This document shows positions 1-64,000 of a DNA stretch of 64,000 bases, in pieces (within the stretch, counting starts at the first letter, position 1; the number at the start of each line of letters is the position of its first letter). The position numbers were made by a program, and so were the translations under genes. The DNA is taken from NCBI RefSeq assembly GCF_036946495.1, contig NZ_JAQIIX010000001.1, forward strand, positions 878,697 through 942,696, read 5' to 3'. The DNA comes from Mycolicibacterium neoaurum (GTDB lineage Bacteria; Actinomycetota; Actinomycetes; Mycobacteriales; Mycobacteriaceae). Under the pieces are notes generated by a model. That model did not search any database, was not told the DNA's origin, and was given only the letters and a program-made list of their open reading frames with translations.

Positions 1-409
1 CGATATAGGTGTCGGTCTGAGCGATGTACGCCTCGGGCTGGTAGTAGTCGTAGTACGAGACGAAGTACTCGACGGCGTTGTGCGGCAACATTTCCCGCAG
101 CTCGTTGGCCAGCTGGGCGGCCAACGTCTTGTTGGGCGCCATCACCAGCGTGGGCCGCTGCAGCCGCTCGATCAGCCAGGCGGTGGTGGCCGACTTGCCG
201 GTGCCGGTGGCGCCGAGCAGCACGATGTCGCGCTCGCCTGCGCGGACCCGGCGTTCCAGATCGTCGATGGCCGCGGGCTGATCACCGGCGGGTTCGTACT
301 CGCTGACCACCTCGAACTTGCCGCCCGACCGGACGATGCCGTCGACCGCGTCGGCGGCAGGCCGGTATTCCGACTGCGCCAACACAGGATGTTCGGTAGC
401 GAATGCCAT
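1..409 (-). CDS. uvrB: excinuclease ABC subunit B, N-terminal part (gene runs off the left edge)
   Basis: Reverse translation from ATG at 409 reads [129 protein letters not shown]. It has the Walker A motif GATGTGKS and the [10 protein letters not shown] motif typical of the UvrB N-terminus. It is open-ended, so it is absent from the ORF track. Confidence 0.9.
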
Positions 410-480
410 AGCTCCAGATTAAGCGCGGGTACCGACAAGTTCATTCCCCGCGGGCAGCCCGGCCGCGCTACCGTGACGCG

Positions 481-783
481 GTGTCCGAACCCGCGCGCGT
501 CGCCCTGCGACTCCTGGGACTGATTCTGCTGGTGGTGGGGGTTGTCTGCGCGGTCCTGCTGGTGTGGCCGGGTCCCGGTGAGATCGCCGCTCGGCTCGGC
601 TCGACCTGCGGTGACGGCGGTCTCGGCCCGTCGCACCGGTGCAGTTGGCTGGAGGCCGCCGACCTGTTGTGGACCGGCTGCGGGCTGGCGATCGTCATCG
701 GGGTCGTGTTGCGCATCGTCACCCGGCCGCCCGGACGCGGGCCGCTCGTGCTCGACCTGCGCCGTCTGCGTCGAGGACGCTGA
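481..783 (+). CDS. small membrane protein (two predicted TM helices), function unknown
   Basis: 100-aa ORF with a GTG start, two hydrophobic stretches (LLGLILLVVGVVCAVLLVW and GCGLAIVIGVVL) and GC-rich third codon positions. Its stop at 781-783 abuts the ATG at 785 of the next gene. Confidence 0.45.
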   Translation: MSEPARVALRLLGLILLVVGVVCAVLLVWPGPGEIAARLGSTCGDGGLGPSHRCSWLEAADLLWTGCGLAIVIGVVLRIVTRPPGRGPLVLDLRRLRRGR

Positions 784-784
784 T

Positions 785-1288
785 ATGCACCCGCCCAAAC
801 GCGAGTACTTCGACCTGCGCGCCGGCACCAACACCGATCCGAAGGGCATCGTGCGCGATGTCGACGTGTTCGATGTGCACCCCTGGGGTTTGTACATGGC
901 CCGGCCGGCCCCCGGCCGGGACCAGTTCCACTACCTGGAGTCATGGCTGCTGCCCGCGCTGAACCTGCGCGCCACGGTCTTCCATTTCAACCCCGGCCAC
1001 GAACGCGACCAGGACTTCTACCTCGATATCGGCGACTACACCGCCGGTGCGGACGGTTGGTCGGCCGAAGACCACTATCTCGACCTGATCGTGCGCACCG
1101 GTCGCGAGGTCGTCCTCACCGACACCGACGAGCTCATCGCCGCGGTGTGTGAGCAGCTGGTGACCCCGGCGGTCGCCGAGCACGCGATCACCGCCGCCAC
1201 CACGACCATCGACGGATTGGCCCGCAACGGCTATGACCTGGACCGCTGGCTGGCCGGGCACGGTGTGGTGCTGACGTGGCGGGCGTAA
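785..1288 (+). CDS. DUF402-family protein (Rv1632c-like)
   Basis: In-frame ATG at 785 inside ORF 542..1288 gives MHPPKREYFDLRAGTNTDPKG...HYLESWLLPALNLRATVFHFNPGHERDQDFYLDIGDY, which is DUF402-type sequence. It sits between uvrB and coaE as in M. tuberculosis. The 5' extension of the ORF is Arg/Cys-rich and overlaps the preceding small ORF. Confidence 0.7.
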   Translation: MHPPKREYFDLRAGTNTDPKGIVRDVDVFDVHPWGLYMARPAPGRDQFHYLESWLLPALNLRATVFHFNPGHERDQDFYLDIGDYTAGADGWSAEDHYLDLIVRTGREVVLTDTDELIAAVCEQLVTPAVAEHAITAATTTIDGLARNGYDLDRWLAGHGVVLTWRA

Positions 1289-1298
1289 AGTCACCGTC

Positions 1299-1856
1299 AT
1301 GAGTGTTCGCAGGCACGCAGCGGTGCTGGCCGCCACGGCAGCGGGGCTGATGCTGGCAGGGCAGCTCCTCCCGGCCTCGGCGGTCGCCGAGCCCGACACC
1401 GGACAGCCCCAGCCGGCGGCCACCGACTCCGCCCCGGTGCCGCTGTTGCACAACATCACCTACCGCGCGCGGGCCGACGGCACGTCGCGCGGCGCGATCG
1501 TGGCCTACAAGGCCGATGATCAGAACGTCAACAGCGAGCAGCCGACCCTGCTGCCTGGCCAGACCTTCGAGGTCAACACCGTGATGACCGACCCGAAACT
1601 GGCGGGTCTGGAACTGTCCATCGAATGGCCCTACGGGTCGAACCTGCACTGCGAGATCCTGGTCGACGATCAGATCGTCGCCCAGGCCGACCAGTTCATC
1701 GCCCCGCGGCTCTTCCGGCCCAAAGACGATCCGCTCTACGGAACGATCCAATGCGGTGCACCGCTGAACGATCCGGCCTCGGGTGCCGCGGCCCTCGGTG
1801 TGCCGGCGCTGCCGGGCTACCCCGGACAGCCCGCCGCACCCCCGCCGCCTGCCTGA
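1299..1856 (+). CDS. secreted protein of unknown function (signal peptide, Pro-rich C-terminus)
   Basis: N-terminus MSVRRHAAVLAATAAGLMLAGQLLPASAVAEP looks like a Sec signal peptide. The C-terminus is Pro/Ala-rich, and the frame has coding-like GC3. Confidence 0.7.
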   Translation: MSVRRHAAVLAATAAGLMLAGQLLPASAVAEPDTGQPQPAATDSAPVPLLHNITYRARADGTSRGAIVAYKADDQNVNSEQPTLLPGQTFEVNTVMTDPKLAGLELSIEWPYGSNLHCEILVDDQIVAQADQFIAPRLFRPKDDPLYGTIQCGAPLNDPASGAAALGVPALPGYPGQPAAPPPPA

Positions 1857-1860
1857 GAGC

Positions 1861-3036
1861 TCAGCTGCTCCAACCGGTGGTCTTCGCCCACTCGGCGGCG
1901 CGGTGGTAGGCGTCCAGGAACCACGGCTCCTTGGCCTCGGCGTAGTCCGGTGCCGTCAGTGCCCGCCGCTTGGCGGCCAGATAGTCCTGGCGGACACCGG
2001 GGTTGGCGCGCAACCAGTCGACGAACAGCAGCGCGAACTGCTGATTGGGCCAACCCTGCACCCGAAGGTGCACATTGGTGGCACGACCCGGATCGGCCGA
2101 GGCGTGAAACCGCTTGCGCCACATCGACTGGTCGTCGCCGTGCACGGTGTCTGCGTCGACGCCGGCCACTCTCGGGTAACCGGCCGTGCGCAACGCGTCG
2201 GCCAGTTCGTCGGCGACCTCCAATGACGGCACCGTCACCTGGACGTCGATGACGTCCTTGGCGTCCATTCCCGGGACCGCGGTCGAACCGATGTGATCGA
2301 TACGCGTCGCGCGATGTCCGCACGCCGTGTTCAGCCGGGCGACAATGCGCTGCGCCTGGTCCGGCCAGCTCGGGTCGTAGGGCACGACCGCCGCATCGCG
2401 CCGTGCGGGGTGCCCGGCCTGCAGATTGTGCGCGAACGGCAGGATGCGCTCATGCCACAGGGCGCGGGCCTGCTCGACGAGCGCGCCCGGTGAACCGGAG
2501 TTGTCCAGCCAGATATCGGCCACCCTGCGGCGCTGATCCTCGGTTGCCTGGGCCGCGATGCGTGCCCGGGCGTCGGCCTCGCTGAAGCCGCGATACTCGA
2601 TGAGCCGGGCGACCCGCAGTTCGACATCGGCGTTGACGATGATGACCAGCGGGAACAGCGGTGCCATCTGCGACTCGACGAGCAGCGGGATGTCCTCGAC
2701 GATGACGGCATCCTCGGAGGCCGCGGCGATCAACTCCGAACGTCGGTGCGCCACCAACGGATGCACGATGCCGTTGAGCGTCTGACGCTTGTCCTCGTCG
2801 CTGAACGCGACGGCGGCCAGCGCGGGGCGATTCAGCGCGCCGGCATCGGGGCCCTCGGCGTGCAGAATTTCGTGGCCGAACGCATCGACCAGCGCGGCCA
2901 GACCTTCGGTGCCGGGTTCCACGACCTCTCGGGCGATGACGTCGCCGTCGACGATGATCGCGCCCAACTCGCTGAAGGTGGAGGACACCGTCGATTTGCC
3001 GGCGCCGATACCGCCGGTCAGTCCGATTCGAAGCAC
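1861..3036 (-). CDS. coaE: dephospho-CoA kinase with C-terminal GrpB/UPF0157-like domain
   Basis: ORF 1861..3153. GTG at 3036 places VLRIGLTGGIGAGKST (P-loop) at the N-terminus. The long C-terminal extension matches the two-domain mycobacterial CoaE. The gene is downstream of rpsA, as in mycobacteria. Confidence 0.85.
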   Translation of the reverse strand: MLRIGLTGGIGAGKSTVSSTFSELGAIIVDGDVIAREVVEPGTEGLAALVDAFGHEILHAEGPDAGALNRPALAAVAFSDEDKRQTLNGIVHPLVAHRRSELIAAASEDAVIVEDIPLLVESQMAPLFPLVIIVNADVELRVARLIEYRGFSEADARARIAAQATEDQRRRVADIWLDNSGSPGALVEQARALWHERILPFAHNLQAGHPARRDAAVVPYDPSWPDQAQRIVARLNTACGHRATRIDHIGSTAVPGMDAKDVIDVQVTVPSLEVADELADALRTAGYPRVAGVDADTVHGDDQSMWRKRFHASADPGRATNVHLRVQGWPNQQFALLFVDWLRANPGVRQDYLAAKRRALTAPDYAEAKEPWFLDAYHRAAEWAKTTGWSS

Positions 3037-3140
3037 GCCCGACAGTCTGTCAGGGCGCCGCGAGCAGACGCAAAAGTGCCGAAATATGGGCGATGTGAGC
3101 AGTTCTGCGTCTGCTCGCCACGGTGACCGGAGACGACGAA

Positions 3141-3165
3141 CGCCCCGACCCAAGGGGCCGGGGCG
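3141..3165 (-). terminator. GC-rich hairpin after rpsA (possible terminator or attenuator before coaE)
   Basis: CGCCCCG ... CGGGGCG forms a 7-bp stem with an additional inner CCC/GGG pairing, 17 nt downstream of the rpsA stop. There is no T-tract, which is common in actinobacteria. Confidence 0.35.
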
Positions 3166-3181
3166 TCCGTACTGTCAACTG

Positions 3182-4627
3182 CTAGGCGTTGCCTGCAAGC
3201 TTCTCCCGCAGAGCGGCCAGCTGGGCGTCGCTGGCCAGCGAACCGCCGGCCGACTCACCCTCGGAGCGCGACGAGCTGCTGGAGGACGACGGGCGGGCAG
3301 CCTCTTCGGCCTCGGCAGCGGCGAACTTCTCCATCTGCGCTGTGTGCATCTTGTGCCGACGCTCGGCCTCGGCGTACCGGGCCTCCCATTCGGTGCGCTG
3401 CTTGTCGAAGCCCTCGAGCCACTCGTTGGTGTCGGCATCGAAGCCCTCGGGGAAGATGTAGTTCCCCGCATCGTCGTAGCTGTCGGCCATGCCGTACTTC
3501 GAGGGATCGAACTCCTCGGTGTAGTCCTCGTTGGCCTGCTTGAGGCTCAGCGAGATGCGGCGGCGCTCCAGGTCGATGTCGATGACCTTGACCATGGCGT
3601 CGTCGCCGACCTGGACCACCTGGTCCGGGACCTCGACGTGGCGCTCGGAGAGCTCCGAGATGTGCACCAGGCCCTCGATGCCCTCTTCGACGCGGACGAA
3701 CGCACCGAAGGGCACCAGCTTGGTGACCTTGCCCGGCACGATCTGCCCGATGGCGTGGGTGCGGGCGAAGTGGCGCCACGGATCTTCCTGAGTCGCCTTG
3801 AGCGACAGCGAAACCCGCTCGCGATCCATGTCGACGTCGAGCACCTCGACGGTGACCTCGTCGCCCACGGTGACGACCTCGGACGGGTGGTCGATGTGCT
3901 TCCAAGACAGCTCGGAGACGTGCACCAGGCCGTCGACGCCGCCGAGATCGACGAAGGCGCCGAAGTTGACGATCGAGGACACGACACCCTTGCGGATGGC
4001 ACCCTTGGTGAGCTGGTTCAAGAATTCACTACGAACTTCGCTTTGCGTCTGCTCCAGCCAGGCGCGACGGCTCAGAACCACGTTGTTGCGGTTCTTGTCG
4101 AGCTCGATGATCTTGGCCTCGATCTCCTTGCCGATGTACGGCTGCAGATCGCGGACGCGACGCATCTCCACCAGCGAGGCGGGCAGGAAGCCGCGCAGGC
4201 CGATATCGAGGATCAGGCCGCCCTTGACAACCTCGATGACGGTGCCCTTGACGGCCTCGTCCTTCTCCTTGAGCTCTTCGATGGTGCCCCAGGCACGCTC
4301 GTACTGAGCGCGCTTCTTGGACAGGATCAGACGGCCTTCCTTGTCCTCCTTGGTGAGGACCAGGGCTTCGACCTCATCGCCCACGGAAACGACCTCGTTG
4401 GGGTCGACGTCGTGCTTGATGGACAGTTCGCGGGAAGGAATGACACCTTCGGTCTTGTAGCCGATATCGAGCAGGACCTCGTCGCGGTCCACCTTGACGA
4501 TGGTCCCTTCGACGATGTCGCCATCGTTGAAGTACTTGATGGTCTTGTCGATAGCGGCGAGGAAGTCTTCCGCGGAGCCGATGTCGTTGACGGCTACCTG
4601 CGGGGAAGTGACGGAGGGACTTGGCAT
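3182..4627 (-). CDS. rpsA: 30S ribosomal protein S1
   Basis: ORF 3182..4699. ATG at 4627 gives MPSPSVTSPQVAVNDIGSAEDFLAAIDKTIKYFNDGDIVEGTIVKVDRDEVLLDIGYKTEGVIP, the mycobacterial RpsA N-terminus as I remember it. It contains four S1 repeats. Confidence 0.95.
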   Translation of the reverse strand: MPSPSVTSPQVAVNDIGSAEDFLAAIDKTIKYFNDGDIVEGTIVKVDRDEVLLDIGYKTEGVIPSRELSIKHDVDPNEVVSVGDEVEALVLTKEDKEGRLILSKKRAQYERAWGTIEELKEKDEAVKGTVIEVVKGGLILDIGLRGFLPASLVEMRRVRDLQPYIGKEIEAKIIELDKNRNNVVLSRRAWLEQTQSEVRSEFLNQLTKGAIRKGVVSSIVNFGAFVDLGGVDGLVHVSELSWKHIDHPSEVVTVGDEVTVEVLDVDMDRERVSLSLKATQEDPWRHFARTHAIGQIVPGKVTKLVPFGAFVRVEEGIEGLVHISELSERHVEVPDQVVQVGDDAMVKVIDIDLERRRISLSLKQANEDYTEEFDPSKYGMADSYDDAGNYIFPEGFDADTNEWLEGFDKQRTEWEARYAEAERRHKMHTAQMEKFAAAEAEEAARPSSSSSSSRSEGESAGGSLASDAQLAALREKLAGNA

Positions 4628-4862
4628 GTGGTGGGTTGCTCCGGACAGGTTCAATCGTAGGGACATTGAGTTGGGTGTTGCTTTGTGGTCGTGCTGCACG
4701 ATCGCGGGCCGGGCGGCAGATTCGACACCAGACTCGGCGATGATGCGGTGTTCCCGCGGGCCCCAGACATGACGGAACGCACAGGTACTGTTCGAGGGTA
4801 CTAGAGGCGGTACACGCTGGACAAACCCGACCCCCGCGGCCGGGTGTGGTTAGTCTCCTCAC

Positions 4863-6017
4863 GTGCCCGCGCTGACGCCACCTTCGCACCTGCCGATCTG
4901 GCCGCCGACCGTCCGCAAGGTCGGCGCCCCGCTCGCGGTGATCATCGGCCTGAGCGTCATCGTCGGGTTGCTGATGATCCTGCTCACCGCGACCAACCCG
5001 GTGGGCACCGCCATCGGGTTTGTACTGTCCAGCATCGCGATCACCGTGGTGGTGCTGTGTTATCTGTGGCTGGACCGCTGGGAGCCCGAGCCGCCGCGGC
5101 TGCTGATCCTGGCCTTTCTGTGGGGCGCCTCGGTCGCGATCATCCTGTCCCTGGTCCTTGAGCTGTGGGCCGACGCCGTGTTCATTCCGACCCCGGGCCT
5201 GCCGGAGGGTTTCGAGTCGACCGCGTTGCGCGCGCCGATCATCGAGGAAGCCGCCAAGGGGCTGTTCCTGCTGATCATGATGACCGGCCGACGCCGCCAC
5301 GAACTGAACTCGCTGACCGACTGCCTGGTGTACGCCGGCCTGGTCGGAGCGGGCTTCGCCTGGTTCGAGGACATCCTCTACATCGCCAACAGCGAATCGT
5401 TGGCCGGTTCGCTGGTGACCGCGGCGCTGCGGCTGATCATGGCGCCGTTCGCCCATTCACTGTTCGTCTCGGCGCTGGCCGTCGGTGTCTACTTCGCACT
5501 GCACCGGCGCAACCCGTTGGCCAAGCTGGGCTGCATCGTGGCCGGTTATGCCGGCGCGGTGGTGTTGCACGCGATGTGGAACGGGTCGTCGGTGATCAGC
5601 ATCGAGGCGTACTTCCTGGTGTACGTGTTCTGGATGATGCCGGTATTCGTGCTGGCGATCTGGCTGGCGGTCAAGAGCAGGCACCGTGAGCAGCAGGTGG
5701 TGGCCGCGAAGCTGCCGAACATGGTGGCCGCCGGGCTGGTGACCGCCAACGAGGCCAGCTGGTTACGGTCGATCCGCACCCGCAAGCTGGCCGTCGCCGA
5801 GGTCACCAGGCATGGCGGCAAGGCCGCCGGCAAGGCGGTAAAGGGTTTCGCCTCCCAGGTCGTGGAGTTGGCCTTCGTACGGGACCGGATCGACCGCGGA
5901 TTCGGTGACGCCCGCGTGCACGCGATGCTCACCGAGGAAGCTCATCGCGTGCATGCTGCGCGGGCCGCCACCCCGGAGCTGCAGCATCTGGCCGCCTACC
6001 GGATACCCGGCCTCTGA
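4863..6017 (+). CDS. PrsW-family intramembrane protease
   Basis: Multi-TM protein carrying APIIEEAAKGLFLL, FAHSLF and VVLHAMWNG motifs, the Glu-Glu and His signatures of the PrsW family. Confidence 0.75.
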   Translation: MPALTPPSHLPIWPPTVRKVGAPLAVIIGLSVIVGLLMILLTATNPVGTAIGFVLSSIAITVVVLCYLWLDRWEPEPPRLLILAFLWGASVAIILSLVLELWADAVFIPTPGLPEGFESTALRAPIIEEAAKGLFLLIMMTGRRRHELNSLTDCLVYAGLVGAGFAWFEDILYIANSESLAGSLVTAALRLIMAPFAHSLFVSALAVGVYFALHRRNPLAKLGCIVAGYAGAVVLHAMWNGSSVISIEAYFLVYVFWMMPVFVLAIWLAVKSRHREQQVVAAKLPNMVAAGLVTANEASWLRSIRTRKLAVAEVTRHGGKAAGKAVKGFASQVVELAFVRDRIDRGFGDARVHAMLTEEAHRVHAARAATPELQHLAAYRIPGL

Positions 6018-7246
6018 CGCAGGCCGCCGCGGCGGCCCCTCCGGATCACCTGCCAGCACACCAACCCGGCCTGCAGACCGAAGGCCACCGAGATCATCGA
6101 TATCAAGGTCGCCGGTAGTGCCGAATCGCCGTCGGCACCGAACAGCTCGGTGACACCGATCAACCCCATCGAGCCGGGAACCAACAACCAGAACCCGGGC
6201 AGGATCATGGTGATCGCGGGCGGCGCGGCGCGCCGTCGCGACACCGCCAGCGCCACCAGCGTCAGCGCCAGACCGCCGCAGAAGCCGCTGGCGTAGCTGC
6301 CGAGCAGCAGGTCGCCGGCGTACTGCGCGGCGAAGGCGGTGTAGGTGATGAGCAGCAACCAGGGCAGGAACGACAGCGGTGGCGCCAGGAACAGCAGCAC
6401 GCCCAGGCTGTAGACGGCGACGCCGAGCCAGGGGGCCCATGGGCCGATGTGGTTGACCGCTTCGGAACTCAGCTGGTCCTCGCGCATGCCCAACAACTGG
6501 GTGGCGATGAGGATGCCGAACGCCAGCTGGATGATCTGCACGAACCCCGCGATCAGTCTGCTCGTACCGGCGACGACATCGCGTGAGGTCAGCTCGATCA
6601 CCGCGAGTGTGATCGCCGCGCCCGGCAGGAACACCGCCAGCGGCGGTATCAGTGCGCGCAGCCCGACATGGTCGAGGTCCAACCGCAATGCCGCCACGAT
6701 GCAGATCGACGCGACCGCGAAAGCGCTGATCGCGGGTACCAATTGGGCCAGTATCGGCACACGCTGACCGGCGACCAGCAGCCCGCCGACCATCGCACCG
6801 AGGGCCAGCGCGGCCAGCACGTTGAGAAAGGTGGGCTCCAGTACCAGCGACAAACCGGCGCTCTGGATCCCGTAGCCGATGACGGTCACCCAGGCCGGGT
6901 AACGTCGGGCGGCCGCGCCGATGGCGTCCAGTCGGCTTTGCCCCTGCTCGGCGGTCACCCGGCCGGAAAGTGCATCCGATACCAGGCGGGCCAGCGGAAA
7001 GATCTGGTCGAAACGCAGGTCGGCGTCGACGCGGGCGCCGTGCACCGCCGTCCCGCCTGCGCCGTCCGGACCCACCACCTGGACATGGTTGGGCAGCGCG
7101 ATGCCGTCGTTGCGCACCCCGAACCGGGCCGCGGTGCGGTCGAGGGTCTGACGCACCAGCGTCACCGGGTAGTTCGCAGCGCACATGGCCGCACCCAGCC
7201 GGGCGAGGAAGCGAATCTGCTGATCGCCGTCGGAGTTCATCGGCAC
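5996..7246 (-). CDS. threonine/serine exporter (ThrE) family membrane protein
   Basis: 416 aa. The N-terminal part (IRFLARLGAAMCAANYPVTLVRQTLDRTAARFG) is typical of the DUF1212/ThrE N-domain. It is followed by about 10 TM segments. Confidence 0.7.
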   Translation of the reverse strand: MPMNSDGDQQIRFLARLGAAMCAANYPVTLVRQTLDRTAARFGVRNDGIALPNHVQVVGPDGAGGTAVHGARVDADLRFDQIFPLARLVSDALSGRVTAEQGQSRLDAIGAAARRYPAWVTVIGYGIQSAGLSLVLEPTFLNVLAALALGAMVGGLLVAGQRVPILAQLVPAISAFAVASICIVAALRLDLDHVGLRALIPPLAVFLPGAAITLAVIELTSRDVVAGTSRLIAGFVQIIQLAFGILIATQLLGMREDQLSSEAVNHIGPWAPWLGVAVYSLGVLLFLAPPLSFLPWLLLITYTAFAAQYAGDLLLGSYASGFCGGLALTLVALAVSRRRAAPPAITMILPGFWLLVPGSMGLIGVTELFGADGDSALPATLISMISVAFGLQAGLVCWQVIRRGRRGGLRQRPGIR

Positions 7247-7267
7247 GGGGCCGCCGCCTGCCCGGCG

Positions 7268-10006
7268 CTAGTGCGCCGCGGCGTCCCAGCTGCGTCCGAA
7301 GCCGACCGAAACCTCCAGTGGCACGTCGAGCGGATAGGCGTTGCCCATGTGTTCGCGCACCAGCTTCTCGAGCGTGTCGCGCTCGCCCTCGGCAACCTCG
7401 AACAGCAGCTCGTCGTGGACCTGTAGCAGCATCCGGGATGCCAGTCCGGCGGATTTGATGGCCTGGTCGACGTTGATCATGGCCACCTTGATGATGTCGG
7501 CGGCGCTGCCCTGGATCGGGGCGTTCAGCGCGGCCCGCTCGGCCGCCTCGCGGACGTTGCGGTTGCTGCTGTCCAGTTCGGGCAGGTACCGGCGTCGGCC
7601 CAGCACCGTCGAGGTGTAACCGTCCTTGCGGGCCTGGTCGACCACATCACGCAGGTAGTCGCGGATGCCGCCGAACCGGTCGAAGTACTGGTCCATCTGC
7701 TCTTTGGCCTCTTCGGTGCTGATCTTCAGTTGTGCCGAAAGCCCGTAGGCGCTCAGCCCGTAGGCCAAACCGTAGGACATCGCCTTGACTCGGCGGCGCA
7801 GCTCCGGGGTGACCTCGTCGATCGGCACATCGAACGCGCGTGAGGCGACGAACGAGTGCAGGTCCTCACCGGTGTTGAAGGCTTCGATCAGGCCCTCGTC
7901 CCGGGACAGGTGCGCCATGATGCGCATCTCGATTTGGCTGTAGTCGGCCGTCATCAGTTCGGCGTAACCGTTGCCCACGACAAACCCGTCGCGGATACGG
8001 CGGCCGGCCTCGGTGCGGATCGGGATGTTCTGCAGGTTCGGCTCGGTCGACGAGAGCCGGCCGGTGGCCGCGATGGTCTGGTTGAACGTGGTGTGAATCC
8101 GGCCATCCGAGGCCGTCGACGCCAGCAGTCCATCGACGGTGACCTTGAGCCGGGTGGCATCCCGATGGGCCAGCAGGTGCTGCAGGAACGGATGCCCGGT
8201 CTTGTCGAAAAGCCCTTGCAGCGCATCGGCATCGGTGGTGTAGCCGGTCTTGGTCTTCTTCGTCTTGGGCATCTCGAGCTCGTCGAACAGCACGACCTGC
8301 AGCTGTTTGGGCGATCCCAGGTTGATCTGCTTGCCGATCACCGCGTAGGCCGCCTCGGCCGCGTCGCGGATGTAGTCGGCGAACTCGCTCTGCAGCCCGC
8401 GCAGGAAGTCCACGTCGACCGCGATCCCGGTGCTCTCCAGTTCGGCGAGCACCCGCTGCACCGGCAGCTCCATGCGTTCCAGCAGCGAGGAGGAGTCGAT
8501 ACGGGCCAGCTCTTCGTCGAGAGCATCGGCCAGGTCCATCACCGCCGCGGCCCGCAGCAGCAGTGCCTGTACTGCCTGCTCGTCGACGCCCTCATTGTCA
8601 TCGAGCAGTGAAAGCTGTTGTTGCTCGGGGTTTTCGGCACGCAGCTCACGCTTGAGATAGCGCAGCGACAGATCGTCGAGCGCGAAGCTGCGTTGCCCGG
8701 GCCGCACCAGGTACGCCGCCAGCGCGGTATCGGAGGTGACACCGGCCAGCTTCCAGCCACGACCTTCCAGGTCGTGCATGGCGAGCTTGGCCTCGTGCAG
8801 TGCCTTCGGCGGGCCCGGGTCGGCCAACCAGGCCGCCAGGGCCGCCTCGTCGTCGGGATGGATCGTGGCGGTGTCGATATAGCGCCCGTCGCCGTCGTTG
8901 GCGACAATCGCCAGCGCGGTGGCATCACTGTCGAAGGCCAAATGCGTTCCCACCACGGCAACACCGAACCGGTTGCCCAGGCTGTGCTCGGCCAGCCAGG
9001 CCGCCAACTCACCGGGCGCCAATGCCCCGCCGCGCACGTCGAAACCCTGGTCGACCTCGGGGTCCGCGGAAGCCAGCGTGTCGAAGAGCCGATCACGCAG
9101 CACCCGGAACTCCAGGTCGTCGAACAACCGGTGGATCTGGTCGCGGTCCCAGGGCAGCATCCGTAGGGTGTCCGGGGTGTGCGGCAGCGGCACGTTTTTG
9201 ACCAGCTCGGTGAGCTCACGGTTGAGCACCACCGAGGACAGGTTGGCACGCAGCGCATCGCCGACCTTGCCCTTGACCTTGTCCACGTTGTCGACCAGGC
9301 CCTGCAGCGAGCCGTGCTCGACGATCCACTTGGTGGCGGTCTTCTCCCCCACGCCCGGGATGCCGGGCAGGTTGTCGCTCGGATCCCCGCGCAGCGCGGC
9401 GAAATCCGGGTACTGCGCGGGAGTGAGGCCGTACTTCGCGGCCACCGCTTCCGGGGTGAACCGGGTCAGTTCACTGACACCCTTGACCGGGTACAGGACG
9501 GTGACATCATCGCTCACCAACTGCAGTGAGTCCCGGTCGCCGGTGACCACCAGCACCTGGTAACCGGCGTCCTGGGCCTGCGTGGCCAACGTGGCGATGA
9601 TGTCGTCGGCCTCGAATCCAGGCTCGGCCAGCACCGTGATGCCCAGCGCGCCGAGCACCTCCTTGGTGATGTCGATCTGCCCGCGGAACTCGTCAGGGGT
9701 GGCCGAGCGGCCCTCCTTGTACTCGGGGTACTTCTCCTTGCGGAAGGTCTGCCGCGAGACGTCGAAGGCGGCGGCGATATGGCTGGGTTGCTCGTCACGG
9801 AGCAGGTTGATCAGCATCGCGGTGAACCCGTAGACCGCATTGGTGGTCAGGCCGCCCTGGGTCTTGAAGTTCTCGGCGGGCAGCGCGTAGAAGGCCCGAA
9901 AGGCCAGCGAGTTGCCGTCCAACAACATCAGGGTTGGCTTCTGACCATCGGTCGTCGCGTCGCCGGTCGGTTTTTTGGCGGTGCTCTCGGTCTTCGCGGG
10001 GCTCAC
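7268..10006 (-). CDS. polA: DNA polymerase I
   Basis: ORF 7268..10024. It has a 5'-3' exonuclease N-terminus (LMLLDGNSLAFRAFYAL) and polymerase motifs DYSQIEMRIMAH and LLQVHDELLFE. The start is either GTG at 10006 or the ORF start at 10024. Confidence 0.95.
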   Translation of the reverse strand: MSPAKTESTAKKPTGDATTDGQKPTLMLLDGNSLAFRAFYALPAENFKTQGGLTTNAVYGFTAMLINLLRDEQPSHIAAAFDVSRQTFRKEKYPEYKEGRSATPDEFRGQIDITKEVLGALGITVLAEPGFEADDIIATLATQAQDAGYQVLVVTGDRDSLQLVSDDVTVLYPVKGVSELTRFTPEAVAAKYGLTPAQYPDFAALRGDPSDNLPGIPGVGEKTATKWIVEHGSLQGLVDNVDKVKGKVGDALRANLSSVVLNRELTELVKNVPLPHTPDTLRMLPWDRDQIHRLFDDLEFRVLRDRLFDTLASADPEVDQGFDVRGGALAPGELAAWLAEHSLGNRFGVAVVGTHLAFDSDATALAIVANDGDGRYIDTATIHPDDEAALAAWLADPGPPKALHEAKLAMHDLEGRGWKLAGVTSDTALAAYLVRPGQRSFALDDLSLRYLKRELRAENPEQQQLSLLDDNEGVDEQAVQALLLRAAAVMDLADALDEELARIDSSSLLERMELPVQRVLAELESTGIAVDVDFLRGLQSEFADYIRDAAEAAYAVIGKQINLGSPKQLQVVLFDELEMPKTKKTKTGYTTDADALQGLFDKTGHPFLQHLLAHRDATRLKVTVDGLLASTASDGRIHTTFNQTIAATGRLSSTEPNLQNIPIRTEAGRRIRDGFVVGNGYAELMTADYSQIEMRIMAHLSRDEGLIEAFNTGEDLHSFVASRAFDVPIDEVTPELRRRVKAMSYGLAYGLSAYGLSAQLKISTEEAKEQMDQYFDRFGGIRDYLRDVVDQARKDGYTSTVLGRRRYLPELDSSNRNVREAAERAALNAPIQGSAADIIKVAMINVDQAIKSAGLASRMLLQVHDELLFEVAEGERDTLEKLVREHMGNAYPLDVPLEVSVGFGRSWDAAAH

Positions 10007-10046
10007 GCACCCAACTCTAGGCACCCGCTCCGACAGTCTCGCACCG

Positions 10047-10928
10047 CTACCCGGAGCGGTCCCGGGCTGCGGTCGCTCGATCCCGCAGCAGACGCGCGGC
10101 CGGACCGCTCATGTCTCGCCGCCACGCCCACACCAGTCGCCCGCGCAGCGCCGGATCGAGATCCACGGCGTGCAGGCCGGGGCGGTTGCGGGCCATCGAC
10201 TCGGGCAGGATCGCGACGCCCAGACCGTGCGCGCCCAGGTCGGCGAGTTCGAGCGGACTGGTCGCCTCGAATGCCACATTCGCGGTGATTCCCGCGTCGG
10301 CACAAGCATTGTCGAGACGCGTGCGCAATCCCGTCCCCACCGGCAGGGAGATCAGCCGGTGGTCGGACAGCTCAGCCACCGGCAACGTCGCGCGACCGGC
10401 CAGCGGATGGTGCGCGGCCACCGCCGCGACGACGGCCTCGTCGGTCACCGTGTGGACATCCAACCCGGGCGGATGCTCGTCGAGGCCCAGGGAGACGATG
10501 GCCAGATCGAGCCGCCCGTCGGCGAGCTTGTCCAACAGCGCATCGGAATTGTCGGTTGCCAAGGTGATTTCGACCGCCGGGTACTGCGCGTAGAAGTCCG
10601 CGATCAGTCCCGCGATATCCACCGGATGCAGTGTCACCGTGCCGATCGCAACCGCTCCCCGGATCAGGCCGGCGACCTCGTCGACCGCGCGCCGGGCCGC
10701 GCGCACGGCGGCCAGTGCCGCGCGCGCGTGCGGGAGCAGTGCGATACCGGCCTGGGTCAGCCGGACATCCCGGCTTGAGCGGATCAGCAGGGTCTGGCCC
10801 ATCTGGCGCTCCAACCGCCGGATCTGCGCGCTCACCGCCGGTTGCGCCACCCGCTCCCGCTCGGCGGCCCTGGTGAAACTGCGCTCCTCGGCCACCGCGA
10901 CGAAGTACTCCAGTTGGCGCAGTTCCAT
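10047..10928 (-). CDS. LysR-family transcriptional regulator
   Basis: N-terminal HTH MELRQLEYFVAVAEERSFTRAAERERVAQPAVSAQIRRLE plus a LysR substrate-binding domain. It is divergent from the monooxygenase gene across a 46-bp AT-rich spacer. Confidence 0.9.
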   Translation of the reverse strand: MELRQLEYFVAVAEERSFTRAAERERVAQPAVSAQIRRLERQMGQTLLIRSSRDVRLTQAGIALLPHARAALAAVRAARRAVDEVAGLIRGAVAIGTVTLHPVDIAGLIADFYAQYPAVEITLATDNSDALLDKLADGRLDLAIVSLGLDEHPPGLDVHTVTDEAVVAAVAAHHPLAGRATLPVAELSDHRLISLPVGTGLRTRLDNACADAGITANVAFEATSPLELADLGAHGLGVAILPESMARNRPGLHAVDLDPALRGRLVWAWRRDMSGPAARLLRDRATAARDRSG

Positions 10929-10974
10929 AAGCGCTGATTATAGATACCAGAGCAAACATGTATTGGAGTTATTC

Positions 10975-12135
10975 ATGCTTGCCACGCAGGGTGGTGACAT
11001 GAATATCGATATGGTGATAGCCGGGGCCGGGATCGGCGGCCTGACCGCCGCGTTGGCCCTGCACGCGCGCGGCGTCCGGACCGTCAACCTGGAACGCGTG
11101 CGGACGTTGCGCCCACTCGGCGTGGGGATCAATCTGCTCCCCCACGCGGTCCGGGAGCTGGACGAACTCGGGCTGGCCGCCGCGGTACGGAATATCGCGA
11201 TCGCACCGCATTCGATCGAGTTCTACGCCTCCTCCGGCGAGCTGCTGTTCCGCGAACCGCGCGGGCTGGCCGCCGGGGACAGCCACCCGCAACTGTCGGT
11301 TCATCGCGGGATGCTGCAGAAGCTGCTGCTCGATACCGTCACCGAGCGCATCGGCGATGGCGCGGTCCGGCCCGGAACCACAGTCACCGGGTTCGCCCAG
11401 AGCGCCGACGGCGTCGAGGTGCGCACCACGAACGGAAACATCTGCGGCGCAGCGCTGATCGGCGCGGACGGAATCAACTCGGCGGTACGCCGCGCCGTTC
11501 ATCCCGGCGCCGACCCCCTGATGTGGTCGGGTATCACGATGTTTCGCGGGGCCGCCGACATACCGGCATTTCTCGATGGCCAGACCATGGCGATCGTCAA
11601 GGGCGATGGCGGAGTCGATCTGGTGGCCTATCCGATCGGCGAGCGGTTGGTGAATTGGGTTCTGCAGGTGCCCACCGGATCTCCGGGCATGCTCGACGTT
11701 GACACACAGTGGAATTCGGCGATCGACGTAACGCAGGTGCGCAGGCATGTCGCGAGCTGGCGACTGAATCAGCTGGACCCGGTGGCGCTGATCGAAGCAA
11801 CCCGGCAGATCTACCAGTACCCCATGGTCGACCGGGAACCGTTGCCGCACTGGGGAACCGGACGGGTGACACTACTCGGAGACGCGGCCCACCCGATGTA
11901 TCCGGTCGGCGCCAACGGCGGATCCCAGTCCATCGTCGACGCCCGGGTGCTGGCCGACGAGTATGCCGCGAACGGGATCCCCGGGCTGCGCCGCTACGCC
12001 GAGCAGCGACTCCGCGAGACCGCCGCGGTGATCGTCGCCAACCGCGATATGCATCGCGCGCTGGGCCACACCACGGCCGATCTTCGCCGCATCACCGCCA
12101 CATATCGCCACGACACGGCAAGGAGTAACCACTGA
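10975..12135 (+). CDS. FAD-dependent (group A flavin) monooxygenase
   Basis: In-frame ATG at 10975 (or 10999) of ORF 10639..12135. It has the dinucleotide-binding motif DMVIAGAGIGGLTAALAL and the GDAAHPMYPVGANGGSQSIVDA motif. The ORF's 5' extension is antisense to the LysR gene. Confidence 0.85.
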   Translation: MLATQGGDMNIDMVIAGAGIGGLTAALALHARGVRTVNLERVRTLRPLGVGINLLPHAVRELDELGLAAAVRNIAIAPHSIEFYASSGELLFREPRGLAAGDSHPQLSVHRGMLQKLLLDTVTERIGDGAVRPGTTVTGFAQSADGVEVRTTNGNICGAALIGADGINSAVRRAVHPGADPLMWSGITMFRGAADIPAFLDGQTMAIVKGDGGVDLVAYPIGERLVNWVLQVPTGSPGMLDVDTQWNSAIDVTQVRRHVASWRLNQLDPVALIEATRQIYQYPMVDREPLPHWGTGRVTLLGDAAHPMYPVGANGGSQSIVDARVLADEYAANGIPGLRRYAEQRLRETAAVIVANRDMHRALGHTTADLRRITATYRHDTARSNH

Positions 12136-12806
12136 TGTCCACCTACGTGATGATTCCCGGAATGTGCCACGGCGCCTGGTGTTTCGACGATCTGGCAGCG
12201 ACACTGCGCGCCGACGGCCACCGTGTGCTGGCGGTGACGCTGACCGGTGTCGCCGAACGAGCCCACCTGTTGCCGGGCGGGGTCAACCTGGACACCCACA
12301 TCCTCGACGTCGTCGGTGCCATCGATGCGGATGCCTGCGGAGATGACGAACTCGTCCTGGTCGGGCACAGCTATGGCGGGATGGTGATCACCGGCGTCGC
12401 CGACCGCATCCCACACCGGGTGGCATCGCTGGTGTTCGTCGACGCGGTGGTCCCCCACGACGGTGAATCCTGCTGGGATCTGGTCAACGAGGAGGAACGT
12501 CGGTGGTACGTCGGCGTCGATGCCACCGGTTTCGGGGTCCCACCGATGCCGTTCTTCGACAACCGCGCGACCGCGCACCCGTTGGCCACCGTCCTGCAGC
12601 CGCTGCGACTCGACGGTGATCTGAACCGGTTTCGTCGGCGGGTGTTCGTGTACGCGTTGGGCTGGCCTGGTGATTCGCCGTTGCGGCCCTCCTACGAACG
12701 GGTGCGCGACGATCCGAGCTGGGTAGTCCACGAACTCGACGGCAAACACAACCTCATGCGCGACAATCCCGACGATCTGCTACGCATCCTGCTGAGCTCG
12801 AACTGA
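12135..12806 (+). CDS. alpha/beta hydrolase (esterase-like)
   Basis: Nucleophile elbow LVGHSYGG. The ATG overlaps the stop of the monooxygenase gene (CTGATG), which suggests an operon. Confidence 0.8.
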   Translation: MSTYVMIPGMCHGAWCFDDLAATLRADGHRVLAVTLTGVAERAHLLPGGVNLDTHILDVVGAIDADACGDDELVLVGHSYGGMVITGVADRIPHRVASLVFVDAVVPHDGESCWDLVNEEERRWYVGVDATGFGVPPMPFFDNRATAHPLATVLQPLRLDGDLNRFRRRVFVYALGWPGDSPLRPSYERVRDDPSWVVHELDGKHNLMRDNPDDLLRILLSSN

Positions 12807-12856
12807 GAACTGCAACACGTTTCAGTTTTGGGCTCGATCTGGGTATTCTGACGTCC

Positions 12857-13297
12857 GTGCCAGCAGCATCGACAGCTCCCGCGGTGGAAGGGTGGTTCGC
12901 CACCGATGAGTCCGGGGCCACGCATCTGATCGGCGGTAAGTGCACCGCGTGTGCCACCTATGTCTTCCCACCCCGGGAAAACAACTGCCCCAACCCCGGC
13001 TGCGACAGCGACACCCTGGACCTGGTGCCGTTGTCCCGGCGCGGCACCGTATGGAGCTACACCGAAAACCGCTACGCACCACCGCCGCCCTATCCCTGCC
13101 CCGACCCGTTCGAACCCTTCGCCGTCGCCGCAGTCGAACTCGCCGACGAAGGCCTCATCGTGCTCGGCAAAGTCGTCGAAGGCACCCTGGCCGCCGACCT
13201 GAACGTCGGAATGGAAATGGAACTGACCACCATGACCCTCTACACCGACGACGACGGCACACAACGCACCACCCACGCCTGGAGGATCGCTCGATAA
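12857..13297 (+). CDS. Zn-ribbon/OB-fold protein (DUF35 family, Rv1628c-like)
   Basis: CTAC...CPNPGC zinc-ribbon cysteines followed by OB-fold-type sequence. The TAATG junction overlaps the downstream thiolase-like gene, the classic DUF35 plus thiolase pairing. Confidence 0.85.
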   Translation: MPAASTAPAVEGWFATDESGATHLIGGKCTACATYVFPPRENNCPNPGCDSDTLDLVPLSRRGTVWSYTENRYAPPPPYPCPDPFEPFAVAAVELADEGLIVLGKVVEGTLAADLNVGMEMELTTMTLYTDDDGTQRTTHAWRIAR

Positions 13298-14496
13298 TGG
13301 CACCGGAACCGGTCTACATCCTCGGCGCAGGCATGCACCCCTGGGGCAAATGGGGACGCGACTTCACCGAATACGGCGTCATCGCCGCCCGCGCCGCCCT
13401 CGCCGAAGCCGGCCTGGACTGGCAACACATCCAACTCGTCGCCGGCGCGGACACCATCCGCAACGGCTACCCCGGCTTCGTCGCCGGGGCCACCTTCACC
13501 CAAAAACTCGGCTGGAACGGCATCCCCATCACCTCCAGCTACGCCGCCTGCGCCTCCGGATCCCAAGCCCTGCAATCCGCCCGCGCCCACATCCTGGCCG
13601 GCCTCTGCGACGTCGCCCTGGTCATCGGCGCCGACACCACCCCCAAAGGCTTCTTCGCCCCCGTCGGCGGCGAACGCAAAAACGACCCCGACTGGCAACG
13701 CTTCCACCTCATCGGCGCCACCAACACCGTCTACTTCGCCCTACTCGCCCGACGCCGCATGGACCTCTACGGCGCCACCGTCGAAGACTTCGCAGGCGTC
13801 AAGGTCAAAAACGCCCGCCACGGCCTGAACAACCCCAACGCCCGCTACCGCAAAGAAGCCACCGTCGACGACGTCCTGGCCTCCCCGGTCGTCTCCGACC
13901 CACTGCGACTGCTCGACATCTGCGCCACCAGCGACGGCGCCGCCGCCCTCATCGTCGCCTCCAAAAAATTCACCGAAAAACACCTCGGCACCACCGCCGG
14001 GGTCCCCTCAGTACGCGCGGTCAGCCTGCAATCCCCCCAATACCCCCAACACCTACCCGAACTACCCGACATCGCCACCGACTCCACCGCCGTGGTCCCC
14101 GGACCCGACCGCGTCTTCAAAGACCAAATCCTCGACGCCGCCTACACCGAAGCCGGCATCGGCCCCGAGGACCTCTCCCTGGCCGAGGTCTACGACCTGT
14201 CCACCGCACTAGAACTCGACTGGTACGAACACCTCGGACTCTGCCCACGCGGCGAAGCCGAACACCTGCTGCGCACCGGAGCCACCACCATCGGCGGCCG
14301 CATCCCGGTCAACGCCTCCGGCGGCCTGGCCTCCTTCGGCGAAGCCATCCCCGCCCAAGCCATCGCCCAAATCTGCGAACTCACCTGGCAACTCAAAGGC
14401 CAAGCCACCGGCCGCCAAGTCCAAGGCGCCACCGTCGGCATCACCGCCAACCAAGGCCTCTTCGGCCACGGCTCCTCGGTCATCATCGCCATGTAA
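13297..14496 (+). CDS. thiolase-like nonspecific lipid-transfer protein (Rv1627c-like)
   Basis: ATG at 13297 in ORF 12940..14496 gives MAPEPVYILGAGMHPWGKWGRDF. The active-site Cys context is SSYAACASGSQAL, and there is a C-terminal NASGGL motif. Confidence 0.9.
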   Translation: MAPEPVYILGAGMHPWGKWGRDFTEYGVIAARAALAEAGLDWQHIQLVAGADTIRNGYPGFVAGATFTQKLGWNGIPITSSYAACASGSQALQSARAHILAGLCDVALVIGADTTPKGFFAPVGGERKNDPDWQRFHLIGATNTVYFALLARRRMDLYGATVEDFAGVKVKNARHGLNNPNARYRKEATVDDVLASPVVSDPLRLLDICATSDGAAALIVASKKFTEKHLGTTAGVPSVRAVSLQSPQYPQHLPELPDIATDSTAVVPGPDRVFKDQILDAAYTEAGIGPEDLSLAEVYDLSTALELDWYEHLGLCPRGEAEHLLRTGATTIGGRIPVNASGGLASFGEAIPAQAIAQICELTWQLKGQATGRQVQGATVGITANQGLFGHGSSVIIAM

Positions 14497-14548
14497 CACC
14501 CCACCCCGGGCCCCGACACCACTGCACGCACACTCGCGCGATGATGGT

Positions 14549-14779
14549 GTGGTGAGCGAAAGCGTCGTCGTGCGTGTCAAACCCGGTAGCCGCAAGGGTC
14601 CGCTCGTCGAGGTCGGTGACGACGGGGAGCTGACCGTCTATGTGCCCGAGCGTGCGGTGGACGGAAAGGCCAACGAGGCCGTCACCAAGCTGCTCGCCGC
14701 CCATCTGGGGGTACCGCGCAGTCGGCTGGAGCTGGTGTCCGGGGCAACCGCGCGGGTGAAGCGATACCGCATCGCCTGA
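14549..14779 (+). CDS. DUF167 (YggU-like) protein
   Basis: 76 aa. VVVRVKPGSRKGPLVE...VPERAVDGKANEAVTKLLAAHLGVPRSRLELVSGATARVKRYRI matches the DUF167 pattern. Confidence 0.8.
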   Translation: MVSESVVVRVKPGSRKGPLVEVGDDGELTVYVPERAVDGKANEAVTKLLAAHLGVPRSRLELVSGATARVKRYRIA

Positions 14780-14790
14780 CGTGAAGGCAC

Positions 14791-15523
<733 letters not shown>

Positions 15524-15540
<17 letters not shown>

Positions 15541-16371
15541 CGGGCACTCCCAGGTAGGCGGCGATGACCGCGGGGTCCTCGCGGATTTCGGCGGGCAGGC
15601 CGTCGGCGATCTTGCGACCGAACTCCAGCACCACGATGCGGTCGGTCACCCCCATCACCAGCCGCATATCGTGTTCTATCAACAACACGGTGTACCCGTC
15701 ATCGCGGATCTTGCGGATCAGCTCGATCAGGGCCGACTTCTCGCTGGGGTTGAATCCGGCCGCGGGTTCGTCGAGGCACAGCAGCTTCGGTTCGGTGGCC
15801 AGCGCCCTGGCGATCTCCAGGCGACGCTGATCGCCGTAGGGCAGGTTCTTCGCCTTCTCCTCACCGCGATGGGCGATACCGACGAAATGCAGCAGCGCCG
15901 CCGAGCGTTCGATGGCCGACTTCTCTTCGCGGCGATGCCGATTGGACCGGAACAGAGCACCGGGGACCGAGGTGTGGTGACGCGCATCGGTGCCCACCAT
16001 GACGTTCTCCAGCGCCGTCATCTCACCGAACAGCCGGATGTTCTGGAACGTGCGGGCGATGCCGAGGCGGGTGATCTGGTGGCGTTTGACACGCCCGATC
16101 GGTGAGCCGTCGAAGGTCACCGAGCCCGAACTGGGCCGGTATACCCCGGTGATGGCGTTGAAGCAGGTGGTCTTTCCCGCACCGTTGGGCCCGATGAGGC
16201 CCAGGATCTCACCGCGCTTGATGTTGAACGTCACCGCGTCCAGGGCGGTCAGGCCACCGAACTTGACCGTGAGGTCATCGGTCTGCAGGAGGATGTCACC
16301 CCGATCTGCCTGGATCTCACGGTGCACGCCGGCGATCTCGGCGACGTTGTCCTCGAAGTTCTCCGGCCCGC

Positions 16372-16375
<4 letters not shown>
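15524..16375 (-). CDS. livG: branched-chain amino-acid ABC transporter ATP-binding protein
   Basis: ATG at 16375 inside ORF 15524..17611 gives MSGPENFEDNV...LTVKFGGLTALDAV. It has Walker A GPNGAGKTT and the LPYGDQRRLEIARAL motif. An ATGA junction overlaps the upstream permease stop. Confidence 0.9.
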
Positions 16376-17522
<1,147 letters not shown>

Positions 17523-17526
<4 letters not shown>

Positions 17527-18533
17527 ACGCGTGCCTTTCCGAGGCTCTCCCCCAGGATGCCGGTCGGTCTGACCAACAACACCAGCACGAGCAGCACGAA
17601 GGCCACCACATCGCGCCACTGGGTACCGAAGACGGCCTGCCCGTAGTTCTCCATCACCCCGAGCAACAGCCCGCCGAGCAGCGCGCCGCGCAGATTACCG
17701 ATACCGCCGAGCACCGCCGCCGAGAAGGCCTTGATGCCCAGCAGGAATCCGCCGGAGTAGATGATGCCTTGGGGCACCTTCAACGTGTACAGCAAGGCCG
17801 CGGCGCCGGCGAGCAGGCCACCGATCAGGAAGGTCGTCATGATGACCCGCTCCCGCGAAACCCCCATCAGGGTGGCGGTATTGGGATCCTGCGCGACGGC
17901 GCGCACCCCGCGTCCCAGCTTGGTCCGATTCAGCGCCAGATCGGTGAGCAGCGCCAACACCAGCGCCGCACCGATGATGACGATCGTGGTGTTGGAGATC
18001 GCCACCCCGAAGATCTCGAACTGAGTTCTCGGCTGCACCAACACAATCGGCTGTTGGGCATTGGGGCCGCCATAGCCGGGGATCAACGTGGGCAGGATGA
18101 ACAGCACGAACTGCTGCAGGACGAACGACATGCCGATGGCGGTGATGAGGAAGGTCAGTGCGCGGGCGTTGCGCTTGCGCAGTGGACGGTAGGCGATGAA
18201 CTCCAACCCCACCGCCGCGCCGCCGGAGACCAGCATGGCGAACAGCATGGCCACGCCCAGGTACAGGATCGTCAGCGCGATGCCCTTGTTGTAGGCATTA
18301 CCGCTGGGGGTGAAACCCAGGATGACGTCCAGGGCGAAGTAGGCCCCGAACATCCCCAGCATGAAGATCTCGGAATGCGCGAAGTTGATCAGTCGCAGAA
18401 CGCCGAAGACGAGCGTGTAGCCGACGGCGACCAGCGCATAGATCGCGCCCCACGACAGGCCGTCGACCGTCAACTGCCAGAAGCTGTCGACCAGCGCACC
18501 GACGTTGAAATTGATGTTGGCGGCCTGATTCAT
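17523..18533 (-). CDS. livH: branched-chain amino-acid ABC transporter permease
   Basis: 336-aa multi-TM protein of LivH type (AIYALVAVGYTLVFGVLRLINFAHSEIFMLG). Confidence 0.85.
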
Positions 18534-18633
18534 CCGGGACTGGGCTCCTCAGTGTGTCGTGGGCTCGGGATGGTCCGAGACGAACGAAGCGCGTCCGAGG
18601 GCATGCGCTCCCGGACGCGCTTCGCGTCGACGA

Positions 18634-19845
18634 TTACTGGACGTCGTACACCCAGATCAGCGTGGTGGTGAGCTCACCCACCGGCGTCCACTGGTATTCG
18701 CGGGCGACACCCTGGCCCTTGTAGTTGCGCACATAGTCCAGCAGGGCCGGCCTGGTGATGGCACCGGAGTCGATGCCCTTGAGCATGATGGTGCCCAGGT
18801 CATAACCCTCGGTGCTGTACGTACCGGGCTCCTGCCCGAACTTGTCGGTGTACTCCTGGGCGAAGCTGCCGGTGGCCGGGCCGCACGGGCAGGCCAGCAG
18901 CGCGCCCTTGGACGACTCGCCTGCCTGCTTGACGAACTCGTTGTCCTTGCTGCCGTCGGCACTGGCGAAGGTGCCACCGAAGCCGCTGTCACGCAGCTGC
19001 TGCACCAGCGGCGCGGCCTCCGCGTAGTACCCTCCGAAGAACACCGAATCCGGTGCCGCACCGTTGATCTGGGTCACCGCGGCCGAGAAGTCCTTATCGC
19101 CCTTCTTGACCGAGATGTTGCAGGCCGGATCGGCGACCGGGCCCAGCGTGTCGCGCACCGCGGTGGCCAGGCCCAGGCCGTAGTCGGTGCTGTCGTCGAC
19201 GACGCAGACCTTCTTGTGGCCCAGCGTGTTCTTCAGGTAGTTGGCCACCGAGGGGCCCTGGACGCCGTCGTTGGCCAGGCCGCGGAAGAAGGTCTTCCAG
19301 CCGTTCTCCGAAAGCGTGACGTTGGTGGCCGATGCGGTGACCGCGGCCAGACCCGCCTGGTCGAAGACGCCGCCGGTGGCCTTGGTCTCCCCGGAGAAGG
19401 CCGGCCCGATCAGACCGATCGTGTACTGGTCCTCGATGATGCGCGGGGCGATGTTCGACGCCTTCTGCGGATCGCCCTCGGTGTCGAAGGTCTTCAGCTG
19501 GACCTGGCAACCGGGGTTGGCGGCGTTGTGCTTGTCGACGGCGAGCTGGACACCGTTGCGGATATTGATGCCCAGCGCAGCGTCCGGACCGTTGAGCGCA
19601 CCGGCCATCGCGAGCGACACCGGCGGGCAGGTCGCCTTGCCGTCCCCGGCGGGATCGGCTGGGGTTGCGCCGGCTGCGGCCGCGACTTCACCGCCGTTCT
19701 CATCGATCTGGACCTTCTCGACGATCTTGAGATTCGTCTGAGCCGCCTCCTCTTCGGGTGTGCTCTGACTGCAGCCGGCAATAGCCAGCGCCATCAGACC
19801 CGCCCCGCCGAGCGCAAATGCCTTGCGTGCCACGTGACCGCGCAC
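18634..19845 (-). CDS. ABC transporter substrate-binding lipoprotein (Leu/Ile/Val-binding family)
   Basis: Lipobox LAIAGCS and a type I periplasmic binding-protein fold. A GGAGG Shine-Dalgarno lies just upstream of the GTG at 19845. It is the first gene of the liv-type operon. Confidence 0.85.
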   Translation of the reverse strand: MRGHVARKAFALGGAGLMALAIAGCSQSTPEEEAAQTNLKIVEKVQIDENGGEVAAAAGATPADPAGDGKATCPPVSLAMAGALNGPDAALGINIRNGVQLAVDKHNAANPGCQVQLKTFDTEGDPQKASNIAPRIIEDQYTIGLIGPAFSGETKATGGVFDQAGLAAVTASATNVTLSENGWKTFFRGLANDGVQGPSVANYLKNTLGHKKVCVVDDSTDYGLGLATAVRDTLGPVADPACNISVKKGDKDFSAAVTQINGAAPDSVFFGGYYAEAAPLVQQLRDSGFGGTFASADGSKDNEFVKQAGESSKGALLACPCGPATGSFAQEYTDKFGQEPGTYSTEGYDLGTIMLKGIDSGAITRPALLDYVRNYKGQGVAREYQWTPVGELTTTLIWVYDVQ

Positions 19846-20050
19846 GTCTCACCTCCGGTTCCCTGTTCTCCGTCAGGCATCTTCGGACCGGCCGGAACAG
19901 CCGGATCTGGCGATGCTTCGCCGACGACCTTATCCACTACATCGCCGTATCGCGTGCTGTTCGGCGACGTGTGGCGCGGATCGGCTCGGCGAGAAGCCCA
20001 AAGAGCGGGGTCGGAAACGCAGTCTTAACCGATGGTGTCGCGCGGAGGCG

Positions 20051-20668
20051 TCACTTCTGGGGTTCGGCGGATTCCTCGCCGGGGGCGCCCAGCGTCTCCA
20101 GCACCACCTCGGCCACGCGTTTCATGGTGGTTCGCCGATCCATGGCGGCCCGCTGGATCCATTTGAAGGCCTCGGGCTCGGTCATCCCCTGGTTGGCCTG
20201 CAACAGCCCCTTGGCGCGTTCGACGAGCTTGCGCGTCTCCAGTCGCTCCGAGAGCGTGGCCACCTCGTTCTCCAGCGCCGAGATCTCACTGAACCGGCTG
20301 ACGGCCAGTTCGATCGCCGGGATCAGGTCGGTGATGGAGAACGGCTTGACCAGATAGGCCATCGCGCCCGCGTCGCGGGCCCGTTCGACAAGCTCGCGCT
20401 GGGAGAAGGCCGTCAGGATGACGATCGGCGCAATCCGTTTGGCGGCGATCTCGGAGGCGGCGTCGATACCGTCGCGACGCGGCATCTTCACATCCATGAT
20501 CACCAGGTCCGGGGTCAGGCTCTCGGCGAGGTCGACGGCCTCCTGACCGTCGCCGGCCTGGCCCACCACCTCATAACCTTCGTCACGCAGCATCTCGGCG
20601 AGGTCCATCCGGATCAACGCTTCGTCTTCGGCGATCAGCACGCGGCGCGCGGCGGAGGCTTCGGTCAT
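20051..20668 (-). CDS. pdtaR: ANTAR-domain response regulator
   Basis: ATG at 20668 in ORF 20051..20770 gives a 205-aa protein. It has a receiver domain (RRVLIAEDEALIRMDLAEML, VIMDVKMP) and an ANTAR C-terminus (LETRKLVERAKGLLQ...EAFKWIQRAAMDRRTTMKRVAEVV). Confidence 0.9.
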   Translation of the reverse strand: MTEASAARRVLIAEDEALIRMDLAEMLRDEGYEVVGQAGDGQEAVDLAESLTPDLVIMDVKMPRRDGIDAASEIAAKRIAPIVILTAFSQRELVERARDAGAMAYLVKPFSITDLIPAIELAVSRFSEISALENEVATLSERLETRKLVERAKGLLQANQGMTEPEAFKWIQRAAMDRRTTMKRVAEVVLETLGAPGEESAEPQK

Positions 20669-20800
20669 GGATGCCATCATGGCTGACATTGTGTCGCGAT
20701 TGCCGACATCGGGCGACCGCGGGGTGAACAAGGCCCAGCCGGTCCCTGCGGTCAAGGCACCCGCACGCATCCCTTAAGGTGGAAGACCGCAGGAACACTC

Positions 20801-20877
20801 GCCCTCGTATCCCAACTGGCAGAGGAAACGGATTCAAAACCCGTGCAGTGTGAGTTCGAATCTCACCGAGGGCACCA
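20801..20877 (+). tRNA. tRNA gene with encoded CCA; my cloverleaf reads anticodon CAA (Leu) but on a class I, short-variable-loop body
   Basis: Acceptor stem GCCCTCG/CGAGGGC, D-loop AACTGGCAG, T-arm GTGAG-TTCGAAT-CTCAC, discriminator A and CCA. The anticodon arm is ACGGA-TTCAAAA-CCCGT, with one A.C mismatch closing the loop. The last 25 nt are the attachment core of the integrated element. Confidence 0.8.
20853..20877 (+). repeat. attL core (3' end of the tRNA)
   Basis: Identical 25-mer to 36365-36389. Confidence 0.9.
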
Positions 20878-20922
20878 AGCAGTAATCGGCATCGCCGCTG
20901 GTACAGGTTGTTTACCGGCGGG

Positions 20923-22038
20923 TCAACCCGCTGGATTCGCGGCTTTTGCCCACAATTTGCCCACACTCGCATCAAGGCGGTCGGCCACGCCAGCGAGGTC
21001 GTCATCGAACAAATCGGCGTAAACGTCCAGCGTCATCGCCGCTGACGCGTGCCCCAGCATCCGCTGAACCACCTTCACGTTGGCGCCCGACGAGATCGCC
21101 AACGACGCCGCGGTGTGTCGCAGTGCGTGCGCTGTGACCCTCGGGAACTCGGGGTCGGCGGCCTGGCAGCGGCCGACAGCACCAGCAAGCCAGGAACGCA
21201 CCGATGACGGCGGGCCGAGGTATCCGCCGTCGCGTGCCGGCCAGATCAGCTCGTCACGCGCCTTGCCTGCGCACGTCACCGCCAGCTCGTCGACGACGAA
21301 ACCGGACAGCGCCACCGTGCGGTGATGCCCGGACTTCAGCGTGCCCACATGTGTCTTGCCGCCGACCGCGACAGCGTTCTGGTGCAGCACGATCCGCCGG
21401 CGCAGGAAGTCGATATCACCCACGGTGAGCGCAGCGGCCTCACCCCATCGGAGGCCAGCGGTACCCAAGAGGAGGATCAGTGATCCGTAGCGGCCGGACT
21501 CCGTCGCTAGCCGGTGCAGCTGCTCGACGTTCAGGTACAGGTTTCGGCGCTTGCCGCGTGCTGGGAGCTTCACACCGCGGGCCGGGTTGGCGGCCAGAAT
21601 GCGATCGCGGACCGCGTCGTCGAGGATCCGCGCGAGCACCGAGTAGACGGTGGCCACCATCGACGGGCTCAGCTTCTCGGTCAGCTCGGTGACCCACGCC
21701 TGCACGTCGGTGTAGCGGATGTCCGATACCCGCGCCTGGCGCCACCGCGGCTCGACGTGGACGCGCCACGCTGACTCGTAGGAGCGGTAGCCGCTGGGCT
21801 TCATGTGGCCTTGCTGCCGCTGCATCCAGGACGGGCCCAGCTCCCCTATCGTGACGCGGCCGAGGGTCGGTGCGATGTATTCGCCGCGCCGCTTGGACAC
21901 CTCAACCTCGGCCGCGAAGGCCTCCGCGTCGCGCTTTGTCTTGAAGCCGCGCCTATCCGTCTGACGTCGGTCGGGGGTTCGATACCTGACCCGCCATCTC
22001 CGACCTGACTTGGTTTCGTAGGGTTCAACCCTTGCCAT
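20923..22038 (-). CDS. tyrosine integrase (phage integrase family)
   Basis: 371 aa. The N-terminal arm-binding type sequence is MARVEPYETKSGRRWRVRYRTPDRRQTDRRGFKTKRDAEAF. The catalytic C-terminus is GLRWGEAAAL...HALRHTAASLAISSGANVKVVQRMLGHASAAMTLDVYADL. The gene ends 46 nt from the tRNA. Confidence 0.95.
   Translation of the reverse strand: MARVEPYETKSGRRWRVRYRTPDRRQTDRRGFKTKRDAEAFAAEVEVSKRRGEYIAPTLGRVTIGELGPSWMQRQQGHMKPSGYRSYESAWRVHVEPRWRQARVSDIRYTDVQAWVTELTEKLSPSMVATVYSVLARILDDAVRDRILAANPARGVKLPARGKRRNLYLNVEQLHRLATESGRYGSLILLLGTAGLRWGEAAALTVGDIDFLRRRIVLHQNAVAVGGKTHVGTLKSGHHRTVALSGFVVDELAVTCAGKARDELIWPARDGGYLGPPSSVRSWLAGAVGRCQAADPEFPRVTAHALRHTAASLAISSGANVKVVQRMLGHASAAMTLDVYADLFDDDLAGVADRLDASVGKLWAKAANPAG
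20947..20962 (+). repeat. 16-bp repeat TGCCCACAATTTGCCC (candidate integrase arm-type site, P' side)
   Basis: The identical 16-mer is at 36262-36277 in the same orientation. This copy lies 69 nt inside attL and the other 87 nt inside attR. Confidence 0.6.
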
Positions 22039-22702
22039 TTTCTAGCTCCCCACGCAGTTCTTCGCGAAGCCGGCGCGATACGCGCCCCCTCTTCTGCTGA
22101 TTAGCATCCGAACCAGCCTGCTGGTCGCGCTCTTCACTAAAGGTGTTGCCCCACAGCCTAAATGACGCCAGAGACAGTTGTTGAAGATCCACGCCGAGCT
22201 GCTTAGCTAGTCGCCGCTCGGCGACTCCGCTTCGATGCAACAAGTCCGTCAGATCCCGCATTGTTACACCCATTCGAGATTCGAATTCGACCAGCGCCTG
22301 AGACCGCCCCTCCCCCACACCCGAGCTACCCGAATCAGATTCCCTTGCAGCACTTTCCGAGTCAACAAAGCTCATGACGCCGCGTTCAAGGAACTCCGCT
22401 AGGTCGAGCCCCGTCATCCGCAGCGAGTCATTGAGCTCTATGACCCCTTGATGCAAAACCAGGTCAGAGATGGTGACCACCGAACCGGTCGCATGCTGGA
22501 GGGCCATCGCCAACACGAGCAGAGTTACGAAACCCGGCGATGATCTAGCGGCCTCAAAATCGCCGACAGACGAGGCCGTCCAGCGCAGACCGAGCCGGCG
22601 AGCGGATCGCGCCAGCTCATCCTGAGTAAGTCCGGAATCCTGTCGAATCGCCTTGCAGTTGCGACCGATCACTTCGGCAAGAGTCAACGTTTCTTCCACC
22701 AC
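22025..22702 (-). CDS. XRE-family HTH protein (repressor-like)
   Basis: N-terminal LTLAEVIGRNCKAIRQDSGLTQDELARSARRLGL is a Cro/C1-type HTH. There is a second HTH-like stretch near the C-terminus (AERRLAKQLGVDLQQLS). It overlaps the integrase start by 14 nt and is divergent from the xis-like gene. GC is lower than the backbone. Confidence 0.8.
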   Translation of the reverse strand: MVEETLTLAEVIGRNCKAIRQDSGLTQDELARSARRLGLRWTASSVGDFEAARSSPGFVTLLVLAMALQHATGSVVTISDLVLHQGVIELNDSLRMTGLDLAEFLERGVMSFVDSESAARESDSGSSGVGEGRSQALVEFESRMGVTMRDLTDLLHRSGVAERRLAKQLGVDLQQLSLASFRLWGNTFSEERDQQAGSDANQQKRGRVSRRLREELRGELENGKG

Positions 22703-22798
22703 ATAACGGACGATATCTGAGTTTCACGTGACTTGACTCCGGATAGCGAATGATGCATCCTCGTCACACGTCACTGATAATCACGTATCACGAGAGGA
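22703..22798. promoter_or_regulatory. divergent early-promoter/operator region of the element
   Basis: A 96-bp spacer between divergent genes. It contains the palindrome TCACGTGA (22724-22731), ACACGTCAC (22766-22774), TCACGTATCACGA (22781-22793) and a -10-like TGATAAT (22775-22781). Confidence 0.5.
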
Positions 22799-23032
22799 TT
22801 GCTTGTCTTGACCGCTCCCAAGCGACCGCCCGATATCGACACCGCCCTACCGAAAGAGGTTGCCGACGCGTTGAAAACGACAGAACAGCGACTTGCCACG
22901 ATGCGCTATCGAGGTACTGGGCCTAAATTCTGCAAGGTCGGCAGGCGGGTCCTGTACCGCTGGTCAGATGTCCGCGATTTCCTCGAAGCCAACACCGTCA
23001 CTCGAACCGACGGGCCACGGGGCGCCGCCTGA
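22799..23032 (+). CDS. excisionase/AlpA-like helix-turn-helix DNA-binding protein
   Basis: 77 aa. EVADALKTTEQRLATMRYRGTGPKFCKVGRRVLYRWSDVRDFLE matches the excisionase-family DNA-binding pattern. The start is TTG at 22799 or 22808. Confidence 0.75.
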   Translation: MLVLTAPKRPPDIDTALPKEVADALKTTEQRLATMRYRGTGPKFCKVGRRVLYRWSDVRDFLEANTVTRTDGPRGAA

Positions 23033-23174
23033 TGTGGCCTCAGGAGCATCACGCCGATTTGGGTCTGGTTGACGATGACCGCACCCCTGACATGCGAACG
23101 ACCCCCGCGGTTCCCGGTGTTGACGCACCGGGCGAGGGCCGTAGCGACCAATCCACCCGTGAGAACAGAAAGGC

Positions 23175-23720
23175 ATGACCATCATGACACACCCCGAAAA
23201 TGACGCCGTGTCTTGGCGCGATCTCGCTGATCGGCTTACCGAAACGCAGGTATTGGAGCTTGAGTGCTTCGAGAAGCAGGCCGGCGACACCAGCGCGGAC
23301 GCCGCGCAACGCGAGTGGCTCATTGGGGAGGCGCGAGACTACATCACCGAGAACGCGGTGATTGCCGAGCTGACTGCCCGTATCCAACCGCCCCGTGGTG
23401 CCAGCGCCATTTTCAGTTGGGACAGCGTCGATAAGGCATCCGGCCTCCGATACCGAGTGATCCAGTGGGCCGCACGTGAACTGGGCTATTGCAGCGTTGA
23501 TATCGACGGATATCAAGACGAGACGGGCGCTGTCGATGGTCCGCACCTTTCCGTGTACGGGCTTGACGGCACACAGATCAGTACACCCGACGCCGTCAAG
23601 TTGGCCGAAACGCTCATCGAGGCAGCCGCTGAACTGGAGCGGCTAAAACAGGCCGAATCGGCCGCGGTTTCCGGCGGCCTCAGCCTGGACGGGGCAGAGA
23701 AGAGCATCCCGCGCCAATGA
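23175..23720 (+). CDS. hypothetical protein (element early region)
   Basis: 181-aa ORF with coding-like GC3. An ATGA junction overlaps the next gene. Confidence 0.6.
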   Translation: MTIMTHPENDAVSWRDLADRLTETQVLELECFEKQAGDTSADAAQREWLIGEARDYITENAVIAELTARIQPPRGASAIFSWDSVDKASGLRYRVIQWAARELGYCSVDIDGYQDETGAVDGPHLSVYGLDGTQISTPDAVKLAETLIEAAAELERLKQAESAAVSGGLSLDGAEKSIPRQ

Positions 23721-24520
23721 GCCGAGGAATGCCTGCCGTGGGTGTCGGAGAACAGACGTCGGTACCTCTCGACGATGCCGCGGCTTTCAACCCGCGAGAG
23801 TTCCGGAGAAGCCTTCGGAACATCGGTCTGACCCCCGGCCAGTTCCGCGTAGCGGTGGAATTGTGCGAGTTCGCCGGGCCGGATAAGCCCGAGGTTTGGC
23901 CTTCGATACCGACTATCGCCGAGAACTGCGAGATGACCCAAAAAGGTGTTCAGGTCGCGTTGAAAGCGCTCACAAAAAGAGGCTTGATCGTGTGTATTCA
24001 CGCGAGCAAGGGTGGTCGCGGGCAAACAAATCGGTGGCGACTCATGGTGCCACAAACCCCGAACGCGGGTTCGGGGTTTGTGGACCAAAAACCCCGAACC
24101 CCAGTTCGGGGTTTGGCATCAGAAACCCCGAACACAGAAGCTCCTAAACCCCGAACACAGAGTCCCGAAACCCCGAACGGGGGTTCGGGGGAAGTAGTTA
24201 GAAGAAGTGAATTAGAAGAAGACCGCGCGCGGCGCCCGTCACCAGAGCTCGACAACCCAGCCGCATACGGACTGCGCCCGAGGCCCCAACAAGCCCCTCC
24301 CTGCAAACGATGCAAGAAGATCCGAGGCGAGGGATGGTGCTCGGATTGCAAGTCACACCGAGAAGCCTGTCAGCGAGATAGGGCCGCGGCCGGTGCCGCC
24401 AGATCGGCCGCGATCGCGGCCTGCACGCTGTGCAACGAATACGGGGAACTTCTCGGCCCAGACGGTCGCACCCCCGTGGATCCGATCGTCCAGCACCACA
24501 ATGCTGCGAGGTCGGCATGA
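23717..24520 (+). CDS. winged-helix DNA-binding protein with C-terminal Cys-rich region (putative replication initiator/organiser)
   Basis: The wHTH-like N-domain is FRVAVELCEFAG...PSIPTIAENCEMTQKGVQVALKALTKRGLIV. A low-complexity linker is encoded by the iteron array. The C-terminus has CKRC...CSDC...CTLC cysteines. Confidence 0.6.
   Translation: MSRGMPAVGVGEQTSVPLDDAAAFNPREFRRSLRNIGLTPGQFRVAVELCEFAGPDKPEVWPSIPTIAENCEMTQKGVQVALKALTKRGLIVCIHASKGGRGQTNRWRLMVPQTPNAGSGFVDQKPRTPVRGLASETPNTEAPKPRTQSPETPNGGSGEVVRRSELEEDRARRPSPELDNPAAYGLRPRPQQAPPCKRCKKIRGEGWCSDCKSHREACQRDRAAAGAARSAAIAACTLCNEYGELLGPDGRTPVDPIVQHHNAARSA
24050..24221. repeat. iteron/inverted-repeat array plus C-free AT-rich tract (putative origin of replication)
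   Basis: AAACCCCGAAC occurs in direct orientation at 24054, 24089, 24123, 24146 and 24168. Three copies pair with an inverted GTTCGGGG(TTT) across 4-nt spacers; the first has 15-bp arms (24050-24083). The array is followed by GAAGTAGTTAGAAGAAGTGAATTAGAAGAAG (24191-24221), about 30 percent GC by hand count and containing no C. Confidence 0.65.
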
Positions 24521-24720
24521 AGCGTCACCCACGATCCGACCTCCAGCTGCCGCTGTTCTGGCTCTGCGACTTCTGTGGCTGGCCGATCATCGAAGGGCGG
24601 GGGCACCTGCACTGCCGGGTGGCGTCTCGGCGCTGGCTTCGCAGCGACAACTACGAGAGCTGGGCTCGGCAACCGGCACGTGACCCCAGCGTGGCGCTGT
24701 CCATCGAGGATGTCGGATGA
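24517..24720 (+). CDS. small Cys/His-containing protein, unknown function
   Basis: ATG at 24517 overlaps the upstream stop (ATGA). The 67-aa product carries CDFC...HLHC. Confidence 0.5.
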   Translation: MKRHPRSDLQLPLFWLCDFCGWPIIEGRGHLHCRVASRRWLRSDNYESWARQPARDPSVALSIEDVG

Positions 24721-25001
24721 CGACCAATCGCGGCGCTAGGCAGGGCCGACGCCCGGTACCGTCGCGCAAAATATGCGAGCGTGCCTACGCCGGCGCTCTC
24801 GGTGAACCCTGCGGGCAGTGCAAGGCAGCTGCTGGTGAGTACTGCACCCGCACCGACGATTACGGCGGGGTTCACGTTCGCCGGATCCCGTGCTTGCACC
24901 GGATTCAGCCGTCGCTGGTCGCCATTGACGATCAGGGGCCTGTGCCCGCCGTGGACTTCGCCGAACCCCGCCACGCACGCAACGACGATCAAGGGACCTG
25001 A
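24717..25001 (+). CDS. small Cys-rich protein, unknown function
   Basis: 94 aa with an ATGA overlap to the upstream gene. It carries a CGQC...C...C pattern. Confidence 0.5.
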   Translation: MTTNRGARQGRRPVPSRKICERAYAGALGEPCGQCKAAAGEYCTRTDDYGGVHVRRIPCLHRIQPSLVAIDDQGPVPAVDFAEPRHARNDDQGT

Positions 25002-25003
25002 CC

Positions 25004-25459
25004 ATGAGCACGAACCGAACCCCGCTCGATGACCTGCGCTACCTGGCCGCCATCAGTGCAGATCTCCTCGACTACGCGATCGATCGGCTCGGCCTGATCG
25101 ACATGCCGCCAGCCGCTGAGGATATGCAAACGATGCTTGAGCTGGTCCAAGGGAGGATCCGGGAGTCGCTGGCAGCGCACGCCGATGACGCGCACCTTCC
25201 ACCGTCGGCGCAGCGATACTCCGACGGCCGCGCCGTTCAGACAGTCGTCGATCGCATCGAGGACCACGGCATTCGACACACCCACATCTGGCACCCCGAC
25301 GTCACCCACGAGACGAATCAGCCTCACCGCGAACAGTTCACCAGCGGCGGCGGGCACCATGTCCGGGTCGTCGGCGGCCCAGGGGTGTTCGATGTGCTCA
25401 CGCTCGATGAGCTCAGCGCGCGGCGCCTGACCTCCAGCGAGGGTCCACAGCGGACGTGA
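25004..25459 (+). CDS. hypothetical protein
   Basis: 151-aa ORF with coding-like GC3. A GTGA junction overlaps the next gene. Confidence 0.55.
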   Translation: MSTNRTPLDDLRYLAAISADLLDYAIDRLGLIDMPPAAEDMQTMLELVQGRIRESLAAHADDAHLPPSAQRYSDGRAVQTVVDRIEDHGIRHTHIWHPDVTHETNQPHREQFTSGGGHHVRVVGGPGVFDVLTLDELSARRLTSSEGPQRT

Positions 25460-25782
25460 GTCGAATCGTCTCTGTGGACCGCTACGAGTGGCTGGAACGC
25501 GTTCTCGGGCACTGTGACCTGACCGCGACTCAAAAACTCGTCCTGATCGCGCTGTGGGCCTGCACGGACGATCTGGGTGCGAACGCGAGACCTGGAACGC
25601 AGGCGTTGGCCCGATTGTGCCGAGTCGGCAGCCGCGCGGTGGACGGCGCGCTGGCCGCTGGCCGGCGACTGGAGCTGCTCGAACAGACCTCCAGAGCGAA
25701 CCCTCGGCGGCGACAGATGGCGGAATACCGTCTGACACTTCCCATCCCACCGTCATCTGTACCGCGTTACAGCTGGTACTGA
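25456..25782 (+). CDS. winged-helix DNA-binding protein
   Basis: LTATQKLVLIALWACTDDLGANARPGTQALARLCRVGSRAVDGALAAGRRLELLEQ resembles the helix-turn-helix domain proteins common in actinophage early regions. Confidence 0.55.
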   Translation: MSRIVSVDRYEWLERVLGHCDLTATQKLVLIALWACTDDLGANARPGTQALARLCRVGSRAVDGALAAGRRLELLEQTSRANPRRRQMAEYRLTLPIPPSSVPRYSWY

Positions 25783-25886
25783 ACCAGAACAGGAGTGCAG
25801 GTAGACACCGGTCAACCCGAGCCGATGTGCAGACAGAACGCCTCAACCCGAACCCCCATGCAGGCAGAAGAGGGCAGACCCGAAAG

Positions 25887-26318
25887 ATGGCACGCACCAA
25901 AGAACCACCACCGCACGGGCACTCCAGGTATCAACAGCCCTGGAACTGCCGATGCGACCTGTGTAGGTCAGACGTAGCCGCAGCCGCCCGGGAACGGAGG
26001 AAACGGCGCCGCATGAATCCGACACCGCGGAAGCCGATGCGCACGATGCCTGTCGAGAAACTGAACGACCCGGTGCTCGCCGCACTGATATCTGCCACCC
26101 GGACACCAGCTCTGCCCGGAGCCCGATGCCGTGGCCGCGCCCACCTATTCGACGAACGACACCCCGACGAGAACACCGAGGTCGCCCGCCAGCGCCAGAC
26201 GCAAGCTCTGGGCCTGTGCAGTCGGTGCCCCGCACTCGACGCCTGCCGCGTGTGGCTGAACTCCCTACCCGCCAGCCAGCAGCCCAGCGGCGTCGTCGCA
26301 GGCCTACTGCGCGATTAA
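25887..26318 (+). CDS. WhiB-like Fe-S transcription factor with N-terminal CRC-x2-C extension
   Basis: ATG at 25887 in ORF 25554..26318. The Cys pattern is ARC...LCSRCPALDAC (C-xn-C-x2-C-x5-C) followed by SGVVAGLL, the WhiB-like turn. The N-terminus has YQQPWNCRCDLC. Confidence 0.7.
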   Translation: MARTKEPPPHGHSRYQQPWNCRCDLCRSDVAAAARERRKRRRMNPTPRKPMRTMPVEKLNDPVLAALISATRTPALPGARCRGRAHLFDERHPDENTEVARQRQTQALGLCSRCPALDACRVWLNSLPASQQPSGVVAGLLRD

Positions 26319-26352
26319 GCAGCACCAAATCCCCCCCACGAAGGAGCCCCGC

Positions 26353-26844
26353 ATGCCGCACGACCCGCGAGCGCTGAACACCATCGACTACCAGCGTGCC
26401 GCCGCGCTGATCGGCCACGAGGCCAACGGCTCGGCCGCCGGCATGCAGTTCGTCGTCGACCAGGCAGCCGGCGAGCGCCGCACCGCGCAGCTGCTCCTGG
26501 CCACCATCGACTGCTACCGCATCGTCACTGACGAGCTGCGCACCCCGGGCGCGCTCATGGCGGTGTGGCAGCTGATCGAGCAGGAGACACGCCGCCGTCC
26601 CGACAACGGTGACGCCCGCCGCGCGGCCACGGCTATCGTGGCGCGCCGCGACACCGACACCGACGCATTCAATGCCGTCCTGTTGGAGGCCAACGAAGTC
26701 GGCCGGCCCTTCGAACTGCTGGCGTCTGTGGTGGGCATCTATTCGGCGATCCTGCCCGAGCTGGCCACGCCGCACGCGACAGCGCACCTGGCGCAGTGGA
26801 CGGCCCGAATCATCGGTCGCGGCGACACCGCCGCCGGCGCGTGA
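26353..26844 (+). CDS. hypothetical protein, paralogue of 33158..33634
   Basis: 163 aa. It aligns by eye over its full length with the 158-aa product of 33158..33634 (QRAxAL, F-V/I-V-x-Q, LRT, RRA, PEL-x-P, LAQ). Confidence 0.6.
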   Translation: MPHDPRALNTIDYQRAAALIGHEANGSAAGMQFVVDQAAGERRTAQLLLATIDCYRIVTDELRTPGALMAVWQLIEQETRRRPDNGDARRAATAIVARRDTDTDAFNAVLLEANEVGRPFELLASVVGIYSAILPELATPHATAHLAQWTARIIGRGDTAAGA

Positions 26845-26990
26845 TTGAACATGCTCCGCAGGATCGGCTATCGTTGTGACAGCTCGGTATCCGCAGCACG
26901 CCAGGCCCCGCAGAAACGGCCCACCTGGACAGCTCCCGGTCACCATGCACCCGTCAGCGCGTATCCGCCTGTTCACGGTCTGGTGATCCT

Positions 26991-27449
26991 TTGAGCGAAA
27001 CACTCACGTATTCAGCTGTTCTCACAGTCGGCGAAGGCCGCACCGTGAGCGGTCTCCTCGTCTCCTACGGAGACACCGCCACCCGCGGTTGCTTTGCCCG
27101 CACGATCGCTGAGCGGGCGGCCAAGGTTCGGCTACTGGCCGACCTCGGCAAGGCCCGTCCCGTCGTGCTCGGTGAAGGCGCCCAGCTGCGGGAGACTGAC
27201 GAAGGCCTGCATGCGACGTTCGCTGTGCCCGAGGAGCTTTCCGCGGCCCTCGACATGGCCACCGACTGGCCGGTCACGGTCCGCACCCAACGCGTCGGCG
27301 CCAGCGAGTTCAAGCTGATCGATGTGCGCCTGGGGCTCCCCGGTCAGTCGCCGGCCCGCTCGCAACCAGCCGCGAGCACTACCGAACGCCGGATCTCCGC
27401 TGATACCGCCCGCCGCCGGTTGGCCCTGTTAGACCTGGAGCGCGCATGA
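26991..27449 (+). CDS. degenerate prohead-protease-like protein (possible scaffold)
   Basis: 152 aa with a TTG start. Its layout is protease-like (VSGLLVSYGDTA...VRLLADLG...LRETDEGLHATFAVPE) but it lacks the His and Ser contexts of the next gene. It shares the C-terminal TARRRLxLLxLER motif with the protease. An ATGA junction overlaps the protease gene. Confidence 0.55.
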   Translation: MSETLTYSAVLTVGEGRTVSGLLVSYGDTATRGCFARTIAERAAKVRLLADLGKARPVVLGEGAQLRETDEGLHATFAVPEELSAALDMATDWPVTVRTQRVGASEFKLIDVRLGLPGQSPARSQPAASTTERRISADTARRRLALLDLERA

Positions 27450-28111
27450 GAACCTTGGTGCGCGACAACCTTTGTCGGTCGCTGCCGTTCACCGCGGTCC
27501 GCGACGGGGCCGCCGACACCGACGCCGACGATGGCCGCAACTTCCAGGGCTTTGGGGCCATGTTCAACACCCCGACCCGGATCGATTCCTGGGGAGAGGG
27601 CAGATTCGACGAGCAGATCGCGCCCGGCGCGTTCCGCAAGTCGCTGCGCGAGGTGGCCCCGAAATTCCAGTTCGACCACGGCCGGCACCCACTGTTCGGC
27701 TCACTGCCCTGCGGGGTGATCACCGACATTCACGAAGACGAACGCGGCCTGTACGTCGCAGCGCGGATGGCCGCGGCCACGCTGTGGGAATCGCTGCGCG
27801 AGGCCATCGCCTCCGGTGCCGTCGACGGCATGAGTTTCCGGTTCTCCGTGATCCGGGAGGAGTGGCGCGACACCCGCGGCAAGCTCGTCCAGCCCGAAGA
27901 CGTCAAGCGGATCCTGTTCTACGGCGAACAGCCCGAACGCGCACCCCTGCTACGCACCCTCAAAGAGGTCCGCGTGACTGAAGTCGGCCCGGTCGTCTGG
28001 CCGGCCTACAGCAGCACCAGCGCCACGCTGCGCACACACCAATCCGGCAGCACCATCACCAGCTCCACGGCCCGACGCCGCCTCAAACTGCTCTCCCTGG
28101 AAAGGAACTGA
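27446..28111 (+). CDS. HK97-family phage prohead protease
   Basis: FQGFGAMFNTPTRIDSWGEGRFDEQIAPGAFRKSL, FQFDHG and VDGMSFRFS are motifs typical of the S78 prohead protease family. It lies immediately upstream of the capsid gene. Confidence 0.85.
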   Translation: MRTLVRDNLCRSLPFTAVRDGAADTDADDGRNFQGFGAMFNTPTRIDSWGEGRFDEQIAPGAFRKSLREVAPKFQFDHGRHPLFGSLPCGVITDIHEDERGLYVAARMAAATLWESLREAIASGAVDGMSFRFSVIREEWRDTRGKLVQPEDVKRILFYGEQPERAPLLRTLKEVRVTEVGPVVWPAYSSTSATLRTHQSGSTITSSTARRRLKLLSLERN

Positions 28112-28118
28112 CTCCACC

Positions 28119-29600
28119 ATGACCATCCGCCTCGAGACCCGCCCCGACGCTCTGGAACGACAGATCGCCGACGCCCGCAAGGAAGCCCGCACGCTGCTCG
28201 ACCGCGCCGGCGGTGCCGACCTCACCGGCGCCGAGGCCGAACGCTTCGACGAACTCACCGAGCTCATCGAGGCTGGAAACCGTCAACTGGAGGGCATCGA
28301 TCGCAACTTCGCCGCCATCCGCGACGCTGCGAGCGACCTGCGCTTCTTCCCCGGCAGCACCGGCGGCGGGGACAGCACCCGAGACGACGGTGACCAGCGT
28401 GGCCGAGCAGGTGGTGCACGCCGCCGACACCGCGACCCCTGGGACACCAGCCACCTGACGCGCATGGGTGTGTTCGGCCGCGACGAGGAATCGATCGGCA
28501 AGGAGCTGCACGAACGTGCCCTCGACGCTGTCGAGGACATGCCCCAGGCCACCGACAAGGTCCGGGAAGCGGCAACCCGGTTCATCGAGCGCGACGACCC
28601 CGACCTCGGCAGTCCGACAGCACAGCTGGTGCTGGCCACCACCAGCCCGCAGTACATGCGGTCGTTCATCAAGATCATCCGCGCCAAGGGCAACATGGCA
28701 GCGCTGCGTGCCGAAGACCAGGAGATGCTGGCCCGCGCGATGTCGCTGGTCGACCTCAATGGCGGCTTCGCCGTGCCGTTCCAGCTCGACCCGTCGGTCA
28801 TCCTGACCGCCGACGGTTCGGTGAATCAGGTCCGTGAGATCGCTCGCGTGGTCCAAGCCACAGGCGACGTCTGGCATGGCCTCTCCTCCACTGGGGTGTT
28901 CGGCTCGTGGGACGGTGAAGGCGAAGAGGTCTCCGACGATTCCCCGACGCTGGAACAGCCCGCGATCCCGGTGCACAAGTACCAGGCGTTCGTGCCGCTT
29001 TCGCATGAGCTGCAGATGGACGCCCCCGGGCTGGCCGACGACATCGCCCGAATGCTGGCCGACGACAAGGACACCAAGGAATCCATCGCGCACGTCACCG
29101 GGACAGGCGTGGGCCAGCCGACCGGCATCATCACCGCGCTGGCCGGAACCGCCTCGGTGAGGCCGGCCATCACGGCCGACACCCTGTCCGCTAAGGATGT
29201 GTACGACCTCGATAGCGCGCTGCCGCAGCGCTATGCCGCCAACGGTTCCTGGCTGGCGCACCGCAAGACCTACAACGCCTTGCGCCAGTTCGATCAGGGC
29301 GGCGGCAACGCACTGTGGGGCCAGCTCGCCGACGGCCGCAAGTCCGAGCTGCTCGGCCGACCCAACTACATCGCCGAAGCGATGAAGAGCACCATCGCCG
29401 CCGGCCAGACCAACCACATGTTGGTGTTCGGAAACTTCCGCAACTACGTCATCGCGGATCGTTTGGGCGCCACCATGTCCTACATCCCCCACCTGTTCGG
29501 CCCCAACGGGCGACCCAACGGCAAGGCCGGCTGGCACGCCTGGTTCCGCAGCGGCGCGGACAGCGTGAACGACGCAGCCTTCCGCGTCCTGGACTGCTAA
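28119..29600 (+). CDS. HK97-family phage major capsid protein
   Basis: 493 aa. It has an N-terminal coiled-coil delta-like region, then LNGGFAVPFQLDPSVILT, WDGEGEEVSD..P.L.QP.IPVHKYQAFVPLSHEL, GTGVGQPTGI, LLGRPNYIAEAM and GNFRNYVIADRLG, which are typical HK97-fold capsid signatures. Confidence 0.9.
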   Translation: MTIRLETRPDALERQIADARKEARTLLDRAGGADLTGAEAERFDELTELIEAGNRQLEGIDRNFAAIRDAASDLRFFPGSTGGGDSTRDDGDQRGRAGGARRRHRDPWDTSHLTRMGVFGRDEESIGKELHERALDAVEDMPQATDKVREAATRFIERDDPDLGSPTAQLVLATTSPQYMRSFIKIIRAKGNMAALRAEDQEMLARAMSLVDLNGGFAVPFQLDPSVILTADGSVNQVREIARVVQATGDVWHGLSSTGVFGSWDGEGEEVSDDSPTLEQPAIPVHKYQAFVPLSHELQMDAPGLADDIARMLADDKDTKESIAHVTGTGVGQPTGIITALAGTASVRPAITADTLSAKDVYDLDSALPQRYAANGSWLAHRKTYNALRQFDQGGGNALWGQLADGRKSELLGRPNYIAEAMKSTIAAGQTNHMLVFGNFRNYVIADRLGATMSYIPHLFGPNGRPNGKAGWHAWFRSGADSVNDAAFRVLDC

Positions 29601-29619
29601 CGGCCGCAACGGGTGTCAC

Positions 29620-29648
29620 GGTGGGGGTGCGTCTGGCGCACCCCCACC
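29620..29648 (+). terminator. strong GC hairpin after the capsid gene
   Basis: GGTGGGGGTGCG-tctgg-CGCACCCCCACC forms a perfect 12-bp stem (13 bp with the flanking C/G), 20 nt after the capsid stop. Confidence 0.6.
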
Positions 29649-29700
29649 GACAGGGCACCGAGTGACTTGTCAGCCATCGAGCCGATAGAAGGTAGCGATC

Positions 29701-32700
29701 TTGGCGATCCATGTGGACGTCTTCACCCGGCTCAACGAGCGGCGGGTGCGCCAGGACGCCAGGGCCCTTGTCGATGAGTTCGATAGCGCGGGCGAGCGTG
29801 CCGGTAAGAACTTCGGGGAGAACCTTTCCGCGGGCATCGAACGCTCCGGCCCGCGAGTCGAACGATCGGCAGCCCGGATGGAGAAGGCCACCGACAAGGT
29901 GGCCGACTCGATGGGCCGGGTCAATGTCGAGATGGCGAAATATGCGGAGCTGCAGAAGAAATCGACCGCGACTGACCGACAGAAGATCCAGCAGTCGGAA
30001 GCCCTGGCTCGGGCCCAGCGGGCGCACGCCGCCGCGGTGCGCGATGCAACCCGTGCCATGATGCGTTCCAACGAGGAATCTGACCGCACCGTCTCACGCA
30101 TGGCCACCCTCAACACCAGCCTGAGCTTGATGGGCAAGGGTAGCGGTGCGCTGGCCATCGGTGCGCTGGCCCCCACGCTCGCCGTCGCAGCTGGTGCCGC
30201 GGCCACCGCCGCCGGTGCAATAGCGCTGCTGCCCGGTGCGATCGGCGGGGCTGTCGCCGCGTTCGGGGCCCTCAAGATCGCCACCCTCGGGTTCGGCGAC
30301 GCGATGAGCAACCTGCGCGACCCGGAGAAGTTCGCCGAGTCACTGCAGTCGCTGTCCCCGAATGCCCAGCAAGCAGCGCTGTCGATCCGATCGTTGATGC
30401 CCGCCTTCGACTCGCTGAAGAACACGACTCAGGACGCCCTGTTCGATGGGATATCGGGCCAAATCCAGTCACTGTCAACATCATTGATGCCGACCGTGCA
30501 GCGTGTCACCGTCGGCGTCGCGGGTGCGTTCAATGAGATTTTCATGGGCGTCACCAGTCAGCTGATGTCCCCGGATACCTTCGCTTCGCTGGACAACCTC
30601 GCCGATAACGTGGTGAGCGCGTTCGACAAGCTGGCACCGGCCGCGGCCCCTTTCACCGCAGCCATGACCGACATCATGAGCGTCGGCTCGGAGTTCCTGC
30701 CCGGCATGGCCGACGCGGTCAGCGCCGCCGCGCAGAAGTTCGCCGCGTTCATCAGCGAAGGGATGCGCACCGGCGAGCTGAAACAACACATGGCTGACGC
30801 GTTGGCCGTGGCCAAGGAGATCGGCAGAGCCATCATCGCGGTGGGCAACGCATTCGTCTCCCTGGGGCCGGCCGCCCGTGAGGTGCTGCCCGTCCTGGTC
30901 GACGGTCTGGACTCCGTGTCGAAGCTGCTGCGCGAACACCCCAACCTGATCTGGGGCGTGGTCGGCGCGTTCACAGCATGGAAGACCATCCAGGGCGTCG
31001 CCGCACTGACCTCGTCACTACAGACCATCAGCACCCTGCTCAGCACCGGCCTGCCCGCCGCCGCCGGCAAGGGCGCTGGCGGGATCACCGCCGCACTGGC
31101 CAAGATCAAGATGCCGCCCTGGCTGCTGACGATCGGCAAATGGGCTCCGCTGGCCGGTGTGGGCCTGAACTCCGACGTCCGCACCCCTGGCGAGGTCGGG
31201 CTGCCCGCAGTCCAATATGACGACCAGGGGCGCCCCTACCTGCCCGGCACTGCGTATGACCCAGGCCTCAACCGCACCGGCGGCAGCTTCGGACCCGGCG
31301 CCGACCAGTTCCAACCCCACCCCGGGCGTGCACCCTTCGGGACTGGCCTGACCAACGGACGCCCGCACAACGCCCCCGAGACACCGCTGTTCGACGTGCC
31401 AGTACCCACGGGCACCAACAGCGGCCCGCGACTGCCCGACGCGCCCGTGCTGCCCTACACAGCCAATCGCAGCACCGCGCCCACCGCGGCGCTGTTCTCC
31501 GCCGAGAACGCCGTCTACGACGCCCGCCACGACCTCGAGGAGAAGCGCGCCCGACTCACCCAGCTCCAGTCCACCAACACCGCGACAGACAGCGACATCC
31601 AGGACGCCCGCAACGACGTGGCCAAGGCAGAAGAAGACGAGCACGAAGCTCAGCTGCGATTGAACGAAGCACGACTGTCGGCCACCCGCGCGGGAATCAA
31701 CCAGCTCAACTCCGCTGCCAACCAGCTGGGCGATATCGGCGCGAAACTGGACCAGGACTTCGGCCTGTCGCGTGGTCTGCCTGGGCTTGCGGAGAACCTG
31801 ATCAAGTTCGTCGCCAATCTTGCTGCCGCTGGCCCGATGGCACAGCTCGGCGCCATCGCGGCCGCCTCCCCGTCCCAGGGTGGCTACGGCGCAATGGGGG
31901 TCCTCGGTGCCCAGGGCGCGTTCGGCGATCGATTCACCGGCATCGACCCCCAGCGCATGTACGGCGGATACGGGCCGTCGGGGATCGGCCCGGCCGCGCT
32001 CGGCGGCGGCATGGGATACGGGGCCTACCCCGGGGACGCCGCGCTGCTGGCCAACGTGCCGTCCGGCCGCTACACCCAGGAAGAACGCGGCGATCTCACC
32101 CAGGGTCTGGCCGACTGCTCCAGCGCCGTCGAAGACCTCGTCAACATGCTGGACGGGCGGCCCACCGGTGGGGCGTCGATGACGACGCACAACGCTCACG
32201 AGTGGCTGCAGTCCCGCGGGTTCCGGCCCGGTATGGGCGGACCGGGTGACATGCGTGTCGGGTTCAACCCCGACCACATGCAGGCAACACTGCCCGGCGG
32301 AACGCCCTTCAACTGGGGGTCGAAGGAGGCAGCGGCCCGCGGTGGTGTCGGCGGTACCGGTGCATACGACCCGTCGTTCACGTCGCACTACTACCGGCCG
32401 GCCACCGGCGGCGTGCCGTCACTGACTACCAGCCCGTCGTTGGCGCCGAGCCCGTCACTGTCCACCAGCGGTGTGCCGTCCTCGGCCGCGCTCAACAGCG
32501 ACCCCTCGCTGACCAACCCCGCCCTCACCCCGGCGGTCCTGCCGCCACTCGGGTCGGTGCCCAGCAGCGGCGGCCCATTCAGCACCGGAATGCCGCAGGC
32601 TGCGTTCTTCGGCGGCCCGGGAGGCCCTGGCGCGGGTGCCACACCGATCGGTGGGCTCGCCCCGCCCGGGGGCTCCGGCGGTGGCGGCGCGGTCGGACTC

Positions 32701-33144
32701 ACCGGCGGCGGCGCGATCGGTCTCGGCATGCAGGCCGGCGGTATGGCCCTCGACGTCATGGCGCCAGGCGCCGGACAGGCTGCGCAAACCGCAATCAAGC
32801 TCGGCTCTCGCGCCATCGAGTTCGGATCCCAAGCCGGCAGCATCGGTGTCAGCGGCGTCATGGAAACCCTGCTGCCCACCGGCGGATCGGAGCTGGCCAA
32901 CAACAACTGGGCCACCAAGCTCCTCGGCGGGCTAGCAGGCATGGGCCCAGCACTGCCGAACACCGCCGGCGGGAAGTCCGCCGGCCAGCTGGGCGGCCAA
33001 CCCGCGCAAAGCGACCAGAACGCACCGAACGAGACGAACAACAACTACGACGTCAAAATCGACGCTGCCGCAAGGGATTCCGGAGGACTCATGCGCGACT
33101 TCGAGTACCACACCACCGCGGCCGCAGCCGCCCCCGGAATGTAA
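29701..33144 (+). CDS. tape-measure-like protein with embedded Cys/His peptidase-like segment
   Basis: 1147 aa. It has N-terminal coiled-coil-type sequence, Gly/Ala-rich hydrophobic segments (GALAIGALAPTLAVAAGAAATAAGAIALLPGAIGG) and long low-complexity Gly/Pro regions. There is an LADCSSAVEDLV...NPDHMQATL segment. The overall layout matches actinophage tape-measure proteins. Confidence 0.7.
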   Translation: MAIHVDVFTRLNERRVRQDARALVDEFDSAGERAGKNFGENLSAGIERSGPRVERSAARMEKATDKVADSMGRVNVEMAKYAELQKKSTATDRQKIQQSEALARAQRAHAAAVRDATRAMMRSNEESDRTVSRMATLNTSLSLMGKGSGALAIGALAPTLAVAAGAAATAAGAIALLPGAIGGAVAAFGALKIATLGFGDAMSNLRDPEKFAESLQSLSPNAQQAALSIRSLMPAFDSLKNTTQDALFDGISGQIQSLSTSLMPTVQRVTVGVAGAFNEIFMGVTSQLMSPDTFASLDNLADNVVSAFDKLAPAAAPFTAAMTDIMSVGSEFLPGMADAVSAAAQKFAAFISEGMRTGELKQHMADALAVAKEIGRAIIAVGNAFVSLGPAAREVLPVLVDGLDSVSKLLREHPNLIWGVVGAFTAWKTIQGVAALTSSLQTISTLLSTGLPAAAGKGAGGITAALAKIKMPPWLLTIGKWAPLAGVGLNSDVRTPGEVGLPAVQYDDQGRPYLPGTAYDPGLNRTGGSFGPGADQFQPHPGRAPFGTGLTNGRPHNAPETPLFDVPVPTGTNSGPRLPDAPVLPYTANRSTAPTAALFSAENAVYDARHDLEEKRARLTQLQSTNTATDSDIQDARNDVAKAEEDEHEAQLRLNEARLSATRAGINQLNSAANQLGDIGAKLDQDFGLSRGLPGLAENLIKFVANLAAAGPMAQLGAIAAASPSQGGYGAMGVLGAQGAFGDRFTGIDPQRMYGGYGPSGIGPAALGGGMGYGAYPGDAALLANVPSGRYTQEERGDLTQGLADCSSAVEDLVNMLDGRPTGGASMTTHNAHEWLQSRGFRPGMGGPGDMRVGFNPDHMQATLPGGTPFNWGSKEAAARGGVGGTGAYDPSFTSHYYRPATGGVPSLTTSPSLAPSPSLSTSGVPSSAALNSDPSLTNPALTPAVLPPLGSVPSSGGPFSTGMPQAAFFGGPGGPGAGATPIGGLAPPGGSGGGGAVGLTGGGAIGLGMQAGGMALDVMAPGAGQAAQTAIKLGSRAIEFGSQAGSIGVSGVMETLLPTGGSELANNNWATKLLGGLAGMGPALPNTAGGKSAGQLGGQPAQSDQNAPNETNNNYDVKIDAAARDSGGLMRDFEYHTTAAAAAPGM

Positions 33145-33157
33145 GGCAATCGATCTC

Positions 33158-33634
33158 ATGACAGACCCCGTGACCACTTCACCCGTCGACGAGCAGCGGG
33201 CATCCGCACTGCTCTCACACCTTGCATCGGCCGATCAGCAAGGCGCCGCATTCATCGTCAACCAATCCGCGGCCGACGGCAGGCACACAGCGCTACTCGC
33301 AGCCATCGCCGACACCGGCGGCAAACTGATGGCGGCACTGCGCACCGACACAGGCATCGAAGCCGCGGTATCCATGGTCCAAGCCTGGGTAGAACAGGAC
33401 GAATCGCCAGATCACCGGCGTGCGGGCGGCATCATCGCCTGCCGATTCCAGTTCGAGCACGCCCACTTCCTCGGCCACATCGCCGACGCAGCAGCGGCTG
33501 GCCGTCTCGACGAACTCGTCCTGACCACCGCGCAGTGCTACCTGGCGCTCATGCCAGAACTGCATGCCCCGAAAGGGCGAGCCACCCTGGCGCAAATGGC
33601 AGCCGCTCTATCCAGCGAGTCCCCAGACCGATGA
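33158..33634 (+). CDS. hypothetical protein, paralogue of 26353..26844
   Basis: 158 aa with full-length similarity to the 26353..26844 product. It is followed by a terminator hairpin. Confidence 0.6.
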   Translation: MTDPVTTSPVDEQRASALLSHLASADQQGAAFIVNQSAADGRHTALLAAIADTGGKLMAALRTDTGIEAAVSMVQAWVEQDESPDHRRAGGIIACRFQFEHAHFLGHIADAAAAGRLDELVLTTAQCYLALMPELHAPKGRATLAQMAAALSSESPDR

Positions 33635-33653
33635 GCTCAAGCCCCCGGCAACC

Positions 33654-33678
33654 GGGGTGTCCGCCGAACGGACACCCC
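33654..33678 (+). terminator. hairpin terminator
   Basis: GGGGTGTCCG-ccgaa-CGGACACCCC forms a perfect 10-bp stem, 20 nt after the stop at 33634. Confidence 0.55.
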
Positions 33679-33885
33679 CGCACTAGTTTGCTGATGCACA
33701 CCCGGAGTTTGCTGGAGCGGGCCGCCCGCCCGGGGGGTACCTCAAAGATCGTGGGAAACGCCCAGGCGGCAAGACCCGTCGGGGGCAGTCGTCTTTCGCG
33801 GAGAGTCGCTGACCTGCACATGTGCACTCCCACTTGGGGCGTCAACGGTTTGCTACGTGTTTGCTGGATTGGTTGCTGATGCGGT

Positions 33886-34386
33886 ATGGCGAAGGCTCAT
33901 AATCGCACGACCTACAACCAAGGTTGCCGCTGTGACGTGTGCGTACAGGCGAACTCCGACTACCGCAAGCAACGCCGCATGCAGAAGAACGGCGAAGTTG
34001 CTGAACGGAAACCGAAGCGGCTGGCCGTGGTCAAAAATGTGCAACCCGATGTGCACACAAAAGTGCACATTCCCGGCGAGCCCACACCGGACCCGCCAGA
34101 GCCCGGCGAATGGTCCGTCGAGGCCGAAGTCCGCGCCCAGCTGGCCGAGCTTTCCGCCACCACCACACGCCGCGGCGAAGTTGCTGCAGCGATCGCGATG
34201 GCCCGCCTCCTGGACAACCCACGCGCGATCGCGCAGCACCCCGCCGCCACAGGCCGCCTTGTCGAGATCATCGAACGTCTACGTAAGGGCTCCGATCGGA
34301 AAACCGGCAAGCTCGCAGCTGTTCGCAAGATGACCCGCGGCACGGACGGCGCACCTAACGTTGATGGCCATGGGCAAGCACAGTAG
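33886..34386 (+). CDS. basic protein with N-terminal Y-x2-G-CRC-x2-C motif (DNA-binding or possibly small-terminase-like)
   Basis: 166 aa. The N-terminus is MAKAHNRTTYNQGCRCDVCVQANSDYRKQRRMQKNG, and the C-terminal half is helical (LLDNPRAIAQHPAATGRLVEIIERLRK). Clustered GTTTGCT repeats precede the gene. Confidence 0.55.
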   Translation: MAKAHNRTTYNQGCRCDVCVQANSDYRKQRRMQKNGEVAERKPKRLAVVKNVQPDVHTKVHIPGEPTPDPPEPGEWSVEAEVRAQLAELSATTTRRGEVAAAIAMARLLDNPRAIAQHPAATGRLVEIIERLRKGSDRKTGKLAAVRKMTRGTDGAPNVDGHGQAQ

Positions 34387-34636
34387 ACGCCGGGCCGCGG
34401 CCGGCCTGGATCCGCTGGTGCCGCTCGCCGGCGGCGACCAGGCGTTCGAGCTCGTCGACGATGGCCCCGTGCTGGCCGGCACGCTGCGCCAGCTCGCCGG
34501 CAGAATCATCGACTGCAACGACTGGGCACACATCCGGCTGAACGCGCAGATCATGGACACCCCCGCGGCTCGCGCCCAGGTCCCCAACGCCGCCGCCACG
34601 CTGCGCCAGTACTTCGACCGCTACCACCCCGCATGA
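34364..34636 (+). CDS. hypothetical protein
   Basis: About 90 aa in a frame with strong GC3 bias. The antisense ORF 34355..34627 is Gly/Arg/Val-rich and looks like an artefact. The start is TTG at 34361, or ATG at 34364 or 34370. Confidence 0.5.
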   Translation: MAMGKHSRRRAAAGLDPLVPLAGGDQAFELVDDGPVLAGTLRQLAGRIIDCNDWAHIRLNAQIMDTPAARAQVPNAAATLRQYFDRYHPA

Positions 34637-34641
34637 TGCGT

Positions 34642-34830
34642 TCAGAAGCCCCGCTTGATCTGCCTTATCACCTGGGCCAGGTTGCCGTCTTCACGGTCGA
34701 GTTCCTCGATTGCGCGCGCAAGGCTTTCCATCCCCTCGGCTAGCGCAATCACCGCTGGGTCGCCTGACGATTGCATGGCCTGCCTGGCTTTCGCGCCCGC
34801 TTGACGGGCGTGGTTGGCCGTGTTGCTCAA
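34642..34830 (-). CDS. small helical protein, unknown (last gene of the reverse cargo operon)
   Basis: 62 aa, MSNTANHARQAGAKARQAMQSS...LARAIEELDREDGNLAQVIRQIKRGF. It lies 25 nt after the upstream gene, and local GC is lower. Confidence 0.5.
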   Translation of the reverse strand: MSNTANHARQAGAKARQAMQSSGDPAVIALAEGMESLARAIEELDREDGNLAQVIRQIKRGF

Positions 34831-34855
34831 CGTTTGATCTCCTTGATAATTAGAG

Positions 34856-35389
34856 TCAGTACTCGTCGCGAGGGATGTCTGTTAGCCGGCTCGGCACCGC
34901 TTCGACCACGCCGATGCCGTCATACTCAGGCTCGGGTCGCCTGACTCGGAACGGTGCGTGGTACGCCACGCGACGTAGGTCTTTCATGCCGCTATGCACC
35001 AATTGGACTGCAGTAGTGGCGTGCCGGCCTTCGTCTCGTTTGGCATGCATCGCGTCGCGATACATGATGACGTTGGCCATTCGTTGTTGGACTACGTTCG
35101 CCGCGCGGCGGACATCAGGATCAGGGTGCCCGTAAGCAAGCCAGTTGAGGTTCGGCTCGATCTCTTTCTGCAGCTTGTCCTGCAGCTCCATCGCTCGGTT
35201 CCAGCTCTCCTTCTGCTGCTCGTCGGTGAACTCGCGGTCGAACACGCTGGAGGCGAACAGTGTGACCTCCCTGAAGAGCTCCCGCATCCAGTACCGGTCA
35301 ATCTCCGCAACGACCCCAATCGTCCTCTCATGCAGCTGGCGAACAAACGCCCTGTATTCGCTGTCCAGGACGTCATCAATCTCGCTCAT
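34856..35389 (-). CDS. hypothetical protein, no recognisable family
   Basis: 177 aa, predicted mostly helical, with an ATG start. It begins 12 nt after the upstream gene's stop. Confidence 0.6.
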   Translation of the reverse strand: MSEIDDVLDSEYRAFVRQLHERTIGVVAEIDRYWMRELFREVTLFASSVFDREFTDEQQKESWNRAMELQDKLQKEIEPNLNWLAYGHPDPDVRRAANVVQQRMANVIMYRDAMHAKRDEGRHATTAVQLVHSGMKDLRRVAYHAPFRVRRPEPEYDGIGVVEAVPSRLTDIPRDEY

Positions 35390-35401
35390 ATCCCCTACCT
35401 T

Positions 35402-35887
35402 TCAACTACTGATGATGGTGCCCCCGGCACCACCGAGAGCGGTGATAGCCACCTGCGAGCCGAATCCACCGAGCCATAACGCAGCTCGTTTGAACTTGCT
35501 CCGCTCCTCTTCGTCTCGGTGCTCGTCTGCGCCAGCCGTTTCCAACGCGCACACGAGCCGGTCGAGGAGTGCCTCAGGGGTCGGCCATGCGCCTGCCACC
35601 CGAAGTGCGGCACCGGTCGGTGCACCGACGTACCAAAGCTCACCACTGGCAGCCGCCATCTTGCCCTTCTCATCGAGGTAGGGCTCGGCATAGAGTGCGC
35701 GCAACGCCCGTTGGACGTCGTTCTTGTCCATGCCGGTTCGCCGGTAAATGCTCCCAGCATCGATGCTGGTCTCGCCCGACTCGATGAAGATCTCCACGAC
35801 CGCTTTCAACACCGGCAGGTCGCGGCTCTCCCACGTCTCACGCATCATGCCTGCGACGCTACTGGCAGCCACCGACGTGCAAGCCAA
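35402..35887 (-). CDS. winged-helix-like protein with Gly-rich hydrophobic C-terminal tail
   Basis: The N-part (LPVLKAVVEIFIESGETSIDAGSIYRRTGMDKNDVQRALRALYAEPYL) looks wHTH-like. The C-terminus AALWLGGFGSQVAITALGGAGGTIISS looks like a membrane or glycine-zipper segment. The likelier start is the ATG pair at 35848/35845. Confidence 0.55.
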   Translation of the reverse strand: MACTSVAASSVAGMMRETWESRDLPVLKAVVEIFIESGETSIDAGSIYRRTGMDKNDVQRALRALYAEPYLDEKGKMAAASGELWYVGAPTGAALRVAGAWPTPEALLDRLVCALETAGADEHRDEEERSKFKRAALWLGGFGSQVAITALGGAGGTIISS

Positions 35888-35945
35888 ACCAACGGCGGTC
35901 TCACCCGATCGGCCGACATACTCATCATGCCGTCAGCCCATGTCG

Positions 35946-36356
35946 CTACAGTGGCAAGTCAGTCAGCGCAGTCCCGCGCTCGCCCCCGAGGTGATCGGTC
36001 CACGTGATCTCGATCCTGGGCGGGTTTGACCGTGCGCCCATGGCCACTTTGAACGGCGCAGCCACGTAGTCGCCTTGCTGCATTTCAGCCCGCTTTGCGG
36101 ACCAGTCACGACGGGCGATGGTCCCGCCGACCGCCGCGCCCTTCAGACGCATCTCTACGCGGGTAACCGCATGCCCGGTGTTGTTCGCGATGACCAGCAG
36201 AGATCCGCGATCTCGCCGCACTGTCCACTCGTCCACTTGGTGTAACCTTCCTGACCACAATATGCCCACAATTTGCCCGCAGTTACAGATATCTGACGGT
36301 ATGTCTGAATACCTAAAGTTGCTGGTGAAAGACCGTGCATCCCGCTGAACTGGCAC
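35946..36356 (-). CDS. hypothetical protein (first gene of the reverse cargo operon)
   Basis: 136-aa ORF whose C-terminal about 100 aa look beta-rich. The 5' end overlaps the arm-type repeat and the tRNA-like remnant, so the real start may be GTG at 36268. Confidence 0.45.
   Translation of the reverse strand: MPVQRDARSFTSNFRYSDIPSDICNCGQIVGILWSGRLHQVDEWTVRRDRGSLLVIANNTGHAVTRVEMRLKGAAVGGTIARRDWSAKRAEMQQGDYVAAPFKVAMGARSNPPRIEITWTDHLGGERGTALTDLPL
36262..36277 (+). repeat. 16-bp repeat TGCCCACAATTTGCCC (candidate integrase arm-type site, P side)
   Basis: Identical to 20947-20962. It is preceded by a related ACCACAAT. Confidence 0.6.
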
Positions 36357-36364
36357 GAAAAAAC

Positions 36365-36389
36365 AGTTCGAATCTCACCGAGGGCACCA
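36365..36389 (+). repeat. attR core (duplicated tRNA 3' end)
   Basis: Identical 25-mer to 20853-20877. Confidence 0.9.
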
Positions 36390-36440
36390 GTAACACCTCC
36401 AGGAACGCCTTATGAACCCCTTCTCGTCCCCGGCGGATCG

Positions 36441-37106
36441 ATGAACACACTGGTCTACGCGACGGACTGGGACTCCGCGGCCCTGTGGACGCGCAACGCA
36501 GGCGATCTGATCGGCACCGCGGCGTTCGCCATATCGGGAGCATTACTGGCGATCCGCCGCGATTTCGACATCGTCGGCGCACTCACCCTGGCCGCCATGA
36601 CGGCCTGCGGCGGCGGCGTGATCCGCGATCTCATCATCGGCAAGACGCCGCCCACCGCGTTCGTGGATCTGCGCTATCTGGCTGTCGCCGTCCTGAGCGC
36701 GCTGGTGGTCTTCGTGTGGTCGCCGCCGGGGCGACTGTTGGGCCGCCCACTCGACCTTGCCGACGCACTGGGGCTCGGCGCCTTCTGTGTGACCGGTACG
36801 GTCACCGCGGCCAACCATGGCCTCGGGCCGGCATCCTCGGCGTTGCTCGGTGTGGTCACGGCCGTCGGTGGAGGGGTGATTCGCGATGTGCTCGCCGGTC
36901 GGACCCCCAGCATTCTGCGCCCGGATCAGGAGATCTACGCGATACCAGCGCTTTTCGGCGCCGCCATCACGGCCTTGCTCATCGGGTACGGGCATTTCAA
37001 CGCGCTCACCGGTGGCGCCGTCGCCGCTTCGGTGTTCGTCTTCCGGGCGCTGGCTCTGCACTTCCAATGGCGTGCCCCGCAGGCGCGCGGGCGTGACAGC
37101 GACTGA
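36441..37106 (+). CDS. TRIC/UPF0126-family membrane protein (YadS-like)
   Basis: Two internal repeats, each with a GGGVIRD motif, and about 7 TM segments. Confidence 0.8.
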   Translation: MNTLVYATDWDSAALWTRNAGDLIGTAAFAISGALLAIRRDFDIVGALTLAAMTACGGGVIRDLIIGKTPPTAFVDLRYLAVAVLSALVVFVWSPPGRLLGRPLDLADALGLGAFCVTGTVTAANHGLGPASSALLGVVTAVGGGVIRDVLAGRTPSILRPDQEIYAIPALFGAAITALLIGYGHFNALTGGAVAASVFVFRALALHFQWRAPQARGRDSD

Positions 37107-37130
37107 TACCGGCCGACCCCGAACGCGAAG

Positions 37131-37165
37131 ATGCCGCTGCAGGTGATGAAACCCTGCAGCGGCAT
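37131..37165. terminator. bidirectional hairpin between convergent genes
   Basis: ATGCCGCTGCAGG-tgatgaaac-CCTGCAGCGGCAT forms a perfect 13-bp stem. Confidence 0.6.
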
Positions 37166-37197
37166 TCCCCTCGCCTATCGAGAGTCGCTCCTCGCTG

Positions 37198-39198
37198 TCA
37201 CTCGGAAGACGTTGCGGCCGAAGCGCTCTCGCGCGGACGCTCGCTCGCCTCGGTGCTGGTACGCACCTCGGTACCCGGCTCGCTGCGCGGCCCCTTCGGG
37301 GTCCGGACACTGATCTCGTCGCGGGCCTTCAGGTTCGGTCGCACCGCGTCCGCGTCGTCGGGTCGCACCGAGAACTTGGCGTCCCGGCTGCCCTCGGACT
37401 CCTTGCCGGACTTGAGGTCGGACTTGAGGTCGCTCTCCTGCCCCTTGGTCTCCTTATCGGATTCCTTCACCGACGTCGTGGTGTCCTCCTTCTCGGGAGC
37501 CTTCGGGGTGGCGGTCTCGTCGACCACGACCTCGTCGACCGGGGCCTCCTTCACCGGAGCCTCGACGACCGGGGTCTCCTCGACGGGAACCTCGGCAACC
37601 GGGGTCTCCTCCACCGGAACCTCGACGACCGGGGTCTCCTCCATCGGAACCTCGGTGACCGGGGCCTCGGTGACCGGCGCCTCGACCTGCTCGGAAGCCG
37701 TCGCCGACTCGGTCACCGCATCCGGCTGCACACCACGCTCGGACAGCGCCGGGGTGGCCGCCTCGGTGCCGGCCTTGTCGGTTTCGGCCGGTGCGTCGGA
37801 TTCTGCGACCGCTGCCATCCGCATCGCCGATTCCGGTTCCGCGGCGGCGGTGGGCCGGATGCCGAAGATGCTGTTGAAGAAGTTCGACACCATCGCCCCG
37901 ATGGAGCTGAACAGTCCGCCGAAGTTGAAGAAGCTGGTGAACGCCTGCTGGATGGCCTGCAGGAACGCCGCGATCGGGTTGAACGGCTCGGCGCCTGCGC
38001 CGGGGCCCGGATTGGTGCCCGGTCCCGGGTTGTTCGGGTTGCCCAGGTACTCGATGAGTTCCTTGATGACCTGACCGACAGGCTTCATGGTGCCGTCCGG
38101 ACGGAAGATGCCCAGGTTGGCCTCATCATTGTCGCTCGGCGGGTTCAGCCAGTCCTTGATGGTGTACAGGAACATCGGACCCGCGCCCTGCATGGTCTGC
38201 CAGAACTCGATGATGTCGCGGACGAAGGCGGCCTGGGTGGCCTCGTCGACCCGGTTGGTGGGGATGCCGTACTCGGTGATCCAGATCTTGATCTGCTCCT
38301 CACCCGCCTGCAGGTGCGAATCCATCAGTTCGCGGATCTTGTTGAGCTGGTAGAGCGGCATGCCCTCTTTCCACGCCAGGTCCTCACCGACCGAGAACTT
38401 CCATTCGAAGTTGTACGGGTGGAAGGACAGCGCATCGAAGTAGCCGTGCGCGCCGGCGTCGTACATGCCCTTGACGAAGTCGATCGGGTTCAAGGTCAGC
38501 CCGGGCCACGTCTTACCTGCGCCGATGACACCGCCGATGACCGTGATATCGGTGCCGACCTGAGCTGCAGCCTCCTTGAGCGCGGTGTAGGTCTTCTTCA
38601 GCATCGCGGTGTAGGCCGCGGGGTCCAGGGTGTTCCAAAACTGGATCGAGTTGGGCTCGTTCCACACCTCATAGGCCGAGATCTTGTCGCCGTAGCGCAG
38701 CGCGACGGACTTGGCGAAGGCGGCGAACTGGTCGAAGTTGGCCGGCTCACCGTTGAGCGGTGTGGTGGACGACGCCCACATCGGGGTCGAGTTCAGCACG
38801 CCCAGGATGCCCATGCCGCGAGCCGCAGCGGCATTGACCACCTTGTCGAGCTGCTCCCAGCGGGGATTGCCCAGGCCGAACGGGGTGTCGGGGTGCAGGG
38901 GCTGCACACCGGCCCACGGAACCATGATCCGGACGTTGGTCACCCCGAGCGACTGCATCATGTCGAGGCGTTCGTTGATCTCCTCGATGCTCGCCGACAT
39001 GTAGATCTCGGAATCGGCGATGCCAATGGTCGAAGGAGACTCCACGATGGCGGCCACGGGCGCCACGTCATACGACTTGTGTTTGCTCGCTGGCAAGACA
39101 AAGTAACTCGACGTTGCCGCGAATAGCGATGCGGCTATTAGGGCTATCGCTCCTCTGATGGCAACTCTGTGGACAGCCTTGGGCATCTTGACCCACAT
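37198..39198 (-). CDS. secreted glycoside hydrolase (GH5-like clan A fold) with C-terminal acidic Pro/Val/Glu repeat region
   Basis: N-terminal signal or anchor sequence, YEVWNEPN (acid/base Glu context) and WITEYGIP (nucleophile Glu context). The C-terminal third is low-complexity repeats. Confidence 0.75.
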   Translation of the reverse strand: MWVKMPKAVHRVAIRGAIALIAASLFAATSSYFVLPASKHKSYDVAPVAAIVESPSTIGIADSEIYMSASIEEINERLDMMQSLGVTNVRIMVPWAGVQPLHPDTPFGLGNPRWEQLDKVVNAAAARGMGILGVLNSTPMWASSTTPLNGEPANFDQFAAFAKSVALRYGDKISAYEVWNEPNSIQFWNTLDPAAYTAMLKKTYTALKEAAAQVGTDITVIGGVIGAGKTWPGLTLNPIDFVKGMYDAGAHGYFDALSFHPYNFEWKFSVGEDLAWKEGMPLYQLNKIRELMDSHLQAGEEQIKIWITEYGIPTNRVDEATQAAFVRDIIEFWQTMQGAGPMFLYTIKDWLNPPSDNDEANLGIFRPDGTMKPVGQVIKELIEYLGNPNNPGPGTNPGPGAGAEPFNPIAAFLQAIQQAFTSFFNFGGLFSSIGAMVSNFFNSIFGIRPTAAAEPESAMRMAAVAESDAPAETDKAGTEAATPALSERGVQPDAVTESATASEQVEAPVTEAPVTEVPMEETPVVEVPVEETPVAEVPVEETPVVEAPVKEAPVDEVVVDETATPKAPEKEDTTTSVKESDKETKGQESDLKSDLKSGKESEGSRDAKFSVRPDDADAVRPNLKARDEISVRTPKGPRSEPGTEVRTSTEASERPRESASAATSSE
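37531..37680. repeat. five tandem 30-bp repeats inside the hydrolase gene
   Basis: The unit is CTCGnCnACCGGGGTCTCCTCnAnnGGAAC, at 37531, 37561, 37591, 37621 and 37651, with the outer copies degenerate. They encode (V/A)PVEETPV(V/A)E units. There is also a 12-bp duplication GGACTTGAGGTC x2 near 37409-37432. Confidence 0.85.
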
Positions 39199-39438
39199 GG
39201 CGACTCCCGTTCTCGGACCTGGTCGTTCGGCGTTGCCTACGCACTCCGCATGAAATTAACCCACCCGGCAGCAAATTGCCAAATAAGTAAAAAGTCGCCT
39301 TGAAGTGCAGATTGTTAATCCGAATTCGCCATTTCTAGCAAACTCGTGACAGACTCTGCAGAATCTCAATTCGCCTCGCCGGCGCAAAAGATGGCAAAGA
39401 ATTCGCGTTTCAAGATCGCATTCGAGCTGTAATCAACC

Positions 39439-39454
39439 TGTGACCCGGGTCACA
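39439..39454. promoter_or_regulatory. perfect CRP/FNR-type site TGTGA-N6-TCACA
   Basis: TGTGACCCGGGTCACA lies within an 18-bp perfect palindrome (39438-39455). It is 146 nt upstream of the adenylate cyclase start and 241 nt upstream of the divergent hydrolase start. Confidence 0.65.
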
Positions 39455-39599
39455 GTTGTTTGCCCACGTCCGTTAGCTTTTCGTGACGCACGAGTGATTC
39501 GATCTTGATGCGCCCGGCGTGTCAGCGAATATTGACGACGATGTCAGCTAATATGCCACCCTGTCCCCCGATTGGGGGACATGCACCCGAGCCACAGAT

Positions 39600-40982
39600 T
39601 TGGACAAGGTTTGCCAGGCGCGGTCGCAGATCCGTCGAAACAAGGGCTTGGAGGCTGTGCGCGGGGAGTACGCTCCGATCGTGGCAGCGAGGGTGCCCGG
39701 CCGGTGCCTCCCCGACCTCCCGGACGGCAGCCGGCACTACGAAGATGCGGCCAGTCGGCGACTGGCGACCCTGACGGTCAGCACGCGGATTGCGGCCGCG
39801 ATCGTCGGGATCTACGGCTTTGCCGAGTTGATCCTGGTACCCGAAGTACCGCATATCGGCCTGGTAAACCTGGCGAGCGCTGCGCTTTTCCTGGCCATTC
39901 CGCTGCTGTACCGCAGCGGCTCGCTGGCGGCGCTGGCCGCCTTCGTCATCGTCGCCTATGCCAGCACCGCATATATGTGCAGCCAGCTCGGCACCGATAC
40001 CGGTCTGCAGTTCTATTTCTTCGTGGGCGCAGCGCTGATCATCCTGATGATCGGCACCGACCACCTCGTGATCGCCTCGGCACTGGCCGCGTCGGGGCCG
40101 ATCCTTGCGATCGCACTGGAGTGGCTGGTGCCCGGTAACACCGGGGTCTTCTCCGAGGGCGCGATGCGTGCCAACTTCGTCCTCACGGCGTGCACAGCAA
40201 GCCTCATGGTGATCGTCGTCGTGGCCTCGGCGATGCGTCGGATCGACCGTGCCGAAAGTGCGCTGCAGGCCGAATTCGACAAATCCGAGGCGCTGCTCGC
40301 CAATATCCTCCCCGCCACCATCGCCAAGCGCCTCAAGGACCGGCGCGACACAATGATCGCCGACGGATTCGCCGACGCATCCATCCTGTTCGCCGACATC
40401 GCCGGATACACCCAGCGCGCCAGCGACACCGACCCCGCCGACCTGGTGTTGTTCCTCAACCGCCTGTACACCGATTTCGACGCCCTGGTCGATCGACACG
40501 GTCTGGAGAAGATCAAGACCAGCGGTGATTCCTACATGGTCGTCGCCGGTGTGCCGACCCCGCGCGCGGATCACCTGGAGTCGCTGGCGTGCCTGGCGCT
40601 GGACATGGCCCATGCGGTCGACGGGCTGCGCGACGCGCAGGACCGAGAGGTGCCGCTGCGCATCGGGATCGCCGCCGGCCCGGTGGTCGCCGGGGTGGTG
40701 GGCTCACGCAAGTTCTTCTATGACGTCTGGGGTGATGCGGTCAACGTGGCCTCCCGGATGGAGAGCACCGATGAGGAGGGCCGCATCCAGGTGCCCCAGG
40801 ACGTCTATGAGCGCATCAACGGCTCGTATGTGTTCGAAGAGCGCGGCGAGGTCGCCGTGAAGGGCAAGGGCTGGATGCACACCTGGTACCTGGTGGGCCG
40901 GCGACCCGCTCACGATCTCGCCGGGTCCGGCCCCGCCGCGCTCTCCGGTGGTCCTACACCTTGTGATTCTCCGACCGGATGA
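39600..40982 (+). CDS. cya: membrane-anchored class III adenylate cyclase (Rv1625c-like)
   Basis: Six TM helices followed by the catalytic domain (ILFADIAGYTQRAS, KTSGDSYMVVAGVP, RIGIAAGPVVAGVVG, YDVWGDAVNVASRMES). The start is uncertain (TTG at 39600). Confidence 0.9.
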   Translation: MDKVCQARSQIRRNKGLEAVRGEYAPIVAARVPGRCLPDLPDGSRHYEDAASRRLATLTVSTRIAAAIVGIYGFAELILVPEVPHIGLVNLASAALFLAIPLLYRSGSLAALAAFVIVAYASTAYMCSQLGTDTGLQFYFFVGAALIILMIGTDHLVIASALAASGPILAIALEWLVPGNTGVFSEGAMRANFVLTACTASLMVIVVVASAMRRIDRAESALQAEFDKSEALLANILPATIAKRLKDRRDTMIADGFADASILFADIAGYTQRASDTDPADLVLFLNRLYTDFDALVDRHGLEKIKTSGDSYMVVAGVPTPRADHLESLACLALDMAHAVDGLRDAQDREVPLRIGIAAGPVVAGVVGSRKFFYDVWGDAVNVASRMESTDEEGRIQVPQDVYERINGSYVFEERGEVAVKGKGWMHTWYLVGRRPAHDLAGSGPAALSGGPTPCDSPTG

Positions 40983-41442
40983 GCCAGGCGAGCTTCTCCA
41001 AGCCATCGATGAGCTGATGCAGGATGTCTGCAGTGGTCGGGTCCTCGGCGTCGACACCGTCATGTACGCCACGCAAGGTGTCGACGGTCGCGTAGATGCG
41101 CGTGCCGATCAGGTCGACCACCTCGGTGGTGTTGTGCTCGTAGGGCGGGAACGCGGGCAGCGTGGTGGTGGCCGCCACGGTGTCCGACCGGCCGTCGGCG
41201 ACCCCGTAGAGCGTGCGCATGCGTTCGGCGATGGTGTCGCTGCCCTCGCGGGCGAAGTCGACCAACTCGTCGAGCTGTAGATGCAGATCCCGGAAGTTGG
41301 TACCGACCACATTCCAGTGCGCCTGCTTGCCCTGCAGGTGCAGTTCGATCATGTCGACCAGAACCTGTTGCAGGCTGGCCTGCAGTTCGGGTGAGGCTCG
41401 GAAGCCCTCGATATCGGTTTCGGTGCGCCGTGTTGTCGTCAT
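40954..41442 (-). CDS. dps: Dps-family DNA-protection/ferritin-like protein
   Basis: ATG at 41442 in ORF 40954..41541 gives MTTTRRTETDIEGF. It has LQQVLVDMIELHLQGKQAHWNVVGTNFRDLHLQLDE, which is Dps-typical. Confidence 0.85.
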   Translation of the reverse strand: MTTTRRTETDIEGFRASPELQASLQQVLVDMIELHLQGKQAHWNVVGTNFRDLHLQLDELVDFAREGSDTIAERMRTLYGVADGRSDTVAATTTLPAFPPYEHNTTEVVDLIGTRIYATVDTLRGVHDGVDAEDPTTADILHQLIDGLEKLAWLIRSENHKV

Positions 41443-41470
41443 ATTGAGGGCAACGCGGGACTTTCTGGAA

Positions 41471-43318
41471 TCATTCCAGAATTTGTGGGCCCTCGGCACG
41501 CTGCTGATCCTGCTGCGACAGCAATCGTGCGTAGCCCGCACCCATACCGAGCAGCACCAATCCGGTGACGATGAACACCACGACCCGGAAGATGCCGTCG
41601 AGGGTCCCCAGATCGAACAGGAACAGCTTGGCCATGGCCGCGGTCACCAGCGCCATACCGCCGCCGAGGGGCACCGAACGGTCCGCCCGGTCCAGGCGCA
41701 CGGCGTACCAGAGCAGACCGGCCGCCAGCACGATCCAGCAGATGGTCGCCGCCATGTGCCCGGCCAGGAATCCGCCGTCCGTTCCACCGATCAGCACACC
41801 GGTGGTCACGGTGAACACGGTGACCGCGTAGGCGCTCAGCACGGCCGCCCCGGCCAGCAGCAGCCGCCCGGTGTCGGCGTCGCGGTGGCGTCGCGTCAGA
41901 GACCACGTCTGCGCCGCGCCATAGAGCACCACCAGCAGACTCGAGATCAACACCGACACCGCCTCGGCGCCGGACCGCTCGGTGGCCGTCGTGATGGTGT
42001 CCGGGCCCGCCAGGTCGAGGTAGTACAGACCGCCGACCGCGCCGAACACCAGCGCGGCGATCTGCGCACCGGTGGTGTGCCGCCCGGCCACGGCCACCAC
42101 CACCGCCAACGCCAACAGCAGGGGGCCAGCGGCGCGGCCGTCGAACGCGACTGCGACGGCAACCAGTCCGGCGACCACCGACAGTGCCGACCACACCTGA
42201 CGGACGGATCCGGCCATCCCGGGAATGCGATCACCGAGCAGGACGACCGCCAGCAGGCACAGTGACAGCGCCGCGATCATCAGCGCGGCAATCCGCCCGT
42301 CCACCGCGACCGACACCAACAGCAGCGGCGCAGCGCCGACCGTCGACGCCACCGTCATCGAGGTGCGATGCGTGCTGTGGGACAACAGGATCAGAGCCGA
42401 TCCGATGGCCAGCACCGCGGCGATGGCCGCCCCGCCGGCCAGCCAGGGACGGTCGTGCGAACCGAAGGCCGCGCCGATCAGCGCCAGGAAAACCGGCCCA
42501 CTGCCTGCCGCCGTGCGGGCCACGTACATCCAGGTCCAGTCGCGGCCGAGCTGCACCGGCAGCGTGGCCGCCGACATCGCCAGCAGGAATCCGATGAGCA
42601 GCAGATCGACATGGCCGACCACCACCGGCGCCAGCACGGTCAGCGGGATGAGCACCAGCAGCGCGAGCTGCTCGGAGTTCCATCGCCGCGCCAGGGCGAG
42701 GCCGCCACCTGTGATCGCCGCGGACAGCACCAACCCGATGACCGGCGCCACCCATCCATAGATCGTGGTGACCGCCACCACGTCGATGTACGCGGTCGCA
42801 ATACCCGTGGCGGCCAACGCGATCGCGCCGACCCGACCGCCCGATCGGGTGTTCAGCCAGAATGCCCCGGCGACCAAACCACCGGCCAGCAGGGCCCCGG
42901 CCGCAACCCGCACCGGCGGAGCCAGCAGACCGGCCTGGGCGGCGAGCACCACCAGCAGCACGACGCCGATGAGCGTCACCGCCACACCGGCCGCCGCAAG
43001 CACCTTCCCGATCCAGTTCTGCGGACGCACGGGCGGTGTGTCGACGGTGGGCGCGACCGGCGCCGGTACCGCGGGTGCGCTCGGCGCGGGATACCCGGGG
43101 TGCGGCGGGACCGGCTGCGCGTACTGCGGATAGTTCGGGTAGCCCCACCCGGCCTGCAGCGGGGCGGCGGGCGCGGATTGACCGAGCGCTCCGGACAATT
43201 GCGTCAGTTCGGCCGACGCCCGGGCCAACTGGTGTGACATGGCCACGAACTCGGCGGACAGTCGGGTGAGCACCTGCTGCGGTTCGGTCATGTCAGACAT
43301 CGTCACCCATGAACTCAC
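41471..43318 (-). CDS. large polytopic membrane protein (DUF2339-like)
   Basis: The N-terminus is soluble and coiled-coil-like and is followed by a Pro-rich linker. About 18 or more hydrophobic segments then follow. Confidence 0.7.
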   Translation of the reverse strand: MSSWVTMSDMTEPQQVLTRLSAEFVAMSHQLARASAELTQLSGALGQSAPAAPLQAGWGYPNYPQYAQPVPPHPGYPAPSAPAVPAPVAPTVDTPPVRPQNWIGKVLAAAGVAVTLIGVVLLVVLAAQAGLLAPPVRVAAGALLAGGLVAGAFWLNTRSGGRVGAIALAATGIATAYIDVVAVTTIYGWVAPVIGLVLSAAITGGGLALARRWNSEQLALLVLIPLTVLAPVVVGHVDLLLIGFLLAMSAATLPVQLGRDWTWMYVARTAAGSGPVFLALIGAAFGSHDRPWLAGGAAIAAVLAIGSALILLSHSTHRTSMTVASTVGAAPLLLVSVAVDGRIAALMIAALSLCLLAVVLLGDRIPGMAGSVRQVWSALSVVAGLVAVAVAFDGRAAGPLLLALAVVVAVAGRHTTGAQIAALVFGAVGGLYYLDLAGPDTITTATERSGAEAVSVLISSLLVVLYGAAQTWSLTRRHRDADTGRLLLAGAAVLSAYAVTVFTVTTGVLIGGTDGGFLAGHMAATICWIVLAAGLLWYAVRLDRADRSVPLGGGMALVTAAMAKLFLFDLGTLDGIFRVVVFIVTGLVLLGMGAGYARLLSQQDQQRAEGPQILE

Positions 43319-43344
43319 CGGCTGAGATGAGTAGGACTACTCGA

Positions 43345-43995
43345 TCATTCGTCGAGTCCGTGTTCGATCGCGTAGCGGGCCAGCTCGACCCGATTGGCGA
43401 CCTGCAGCTTGCGGAACGTCGCCTGCACATGGTTCTCGACGGTCCGATGGCTCAGCGACAGTCGCTCGGCGATCTGCTTGGCCGTCAGCCCCTTCGCGAC
43501 ATGACGCAGGATCTCGGTCTCGCGATCAGTGAGGCTGGGCACCGCGGGACCGGCCTCATCGCTGCCCGGTTCGGCCGCGATGCGCCGGTACTCGCCGAGC
43601 ACCAGACCGGCCAGCCCCGGTGTGAACACCGCACGGCCCGCCGCGGTGGCCCGAACCGCTTCGCCCAGTTCAGTTTTCGAAGCACTCTTGACCAGGTACC
43701 CGGTGGCCCCGGCCTTCACCGCCTCCAGCACGTCGGCGCGTTCGTCGGAGGCCGACAACACCAGGATCCGCGAGGCCGGCGACACCGCGAGCACCTCGGC
43801 GCAGGCCTGGGCACCGGTGCCATCGGCCAGCCGCATGTCCATCACCACCACCTCGGGAAGCACCACCTCGGCCCGGCGCCGCGCCGAGGCAACCCCGTCG
43901 GCGGTCGCGACCACCTCGAAACCGTCATCGGCCAGATCGCGTGCCACCGCGTCACGCCAGATCGGGTGATCGTCGACCACCATCACCGTCGGCAT
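43345..43995 (-). CDS. NarL/LuxR-family response regulator
   Basis: ATG at 43995 gives MPTVMVVDDHPIWRDAV. The receiver domain is joined to a LuxR HTH (LTDRETEILRHVAKGLTAKQIAERLSLSHRTVENHV). An ATGA junction overlaps the kinase stop. Confidence 0.9.
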   Translation of the reverse strand: MPTVMVVDDHPIWRDAVARDLADDGFEVVATADGVASARRRAEVVLPEVVVMDMRLADGTGAQACAEVLAVSPASRILVLSASDERADVLEAVKAGATGYLVKSASKTELGEAVRATAAGRAVFTPGLAGLVLGEYRRIAAEPGSDEAGPAVPSLTDRETEILRHVAKGLTAKQIAERLSLSHRTVENHVQATFRKLQVANRVELARYAIEHGLDE

Positions 43996-45143
43996 CAGTG
44001 TCCTCCCTTGCCCGATCGGGGCACTGTCAGTTCCCACTCGGTACCGCCACTGGGCGGCGTGGTCAGATCCGCCCGGCCGCCGAGTGCGGCCATCCTGCCC
44101 TGAATGGACTTGCTCACTCCGATACGCCCCTCCGCCACGGCAGCGGCCAGCCGTCCTTCGGGTATGCCGGGCCCGTCATCGCGGATGCTGACCACCACCT
44201 CGTCGCCCAGATCCTCCAGCAGCACAAAGGCTCGCGCCTGCGGCCCGGCATGTCGTTCCACATTGGTCAGCGCGTTGACCGCGGCGGCCTCGACCTCCGC
44301 GGCCACCGCACTGTCCAGATACACCGGCGCGGCAGGCACACTGACCGACACCCGGTCGGCACCGTGCCTGCGCAACAGGCCACCGAGATCACTCGTCGAC
44401 GCCGGGGCCTCGACGGCAAGGGTGTCCTCGGTGCTGAGCAACCGGCGCAGCGCGCGCTCCTGCTCCCCCGCCACCTCCGCCAGTTCGGCTGTCTCACCGC
44501 CGATTTCGCGACCGCGGCGGGCAACCATGGCCAGTACCTGCATCACCCCATCATGCACATGCCTGGACAGCCGCTCCCGCTCGGCCAGCGCCGCGCTGAG
44601 CCGGGCGGCCCGCTCCAACTCGGCATGTGCCCGGCGCGCGGTGGAGGCTGCCATCCCGACGGCCAACCCCACCGCCAGCTCGATCAAGATGGTCGGGCTG
44701 CGCACCAGATCCACCGCGATGGCCCCCTTGAGCATCGCAGCGGTACCCATCACGGCCAGACCCATCACCATGCCCGCGGCCGGCCCGGCCAGGATCGCCG
44801 CCGACACCACCGCATTGGTGGCCCACAGCGTGGTCGGCCAGGACTGGTTGTCCAACACCCACTGCTCGGAGGCGACGAGCAGGGTGGACGCCATGAAAGC
44901 GATCACCACCGCGGCCTCGCCGATGACCCAGCCGCGGCGCCTACCGAATCCGCCCAGATAGGCCGCACCGCACGCGATGGTCCACGCCGTCAGCAACCCG
45001 AACAGCACCCAGCTCAACCCCGGCCGTTCCAGTTCGTGGTTCTTGGAGACCTGGAAGTACAGCGCATAGCTCCAGCTGAGCAGGCGGAACACCTGCGCGG
45101 CCCGCCACAGCGGGGCGACCGGGTCCACCGTCGCCGCGATCAT
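43995..45143 (-). CDS. membrane sensor histidine kinase (HisKA_3 type)
   Basis: About 5 N-terminal TM helices with no obvious periplasmic domain. It has the H-box ERLSRHVHDGVMQVL, the N-box VNALTNVERHA and the G-box IRDDGPGIP. Confidence 0.85.
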   Translation of the reverse strand: MIAATVDPVAPLWRAAQVFRLLSWSYALYFQVSKNHELERPGLSWVLFGLLTAWTIACGAAYLGGFGRRRGWVIGEAAVVIAFMASTLLVASEQWVLDNQSWPTTLWATNAVVSAAILAGPAAGMVMGLAVMGTAAMLKGAIAVDLVRSPTILIELAVGLAVGMAASTARRAHAELERAARLSAALAERERLSRHVHDGVMQVLAMVARRGREIGGETAELAEVAGEQERALRRLLSTEDTLAVEAPASTSDLGGLLRRHGADRVSVSVPAAPVYLDSAVAAEVEAAAVNALTNVERHAGPQARAFVLLEDLGDEVVVSIRDDGPGIPEGRLAAAVAEGRIGVSKSIQGRMAALGGRADLTTPPSGGTEWELTVPRSGKGGH

Positions 45144-45148
45144 CGGGG

Positions 45149-45943
45149 TTACATCACCTTGGACAGAAAGGCCTTCGTGCGTTCGTGCTGCGGGTTGCTC
45201 ATCACCTCGGTCGGCTTGCCGCGCTCGACGACCACACCGGCGTCCATGAAGACCAGCTCGTCGGCGACCTCCCTGGCGAAGCCCATCTCATGGGTCACCA
45301 CCAGCATGGTCATCCCCTCGGCGGCAAGCTTCTTCATCACCGCCAGCACCTCGCCGACCAGTTCGGGGTCCAGCGCCGAGGTGGGCTCGTCGAAGAGCAT
45401 CAGCTTCGGGCTCATGGCCAGGGCACGGGCGATCGCCACCCGTTGCTGCTGGCCGCCGGAGAGCTGAGCCGGATAGGCGCCCGCCTTATCGGCCAGGCCC
45501 ACCTGGTTGAGCAGATCCATCGCCCGCTCGGTCGCCTGCTTTTTGTTCTGTCCCTTGACCTGCGTGGGCGCCTCGATCACATTGCCCAACGCGGTGCGGT
45601 GCGGAAACAGGTTGAAATGCTGGAACACCATGCCGACATCACGACGCTGGCGGGCCACCTCGCGAGGTTTCATCTCGTGCAGCTTGCCCCCGCGCTCGTG
45701 GTAACCGACCAGGGCACCGTCGACGTAGAGCCTGCCTGCGCTGACGGTCTCCAGGTGGTTGATGCAGCGCAGGAACGTCGACTTACCGGAGCCCGACGGC
45801 CCGACGAGCACCAGCACCTGGCCCTTCTGCACCTCCAGGGTGATGCCCTTGAGCACCTTGAGAGCGCCGAAGTCCTTGCAGACGAGTTCGGCCTTGACCA
45901 TGGGCTGCGCTGTGTCGTTCACAGACGACGTCGAGGAAGACAC
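45149..45943 (-). CDS. polar amino-acid ABC transporter ATP-binding protein
   Basis: Walker [10 protein letters not shown], signature [15 protein letters not shown] and Walker [13 protein letters not shown]. Confidence 0.9.
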
Positions 45944-45945
45944 TG

Positions 45946-46872
45946 TCAGGCACCCGTGCCCATCTGCGCCTTGGCCAGCGCCTCGAGTTGTTTGGGACTC
46001 AGCTTGCGTGACGCGCCTCTGGAGAAGTAGCGCTCCAGGTAGAACTGGCCGACCATCAGGATGCTGGTGATGATCAGATACCAGGTCGCGGCGACCAACA
46101 GCAGCGGCACCGGTTCGAAGATCCGCGCGGCGATCTCGCGGGTCGCGATGCTGTAGAGGTCGAAGGCGTATGGCACGGCGGTCACCAGCGATGTCGTCTT
46201 GAGCAGGCTGATGACCTCATTACCGGTCGGCGGGATGATGACCCGCATCGCCTGCGGCAACACGGTGCGCCGCATCGCCAGACCCCACGACATCCCCAGC
46301 GCTGTCGACGCTTCCAACTGCCCCTCGGGCACCGAGGTGATACCGGCGCGAACGATCTCGGCCATATAGGCCGCCTCGTTGAGGGCAAGACCGATCACGG
46401 CCAATGCGAACGGGAACGACAGGTTCTGCAGGTCGATGTGGAAGAAGGTCGGGCCGAACGGCACCCCGAGCTGGATCTTCTGGTAGATCGTGGGCATCAG
46501 CCCCCAGAACGCCAGCTGCACGTAGACCGGTGTGCCTCGGAAGACCCAGAGGAAAACCCAGGCAACCGCACTGAGCACGGCGTTGTCGGACAACCGCATG
46601 ATCGTCAGGATCACGCCGAGCACGATGCCGATCACCATCGAGTAGACGGTCAGCTGCAGGGTGTTGACGACACCCAGCAGGATCCGTTCGTTGAAGAGGT
46701 ACTTCGCGAACGTCGACCACCCGTAGGCAGGGTTGGTGGCCGCGCCGTAGAGGAACAGGCCGACCACGACGATGATGACGGCCGCCGCCACCCACCGCCA
46801 CGGATGACGCAGCGGTACGGCGTCGATCGCTTCGGGCGAGCTGGACGGTGGCGGCGAGCCGGCATCACTCAT
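45946..46872 (-). CDS. polar amino-acid ABC transporter permease
   Basis: HisM/GlnP-type permease with an EAA-loop-like [32 protein letters not shown]. Confidence 0.85.
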
Positions 46873-46902
46873 GTGTGTCGATAACCCTGTATGTCGATAT
46901 CG

Positions 46903-47820
46903 CTACGAGACCGCGCCGTTGATGACCGGCTTGTCGATCATCCCCTCCTCGAGACCCCAGTTCGCGGCGATCTCCTTGTACTTACCGTTCTCGATGAGGT
47001 GCTCGAGGGCCTGCAGCAGCGACTGCGCCAACGGCGAACCCTTCTCCACCGGCCACCCGTAGGGCGCCGAATCGAAGGTCTCGCCTGCCTGCACCAGCTT
47101 GCCGTTGGTCTGCTTGATCGCGTACAGCGTCACCGGCGAGTCCGCCGACATGGCGTCGGCCTGGCCGAGCACGACCGCGTTGGTGGCGGCGTCCTGGCTG
47201 TCGAACGGGATGATGTCGATGGCCGGCTTGCCCTCGTCGGTGCACTTCTTGCTGCGGGCGGGCAACTCGTCGGTCTCCTGGACGGTGGTCGCCTGGACGG
47301 CGACCTTCTTACCGCAGGCGTCCTCCGGGTTGATCGAGCCGCCGGCGGGCTGGGCCCACAGGGTGCCCGCCGAGAAGTAGGTCACGAAGTCGACCTGCTG
47401 CTCGCGCTCCTTGCTGTCGGTGAACGAGGACATGCCGACGTTGAACGTCCCGCCCTGGATCGACGGGATGATCTTCGCGAAATCGGCCTCGCGGTACTCG
47501 GGCTGCAGCCCGAGCGTGCCGGCGACGGCGTTCATCAGGTCCACGTCGAAGCCGACGATCTTGCCGGATTCGTCCTTGAACTCGTTCGGCGCGTACGGAA
47601 TGTTGACGCCGACGATCAGCTTTCCGGAAGCCTTGATGGCCTCGGGGACGGTGTTGGCGATCGCCTCCACCTTCTCAGCCGGAGCGGCCGCCGTCGGGGA
47701 CTCTTGCCCGCCACTCGGTTCCGAGCTCGAACAACCCGACAGCGCCAGGGCGCCGGTCGCAGCGAACACGGCGGCGTAGCGCCAGAGCCTGGTGCGGCGG
47801 TCTTGGATTCCACCCAACAC
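46903..47820 (-). CDS. polar amino-acid ABC transporter substrate-binding lipoprotein
   Basis: Lipobox LALSGCSSS and family 3 solute-binding-type sequence (GKLIVGVNIPYAPNEFKDESGKIVGFDVDL). Confidence 0.85.
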   Translation of the reverse strand: MLGGIQDRRTRLWRYAAVFAATGALALSGCSSSEPSGGQESPTAAAPAEKVEAIANTVPEAIKASGKLIVGVNIPYAPNEFKDESGKIVGFDVDLMNAVAGTLGLQPEYREADFAKIIPSIQGGTFNVGMSSFTDSKEREQQVDFVTYFSAGTLWAQPAGGSINPEDACGKKVAVQATTVQETDELPARSKKCTDEGKPAIDIIPFDSQDAATNAVVLGQADAMSADSPVTLYAIKQTNGKLVQAGETFDSAPYGWPVEKGSPLAQSLLQALEHLIENGKYKEIAANWGLEEGMIDKPVINGAVS

Positions 47821-48048
47821 GGTGTGCCTCTACTTTCTGTTGCCGAGCCGTCACGGTCTGGTCCGTCGACAGCTCCAGCCGAAGACGTTAACGACCGATG
47901 ATCCGGCGCGCAGCGCCGGTAACGGAACAGTAGTGGAGCCGTAACGTGAGAGTCGGGCGAACGCCGATCTGGCTCGCGCCGGCGGCCCGGGCGAGCTGCC
48001 CGAAAAAGCCGACTGCCTGGCAAGAATGCCGGGCGACGCGTTCCTCGC

Positions 48049-48720
48049 GTGTGGGACACTCACCACATGCAAACCACTGCTCCCCCAAGCCTGTTGCAGC
48101 ACCTGTGGAAGTCGACGCTCATCTCGGGTGTGTTGGCGGCCGGACTCGGTATCGCGGTGGTGGCCTGGCCCGGGATCTCGGTCCTGATCGCCGCCATCTT
48201 CTTCGGCGCGTACCTGCTGGTGACCGGTATCGCGCAGGTCGTATTCGCGTTCAGCCTCGACGTATCGGCCGGTGGGCGGGTGCTGCTGTTCATCAGCGGC
48301 GCGGCCTCGGTCGTGCTCGCGGTGCTCGCGTTCCGGCAGTTGGGCAGTGCGGTGCTGCTGCTGGCCATCTGGATCGGTATCGGTTTCATCTTCCGTGGCG
48401 TGGCGACCGCGGTCTCGGCGATCAGCGATCCCACCCTGCCCGCACGTGGCTGGAACATCTTCCTCGGCGTGATCAGCCTGATCGCCGGCATCGTGGTGCT
48501 GGCCGCACCGTTCGAGTCGATCGGCACACTGGCCCTGGTCACCGGCATCTGGCTGATCGTCATCGGCGTGATGGAGGTGGTGACCGCACTGGGCATCCGC
48601 TCGGCGTGGAGCAAGCGGAACTCCACCGAGGGCGCACCGGCCGCGACCGCATCGGCCCCCGAGACTGCAGCCGTCGAACCGACAGCGCCGGCCGCACCGA
48701 CGGATCCACCGACCAGCTGA
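48049..48720 (+). CDS. HdeD/DUF308-family membrane protein with Ala/Pro-rich tail
   Basis: Six TM segments with repeated GxxxIxxG patterns. Its position upstream of cydA matches the Rv1624c-type gene. Confidence 0.7.
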   Translation: MWDTHHMQTTAPPSLLQHLWKSTLISGVLAAGLGIAVVAWPGISVLIAAIFFGAYLLVTGIAQVVFAFSLDVSAGGRVLLFISGAASVVLAVLAFRQLGSAVLLLAIWIGIGFIFRGVATAVSAISDPTLPARGWNIFLGVISLIAGIVVLAAPFESIGTLALVTGIWLIVIGVMEVVTALGIRSAWSKRNSTEGAPAATASAPETAAVEPTAPAAPTDPPTS

Positions 48721-48820
48721 GTAATCCGCGCCACGATTATGCGCGGTGGGACCACCGGCCTACTACACTCTGTCGTAGTCGAGCAAGGGAGCTCGACCCA
48801 CAGCCGAGAAGTTGGTGCCC

Positions 48821-50269
48821 ATGGAAGCGCTCGACGTCGCACGGTGGCAGTTCGGGATCACCACCGTCTATCACTTCATCTTCGTGCCGCTCACCATCGG
48901 CCTTGCGCCGCTGATCGCGGTGTTCCAGACCATCTGGGTGCTCACCGACAACACCGCGTGGTATCGACTCACCCGATTCTTCGGCAAGCTCTTCCTGATC
49001 AACTTCGCCCTCGGCGTGGCCACCGGCATCGTCCAGGAATTCCAGTTCGGGATGAACTGGAGCGAGTACTCCCGATTCGTCGGTGACGTCTTCGGCGCCC
49101 CGCTGGCGATGGAGGGGCTGGTCGCCTTCTTCTTCGAATCGACGTTCCTGGGACTGTGGATCTTCGGCTGGACCAGACTGCCCAAGCTCGTGCACCTGGC
49201 GTGCATCTGGATCGTCGCCTTCGCGGTCAATGCCTCCGCCTACTTCATCATCGCCGCGAACTCGTTCATGCAGCATCCGGTCGGGGCGCGCTACAACCCC
49301 GAGACCGGCCGCGCCGAACTGACCAGCATCACCGAGCTGTTCACCAACAACACCGCGCTCGCGGCGTTCCCGCACGCCGTCGCCGGTGCGTTCCTGGTCG
49401 CAGGCACCTTCGTCGCGGGGGTGTGCGCCTGGTGGATGGTGCGTGATCCCGACGGCCCCGACGCACGAACCATGCATCGCCCCGCCGCGATCCTGGGCTG
49501 CCTGATCGCATTCGCCTCCGCGGCCGCGCTCACCTACACCGGTGATGTCCAGGGCAAGTTGATGTTCCAGCAGCAACCCATGAAGATGGCCTCGGCGGAA
49601 TCGTTGTGCCACACCGAAACCGACCCGAACTTCTCCGTCCTCACCGTCGGGACCCACAACAACTGTGACAGCGTCGTCCACCTGATCGAGGTGCCCTACG
49701 TCCTTCCGTTCCTCGCCGAGGGCAAGTTCAGCGGCGTGGAACTGCAGGGCGTGCAGGATCTGCAGGCTTCCTACGAGCAGAAGTTCGGACCCGGTGACTA
49801 CCGGCCCAATCTGTTCGTCACCTACTGGTCCTTCCGCGCCATGATCGGTTTCCTCGCGGTCCCGATGCTGTTTGCGCTCACCGCGTTGTGGCTCACCCGT
49901 AGCGGACGGGTCCCCCGGCAACGCTGGTTCGGCACGTTCGCATTGCTCACCCTGCCCACTCCGTTCCTGGCCAACAGCGCCGGGTGGATCTTCACCGAGA
50001 TGGGTCGACAGCCGTGGGTGGTCGCGCCCAATCCGACCGGTGATCCGGTATTGCGACTGACCGTGTCGCAGGGGGTCTCACACCATTCGGTGGCCACCGT
50101 ACTGACCTCGCTGATCGTCTTCACGGCGATCTATGCGGTGCTCGCGGTGATCTGGTTCTGGCTGATCCGCCGCTATGTCGTCGAGGGGCCATTGGAACAC
50201 GACACCGAACCCATCCCGCCGACACCACCCGGCGAGGACGAGGTCAAGCCACTCTCGTTCGCGTATTAG
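48821..50269 (+). CDS. cydA: cytochrome bd oxidase subunit I
   Basis: ATG at 48821 in ORF 48812..50269 gives MEALDVARWQFGITTVYHFIFVPLTIGLAPLIAV...GIVQEFQFGMNWSEYSRFVGDVFGAPLAMEG, which is CydA-diagnostic. Confidence 0.95.
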   Translation: MEALDVARWQFGITTVYHFIFVPLTIGLAPLIAVFQTIWVLTDNTAWYRLTRFFGKLFLINFALGVATGIVQEFQFGMNWSEYSRFVGDVFGAPLAMEGLVAFFFESTFLGLWIFGWTRLPKLVHLACIWIVAFAVNASAYFIIAANSFMQHPVGARYNPETGRAELTSITELFTNNTALAAFPHAVAGAFLVAGTFVAGVCAWWMVRDPDGPDARTMHRPAAILGCLIAFASAAALTYTGDVQGKLMFQQQPMKMASAESLCHTETDPNFSVLTVGTHNNCDSVVHLIEVPYVLPFLAEGKFSGVELQGVQDLQASYEQKFGPGDYRPNLFVTYWSFRAMIGFLAVPMLFALTALWLTRSGRVPRQRWFGTFALLTLPTPFLANSAGWIFTEMGRQPWVVAPNPTGDPVLRLTVSQGVSHHSVATVLTSLIVFTAIYAVLAVIWFWLIRRYVVEGPLEHDTEPIPPTPPGEDEVKPLSFAY

Positions 50270-50279
50270 GAGGCGGGCC

Positions 50280-51329
50280 ATGGACCTTCAGATCTTCTGG
50301 TTCATCACTCTGGCAGTCCTTTTCACAGGTTTCCTGGTGCTGGAGGGCTTCGACTTCGGCGTCGGCATGCTGATGGCGCCGCTGGGACGTAGTGCGCGAC
50401 GGGTCGGTGGCGACCCCGACAAACATCGTCGCGCGGTACTGAACACCATCGGCCCGGTCTGGGACGGTAACGAGGTATGGCTGATCACCGCGGGCGGTGC
50501 GATGTTCGCGGCCTTCCCGGGGATGTACGCGACCATGTTCTCCGGGCTCTACCTGCCGCTGCTGGCCATCCTGCTCTCGATGATCGTGCGCATCTGCGCC
50601 ATCGAATGGCGGGGCAAGGTCGACGATCCGCAGTGGCGACGCTGGGCCGATATCGGGATCGCCGTCGGTTCCTGGGTGCCCGCCGTGCTATGGGGTGTCG
50701 CCTTCGCGGCACTGGTGCGCGGCCTGCCGGTCGATGCCGACCACCAGATCGACCTGGGCTTCGCCGATATCCTCAACCCCTACACCCTGCTCGGCGGGTT
50801 ATCGACCTGCGGGCTGTTCCTGCTGCACGGGGCGGTGTTCATCACCCTGAAGACCGAGGGCGCGGTGCGGGCGGACGCCCGGCGTTTCGCTGCCAGGTTG
50901 GCCATCCCGGTCACGGTGGTACTGGCCACCTTCGGGTTGTGGACTCAGCTGTCCTACGGCACCGACTGGACCTGGTTGGTGCTCGGCGCCGCGGTGGTCT
51001 GTCAGCTCAGCGTGGTGATGCTGGTGCTCAGCGACGGCGGCGACGGCTGGTCGTTCGCATTGACCACCGCCGTGGTGATGGCCGTGGTGGTGTTGATCTT
51101 CGGCAGCCTGTTCCCCAACCTGATCCCGTCGACGCTGGATCCGGCGTGGAGCCTGACCATCGAGAACGCATCGTCCTCGCCGTACACCCTGACCATCATG
51201 ACCTGGGCGGCGGTGTTGGTGACCCCGCTCGTGCTGATCTATCAGGGCTGGACGTATTGGGTCTTCCGGCAACGCATCTCGGCTGAGCGGATTCCCGACC
51301 CGGCCGGGCTCTCGCCGCGCATACCGTGA
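50280..51329 (+). CDS. cydB: cytochrome bd oxidase subunit II
   Basis: ATG at 50280 gives MDLQIFWFITLAVLFTGFLVLEGFDFGVGMLM, a CydB N-terminus. Confidence 0.9.
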   Translation: MDLQIFWFITLAVLFTGFLVLEGFDFGVGMLMAPLGRSARRVGGDPDKHRRAVLNTIGPVWDGNEVWLITAGGAMFAAFPGMYATMFSGLYLPLLAILLSMIVRICAIEWRGKVDDPQWRRWADIGIAVGSWVPAVLWGVAFAALVRGLPVDADHQIDLGFADILNPYTLLGGLSTCGLFLLHGAVFITLKTEGAVRADARRFAARLAIPVTVVLATFGLWTQLSYGTDWTWLVLGAAVVCQLSVVMLVLSDGGDGWSFALTTAVVMAVVVLIFGSLFPNLIPSTLDPAWSLTIENASSSPYTLTIMTWAAVLVTPLVLIYQGWTYWVFRQRISAERIPDPAGLSPRIP

Positions 51330-52984
51330 GTTCGACCGCACCGGGCCTGCCCGCGGCGCTGTGGTCGACCAACTCGGGCATGCGCCGCTACATCGCGGCA
51401 ATGGTGGCCTACGGCACGGTGATCGCGGCGGCCACCATCGCCGCCGCCTGGATCCTGGCCCACCTCGTGGCCGGTGTCATCACCGAACCGGCCACCCGCA
51501 GCCTGGCGCACTGGCGCCTGCAGTTGGGGGCACTGGCCGCCGTCTGGGTGATCCGGGTGCTGGCCCAATGGCTGCAGGCGCGGCTGAGCCAGCGCGCCGC
51601 CACGACGGCGATCGGCGACCTGTCGGCGCGGGTGCTGCACACGGTGACCGAGATGAACCCGCAGCGCAGGCAGCAGGTGCTCGACGAGGCGACCGTGGTG
51701 GTGACCCGCGGCCTAGACGGTCTGCGGCCGTACTTCACCGGCTACCTACCCACCGTGGCGCTCGCCGGAATCCTCACCCCCGCAACGGTTATCGTCATCG
51801 CCGTCGCGGACTGGCAGGCCGCCGCGGTGGTGGCGATCGCCCTGCCGCTCATCCCGCTGTTCATGGTGCTCATCGGTAAGCTCACCGCCGATCGCTCGGC
51901 GGCCGCCCTGGCCGCGATGACGACACTGCAATCACGATTGCTGGACCTGGTCGCCGGCATTCCCACCCTGCGCGCCCTGGGCCGCGCCGGTGGACCCGCC
52001 GACCGTATCGCCACCCTGGCCGCCGCGCACCGGCGCTCGGCGATGCAGACGCTGCGCATCGCCTTCCTGTCGGCGGCCGTGCTGGAACTCATCGCCACCC
52101 TTGGGGTCGCACTGGTGGCCGTCAATGTGGGCCTGCGCCTGGTGTTCGGTGATATGACATTGGTGGCGGCGCTGACCGCGCTGCTGCTGGCCCCCGAGGT
52201 CTTCTGGCCGCTGCGCCGCGTCGGAGTGCAGTTCCACGCCGCCCAGGACGGCAAGACCGCCGCCGATGCCGCGCTGAACCTGCTCCAGACACACTCGAGC
52301 AGGCCGAACGGAACACAGCATGTCACCGGGGAACACATCGAGATCGACCTGCGCGGTCTGACGGTGCGCGGTCGCGACGGTGCCGCCCCGGACGGCCTGT
52401 CCGAATCGCTGCGGCCCGGTGCGGTCACCGTGCTCACCGGACCCAACGGCGCCGGCAAAAGCACCACCCTGCAGGCGATCCTGGGTCTGTTGGAACCCGA
52501 CGCCGGACAGATTCTCATCGACGGCACCGATCTGGCCGAGATCGATCGGGAACAGTGGTGGACCCGCGTGGCCTGGCTACCGCAACGACCCGCCTTGCTA
52601 CCCGGCACCATCCGGGCCAACCTGGAACTGTTCGGACCGCTCGTCGACCTCGACGCCGCATGCCGAGCATCGGATTTCGATTCGGTGCTGGCGACACTCC
52701 CCGACGGACTCGACACCGTGATCGGCAGGGACGGCGCAGGATTGTCGCTCGGGCAGCGACAACGGCTGGGGCTGGCGCGCGCGCTGGGCTCCTGCGCCCC
52801 GGTGCTGCTGCTCGACGAGCCGACCGCACATCTGGACGCCGACGCCGAAATGATTGTCCTGGAATCCATTCGGACCAGGGCACAGGCCGGATGCACCGTC
52901 GTGGTGGTGGGTCACCGCGCTCCGGTGCTGGGCATCGCCGACCGGATCGTACCGTTGGGAGGTGCCGTCGGTGTCCATCCGTGA
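51326..52984 (+). CDS. cydD: thiol reductant ABC exporter subunit CydD
   Basis: The GTG start overlaps the cydB stop (GTGA). It is an ABC TMD plus NBD with GPNGAGKST, LSLGQRQRLGLARAL and LLLDEPTAHLD. Confidence 0.85.
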   Translation: MSSTAPGLPAALWSTNSGMRRYIAAMVAYGTVIAAATIAAAWILAHLVAGVITEPATRSLAHWRLQLGALAAVWVIRVLAQWLQARLSQRAATTAIGDLSARVLHTVTEMNPQRRQQVLDEATVVVTRGLDGLRPYFTGYLPTVALAGILTPATVIVIAVADWQAAAVVAIALPLIPLFMVLIGKLTADRSAAALAAMTTLQSRLLDLVAGIPTLRALGRAGGPADRIATLAAAHRRSAMQTLRIAFLSAAVLELIATLGVALVAVNVGLRLVFGDMTLVAALTALLLAPEVFWPLRRVGVQFHAAQDGKTAADAALNLLQTHSSRPNGTQHVTGEHIEIDLRGLTVRGRDGAAPDGLSESLRPGAVTVLTGPNGAGKSTTLQAILGLLEPDAGQILIDGTDLAEIDREQWWTRVAWLPQRPALLPGTIRANLELFGPLVDLDAACRASDFDSVLATLPDGLDTVIGRDGAGLSLGQRQRLGLARALGSCAPVLLLDEPTAHLDADAEMIVLESIRTRAQAGCTVVVVGHRAPVLGIADRIVPLGGAVGVHP

Positions 52985-54476
52985 GGTCATCGCGCTGCTG
53001 CGTCCCAGGCTCCCCCGGCTGGTGTTGGCGGTGCTGTTCGGCACGCTGGCGCTGGGCAGCGCACTGGCCCTTGCCGCCGTGGCCGCCTGGTTGATCACAC
53101 GGGCCTGGCAGATGCCGCCGGTACTGGATCTGACCGTGGCCGTGGTGGCCGTCCGCGCGCTGGGAATCTCGCGCGGGATCTTCAGCTATTGCGAACGGCT
53201 GGCCATCCACGACGCCGCGCTGCGCGCCGCGGGCAATGCCAGGGTCGGCCTGTACCGCCGCCTGGTCGCCGCACCACCGGAATCGGCACTGCGGATGGCC
53301 GGCGGCGAGCTGGTGGCCAGGGTCGGTAACTCGGTCGACGAACTGGCCGATGTGCTGGTGCGGTCGGTACTGCCGATATGCGTGGCCGCCGTGCTGTCTG
53401 TGGCCGCCGTGGGCGTCATCGCGGCGATCTCTCCGGCAGCGGCGCTGATACTGGCCGCCTGCCTGCTCGTCGCAGGCGTGCTGGCACCCGTACTGGCCGG
53501 GCGGGCGGCCGCGGCGACCGAGCTGTTGGCCGCGAGGCATCACGGCACGCGCGACACCGCCACCCTGGTCGCCCTCGAGCACGCCGACGAGCTCCGCGTG
53601 GCGGGCCGACTGGCCGGGGTCATCACCGAATCCGAACGCGCACACCGAGACTTCGGTGCCGCCACCGACGCCGCGGCCACACCGGCAGCGGCCGCGGCCG
53701 CGATGTCCACCGCAGCGATCGGCGTGTCGGTAGTCGGGTCGGTGATCATCGGCATCCTGCTCGCCGACCACACCGCACCGACGGCACTGGCCGTCCTGAT
53801 GTTGCTCCCGCTCTCGGCATTCGAGGCCACCAGCGCACTGCCGGCGGCCGCCGCGCAATGGGTGCGCTCCACACTGGCCGCACGGCAGCTGGCCGAGCTG
53901 ACCGCTGTCGATCCCACCGGCCGGGTCCGGCCCGCCGTCCCGGCCATCGCGCCGGCACCCGGTGAGCGGATCGCCGTCGTCGGCCCCAGTGGTAGCGGCA
54001 AGACCACCATGCTCATGGCGATCGCCGCGAACTATCCCGAAAGCCCGGTCACCGCAGCATTCTTCGCCGAGGACGCGCACCTGTTCGACACCACCGTGCG
54101 CGACAACCTACTGGTCGGCCGCGGTGATGCCACCGATGCCGACCTGACCGCTGCCCTCGGCGAGGTCGGGCTCGGGCACTGGCTGGCCGGGTTGCCGGAT
54201 GGGCTGGACACCATCCTGACCGGAGGTGCGGCTGCGGTATCGGCAGGCCAACGCCGGCGCCTGCTGCTGGCGCGGGCGCTGATCACCGATTTTCCGATCG
54301 TTCTGCTCGACGAACCCACCGAACATCTCGACGCCGCCGACAGTGACCGCCTCCTCACCGAGATCCTCACCCCCGACGGCATGTTCGCCGCGCGTCGCGC
54401 CGTCGTGGTGGCCACCCATCACCTTCCCGAGCACCTCGCCTGCCCGACGATCCGGATGCCGCAACCTGCCGGGTAA
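52971..54476 (+). CDS. cydC: thiol reductant ABC exporter subunit CydC
   Basis: GTG at 52971 in ORF 52854..54476, overlapping the cydD end. It has GPSGSGKTT, VSAGQRRRLLLARAL and VLLDEPTEHLD. Confidence 0.85.
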   Translation: MSIREVIALLRPRLPRLVLAVLFGTLALGSALALAAVAAWLITRAWQMPPVLDLTVAVVAVRALGISRGIFSYCERLAIHDAALRAAGNARVGLYRRLVAAPPESALRMAGGELVARVGNSVDELADVLVRSVLPICVAAVLSVAAVGVIAAISPAAALILAACLLVAGVLAPVLAGRAAAATELLAARHHGTRDTATLVALEHADELRVAGRLAGVITESERAHRDFGAATDAAATPAAAAAAMSTAAIGVSVVGSVIIGILLADHTAPTALAVLMLLPLSAFEATSALPAAAAQWVRSTLAARQLAELTAVDPTGRVRPAVPAIAPAPGERIAVVGPSGSGKTTMLMAIAANYPESPVTAAFFAEDAHLFDTTVRDNLLVGRGDATDADLTAALGEVGLGHWLAGLPDGLDTILTGGAAAVSAGQRRRLLLARALITDFPIVLLDEPTEHLDAADSDRLLTEILTPDGMFAARRAVVVATHHLPEHLACPTIRMPQPAG

Positions 54477-54487
54477 CGTTGCCGTCC

Positions 54488-54934
54488 ATGAGCTACCAGC
54501 CCGCTGCGGCACCGCCGCCGTACCCGGCCCCGCCTGCCGGACCCCGCAACGGGGCGGGCACCGGGGCGCTGGTGGTGGCGGTGGCCGCACTGGTGTTCTC
54601 GTGGAGTGTCATCGGCGGGGTGATCGGCGGCATCATCGCGGCGGTCCTCGGCATCACCGGCCGCGGCCGCGCGCGTCGTGGCGAGGCCGACAACGGCCCC
54701 ATCGCCACCGCGGGGATGGCTCTGGGCGCGCTCGCGGTGGTCGTCGGCATCGCGGCCGTCCCGGTATGGTCGGGATTTCTCGGCGACGCCGGGGTCGGCG
54801 ATTACCTCAGCTGCATGGAGAAGGCGATCGGCCAATCGGGCACATCGCTGGACCCGGCCGCACAACAGAAGTGCGAGAACGAGTTTCAGGACCGCATCGA
54901 GCACATCTCCGGCCTGGGAACGGCCGGCGGCTAA
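54488..54934 (+). CDS. DUF4190-like small membrane protein with Pro-rich N-terminus
   Basis: MSYQPAAAPPPYPAPPAGP is followed by two TM helices and a Cys-containing C-terminal domain. Confidence 0.65.
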   Translation: MSYQPAAAPPPYPAPPAGPRNGAGTGALVVAVAALVFSWSVIGGVIGGIIAAVLGITGRGRARRGEADNGPIATAGMALGALAVVVGIAAVPVWSGFLGDAGVGDYLSCMEKAIGQSGTSLDPAAQQKCENEFQDRIEHISGLGTAGG

Positions 54935-55797
54935 CCCGTGCCGGGGAAATGCTTGACGATGCCCTCCTGCACGACGGTCGCCAGTACCCGTCCGTCCGTG
55001 TCGAAGAAGTGTCCGGTGCTCAGGCCGCGGGAGTCTGCCGCCACCGGTGACGATGTGGCATAGAGCACCCAGTCGTCGAAGCTGATCGGCCGGTGGAACC
55101 ACACCGAATGATTCATCGTGACGGCGAAGATCCGGTCGAAACCCCACGACAGACCGTGGGTGGTGATGATCGAGTCCAGCACCGTGGTGTCCGAGGAGTA
55201 GACCAGCGCCGCGGCGTGCAGCACCGGGTCCTCGGGCATCGGAGCGTCGGCGGTCATCCAGACCCGGTTGTGCTCCAGCCGTCCGCCCTTGTCCCGCATC
55301 ACCCAGGCCGGGTCGTTGGTGTAACGCCATTGGATGGGCTTGAGCGCCTCGACGAACAACGGCACGGTTTCTTCGTAACCGACGAGCAGTTCCTCGATGG
55401 TCGGTAATCCGTCGGGATGTGGCACCTGTGGAACGGGCACGTTGTGCTCAAGCCCGCGTCCGCCCGCCAGATGTGAGACCAACGCGGTACCGAGGAGCAC
55501 GCCGTCCTGGGTGACATCGACACGCCGGTTGGCGAACCGGCGCTCGTCGCGTAGCCGAACAACCTGGAAATGCAGGTCTTTCGTGGGATCACCGCCTGCG
55601 ATGAAATGCATCGACAGCGTGCTGGGCGGCAGCTTCGGCGACACCGTGCGGCAGGCGGCGACGAAGGCCTGGGCCATCATCTGCCCGCCGAACGTCCGGA
55701 TCGGGTTGCGGCTCGGGTGCGTTCCTGTGAACGCATCCTCACCATCCGGGCGGAGCGTCAGAACCGTCAGCAGTTCCTCGAGATGTTCCGCCGACAA
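54931..55797 (-). CDS. tesB: acyl-CoA thioesterase II
   Basis: Double hot-dog TesB-type sequence (FGGQMMAQAFVAA...; HSVWFHRP...DWVLY). Confidence 0.85.
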   Translation of the reverse strand: MSAEHLEELLTVLTLRPDGEDAFTGTHPSRNPIRTFGGQMMAQAFVAACRTVSPKLPPSTLSMHFIAGGDPTKDLHFQVVRLRDERRFANRRVDVTQDGVLLGTALVSHLAGGRGLEHNVPVPQVPHPDGLPTIEELLVGYEETVPLFVEALKPIQWRYTNDPAWVMRDKGGRLEHNRVWMTADAPMPEDPVLHAAALVYSSDTTVLDSIITTHGLSWGFDRIFAVTMNHSVWFHRPISFDDWVLYATSSPVAADSRGLSTGHFFDTDGRVLATVVQEGIVKHFPGTG

Positions 55798-55806
55798 GTC
55801 GCTCCC

Positions 55807-57225
55807 CTAGTGGTCGTCCTCACCGATCCGGTGCACGTGGATCAGGTTGGTCGAGCCTACTGTGCCCGGAGGAGCACCCGCGACGATGACCACCAGGTCG
55901 CCACGCTTGTAGCGGCCCAGGTCCAGCAGCGCCTGGTCGACCTGACGGATCATGCCATCGGTGGTCTGCATGTGCGGGACGATGAAGGTCTCGGTCCCCC
56001 AGGTCAGCGCCAGCTGGCTGCGCACCTCTGGCAGCGCGGTGAAGGCGAGCAGCGGCAGCGGCGTGTGCAGCCGGGCGAGCCTGCGGACGGTGTCACCGGA
56101 CTGGGTGAACGCCACCAGCGCCTTGGCCTCCAGCCGCTCGCCGATATCGCGGGCGGCGTAGGAGATGACACCGCGCTTGGTGCGCGGCACGTGGGTCAGC
56201 GGCGGCGCCTCGGTGGAGTTCGACTCGACGGCCTTCACGATGCGCGCCATCGTGCGCACCGCCTCAAGGGCGTATTTGCCGACGGAGGTCTCACCGGAGA
56301 GCATCACCGCGTCGGCGCCGTCGAGCACCGCGTTGGCGACGTCGGAGGCCTCGGCCCGGGTGGGCCGGGAGTTCTCGATCATCGACTCCAGCATCTGGGT
56401 GGCGACGATGACGGGCTTGGCGTTCTCGCGGGCCATCTGGATGGCCCGCTTCTGCACCAGCGGGACCTCTTCCAGGGGCAATTCGACACCGAGGTCACCA
56501 CGGGCCACCATGATGGCGTCGAAGGCCAGCACGATCGCCTCGAGGTTCTCGATGGCCTCGGGCTTCTCGAGCTTGGCGATGACGGGCACCCGGCGACCGA
56601 CTCGGTCCATCACCTCGTGCACCAACTCGATATCGGCCGGTGAGCGCACGAACGACAGCGCCACCAGGTCGACACCGAGGCGCAGCGCGAACTCCAGGTC
56701 GGCGATGTCCTTCTCCGAGAGCGCAGGCACCGAGACGTTCATGCCGGGCAGCGAGAGGCCCTTGTTGTTGCTGACCCGACCGCCTTCGGTCACCTGGCAG
56801 ACCACGTCGTTCCCGTCGATGTGCTCGACGACCAGTCCGACGTTGCCGTCGTCGACGAGCAAGCGGTCGCCGGGTGCCGCATCCACGGCCAGTTGCTTGT
56901 AGGTGGTGGACACCCGGTCATGGGTGCCCATGAAGTCGTCGACGGTGATGCGCACCGTCTCGCCGGCCTGCCACAACGTGGCGCCGGTGGCGAACCGCCC
57001 CAGCCGGATCTTGGGTCCCTGCAGGTCGGCCAGGATGCCGACGGCGCGTCCGGTGTAGTCGGAGGCGGCCCGGACCCGGCGGTAGGACTCTTCGTGGTCG
57101 GCGTGGTCACCATGGCTGAAATTCAGCCGCGCCACATCCATGCCTGCCTCTACGAGGTCACGCACGGACTCGTCGGTGGCGGTGGCGGGGCCGAGGGTAC
57201 AGACGATTTTTCCGCGTCTATTCAC
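55807..57225 (-). CDS. pyk: pyruvate kinase
   Basis: RRGKIVCTLGPATATDE...MDVARLNFSHG and MVARGDLGVELP are pyruvate kinase signatures. Confidence 0.95.
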   Translation of the reverse strand: MNRRGKIVCTLGPATATDESVRDLVEAGMDVARLNFSHGDHADHEESYRRVRAASDYTGRAVGILADLQGPKIRLGRFATGATLWQAGETVRITVDDFMGTHDRVSTTYKQLAVDAAPGDRLLVDDGNVGLVVEHIDGNDVVCQVTEGGRVSNNKGLSLPGMNVSVPALSEKDIADLEFALRLGVDLVALSFVRSPADIELVHEVMDRVGRRVPVIAKLEKPEAIENLEAIVLAFDAIMVARGDLGVELPLEEVPLVQKRAIQMARENAKPVIVATQMLESMIENSRPTRAEASDVANAVLDGADAVMLSGETSVGKYALEAVRTMARIVKAVESNSTEAPPLTHVPRTKRGVISYAARDIGERLEAKALVAFTQSGDTVRRLARLHTPLPLLAFTALPEVRSQLALTWGTETFIVPHMQTTDGMIRQVDQALLDLGRYKRGDLVVIVAGAPPGTVGSTNLIHVHRIGEDDH

Positions 57226-57289
57226 GCTGGGGAGCTTACTCGTTGATCGATTCAGATGACCATTCAGACCGGAGTGTCAGACCGGAGTG

Positions 57290-58784
57290 TCAGACGGCGG
57301 CCAGCGGCAGTGACCCGGGCCGCACCGGTGCGGGCAACTCGGACTCGCCCATCAGGTACAGGTCGACCGCGCGCGCGGCGCTACGCCCCTCGGCGATGGC
57401 CCACACGATCAGCGAGGCGCCGCGGTGGGCGTCGCCGCAGACGAACACCCCGGGCTCCTCGGTCTGCCAGTCCGATCCGCAGGGCAGCGCGCCGCGCCCG
57501 TTCGTGGTGAGCCCGAGACCCGCCAACAGCGGCATCTGCTCGACACCCTCGAAACCGATGGCCAGCAGCGCCAGCTCACAGGGGATCTCGAACGGATCGC
57601 CTACCGGGACGATGTGGCGGCGACCGTCGCCGTCACGTTGCACCCGCACCTCGGCGATCTGCACCGCGCGCAGCGCCCCCTGCTCGTCACCGACAAAACG
57701 CTGCACAGCGACCTCGAACCGGCGTTCCCCACCCTCGGCGTGCGCGGGCGAGGTCCGCAGCACCAGCGGCCAGGTCGGCCACGGCGAGCGATCCTCGTCA
57801 CGGGTCCGCGGCGGTTCGGGGTTGTAGTCGAGCTGGGTCACCGAGACCGCACCCTGCCGGTGCGCGGTACCCAGACAGTCCGCGCCGGTGTCACCGCCGC
57901 CGATGATGACCACACGCTTGCCGGCGGCCGTCGGTTCGGCGGCTCGGTCCCCCTCACACTCCTTGTTCGCCGCGACCAGATGCTCCATGGCCAGGTGAAC
58001 CCCGGCGAGATCGCGGCCGGCCACGTCGGTATCGCGGGCCTGCAGCGCACCGACCGCCAGCACGATCGCGTCGTGCTGTGCCCGCAACGCCTCGACCGAC
58101 AGATCGACACCGACCTCACAGTCGGTCACGAATCTGGTTCCCTCCGCGCGCATCTGGGCCAATCGCTGGTCGAGACCGGATTTCTCCAGCTTGTACTCGG
58201 GGATGCCGTAGCGCATCAGTCCGCCGATGCGGTCATCGCGTTCGTAGACGGTCACCTCGTGTCCGGCCCGGGTCAGCTGTTGGGCGGCCGCCAGACCTGC
58301 CGGACCCGAGCCGACCACGGCCACACTGCGTCCGGTGGATATGGCAGCAGGCTGCGGCACCACGGCACCGGTCAGCCAGGCGTGATCGGCGATGGTCTGT
58401 TCGATGCGCTTGATGGTGACGCTGCCGCCGGTGGCGGTCTCGGCGATGGACAACACGCAGGCCGCCTCGCACGGTGCGGGGCACAGCCGACCGGTGAACT
58501 CGGGGAAGTTGTTGGTGGCGTGCAGCCGGTCGCTGGCCGCGTCCCAGCGTCCGCGCCGGACCAGGTCGTTCCACTCGGGGATCAGGTTGCCCAGCGGGCA
58601 GCCCGCGGTTCCCGAGTGGCAGAACGGGATACCGCAATCCATACAGCGCCGGGCCTGTTGGGACACCTCGGCTGCCCGTTCCGCCGGCGGTCGGCTCTCG
58701 TAGACCTCACGCCAGTCCCCCACTCGTTCGTCGACGGGGCGCTTGACGGCCTCGTGTTTCCCGACGCGCAGAAACCCGGTGGGA

Positions 58785-58792
<8 letters not shown>
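57290..58792 (-). CDS. gltD: glutamate synthase small subunit (NADPH)
   Basis: GTG at 58792 gives [19 protein letters not shown]. It has Fe-S cysteines CMDCGIPFC and the dinucleotide motif [14 protein letters not shown]. It overlaps the gltB stop by 8 nt. Confidence 0.9.
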
Positions 58793-63380
<4,588 letters not shown>

Positions 63381-63404
63381 CGGCAGTGTATCAGCGCGGC
63401 GGGT

Positions 63405-63812
63405 TCACCACCCGGTGGAAACCGTCGGTACCAGCGGAAAGCCGGGCCAGTTCCGCACCACCGTCCAGGCAACAAGGGCCAGCACGACGGTGATCGTCGC
63501 GGCGGGTGGCATCAGTCTGCGTCCCTGCCGCCAGCGCACCGCCAACCACAGCAGCAGCATCGGGATCCCGGCGAGCATGAAGACGTTGTCGACCACGGCG
63601 GCGGCAAGATCACCGTGCAGGACATCGTGGGTCATCCGCAGACCACCGCACGCCGGGCATTGGAAACCGGTCAGCGTCTTGAACGGGCAGGCGGGGAAGA
63701 AACCGGGCCGGTGCGGGTCGCCGAGGCCGATATAGGTCAGCGCACCGGCCAGTCCGAGTCCGGCGGCGAGGACGCCCGCCCGCCCGAGGGTGACCGTGCT
63801 AGGTGCCATCAC
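63405..63812 (-). CDS. DUF2752-family membrane protein
   Basis: CPFKTLTGFQCPACGGLRM motif plus TM helices. Confidence 0.75.
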   Translation of the reverse strand: MMAPSTVTLGRAGVLAAGLGLAGALTYIGLGDPHRPGFFPACPFKTLTGFQCPACGGLRMTHDVLHGDLAAAVVDNVFMLAGIPMLLLWLAVRWRQGRRLMPPAATITVVLALVAWTVVRNWPGFPLVPTVSTGW

Positions 63813-64000
63813 GCAGGGGTCGGCCGTGTGGATCGCGCACCTTGTCGGTGAGGATCAAGATGGCGTCGATGAGACCCCAGATGACGGCGCCGATACCGCA
63901 GGTCGCCAATCCGACGATCAGCTGGGCGATGCCGAAGCCCGTCTGCCCGAGGTAGATGCGGCCGATCCCGACCAGGCCGAAGAGTCCGAGCAACTGCAGC
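63799..64000 (-). CDS. TM2-domain membrane protein (probably 5'-truncated by the window edge)
   Basis: GIGRIYLGQTGFGIAQLIVGLATCGIGAVIWGLIDAILIL matches the TM2 domain pattern. The reading frame remains open to the window end. Confidence 0.6.
   Translation of the reverse strand, partial: LQLLGLFGLVGIGRIYLGQTGFGIAQLIVGLATCGIGAVIWGLIDAILILTDKVRDPHGRPLRDGT

Follow-up and report, generated by a model that had tools for sequence, protein, structure and literature searches.

Phage satellites shape phage–host dynamics and move genes, and those of mycobacteria are almost unstudied. SaPI and P4 elements have genomes of about 11–15 kb in small T=4 capsids, whose size depends on an additional protein of scaffold type (CpmB, Sid, or Ccm, a capsid homologue). 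The cfPICIs bring an HK97-type capsid protein and a protease of their own, together with a portal, head–tail connectors and terminase subunits, while the helper supplies tails; we know of no cfPICI that encodes a tail component. The mycobacterial elements phiRv1 and phiRv2 each span about 10 kb and, to our knowledge, carry no gene for a tape measure protein (TMP).

The capsid homologue Ccm is described in PMC8569155, and the cfPICI family is listed in PMC10085698. Mycobacterial islands that combine an integrase with a capsid gene have already been proposed as PICIs (Abad et al. 2023, PMC10654092; de Sousa et al. 2023, PMC10085698); the term "tape measure" has 0 occurrences in these two papers. 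The first mycobacterial satellites to be isolated are the EPIPs (Extracellular Prophage-Inducing Particles) of Mycolicibacterium aichiense, for example Alyssa1 (OR387110), reported in a 2025 preprint (Qian et al., bioRxiv 2025, PMC12822802). Electron microscopy revealed small capsids and altered tails, and the TMP gene, otherwise almost unheard of in satellites, was singled out there as unique (PMC12822802).

The island considered here occupies positions 20853–36389 of the window (the whole 64-kb stretch of DNA that was analysed). It is probably a phage satellite, integrated into a Mycolicibacterium chromosome and likely still mobile, and we infer that it depends on a helper. The preliminary description had called it a phage-like island, which is correct but too coarse: the recurrence of its reduced gene set and length elsewhere points to a satellite-type element. 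Its target and attachment sites are:

20801–20877, plus strand: tRNA-Leu(CAA), the integration target, intact despite the insertion (ARAGORN; Rfam tRNA, 49.6 bits)
20853–20877, plus strand: attL core, 25 bp, the tRNA 3' end including CCA (exact repeat)
36365–36389, plus strand: attR core, 25 bp (exact repeat)

Site-specific recombination placed the island in the 3' end of tRNA-Leu(CAA), as follows from three observations: a 25-bp repeat at the tRNA 3' end, an empty site, and the stop of homology at 20877. The repeat, AGTTCGAATCTCACCGAGGGCACCA, is perfect and occurs exactly twice in the window; no third copy was found there at up to 3 mismatches, and 100 shuffles gave 0 copies. Its left copy represents the tRNA 3' end including CCA, because the ARAGORN call ends at 20877 and Rfam also gives a tRNA. 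An exact-repeat search and these two tRNA calls thereby uphold the repeat as first described. Homology with seven related species ends exactly at 20877, and homology with the empty-site relative restarts at 36430, to the right of attR. In the alignment to locus L093, window positions 14791–20877 correspond to 162–6276 and positions 36430–37093 to 6287–6953, leaving only 10 bp of L093 between the two blocks. Mycobacterium sp. NPDC003323 carries the empty-site allele, with pdtaR, tRNA-Leu and the TRIC gene contiguous, in a comparison at species rather than strain level. Loci L093 and L094 share the gene order pdtaR (Response_reg plus ANTAR), tRNA-Leu(CAA), TRIC, cellulase, cyclase. Here the TRIC gene directly follows the tRNA, which provides the empty site that the preliminary description had proposed to look for, and the same genes flank the tRNA, in agreement with its view of pdtaR (left) and TRIC (right) as ordinary backbone. 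That the 25-mer might be a common dispersed repeat can be dismissed: among 80 related pdtaR loci, nearly all that have it carry a single copy, at the tRNA. The exceptions are L013, in which two copies bracket a different island, and L080, with an extra match at 3 mismatches. Other elements use the same tRNA: integrases 69–72% identical to the island's own occupy it in L039 and L047, and decayed ones lie there in other species (frameshifted in L020; fragments in L021 and L027). The locus thus has the marks of a tRNA-integrated tyrosine-integrase element, namely a direct repeat duplicating the tRNA 3' end and an adjoining integrase gene.

Genes and sites for integration, regulation and replication are as follows:

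20923–22038, minus strand: tyrosine integrase, 371 aa, with an N-terminal arm-binding domain (PF00589, 1e-18; PF14657, Arm-DNA-bind_4; phrog_1, 1.5e-68)
20945–20965: two tandem arm-type repeats, TTTGCCCACA, at 11-bp spacing, P' arm, within the 3' end of int
22025–22702, minus strand: HTH (cI/Xre-like) regulator, 225 aa, candidate repressor (HTH_3 and HTH_31, both under the Pfam cut-off)
22799–23032, plus strand: Xis-like HTH_17 protein, 77 aa, divergent from the HTH regulator (PF12728, 28.6 bits; cut-off 27)
23717–24520, plus strand: replication initiator, O-like/DnaD-like, 267 aa (PF13730, HTH_36, 3.6e-8; phrog_270, phrog_391)
25456–25782, plus strand: short protein, the second to resemble a replication-initiator N-terminus (phrog_26991, 2e-20; phrog_270)
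25851–26318, plus strand: WhiB-like protein with an HNH-like zinc motif (PF02467, 3e-4, under the cut-off; phrog_9926, phrog_4234), its start uncertain within an open frame of 25554–26318
36249–36280: three arm-type repeats at 11-bp spacing, P arm (from sequence)

Sequence inspection finds all catalytic residues of the integrase (R, HxxR, H and Y) and the box motifs LRWGE, HALRHT, LGHAS and DVYADL; with the PF00589 and phrog_1 matches, this sustains the earlier call of a tyrosine integrase with an intact ORF. Its best phage match is the integrase of Gordonia phage Gsput1 (55%). The gene does lie 46 nt from the left core, as the preliminary description had it, but does not start there: the nearby end is that of the stop codon. 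The candidate arm sites also proposed there are present, as TTTGCCCACA repeats near both cores, and the motif GCCCACAATTTGCCC has 3 matches against 0.09 expected. An intact integrase, an Xis-like gene, identical cores and arm sites all fit the suggestion that the element may still be excisable. Related elements (labelled L below) carry similar genes: an HTH_31/HTH_3 gene at the equivalent position in L091 and L098; the domain of the Xis-like protein in L086, L096 and L098; and the 25456–25782 protein in L086 and L091.

The island's sole virion genes encode a protease, its inactive paralogue, a capsid protein, and a TMP:

26991–27449, plus strand: inactive prohead-protease paralogue (pseudo-protease), 152 aa (hhalign probability 93.7%, E 1.9e-7; TIGR01543, 2.5e-4)
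27446–28111, plus strand: HK97-type prohead serine protease (S78), 221 aa (PF04586, 6e-24; phrog_80)
28119–29600, plus strand: HK97-type major capsid protein, 493 aa (PF05065, 1.5e-47; TIGR01554)
29701–33144, plus strand: full-length TMP, 1147 aa, directly 3' of the capsid gene (phrog_2337, 5e-233)

Aligned with the protease, the pseudo-protease has its catalytic His substituted and the Ser region deleted, and both proteins end in the tail ARRRLxLLxLE. The capsid protein falls among those of genuine phages, which align to it only from residue ~103; its N-terminal ~100 aa are delta/scaffold-like and family-specific, with similarity found only among members of the satellite family. The TMP can be aligned end to end with those of cluster N phages (46–54%), and its C-terminal domain matches the solved TMP structure 8zdo_S. 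The closest phage relative of the capsid protein is the M. abscessus prophage prophiGD02-2, whereas that of the TMP lies in cluster N, so there is no single obvious helper type.

Pfam, PHROG and NCBIfam searches of the island found no terminase, portal, connector, tail-tube, minor-tail or tail-tip, or lysis gene, and a six-frame search with such proteins from the two closest phage types found no fragment of one. Neither a terminase small subunit nor a cos/pac site was recognised in the island. An intact temperate siphovirus prophage would have a terminase, portal, connectors, major tail protein, tail tip and lysis cassette; lacking these and a tail tube, the element cannot be a self-sufficient prophage.

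In design, the island is closest to the TMP-encoding EPIPs, without real sequence homology: against the core proteins of Alyssa1 there is only marginal similarity (best E-values 1e-4 and 2e-4). Each is a small satellite with a Mycolicibacterium host, has the TMP gene immediately after the capsid gene, and is without genes for tail tube, tail tip and lysis. However, the EPIPs are ~11 kb, with a serine integrase, a terminase small subunit, an adaptor and a stopper, whereas the island is 15.5 kb, with a tyrosine integrase at a tRNA gene, a protease and pseudo-protease, the 493-aa HK97-type capsid protein and the 1147-aa TMP, and no recognised terminase or connector. Like the cfPICIs it has its own HK97-type capsid protein and protease; unlike them it lacks portal, connectors and terminase and has a tail component, the TMP. 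SaPI and P4 remodel the capsid protein of the helper, whereas the island encodes its own; the pseudo-protease would, by inference, be a candidate counterpart of their size-setting protein. The candidate PICIs, phiRv1 and phiRv2 are likewise small, with integrase and capsid (and protease) genes, many at tRNA genes, and have been proposed to be helper-dependent. Some candidate PICIs are reported to have terminase and scaffold genes (PMC10654092, PMC10085698). The operational definition of a PICI fits: an integrase, a regulator pair, a replication gene, a length of 15.5 kb (range ~10–18 kb), and most virion and lysis genes missing. The element therefore belongs to the mycobacterial "candidate PICI"/phiRv-like class, phiRv being compared by published description only.

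Several further features bracket or follow the virion module:

26353–26844, plus strand: all-helical family-specific protein, 163 aa (alignment with the 158-aa paralogue)
33158–33634, plus strand: paralogue of the 163-aa protein, 158 aa (alignment), kept in L090 and L091
33634–33886: conserved non-coding region, GTTTGCTR-type repeats (three exact, two variant) around a ~110-bp conserved core
33886–34636, plus strand: two conserved small genes, 166 aa (Cys-rich N-terminus, phrog_37967) and 91 aa (dN/dS 0.14 and 0.17)

The 163-aa protein and its paralogue flank the virion module on either side. The 163-aa gene occupies the usual position of a small-terminase gene; the AF2 model of its product (pLDDT 81) has no fold match in PDB or BFVD. 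The non-coding region, which has no phage match, contains the palindrome CACATGTGCAC in its core, and three of the four exact GTTTGCTR-type matches in the window lie within it; it is a candidate cos/pac site or origin.

At least four further complete elements, and one that a contig end cuts short, have the same core. In each, the shared order is the 163-aa protein, pseudo-protease, protease, capsid protein and TMP, then small genes:

M. neoaurum VKM Ac-1815D (L086), at tRNA-Gly
Mycolicibacterium sp. Y3 (L091), at tRNA-Tyr
sp. jd (L096), at tRNA-Val
Logan contig (L090)
M. palauense (L098)

Besides tRNA-Leu, the family's integration sites are tRNA-Gly, -Tyr, -Val and -Thr, with differing integrases. 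Capsid identity is 56–99%, and the sp. jd element has only ~10% of its DNA alignable with the others and differs in arm lengths. The family is rare: its two marker proteins, the 163-aa protein and the pseudo-protease, have 18 relatives among 5.8 billion clusters and 19 representative clusters among 1.84 billion, respectively. Its core genes are under purifying selection, with dN/dS of 0.09 for the capsid gene (against the M. neoaurum copy), 0.27 for the pseudo-protease, 0.28 for the protease and 0.36 for the TMP; the 163-aa protein, at 0.58, stands above the other core ORFs. The circles of five elements, on which any claim of a length lock rests, measure 15512, 15514, 15533, 15549 and 15961 bp: four agree to within 37 bp, though sharing as little as 10% of their DNA. 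Since independent elements at other tRNAs show the reduced gene set and the ~15.5-kb length again, this is probably a satellite-type element.

These comparisons bear on the chief rival, a defective prophage: a temperate siphovirus from which internal deletions removed the terminase, portal, connectors, tail and lysis genes, now decaying with its att sites intact by luck. The recognisable virion genes are indeed ordinary, with homologues 50–66% identical in complete phages, where ~5 kb of genes lie at the position of the capsid–TMP junction; and the integrase remnants in L020, L021 and L027 indicate that elements do decay at this tRNA. However, identical "deletions" mark at least five other elements, whose capsid identity falls as low as 56%, and the differing tRNAs and integrases contradict vertical descent from one insertion. 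Residual gene fragments are absent from the six-frame search, the core ORFs are all intact and, except for the 163-aa protein, constrained, and the lengths agree despite the divergent DNA. Judged by its sequence the element is not a decayed prophage: the family comparison appears largely to refute that reading, which we regard as improbable.

Less probable still is a non-viral use, in which capsid, protease and protease-like "cargo" would form an encapsulin-like compartment or a GTA-like host device, with transfer by other means, such as mycobacterial conjugation. The presence of capsid protein and protease where portal and terminase are missing, the lack of any packaging gene in the Pfam and PHROG searches, and a second protein bearing the protease's C-terminal tail (shared tails resemble cargo targeting in HK97-fold compartments) would suit it. 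A full-length TMP under purifying selection, however, makes sense only with a tail; the capsid protein clusters with those of bona fide phages; integrase, Xis, repressor and replication initiator form a classic satellite or prophage layout; and the length lock suggests DNA packaging. That the element is a complete minimal autonomous phage, its missing functions hidden among ~10 ORFs without assigned function, is barely credible, since these ORFs are all at most 181 aa, against more than 350 aa for portals and large terminases, and together are too little for portal, terminase, tube, tip and lysis.

A helper-dependent satellite, then, suggests the following model. The HTH regulator would keep the element repressed until infection or induction of a helper siphovirus leads to excision at the 25-bp core and to replication driven by the element's own initiator. 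Its capsid protein and protease would build small procapsids, with the dead protease paralogue, which retains the protease C-terminal tail, as internal scaffold or size determinant; a T=4-like capsid holding about 15.5 kb would account for the length lock. The helper would supply portal, terminase, connectors, tail tube, tail tip and lysis functions, and the element's TMP would substitute for that of the helper in tail assembly, thereby setting tail length, supplying the cell-wall-penetrating domain, or both. Several points speak against the satellite reading: a capsid protein without its own portal must fit a foreign one; neither a terminase small subunit nor a cos/pac site that might redirect packaging was recognised; capsid protein and TMP point to different phage types; the length lock is drawn from five elements; and the family is rare.

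A bolder proposal, possible but on balance doubtful, is that these elements form an undescribed lineage of mycobacterial satellites, set apart from all characterised classes (again with phiRv compared by description) by uniting their own small capsid with a dead-protease scaffold, their own TMP remodelling the helper tail, and a length of ~15.53 kb (±0.02 kb in four of five members) although 90% of the DNA differs. Such constancy would imply an unusually exact packaging or length-sensing constraint.

The island represents a second lineage of capsid-plus-TMP design, unrelated by sequence to the EPIPs, that occurs as tRNA-integrated islands in several Mycolicibacterium species; tail hijacking through a satellite TMP would therefore be no mere curiosity but a strategy that recurs. 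How capsid size is matched to DNA length can be approached through two testable features, the near-constant length and the dead-protease paralogue. The marker proteins allow satellites to be detected in mycobacterial genomes, and the int/attP(tRNA-Leu CAA) module is a possible integration vector.

The remaining segment varies within the family:

34642–36356, minus strand: variable accessory arm, four ORFs of 62, 177, 161 and 136 aa

These ORFs have no convincing match in Pfam, PHROG or PADLOC, and the arm in relatives holds HicB, PhdYeFM or RHH genes instead. A DUF3631 gene, of a family that we take to be typical of phiRv-type elements, is present in the relatives L090 and L101. The contig ends of L090 lie inside its att core, which we attribute to a break in the assembly graph.

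The tRNA-integrated, phage-like island that the preliminary description placed at 20853-36389 is real, and its identity can be refined: it is quite probably an integrated phage satellite that depends on a helper. The satellite is apparently intact and belongs to a rare Mycolicibacterium family, with three hallmarks: a gene set that combines capsid and tape measure; a dead paralogue of the protease; and a length that varies very little. Island ORFs were picked by third-position GC and scanned with Pfam, PHROGs, and NCBIfam.

Features of the island (window coordinates)
20801-20877: tRNA-Leu(CAA), whose 3' end with CCA is the left copy of the 25-mer (Rfam tRNA, 49.6 bits)
20923-22038, minus strand, left arm: tyrosine integrase ORF with N-terminal arm-binding domain (Pfam/PHROGs scan)
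22025-22702, minus strand, left arm: cI/Xre-like HTH regulator
22799-23032, divergent from the regulator, left arm: Xis-like HTH_17 protein
23717-24520, left arm: replication initiator, O/DnaD-like
Left arm: several small proteins, including one like the initiator N-terminus and a WhiB-like protein with an HNH-like zinc motif
26353-26844, virion module: helical protein, 163 aa
26991-27449, virion module: pseudo-protease, 152 aa
27446-28111, virion module: S78 prohead protease
28119-29600, virion module: HK97-type major capsid protein
29701-33144, virion module, 101 nt past the capsid gene and the last of its five genes: full-length tape measure protein (TMP), 1147 aa (phrog_2337, E 5e-233)
Right of the TMP gene: paralogue of the 163-aa protein, 250-bp non-coding region, two small conserved genes, four minus-strand ORFs

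Nothing in the island resembles a terminase, portal, connectors, tail tube, assembly chaperones, tail tip, or lysis protein in Pfam, PHROGs, or NCBIfam. A six-frame search with such proteins, taken from M. abscessus prophage prophiGD02-2 and cluster N phage MichelleMyBell as representatives of the two nearest kinds of phage, also yielded no fragment; the only matches were the protease, the capsid protein, and the TMP. The 163-aa protein has no match in Pfam, PHROG, NCBIfam, or PADLOC and no PDB sequence match, and its confident AF2 model matches no fold in PDB or BFVD. The accessory genes matched no defence system, Pfam scans at relaxed thresholds produced no usable match for the small conserved proteins, a sigma-70 promoter and terminator scan of the regulatory region was empty, and the tRNA is the only Rfam family in the island. 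Two island proteins (33886-33990; about 25900-26000) share a Cys-rich motif, Y-x2-GCRCD-x-C, plus a basic stretch; the motif, which has no Pfam match at useful scores, probably forms a zinc-ribbon DNA-binding element.

Related elements reached through capsid protein searches (locus; source; tRNA; att repeat; capsid protein identity)
L082/L086; M. neoaurum VKM Ac-1815D; tRNA-Gly(TCC); 39 bp; 99%
L091; Mycolicibacterium sp. Y3; tRNA-Tyr; 69 bp; 63%
L096; Mycolicibacterium sp. jd; tRNA-Val(GAC); 32 bp; 56%
L090; Logan contig; bounded by a tRNA-Gly-like core; 65%
L098; M. palauense; beside tRNA-Thr, contig ending past the capsid gene; 59%

The family shares one gene order: a helical protein of about 160 aa, pseudo-protease, protease, capsid protein, and TMP (1135-1241 aa). 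In most members a paralogue of the helical protein and the two small genes are present as well. The elements vary in integrase, early genes, and accessory arm. With complete phages whose capsid proteins reach similar identity, the shared part is limited to the protease and to the capsid protein from about residue 103 onward; similarity in the N-terminal 100 or so residues is confined to family members. When the window is compared with the M. neoaurum copy, the capsid protein has a dN/dS of 0.09, the protease 0.28, the pseudo-protease 0.27, and the TMP 0.36; the values for the two small genes are 0.14 and 0.17. The family is sparsely represented: the 163-aa protein has 18 relatives in 5.8 billion clusters, and the pseudo-protease has 19 representative clusters in 1.84 billion. 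IMG/VR scans with the capsid protein and the 163-aa family returned the M. neoaurum element as sole family member.

Taken between the starts of the two att repeats, element length is 15512 bp in the window and 15514, 15549, 15533, and 15961 bp in relatives. The sp. jd element has only about 10% alignable DNA with the others and arm lengths of about 3.8/7.8/3.9 kb versus 5.5/8.3/1.7 kb, yet its total length differs by about 20 bp. The packaging limit of a small capsid is the only explanation offered for this conservation. Systems using cos sites or headful packaging usually tolerate much more length variation.

The island might instead be a decayed prophage, but we consider this improbable: the same losses recur in elements at five different tRNAs with different integrases; the six-frame search revealed no gene fragments in the island; and the remaining genes and the total length are conserved. 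The helper-dependent satellite is therefore the more parsimonious reading. Its weak points are the missing portal, the failure to find a recognizable small terminase or cos/pac site in the island, and the fact that capsid protein and TMP have their affinities with different phages.

As a satellite, the element would be kept repressed by its HTH regulator, excised at the 25-bp core by Int and the Xis-like protein, and replicated from its own initiator. Capsid protein and protease would form the element's own small procapsids, for which the dead-protease paralogue might serve as scaffold or size determinant. The helper would supply portal, terminase, connectors, tail, and lysis functions, and the element's TMP would go into helper tails. 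Cluster N phages were rejected as a single helper type, because they share the TMP alone and not the capsid protein or protease.

By sequence comparison, the 152-aa protein is a diverged paralogue of the prohead protease (hhalign probability 93.7%, E 1.9e-7; against TIGR01543, 2.5e-4), and the copy of one relative carries a weak Peptidase_S78 flag. In the alignment, all copies of this paralogue have the FQFDH histidine replaced and the DGMSFRF serine region deleted; these residues we take to be the catalytic pair, as in HK97-type proteases generally. Both the protease (28111) and the 152-aa protein (27449) end in ARRRLxLLxLE, a tail kept in four aligned family members that may be a capsid-interior targeting peptide. 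The island TMP appears to be functional: its alignment with TMPs of cluster N phages (46-54%) spans the full length, and its C-terminal domain matches a solved mycobacteriophage TMP. The TMP copy of one relative contains a transglycosylase domain.

The non-coding region at 33634-33886 is about 92% conserved with the M. neoaurum element despite a different upstream gene. Its core of about 110 bp, with CCCCGGGGGG and the palindrome CACATGTGCAC, has GTTTGCTR-type repeats on either side. Candidate roles for the region are cos/pac site, origin, and regulation; a search of 33640-33890 against phage genomes gave no match.

Mycobacterial islands that combine an integrase with a capsid protein are already on record as candidate PICIs, the prototypes being phiRv1 and phiRv2, and a tape measure gene figures in neither description (PMC10654092; PMC10085698). 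The island shares the integrase-plus-capsid plan and is set apart from these published descriptions by its TMP. In its integrase, regulators, replication gene, small size, and reduced virion gene set, it falls within the operational definition of a PICI. EPIPs, the first isolated Mycobacteriaceae satellites (December 2025 preprint), are 11 kb and encode a serine integrase, small terminase, adaptor, stopper, capsid protein, and TMP, the last unique among satellites according to the authors; electron microscopy revealed small heads and long variable tails (PMC12822802). In the EPIP Alyssa1, as in the island, the TMP gene directly follows the capsid gene. The island is nonetheless not an EPIP, because Alyssa1 and island proteins have no real similarity and several defining features differ. 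Nor is it a cfPICI, because it carries a tail gene and lacks portal, connectors, and terminase. By analogy, it would work like EPIP and cfPICI satellites.

The 64 kb window contains exactly two copies of the 25-mer AGTTCGAATCTCACCGAGGGCACCA, one at 20853-20877 and one at 36365-36389, just as first described; allowing up to 3 mismatches added no copy in the window and none in 100 shuffles. It is not a common dispersed repeat: nearly all pdtaR loci having it carry a single copy, at the tRNA. The integrase does lie 46 nt from the left core as claimed, although its stop-codon end, not its start, adjoins the core; the catalytic motifs LRWGE, HALRHT, LGHAS, and DVYADL are present. The proposed arm sites appear as spaced repeats at both island ends: two copies of TTTGCCCACA at 20945-20965, and three arm-type copies with 11-bp spacing at 36249-36280. 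The 15-mer GCCCACAATTTGCCC has 3 matches versus 0.09 expected. The predicted attP junction is ...CTGGCACGAAAAAAC-[25-bp core]-AGCAGTAATCGGCATCGCC, and the predicted restored attB is ...CCGTGCAGTGTG-[core]-GTAACACCTCCAGGAACGCC.

Comparison of 80 pdtaR-centred loci from other species with the window revealed no strict empty site. Nucleotide homology reaches 20877 and ends there in L001, L002, L003, L006, L008, L019, and L023. The TRIC membrane-protein gene adjoins the tRNA in 0 of the 80, so the empty site was sought through TRIC homologues. This identified L093 (Mycobacterium sp. NPDC003323) and L094, in which TRIC directly follows the tRNA and the order (pdtaR, tRNA-Leu(CAA), TRIC, cellulase, MASE7-cyclase, ferritin) is that of the window flanks. 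L093 162-6276 aligns to window 14791-20877 and L093 6287-6953 to window 36430-37093, with only 10 bp between the two L093 blocks. Judged from this alignment, L093 is an empty site at the species level, which confirms the island boundaries and the earlier view of the flanking genes as ordinary backbone.

The TRIC gene (36441-37106), which lies to the right of attR, has a patchy distribution: close homologues (82-98%) numbered only four, from mycobacterial genomes or from metagenome and read-assembly contigs, and the next-best are 63-69%, Nocardia among their sources. Exact-sequence queries with the TRIC, integrase, and cellulase proteins of the window gave no match in the protein index used. 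One metagenome contig (L092 1-31), 93% identical to the window right flank, ends 21 nt past the attR core, as would an assembly broken at the repeated end of the tRNA; the contig does not inform on occupancy.

Comparison of window 28119-33144 with L086 10001-15120 reveals strong mosaicism: capsid identity is 99% (dS 0.05), that of the adjoining TMP 63% (dS 0.66), and that of the 163-aa protein 55%. The pattern suggests that the capsid module was exchanged recently or that the TMP diversifies fast. A second protein with a tyrosine-recombinase domain is encoded in the early region of L086 (5604-6671), L090 (3065-3958), L098 (6087-7019), and L101 (124-1020); at that position the window has the O-like replication initiator instead. 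L090 was rejected as an excised circle: it ends about 30 nt into the att core, which fits a k-mer graph break. L101 was too fragmented for interpretation.

The tRNA-Leu(CAA) beside pdtaR is an integration hot spot. L039 and L047 have intact integrases there, 69-72% identical to that of the window; the copy in L020 is frameshifted; and short C-terminal fragments of an integrase occur in L021 and L027. In L013 (M. rhodesiae JS60), two cores at the same tRNA enclose another island, about 9.2 kb long, and in L002 about 5 kb of unrelated DNA separates the tRNA from the cellulase gene.

Follow-up and report, generated by a model that had tools for sequence, protein, structure and literature searches.

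Can a 15.5-kb integrated element that carries capsid, protease and tape measure genes, and no large terminase (TerL), portal or tail tube gene, be anything other than the debris of a prophage? The question is raised by a 64,000-nucleotide stretch of Mycolicibacterium neoaurum DNA, here called the window. Positions 20853-36389 of the window probably correspond to a helper-dependent phage satellite, a member of a small family of tRNA-integrating elements, ~15.5 kb each, in Mycolicibacterium and Mycobacterium. Both borders are exact 25-bp att repeats at a tRNA-Leu(CAA) gene, located at 20801-20877 by ARAGORN and Rfam, and these repeats bear out the size and limits proposed in an initial annotation of this DNA.

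20853..20877, forward strand: attL, first copy of the 25-bp core, at the tRNA-Leu(CAA) 3' end, exact direct repeat of 36365-36389
36365..36389, forward strand: attR, second copy of the 25-bp core, exact direct repeat of 20853-20877

The left part of the element contains genes for integration, regulation and replication, and its right end contains cargo genes.

20923..22038, reverse strand: tyrosine integrase (Pfam Phage_integrase, E 1e-18, and Arm-DNA-bind_4; phrog_1, E 1.5e-68)
22025..22702, reverse strand: HTH_3/HTH_31 repressor-like regulator, divergent from xis (weak Pfam HTH_3 match, E 1.5e-4)
22799..23032, forward strand: excisionase-type HTH_17 protein (Pfam HTH_17, E 1.7e-6; phrog_66 excisionase)
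23717..24520, forward strand: replication initiator with a lambda O-like winged helix (phrog_270, E 2.5e-13; phrog_391, E 4.5e-11; Pfam HTH_36)
25456..25782, forward strand: second small HTH protein, similar to a replication initiator's N-terminus (phrog_26991, E 2e-20; phrog_270, E 4.6e-6)
25887..26318, forward strand: WhiB-like regulator, CxCxxC zinc motif at the N-terminus (phrog_9926, E 7.7e-6; Pfam Whib under the cutoff, E 2.8e-4)
34856-35389, 35402-35887 and 35946-36356, reverse strand: three cargo genes of lower GC content (0.61)

Two related elements, L001 and L021 (the latter from M. neoaurum VKM Ac-1815D), have a gene at the position equivalent to that of the repressor-like regulator and keep the small HTH protein at 71-73% identity. 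Iteron-like repeats lie inside the replication initiator gene (24050-24194) and comprise three palindromic repeats of 31 nt, with the core AAACCCCGAAC present five times. The cargo genes produced no informative match in Pfam, PHROG or PADLOC.

Between these regions is a late block with the gene order A, pseudo-protease (PL), S78 protease, HK97 capsid protein, tape measure protein (TMP) and A'. Its protease, capsid protein, degenerate protease paralogue and tape measure had been recognized initially, and all four were confirmed in place.

26353..26844, forward strand: gene A, an all-helical protein specific to the element family, paralogue of 33158-33634
26845..26990, forward strand: conserved non-coding element with dyad symmetries (identity above third-codon level between family members)
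26991..27449, forward strand: PL, homologous to the S78 protease over the latter's N-terminal half (hhalign with the protease family)
27446..28111, forward strand: predicted active HK97-type prohead serine protease (Pfam PF04586 Peptidase_S78, E 6e-24; alignment)
28119..29600, forward strand: HK97-fold major capsid protein, MCP (Pfam PF05065 Phage_capsid, E 1.5e-47; TIGR01554, E 5e-58)
29620..29648, forward strand: GC-rich hairpin between MCP and TMP genes, GGTGGGGGTGCG-TCTG-GCGCACCCCCACC (sequence inspection)
29701..33144, forward strand: TMP of 1147 aa, the next gene after the capsid gene (phrog_2337, E 5e-233)
33158..33634, forward strand: gene A', closing the module (32% identity to A, BLASTP E 1e-18)

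In alignments, the protease has its catalytic His in FQFDHG and its Ser in DGMSFRF. Its phage homologues are 308-aa fusions with a MuF-like C-terminal extension, which is missing here. PL matches the protease family with an hhalign probability of 98.1% (E 9e-14) and TIGR01543 with an E value of 2.5e-4. The catalytic His is absent from PL and the Ser is not conserved, and the protein is predicted to be a catalytically dead protease paralogue. Both proteins share a C-terminal ARRRLxLLDLE tail, and PL is kept in the related elements L001, L002, L009 and L021.

The MCP aligns with that of phage prophiGD02-2 at 62% identity from residue 107 on, and its N-terminal ~105 aa form a divergent, delta/scaffold-like region. 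Identity in the N-terminal region is 0.26 between satellite and phage proteins versus 0.66 between phage proteins. This divergence is weaker in L009, where the alignment with a phage MCP starts at residue 25. The hairpin that follows the MCP gene is common to L021 only. Residues 1-1146 of the TMP align to TMPs of cluster-N-type mycobacteriophages at 51-54% identity; the N-terminus is 49% identical to the TMP of L010, a complete M. canariasense prophage, and the C-terminus is 50% identical to that of prophiGD02-2. Judged by its sequence, the gene encodes a genuine full-length TMP typical of siphophages.

An HMM search of the island ORFs, suggested in the initial annotation, was run with Pfam, PHROG and NCBIfam, and the remaining ORFs gave no TerL, portal, connector, tail tube or lysis family. 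Tail chaperone and tail tip genes are also missing. The claim that the element cannot be an autonomous tailed phage is upheld. Apart from the integrase, the other credible sense ORFs are at most 267 aa long, as had been stated, and the long antisense ORFs, regarded as artefacts, yielded zero matches in the searches.

The same early description, of a head-only module without terminase, holds for the large terminase subunit and fails for the small one, because a probable small terminase gene and a putative packaging region are present. The gene starts 740 bp past the end of the range originally described.

33635..33885, forward strand: putative packaging-recognition (cos/pac) region (GTTTGCT repeats; layout collinear with L010)
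33886..34386, forward strand: probable small terminase, TerS-like (gene position relative to the large terminase in phages)
34361..34636, forward strand: small conserved ORF that overlaps the TerS-like gene at its end (conserved in relatives)

The TerS-like protein combines a zinc motif at its N-terminus with a helical domain at its C-terminus. Homologues are encoded directly upstream of, or overlapping, TerL in five phages that are unrelated to each other, namely phiT45-1 (gene 1), Gordonia phage Reyja (gene 2), L035, L010 and L017. Because its AF2 model is too poor to use (pLDDT 59), the small terminase call, which we consider probable, is made from gene position only. Upstream, GTTTGCT sites occur at 33686, 33707, 33848 and 33859, with GGTTGCTG at 33871, CCCGGGGGG at 33729, TTTCGCGGAG at 33794 and the palindrome GCACATGTGC at 33816. 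The whole window has eight GTTTGCT sites (2.9 expected), and four of them are packed into 180 bp. L010, L021 and L001 have a collinear layout upstream of TerS, and in phiT45-1 the hexamer is clustered at the physical genome ends. The overlapping ORF is 90% identical in L021 and 51% in L001, and has no family match.

Could this set of genes have been left behind by chance? The element might be a defective prophage, left by deletions in a temperate phage like L010 or prophiGD02-2, in which the protease, capsid and TMP genes survive fortuitously and which is no longer mobilized. Every structural gene has its nearest homologues in complete prophages of canonical order, and reduction of such a phage is most likely how the element originated. 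Ten complete prophages with the same capsid family have retained the usual gene order, which runs from TerL and portal through protease, MCP, adaptor, stopper and terminator to tube, chaperone and TMP. Complete siphophages such as prophiGD02-2 (MW584199), L010 and Gordonia phages (for example, Bunnybear) share 64-69% identity with the element in the protease, 62-67% in the MCP body and 49-73% in TMP segments; L010 also has a 49% identical TerS homologue with the same upstream repeat architecture. These phages are 50-60 kb long, with TerL, portal, MuF-fused protease, connectors, tail tube, chaperones, minor tail proteins and lysis genes. A, A', PL and the 26845-26990 element, present in the satellite, do not occur in them.

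However, the reduced block recurs. At least four more elements, 15.5-16.0 kb in size, carry it, which makes at least five independent elements with intact ORFs. Synteny is preserved in L001 and L002 at 47-80% amino-acid identity, the block of L021 has ~90% DNA identity, and L009 and L018 keep it in part. The insertion sites are four different tRNAs (Leu, Tyr, Gly and Thr) and the integrases differ. The att-to-att units measure 15,512, 15,514, 15,549 and 15,961 bp although accessory genes differ, and the att repeats here are intact. In all six genes, identity at third codon positions (0.36-0.68) is well under that at first and second positions (0.6-0.85), and all block genes have a divergence pattern typical of purifying selection. 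Recurrence and this pattern indicate that the module is not a random deletion remnant, and the preserved synteny suggests long-standing horizontal spread of the block as one unit. The annotation had asked whether relatives sit within complete prophages; the outcome favors a dedicated small element, and a defective prophage is unlikely.

Family-specific components also argue against a remnant. A, A' and PL are absent from the 10 complete prophages and from the phage collection. Gene A is 73-80% identical, and A' 65% identical, in L001 and L002. The element family is rare, with 18 clusters for A/A' among 5.8 billion proteins, which counts against the satellite reading; the AF2 model of A (pLDDT 80) has no Foldseek match in PDB or BFVD, and the gene has no match within the phage collection. 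It also counts against that reading that L002 has no TerS-like gene and L021 no A', so that neither gene is strictly core. That the paralogues A and A' bracket the module was overlooked initially, as was the strong conservation of the non-coding element. The core of this element is 76-86% identical among members versus 57-68% at their third codon positions, and includes the dyads GGTCACCA (26938) with TGGTGATC (26981) and CCAGG (26901) with CCTGG (26924). It is present even in the divergent L018, and searches of complete phages, IMG/VR and the phage collection did not find it.

Such components might instead serve to poison the assembly of a related phage. An unpackaged element could protect its host with a decoy capsid, a dead protease and a TMP. 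Satellites and prophages often block helper assembly, defence by inhibition of virion assembly is described in the literature, and a dead protease that retains its capsid-targeting tail, together with a foreign TMP, would be a plausible poison. However, PADLOC gave no matches, and the TerS-like gene, the phage-type packaging region and the conserved ~15.5-kb size point to packaging of the element itself. We regard interference without packaging as quite improbable, and interference and satellite transfer can coexist. A host-domesticated particle, resembling a gene transfer agent or an encapsulin and using the TMP-like protein as cargo or effector, is very improbable. A closed shell needs just capsid and protease, with no portal, and the targeting-like C-terminal tails on both protease homologues recall cargo-loading peptides. 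However, the element is strain-specific and mobile (att sites, integrase, excisionase, replicon and varying tRNA targets) rather than a conserved chromosomal locus, its TMP is full-length and typical of siphophages, and it has a TerS-like gene and putative packaging region.

If the element is a satellite, then it would excise and replicate after induction or once a temperate siphophage of the L010 type infects. The TerS, protease, MCP and TMP of such a phage are the nearest phage homologues of the four genes presumed to act in hijacking. The TerS-like protein would bind the GTTTGCT-repeat region and bring in the TerL of the helper. The MCP, with its divergent N-terminal scaffold domain, would form procapsids on helper portals together with the active protease and PL, the latter being non-catalytic and retaining the capsid-targeting tail. 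These procapsids would probably be small, matched to 15.5 kb, and particles would be completed by connectors and tail parts of the helper, the latter assembling around the TMP that the satellite itself encodes. We infer both the redirection of capsid size and the incorporation of the TMP; the remodelling of helper capsid and tail that was initially proposed is likewise conjectural, and the reason for encoding a TMP is the least certain step. No helper was found within the 64-kb window. In M. palauense, L009 shares a genome with the complete prophage L014, whose MCP and protease are 74% and 80% identical to those of L009, making L014 a candidate helper.

The phiRv1 and phiRv2 elements of Mycobacterium contain capsid and prohead protease genes and are not known to encode a TMP. 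The resemblance to them that was initially proposed holds at the level of gene content only. Candidate Mycobacterium PICIs, including phiRv1/phiRv2, are defined operationally as small islands that carry an integrase together with a gene for the major capsid protein (PMC10654092, PMC10085698), a loose definition that also covers the present element; many lie at tRNA genes, and some have genes for replication, terminase or scaffold (Abad et al. 2023, PMC10654092; de Sousa et al. 2023, PMC10085698). The main text of these two reports does not mention TMPs in such islands. SatelliteFinder counts tail profiles as forbidden, so a TMP-bearing island would be rejected.

A likeness to capsid-forming satellites had been suggested as well. 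As summarized in PMC10085698, cf-PICIs (Alqurainy et al. 2023) are defined also by portal, head-tail adaptor, connector and TerL, and the helper provides tails only. By that account, they and the element both have their own HK97-type capsid and protease and are similar in size (cf-PICI median 14 kb), whereas the element carries a tail gene and has no portal, adaptor, connector or TerL. Because portal, TerL and adaptors, all defining features, are absent, identity with cf-PICIs was rejected.

Further parallels are the Extracellular Prophage-Inducing Particles (EPIPs) of Mycolicibacterium aichiense, such as Alyssa1 (OR387110; Qian et al., bioRxiv Dec 2025, PMC12822802). EPIPs are isolated Mycolicibacterium satellites that encode MCP and TMP; they and the candidate capsid-bearing PICIs of Mycobacterium serve as precedents for the satellite reading. 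Both are small, come from the same bacterial family and lack portal, TerL, tail tube and lysis genes. Both have a small terminase (probable for the element), a capsid protein and a TMP, with the TMP gene immediately after the capsid gene. However, EPIPs are 11 kb long, with a serine integrase, head-to-tail adaptor and stopper, a 274-aa MCP, a 651-aa TMP and no S78 protease. The element is 15.5 kb long, sits at a tRNA and has a tyrosine integrase. Its MCP is of the HK97 type with a delta-like domain; a protease, a pseudo-protease and a TMP of 1147 aa are encoded as well, and adaptor and stopper are lacking. Sequence homology between the two was not detected: A, PL/protease and MCP, searched by BLAST and profiles against all Alyssa1 proteins, gave negative results, and the TMPs do not match.

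EPIPs (PMC12822802) are the only described Mycobacteriaceae satellites with a TMP in the literature consulted. The early remark that a TMP is unusual for so small a satellite proved apt, since the literature consulted names only EPIPs (PMC12822802) and a TMP-like protein in PLE11. If it is a satellite as predicted, the M. neoaurum element is among the very few known to carry a TMP of their own.

The element is bounded by two att copies spaced 15,512 bp apart, and its left end shows a trait of PICIs, namely an integrase and a regulator together with a replication module (an O-like initiator with iterons). This arm is followed by a block of six genes, which comprises two paralogous genes (A and A') on either flank and, between them, genes for a pseudo-protease (PL), a prohead protease, a major capsid protein (MCP) and a tape measure protein (TMP). 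The family to which the element belongs is quite probably a family of helper-dependent phage satellites. The features of the left arm and the structural block are as follows.

20853-20877 and 36365-36389: exact 25-bp att core repeat, AGTTCGAATCTCACCGAGGGCACCA; the left copy is the 3' end of tRNA-Leu(CAA)
20923-22038, minus strand: tyrosine integrase
22025-22702, minus strand: HTH repressor-like gene
22799-23032: HTH_17 excisionase, in the left arm of the element
23717-24520: lambda-O-like replication initiator, holding iteron-like palindromic repeats at 24050-24194
25887-26318: WhiB-like gene; the left arm has other small HTH and zinc-motif proteins as well
26353-26844, plus strand: A, helical protein
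26991-27449, plus strand: PL, 152 aa
27446-28111, plus strand: S78 prohead protease (Pfam PF04586, Peptidase_S78, E = 6e-24)
28119-29600, plus strand: HK97-type MCP (Pfam PF05065, E = 1.5e-47; TIGR01554, E = 5e-58)
29701-33144, plus strand: TMP, 1147 aa (phrog_2337, E = 5e-233)
33158-33634, directly after TMP: A', paralogue of A (32% identity, E = 1e-18)

The repeats inside the initiator gene (24050-24194) consist of three 31-nt near-palindromic units (CCAMAAACCCCGAAC...GTTCGGGGTTTG), and the core AAACCCCGAAC occurs five times. By analogy with lambda O, they look like an iteron-type origin located within its own initiator gene. Weak, sub-threshold Rfam matches at the same place are probably just hairpins.

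The MCP scores above the curated cutoffs of both families (162.7 versus 24.2 bits for PF05065, and 197 versus 27.5 bits for TIGR01554), and an alignment of the element's protease with phage proteases shows that the catalytic His (in FQFDHG) and Ser (in DGMSFRF) are kept. The preceding gene had been proposed in the initial annotation to encode a degenerate protease, and PL is indeed genuinely homologous to the N-terminal half of the S78 protease (profile-profile probability 98.1%, E = 9e-14), with a weak match to TIGR01543. In alignments, PL carries LLADLG in place of the protease motif FQFDHG that holds the catalytic His, and the Ser position is unconserved among PL orthologues; a C-terminal tail, ARRRLxLLDLE, is common to PL and the active protease. 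The N-terminal region of PL is also matched in seven separate stretches by P0143, a 624-aa protein of the representative library, which would be a tandem-repeat protein made from the protease N-terminal motif.

Residues 1-1146 of the TMP align with the TMPs of mycobacteriophages such as MichelleMyBell, Redi and Butters at 51-54% identity; at roughly 0.15 nm per residue, its 1147 aa would correspond to a tail of about 170 nm. The context of the gene is atypical, because MCP directly precedes it and A' follows it, whereas chaperone genes usually come before a TMP gene and distal or minor tail genes after it; the element has no chaperone, tube or minor tail gene. Between the MCP and TMP genes is a GC-rich, perfect 12-bp hairpin (29620-29648), common only to the related element of M. 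neoaurum VKM Ac-1815D (L021), which may be an attenuator that sets the MCP:TMP expression ratio.

As first proposed from the sequence, the other sense ORFs encode no large terminase (TerL), portal, connector, tail tube or lysis protein in Pfam, PHROG, NCBIfam and PADLOC scans, and the same scans found no chaperone or tail tip protein in any of them. The long antisense ORFs, regarded from the outset as artefacts, gave no matches. Portal, head-tail adaptor or connector, and TerL families were absent from every ORF (Pfam, PHROG, NCBIfam), and no sense ORF is large enough. Beyond its structural block, the element is without all other virion and lysis functions.

The reported lack of terminase genes holds for the large subunit but probably not for the small one, for which the position of one further ORF makes it a probable candidate (TerS). 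This ORF and the stretch before it are as follows.

33686, 33707, 33848 and 33859: GTTTGCT, in a non-coding 250-bp stretch before the TerS-like ORF that also carries CCCGGGGGG, TTTCGCGGAG and the palindrome GCACATGTGC
33886-34386: TerS-like ORF, 166 aa, matching phrog_37967 ('unknown')

The ORF had no match to family models, and its AF2 model is poor (pLDDT 59, from an alignment of 5 sequences). Its homologues include gene 1 of M. abscessus phiT45-1, which overlaps the terminase gene and spans bases 69-524 counted from the physical left end, and gene 2 of Gordonia phage Reyja, directly before the terminase. A homologue in a JGI phage contig (L035) overlaps the gene for a 531-aa terminase, after which come portal, protease and MCP; another, in the complete M. 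canariasense prophage L010 (49% identity, 4811-5257), overlaps TerL at 5253-6926. The locus L017 also has one. GTTTGCT is found eight times in the 64-kb window, versus 2.9 expected, and no shuffle reached eight. The same ordered layout precedes TerS in L010, where the first two repeats are likewise spaced by 21 bp, and the TerS-like genes of L021 and of the family member in Mycolicibacterium sp. Y3 (L001) are preceded by the same repeat layout. In phiT45-1, 5 of 11 GTTTGC hexamers fall within ~330 bp around the genome ends. The canonical position before TerL in five phages and the common repeat region together suggest that the ORF is probably a small terminase gene. The 250-bp stretch is a putative terminase recognition (cos/pac) region and, at the sequence level, a packaging-type region is common to the element and a complete phage. 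When the satellites were compared with the sequences preceding TerL of eight prophages, only chance 13-17-mers emerged; the L010 interval used there lay downstream of its TerS. Since the TerS-like protein is the only thing it shares, phiT45-1 was rejected as a helper. An N-terminal motif, H..Y.QGCRCD.C...RK.RR, is common to the WhiB-like (25887-25990) and TerS-like (33886-33985) proteins; it matches Pfam Phage_zn_bind_8 of neighbouring loci and, weakly, a PHROG HNH family.

The element might instead be a recent deletion remnant of a prophage. However, the block A/PL/protease/MCP/TMP recurs in the same order, with amino-acid identities of 47-80%, in L001 (genome GCA_051188035) and in L002, a Logan contig of 15,978 bp. 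It recurs again in L021 (genome CP006936; also IMG/VR L025), with ~90% DNA identity and a 99% identical MCP, next to an integrase and regulatory arm unrelated to those of the window element. Parts of it are present in M. palauense (L009), where the contig stops after MCP, and in Mycobacterium sp. 1274756.6 (L018), where A, a single active protease, MCP and the beginning of TMP are found. The att-to-att sizes within the family stay near 15.5-16.0 kb (15,512, 15,514, 15,549 and 15,961 bp), and integration has occurred at four different tRNA targets (tRNA-Leu, -Gly, -Tyr and -Thr). In each of the six block genes, identity is much lower at third codon positions (0.36-0.68) than at the first and second (0.6-0.85). 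Moreover, ten complete prophages of the same capsid family and the complete temperate siphophage prophiGD02-2 keep the full gene order of TerL, portal, protease (MuF fusion), MCP, adaptor, stopper, terminator, tube, chaperone, TMP and minor tail genes, and A, A' and PL are absent from all of them. Given this recurrence, the sizes and targets, the codon pattern and the contrast with complete prophages, a recent deletion remnant is unlikely. The question of whether relatives reside within complete prophages, raised in the initial annotation, is thus answered in favor of a dedicated small element. Sequence comparisons identify this element as a mobile replicon whose structural block is under selection and constrained in size; in evolutionary terms, it likely arose by reduction from an L010-like phage.

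Because L021 has no A' and L002 no TerS-like gene, the strict core of the family consists of A, PL, protease, MCP and TMP. The L002 contig was seen in five samples, and both of its ends (1-17 and 15962-15978) fall inside the att core that L021 also has (the tRNA-Gly 3' end), giving a 17-bp overlap. Because an excised circle and an assembly break at att repeats would both account for this overlap, it was set aside as evidence of excision.

Gene A is rare, with only 18 clusters among 5.8 billion proteins and no match in 50,697 phage records, and a genome scan of 185k species-representative genomes with the A/A' alignment gave no match. The predicted structure of A is confident (pLDDT 80), but Foldseek searches of PDB and BFVD gave no significant match for it and thus no support for a role as TerS, adaptor or another known component. 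An A' homologue (56% identity) closes another small element (L004 1-12080; L005 976-1461), which encodes an AAA_25 replicase, an HTH_17 excisionase, a small resolvase and a 515-aa large terminase (Terminase_6N) but lacks a recognisable capsid gene. Ordinary chromosomal genes come after the A' homologue in L005. Because this second element differs in content, the A/A' family may be a marker for more than one type of small island that parasitises phages, with hijack modules that vary between types. A distant homologue of A (47%) is on a 9.9-kb metagenome contig (L003 3589-7544) with an integrase, a DUF3631 primase-like gene, fragmented S78 protease and MCP genes, and no TMP; the contig may represent a TMP-less relative or a poor assembly. 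PHROG searches of unassigned ORFs in these distant A-bearing contigs (L003, L004) were uninformative.

The 146-bp spacer between A and PL (26845-26990) has a core that is 76-86% identical, compared with 57-68% third-position identity in the flanking genes. It contains dyads and is still recognisable in L018. Outside the family, it had no match in the phage collection, and IMG/VR gave only the M. neoaurum element itself. Six metagenome pattern matches were dismissed as chance, having neither flanking similarity nor related proteins. RNAalifold yields stems with almost no covariation, and there is no Rfam match. Our guess is that the spacer could be a promoter or operator. Separately, a promoter and terminator consensus scan gave matches at chance level only.

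The right arm has a lower GC content (0.61) and contains three minus-strand genes (34856-36356) with no Pfam, PHROG or PADLOC assignment; the element as a whole had no PADLOC defence matches. In prophages and satellites, such a position is often occupied by cargo genes for defence or fitness. Right arms differ within the family, with a HicB-like gene in L021, a NikA-like/RHH gene in L001 and a PhdYeFM antitoxin gene in L002. Just outside attR (37198-39198, minus strand) is a host gene for a 666-aa secreted-looking protein with C-terminal PV.E..PV repeats (EAPVTEVPMEETPVVEVPVEETPVAEVPVEE...).

By definition, cf-PICIs encode their own capsid, protease, portal, head-tail adaptor, connector and TerL, and no tail or holin genes (PMC10085698). 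The element likewise has its own capsid and protease, but it is without portal, adaptor, connector and TerL and carries a tail gene, TMP. Because portal, TerL and adaptors are required, it falls outside this class. Tail profiles are forbidden components of the SatelliteFinder PICI model (PMC10085698); thus, the presence of TMP would cause the element to be rejected. Capsid-bearing candidate PICIs have already been described in Mycobacterium (PMC10654092), and the definition of Abad et al. 2023 fits the element, which has an integrase and an MCP within 15.5 kb.

EPIPs, from Mycolicibacterium aichiense, are the first isolated Mycobacteriaceae satellites and encode TerS, MCP and TMP; their ~11-kb gene set comprises TerS, adaptor, stopper, serine integrase, scaffold, MCP and TMP (PMC12822802). 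An MCP, a TMP and a TerS (probable in our element) are present in both, as is the adjacency of MCP and then TMP. However, the element has a tyrosine integrase, a size of 15.5 kb and an S78 protease with a pseudo-protease, and has no adaptor or stopper. Its structural genes gave no match to the EPIP Alyssa1 (OR387110) in tblastn and hmmsearch. The resemblance to phiRv1 and phiRv2 is presumably one of gene content, with Rv1576c/Rv1577c and Rv2650c/Rv2651c as the capsid/protease counterparts.

As a satellite, the element would rely on an L010-type helper to supply TerL, portal, connectors, tube, chaperones, tip and lysis functions, and its TerS-like protein would direct packaging of satellite DNA. 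The satellite MCP, protease and PL would build capsids sized for 15.5 kb, a length equal to ~0.26-0.31 of the genomes (50-60 kb) found in phages of that capsid family. Across the MCP body (residues 106-493), mean similarity is 0.65 from satellite to phage versus 0.66 among satellites, with satellite-phage pairings at 0.80 (L009 with L010) and 0.88 (L018 with L019). The N-terminal ~105 residues, the region that forms the scaffold (delta) domain in HK97-type capsids, are similar at 0.66 among phages but have diverged in satellites (0.26 to phages, range 0.17-0.47). Helper-derived tails would incorporate the satellite TMP, which might change tail length, permit escape from helper exclusion at DNA entry or interfere with helper tail assembly. 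A change in tail length has been reported for EPIPs (PMC12822802). One genome, M. palauense CECT 8779, contains both L009 (NODE_77, with PL, protease and MCP at tRNA-Thr) and a complete prophage, L014 (NODE_61), whose MCP and protease are 74% and 80% identical to those of L009; the two are a candidate natural satellite-helper pair.

A further reading, which we consider less likely than not, is that EPIPs and the element family, two satellite lineages of Mycobacteriaceae unrelated in sequence, independently converged on a capsid gene directly followed by their own TMP. The dead protease, with its capsid-targeting C-terminal tail, would then be an internal scaffold and, together with the diverged MCP delta domain, would build small capsids with room for 15.5 kb. 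The TMP would let particles with helper tail parts deliver DNA into helper lysogens, and could escape superinfection exclusion aimed at the helper TMP or set a distinct tail length. If this convergence is true, TMP replacement is a genuine and recurrent hijacking strategy.

Phage satellites shape gene flow and phage resistance. To our knowledge, what is known of mycobacterial satellites comes almost entirely from genomics (phiRv1/2 and candidate PICIs), together with a single 2025 preprint on EPIPs. The element family would be a second, independent case of a TMP-encoding satellite. Because current satellite finders treat the TMP gene class as forbidden, such elements are systematically filtered out. 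The family offers testable parts: it has a likely packaging site and TerS in common with a helper-type prophage that can be identified, its pseudo-protease is conserved, the scaffold domain of its capsid protein has diverged, and its element size is tightly conserved. Therefore, capsid-size control and tail hijacking in actinobacterial phages become experimentally approachable, and the family could inform delivery vehicles for mycobacteria.

Follow-up and report, generated by a model that had tools for sequence, protein, structure and literature searches.

Four minus-strand genes at the attR end of a satellite-like element in Mycolicibacterium neoaurum: a probable damage-induced cargo slot rather than a conserved four-gene system

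In the 64-kb stretch of Mycolicibacterium neoaurum DNA analysed here (the window), four minus-strand ORFs (35946-36356, 35402-35887, 34856-35389 and 34642-34830; genes A to D) follow each other with gaps of 58, 12 and 25 nt at one end of an integrated element. The locus raises the question of whether these genes form one dedicated machine, as proposed in a sequence-only reading that took them for a candidate defence or exclusion operon expressed in the lysogenic state, or are separate genes that share a place. The layout described in that reading is present in the sequence: the clearly coding genes of the element lie on the plus strand, except for int, the HTH_3 gene and the four ORFs, and gene D runs head-on into the final plus-strand gene (34361-34636), 5 nt separating their stops (34642 for D, 34636 for its neighbour).

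The ends of the element are given by an exact direct repeat of 25 bp at 20853-20877 (attL) and 36365-36389 (attR), the attR core being an exact match to the 3' end of the tRNA-Leu(CAA) at 20853-20877, and this repeat puts the four ORFs against attR. The element is 15.5 kb in size and is integrated in the tRNA-Leu of M. neoaurum, the tRNA being the sole match of an Rfam scan. Its genes include a tyrosine integrase, an HTH repressor, a replication-initiator-like gene, an HNH/WhiB-like gene, a prohead protease, a capsid gene akin to those of phages, and a tape measure gene (PHROG match 5e-233); the Pfam domains detected are those of integrase (Phage_integrase), HTH, protease and capsid (Phage_capsid). 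Beyond the tape measure, no terminase, portal or tail gene of the element was matched, and several ORFs are without assignment. In its size, its att repeat at a tRNA-Leu, and its possession of both Phage_integrase and Phage_capsid, the element agrees with the operational definition of a mycobacterial 'candidate PICI' (PMC10654092). It is fairly probable, as part of the explanation preferred below, that the element is a small phage satellite of the PICI or phiRv kind, with a putative dependence on a helper phage for packaging and transfer.

The region of the four ORFs (34642-36356) has a GC content of 0.609, as compared to 0.655 for the element and 0.665 and 0.671 for the flanks, and falls in the 3rd percentile among stretches of the same size. 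The lower GC noticed earlier is therefore real, while the range of 48-58% given for it was overstated, the 60-nt lines varying between 0.43 and 0.73 with a mean of 0.61. A coding-type GC3 excess is kept in all four ORFs. These features support the reading of the region as accessory DNA of a mobile element that is att-proximal, reverse-oriented and of deviant composition. A simple scan of the minus strand for sigma-70 promoters and terminators returned nothing useful, and no terminator is predicted.

Two of the genes start later than their listed ORFs. Gene A (35946-36236, minus strand) almost certainly begins at the GTG at 36236 and encodes a basic protein of 96 aa (pI 10), while the mechanical ORF reaches 36356. 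This start is favoured because GGAAGG lies 9 nt upstream, because the public annotation and both homologues start there, and because repeats resembling integrase arm-type sites fill the 5' extension. These are two overlapping copies of TGCCCACAATTTGCCCACA at 36252-36281, candidate arm-type sites with a third copy at 20947-20965 adjoining int, and they fall within what is likely to be the promoter region of A. A is a near-orphan with three clusters and two known homologues, one of which (locus L064) stands alone, adjoining an HNH gene. In the explanation preferred below, A is an orphan apart from B-C-D and has an upstream region to itself. Gene B (35402-35848, minus strand) starts at the ATG at 35848, as does every homologue, and encodes 148 aa.

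None of the four proteins could be placed in a known family, as the sequence-only reading had anticipated: scans of Pfam, PHROGs, PADLOC and NCBIfam gave no significant match, and PADLOC-DB v2 had no family at E<0.05 for any of A to D. Searches by blastn and tblastn of 50,697 phage records, and likewise of 72,556 plasmids, matched neither the region nor B nor C. Type II toxin-antitoxin domains were not matched either, and the pairings B-C, C-D and A-B are not conserved.

That B combines a winged helix with a hydrophobic, Gly-rich tail, as first read from the sequence, is borne out by the AlphaFold2 model (pLDDT 83.6) and by MarR-type Foldseek matches. In the predicted structure, a MarR-like winged helix with flanking dimerisation helices occupies residues 1 to about 110 and is followed by a helix and then the tail. 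The top matches are MepR, PefR and ZitR (probability 0.99, E ~1e-2, TM-scores 0.36-0.40); against BFVD only generic winged-helix matches were obtained. The B of the window has no match to the Pfam MarR profiles (PF01047/PF12802), weak MarR_2 matches occur in 3 of 28 relatives (best 0.0036), and sequence-profile searches of the PDB brought up no meaningful match to B or C. With its pI of 5.0, B is an acidic protein, for which binding to DNA would not be assured. The conserved C-terminal tail (AALWLGGxxSQVAIxALGGAGGxxxS) is composed of 29% Gly and 18% Ala and is moderately hydrophobic, with Kyte-Doolittle values of 1.2-1.3 over 17-19 residues; the maximal 19-residue value is 1.17 in the B of the window and about 1.3 on average in the family, and 1.6 or more is reached by no more than 2 of 37 and 4 of 28 family members. 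Because of this moderate hydrophobicity, and of charged residues within the tail of distant relatives, insertion of B into the membrane is no more than a possibility.

Gene C (34856-35389, minus strand) encodes 177 aa and starts 12 nt past the stop of B, with the Shine-Dalgarno sequence AGGTAGGGGA. The protein is helical, as had been supposed, a four-helix bundle being predicted ahead of a disordered but conserved tail (YHAPFRVxRPEPEYDG); Foldseek returned generic four-helix bundles only (E 0.13 or worse). The family is restricted to mycobacteria and has 16 clusters, one homologue being frameshifted, and for C the IMG/VR scan, the metagenome scan and an exact-sequence look-up were all empty. 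Gene D (34642-34830, minus strand; 62 aa) starts at a TTG, AAGGAG lying 8 nt ahead of it, and no relatives of it were found, including in the metagenome scan. A small gene adjoining C in another locus (L066) was considered as a homologue of D and rejected, its 62-aa product being unrelated; by eye this protein may be HicB-like.

The comparison covered 59 loci of B, 11 contexts of C and one of A, and in none of them are the four genes conserved as a unit. A, C and D are absent from beside B in all 59 species-representative loci, and among the 11 contexts of C, B is absent outside the 64-kb window. The sequence-only reading had itself stated that it would be refuted if the four genes were not conserved together, and by this standard its interpretation as a system fails. 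The closest relative of this end of the element (locus L065) is instructive: it has homologues of the two final plus-strand genes (70-75% aa identity), and these converge on X-B-Y, in which only B is kept, between two unrelated genes X and Y. Profile comparisons showed no relationship between C and the 205-aa replacement in this locus, or between A and a 129-aa protein. The region is a patchwork of separately travelling cargo genes, not a conserved system.

Of these genes, B is by far the most widespread, with at least 1,300 clusters in a large, uncharacterised family across Actinobacteria. It is often a stand-alone cassette with opposite-strand genes on both sides, and is 50-76% identical across elements with unrelated repressors and integrases. 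It recurs at the att/tRNA boundary of integrated elements with two unrelated types of recombinase, a tRNA being located within 2.5 kb in 12 of 47 loci; in serine-recombinase elements it lies directly downstream of the terminase, and it is present on five IMG/VR proviral contigs. A winged-helix paralogue that lacks the tail comes after B in some loci and could be a partner or an antagonist. Within Mycobacteriales its distribution is patchy, with enrichment at tRNA/island boundaries and in satellite-like elements. Some loci of B have no recognisable element genes within 10 kb, and several relatives reside in ordinary chromosomal neighbourhoods (dapB/thyA; cspA/msrB). An excisionase function for B was rejected, since the protein is too long and occurs with serine and tyrosine recombinases as well as outside elements.

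Genes for type I restriction-modification (R-M), Mrr, type ISP and AAA_16 proteins adjoin B in about 10 of the 47 loci, a minority, and three contexts of C have SIR2, TIR or type I R-M genes nearby. When 150 near and 150 far neighbours were compared by PADLOC, 247 and 73 families, respectively, were matched, a suggestive excess that comes from a few R-M loci. A defence or exclusion role is no more than possible: PADLOC matched none of the four proteins, and restriction systems adjoin B at only a minority of its loci.

In Actinobacteria the main activator of the DNA-damage response is PafBC, rather than LexA. PafBC-dependent (RecA-NDp) promoters have the consensus tGTCgg(N10)tA(N3)T, in which the GTC triplet is strictly conserved; they work by 'sigma adaptation', and the regulon chiefly serves repair (PMC8635444). 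A promoter-like sequence of this type, GTCGG-TGGCTGCCAG-TAGCGT, is located upstream of B at 35856-35876 on the minus strand, with the -26 at 35872-35876 and the -10 at 35856-35861. The -26 reads cGTCGG (35872-35877), a C replacing the weakly conserved first T, and is separated by a 10-nt spacer from the SigA-type -10, TAGCGT, which ends 7 nt ahead of the ATG at 35848. The motif GTCRG-N10-nAnnnT was found in 24 of 57 upstream regions of B, against a chance expectation of about 0.003 per region; the exact spacing is common to these 24, and in 22 of them the motif ends 6-7 nt before the start. Of 26 loose matches in the window, the three that lie 6-7 nt ahead of a start codon belong to polA, a uvrB-like helicase gene and B. 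A near-identical promoter precedes X-B-Y in L065, a stand-alone homologue of C (locus L002) carries a full motif of its own, and the divergent Modestobacter relatives of B do not have the motif. A search for palindromes upstream of B revealed no conserved operator; the PafBC motif surfaced instead. A TTGCAC that lies 15 nt ahead of the -10 could serve SigA as a poor -35 and allow constitutive transcription.

The promoter sequence suggests that B is probably switched on by DNA damage and not constantly expressed, and the motif points to a dependence on PafBC in vivo. Given that 7 nt separate the -10 from the ATG, a leaderless mRNA is predicted. This mRNA would cover B, C and D, which appear to be co-transcribed as one unit, because they are separated by no more than 12 and 25 nt, Shine-Dalgarno sequences precede C and D, and no terminator is predicted. 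The expectation of constitutive, lysogenic expression is thus replaced by one of damage induction for B-C-D.

The explanation that we consider fairly probable is that of a satellite cargo slot induced by damage or single-stranded DNA (ssDNA), with independently circulating genes, in which B-C-D stand behind the PafBC-type promoter. The four ORFs would occupy a variable slot at the attR end of the satellite and would not constitute a dedicated four-gene machine. DNA damage, or the DNA of a replicating or induced phage, would give rise to ssDNA, which would lead to activation of the host PafBC; PafBC would then adapt SigA-RNA polymerase to the B promoter, and transcription would begin at the A of the ATG of B. 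The result would be a burst of B, C and D at the time when resident helper prophages are induced too. The Gly/Ala-rich hydrophobic C-terminal helix of B may serve in self-association or membrane insertion, and we consider damage-triggered growth arrest or phage interference, through a putative biochemical activity, to be the most likely function of B. PafBC reportedly influences resistance to mycobacteriophages, according to work cited in PMC12848934.

A more far-reaching version, which we put forward tentatively as a minority possibility, is that the B proteins are effectors of mobile elements that had not been recognised as a class and whose expression is tied directly to PafBC as a sensor of ssDNA, each acting as a one-protein module triggered by damage or infection. 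These winged-helix proteins of ~145 aa with a glycine-zipper-like tail would usually be expressed from a PafBC promoter as leaderless mRNA. Induction of a helper prophage or attack by a phage would cause B to oligomerise or enter the membrane, with arrest of the cell or interference with the phage as the outcome, and satellites and islands would hold B at the att boundary and append variable partners (C and D here; X and Y in L065).

Two alternatives appear unlikely, to about the same degree. According to the first, B would be a damage-controlled regulator of the element (an anti-repressor, activator or excision helper) that couples induction to PafBC, with C and D as passengers. SOS-controlled anti-repressors encoded at prophage ends are known, e.g. 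Tum of coliphage 186. The winged-helix fold, the conservation of a DNA-damage promoter along with B, the place of B at att/tRNA boundaries of elements with two unrelated recombinase types, and the tail-less paralogue behind it in some loci are consistent with such a role, but an anti-repressor or directionality factor that is specific to its partner would not be expected to keep such high identity across elements with unrelated repressors and integrases. Moreover, the loci devoid of recognisable element genes, the acidity of B, and a strongly conserved Gly-zipper-like tail that would have no obvious role in a regulator argue against it.

The second alternative, on which we place equally little weight, is that B is a host-type accessory of the damage response, for example a damage-induced inhibitor of division or growth, or a DNA binder that takes part in repair, which elements have picked up. 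The rest of the region would then be functionally unrelated, hitch-hiking or decaying, and would play no part in phage biology. The fact that most of the PafBC regulon is repair-related (PMC8635444) is in its favour, as are the conserved chromosomal contexts of some B relatives, the frameshifted C homologue and the near-orphan status of A and D. The patchy occurrence of B in Mycobacteriales and its enrichment at tRNA/island boundaries and in satellites, however, are unlike those of a core repair gene, and the GC3 excess in all four ORFs and the good ribosome-binding sites of C and D do not suggest decay.

Very improbable is the original proposal of one dedicated, lysogenically expressed defence, abortive-infection or exclusion system, in which B would bind DNA and sit in the membrane and A, C and D would be indispensable to it: the tight same-strand spacing, att-proximal position and lower GC, the winged helix and hydrophobic Gly-rich tail of B, and the restriction, SIR2, TIR/SEFIR or AAA ATPase genes near some B and C homologues are outweighed by the fact that the four genes never occur together elsewhere, by the unrelated genes in place of A, C and D in the nearest relative, by the frequent stand-alone cassettes of B between opposite-strand genes, by the lack of PADLOC, Pfam, PHROG and NCBIfam matches and of homologues in the phage records, and by a promoter that predicts damage-induced, not constitutive, expression.

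If the preferred explanation of a damage-induced cargo slot is true, mycobacterial satellites and islands would time the expression of their cargo by the host PafBC/ssDNA sensor, and the PafBC regulon would extend to horizontally moving genes. A 21-bp promoter and a 148-aa protein would then provide an entry to a large uncharacterised actinobacterial family. The matter bears on how PICI-like elements in mycobacteria sense the induction of helper phages. It also illustrates that tight spacing beside attR does not make a 'system'; what is found here is a mosaic of independent cassettes.

Compared with MarR regulators, B shares the topology of a helix, a winged HTH and C-terminal helices, and differs in its extra conserved Gly/Ala-rich tail, its acidity and the absence of a Pfam MarR match. 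The higBA-type operon Rv1955-Rv1957 of M. tuberculosis, which has a RecA-NDp promoter and is induced by mitomycin C (PMC2897130), is likewise an accessory operon with an HTH protein and a DNA-damage type of promoter, whereas the present genes have no homology to it, no toxin or antitoxin domains and no conserved gene pairing. Prophage-mediated defence modules of temperate actinobacteriophages (e.g. the cluster N phages, Sbash gp30/31 and CarolAnn; PMC6426596, PMC6426606) resemble the region in consisting of small genes of no known family near attachment or immunity functions, transcribed independently of the structural operon and sometimes including membrane proteins. In contrast to the present genes, those modules are lysogenically expressed, reside on complete phages and have a demonstrated phage-specific defence, while the four genes of the window resemble them neither in sequence nor in profile, have no match in sequenced phages and are predicted, as regards B-C-D, to be induced by damage.

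With candidate mycobacterial PICIs and phiRv1/phiRv2 (PMC10654092, PMC10085698), the element has in common its small size, its integration at a tRNA, its integrase and capsid genes, and accessory genes at one end. It differs in that the cargo is opposite the integrase end and is not an ESX/WXG100 toxin system, unlike the PEST cargo of those elements, and in that the M. neoaurum element has a full tape-measure gene. The promoter has its likeness too: as in RecA-NDp promoters such as that of recA (PMC8635444), a GTC-containing -26, a 10-nt spacing and a SigA-type -10 lie right before the coding start, and polA and the uvrB-like gene of M. neoaurum have the same layout. The motif-based assignment made here differs from those cases in that the promoter stands ahead of cargo of a satellite-like element and of a large uncharacterised family rather than of repair genes, and what appears to be new is the full match to a PafBC promoter upstream of B, together with its conservation among the homologues.

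The four minus-strand genes at the attR end of the element (A, B, C and D in the order of transcription) are rated here as mobile-element cargo around a large uncharacterised family, that of B, which a predicted promoter would wire to PafBC, the DNA-damage activator of the host. The ORF listing reproduces exactly the layout proposed in the sequence-only reading: A occupies 35946-36356, B 35402-35887, C 34856-35389 and D 34642-34830, with spacers of 58, 12 and 25 nt, and the stop codon of D lies 5 nt from that of the last plus-strand ORF (34361-34636). Two starts should be revised. That of A is placed at GTG 36236, giving 96 aa, with GGAAGG 9 nt upstream; public annotation and both A homologues start at the equivalent position, and the 5' extension of the ORF holds repeats of TGCCCACAATTTGCCCACA. 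That of B is placed at ATG 35848 (148 aa), the same start as in every homologue.

The GC content of 34642-36356 is 0.609, against 0.655 in the whole element and 0.665 and 0.671 in its flanks (3rd percentile among equal-size windows). The low GC proposed earlier therefore holds relative to the surroundings, but the figure of '48-58%' was too low: the 60-nt lines of the region range from 0.43 to 0.73, so that the difference in composition is real yet smaller. GC3 exceeds GC1 and GC2 in all four genes alike, the pattern expected of coding sequence in this genome.

The region abuts attR of a 15.5-kb element, as had been proposed, since AGTTCGAATCTCACCGAGGGCACCA is an exact 25-bp direct repeat with one copy at 36365-36389 and the other at 20853-20877, the 3' end of tRNA-Leu(CAA) (20801-20877). 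Proteins encoded here are identical to ones annotated in a Mycolicibacterium neoaurum MAG, which identifies the source organism. By profile searches, the minus strand of the element encodes a tyrosine integrase and an HTH_3 protein, and the plus strand an HTH_36 protein. Also on the plus strand are a replication-initiator-like ORF, an ORF with weak HNH-endonuclease and WhiB-like profile matches (25554-26318), an S78 prohead protease, a major capsid protein with 62% identity to M. abscessus prophage capsids and about 51% to Gordonia phage capsids, and a 1147-aa tape-measure protein with very strong profile matches (PHROG, 5e-233). The element contains no recognisable terminase, portal or further tail protein. 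It fits the operational description of a Mycobacterium 'candidate PICI', a small tRNA-integrated element with an integrase and a capsid, a class that includes phiRv1 and phiRv2 (PMC10654092; PMC10085698).

The retention of a tape measure beside capsid and prohead protease is unusual in a satellite-like element; in a relative from M. senegalense (L001), the tape measure (1616 aa) is accompanied by an integrase and an HNH gene but by no capsid. The C-terminal WhiB-like part of ORF 25554-26318 is common to the C-bearing small elements L001, L068 and L071 (43-57% identity). The TGCCCACAATTTGCCCACA repeats lie just within both element ends, at 20947-20965 beside int and at 36252-36281 at the attR end, and are candidate integrase arm-type sites; the attR-end copies overlap the probable promoter region of A, and one B locus (L015) has the unit, as AAATTGTGGGCA, in inverted-repeat form some 160 nt before B. 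A low-GC patch downstream of the HTH_36 domain (24050-24194) holds the 31-nt palindromic repeat CCACAAACCCCGAACGCGGGTTCGGGGTTTG three times, together with two AAACCCCGAACACAGA units; it resembles an iteron or origin region, and the repeats make it doubtful that the long ORF 23717-24520 is a single gene.

None of the four proteins has a meaningful match in Pfam, PHROGs, PADLOC or NCBIfam, in agreement with the earlier statement that no family was recognisable. The A-D region, B and C gave no match among 50,697 phage records, nor did B among 72,556 plasmids. The AlphaFold2 model of B (37 homologues, pLDDT 83.6) consists of a helix, a winged HTH and two helices, the last 13 residues being of low confidence, and its Foldseek matches are MarR-type regulators (probability 0.99, E about 1e-2, TM 0.36-0.40). 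As modelled, B has a MarR-like fold, yet by sequence it lies outside the MarR family. The last 25 residues of B, AALWLGGxxSQVAIxALGGAGGxxxS, rank with the best conserved positions of the mycobacterial subfamily, and the tail is still hydrophobic and rich in small residues in relatives of 30-40% identity; model, matches and tail bear out the winged helix with a Gly-rich hydrophobic tail that had been described. A membrane span is plausible only, because the hydropathy of the tail is merely moderate (Kyte-Doolittle about 1.2-1.3). B is acidic (pI 5.0), and A is small and basic. The model of C (pLDDT 72) shows a four-helix bundle followed by a tail that is disordered and conserved, in line with the helical nature presumed for C, and the structural-neighbour search with this model gave no informative match. 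D, of 62 aa, has an excellent ribosome-binding site.

When the 200-nt regions preceding the B homologues were aligned in a search for operators, they showed TGTCGG-N10-(C/G)ATACT at a distance of 6-7 nt from the start codon. By its sequence it is the PafBC motif of the literature, tGTCgg(N10)tA(N3)T, in which a -26 element specific to PafBC is combined with a SigA -10 element and a -35 is missing; the GTC triplet of the -26 element shows strict conservation throughout the Actinobacteria (PMC8635444). PafBC, once activated by ssDNA, adapts the holoenzyme of the housekeeping sigma factor to promoters of this kind (PMC8635444; PMC6789036). The pattern GTCRG-N10-nAnnnT occurs in 24 of 57 B upstream regions and ends 6-7 nt before the start codon in 22 of the 24; from the background rate of the pattern, a placement of this kind is expected about 0.003 times per region. 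Variants off by one base or one spacing occur in several of the other regions. The predicted promoter of B (35856-35876, minus strand) reads cGTCGG-TGGCTGCCAG-TAGCGT-CGCAGGC-ATG. Among 26 loose matches in the whole window, only three lie 6-7 nt before a start codon, those of DNA polymerase I (10014-10034, minus strand, 7 nt before GTG 10006), a uvrB-like helicase (416-436, minus strand, 6 nt before ATG 409) and B. The first two provide an internal positive control for the motif as a mark of DNA-damage genes in this genome; for both, leaderless, damage-induced transcripts are predicted. As the polA start, GTG 10006 would lie 18 nt downstream of the start of the longest ORF.

The link of B to PafBC is specific and statistically strong at the level of sequence; its predicted promoter has the sequence characters of the class, and damage induction is predicted. 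Promoters of the same type (RecA-NDp) drive the accessory HTH-containing operon Rv1955-57, which is induced by mitomycin C (PMC2897130). Expression in the lysogenic state had been proposed; the motif predicts damage-induced B-C-D instead. C homologues elsewhere are all leaderless (-10 TAnnGT, 8 nt, ATG), with a full PafBC motif in one (L002) and a partial one in two, whereas C in the window is preceded by a Shine-Dalgarno site and follows B after 12 nt, which suggests that it was recruited into the transcription unit of B. In L065, the closest relative of the right end of the element, where B lies between two other genes, X and Y, a near-identical promoter (TGTCGG-TGCCCATCAG-TAGCGT, 7 nt, GTG) sits before X and is predicted to drive X-B-Y (L065 2583-4046). 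X is a 119-aa gene with GTG 2611 as its probable leaderless start; promoter and B are kept there and the partners exchanged.

Motif, placement and conservation are observed, and each step downstream of the motif we infer. The ssDNA would come from DNA damage or from phage DNA that is replicating or has been induced; PafBC activated by it would adapt SigA-RNA polymerase to the -26/-10 promoter, and a leaderless B-C-D mRNA would yield a burst of the three proteins. We favour B as a damage-triggered effector, whose winged helix may bind nucleic acid or a partner protein and whose Gly/Ala-rich helix may mediate self-association or membrane entry, the outcome being growth arrest or phage interference as helper prophages are induced. 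PafBC is reported to influence mycobacteriophage resistance, as far as a citation in PMC12848934 indicates. That B, with its MarR-like fold, is instead a regulator or anti-repressor coupling induction of the element to damage seems unlikely.

The surroundings of B are varied. It is frequently a stand-alone cassette amid opposite-strand genes, and in six loci, all small elements with a gene read by eye as a serine recombinase, it comes last, behind the gene for a large terminase. Other neighbours are Mrr (three loci), type I R-M genes (four), an AAA_16 ATPase (four) and, in M. canettii, a type ISP enzyme. PADLOC matches 247 families among 150 neighbours within 3 kb and 73 among 150 at 5.5-10 kb, the excess coming from a few R-M loci. 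A tRNA gene lies within 2.5 kb of B in 12 of 47 loci, against about 2 expected (binomial p about 8e-7, assuming 50 tRNAs per 6 Mb), and B occurs on five IMG/VR proviral contigs. Some relatives occupy ordinary chromosomal neighbourhoods (dapB/thyA, cspA/msrB, identified by eye); B as a host-type damage-response protein, merely carried by elements, is nevertheless an improbable reading. In several loci the next gene after B on its strand encodes a paralogue of 79-117 aa that has the winged-helix part only and lacks the Gly-rich tail (L004 3411-3764, L008 10461-10727, L013 10444-10713, L021 10498-10737), and a conserved acidic protein often comes next; the paralogue may work together with B or antagonise it.

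The B family comprises 217 clusters at 90% identity (word-indexed search) and 1,324 at 50% identity, 589 with E<=1e-10 (full profile search), nearly all about 145 aa long and of the same architecture. A scan of one genome per species gave 59 loci, in Mycobacterium, Mycolicibacterium, Gordonia, Tsukamurella, Williamsia, Micromonospora, Microbispora, Nocardiopsis, Nonomuraea, Modestobacter and other genera; tblastn found neither A nor C nor D in any of them. C forms 16 clusters, in mycobacteria only, and B is absent from all 11 C contexts inspected. Typically C is the last gene of the forward operon, in the capsid-bearing small elements L068 and L071/72, or follows a tape-measure gene, in L001 and probably L078; its other contexts are islands that also hold TIR/SEFIR, SIR2 or type I R-M genes. 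Beside a type I restriction-modification cluster, a C homologue split over two frames (L069 8001-8530, L070 3833-4362) probably represents a pseudogene with a frameshift. For A there are two homologues, of which one stands alone beside an HNH gene, and no homologue of D was found. In L065, homologues of the last two plus-strand genes (70-75% amino-acid identity) converge on X-B-Y, in which B has 76% identity to that of the window, Y (205 aa) has a hydrophobic N-terminal segment, and X and Y are unrelated to A and C. Therefore, the att-end slot appears to be a variable cargo site with B as its recurring resident. The dedicated four-gene system first proposed is highly improbable, its conservation as a unit being excluded by these comparisons, and the proposal as a whole is only partly supported.

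The A-D region is a member of none of the catalogued defence systems. It resembles the 'morons' of prophage-mediated defence in position and independence, but differs from them in its predicted regulation and in its absence from sequenced phages. With the PafBC promoter class, the predicted promoter of B shares the sequence characters.
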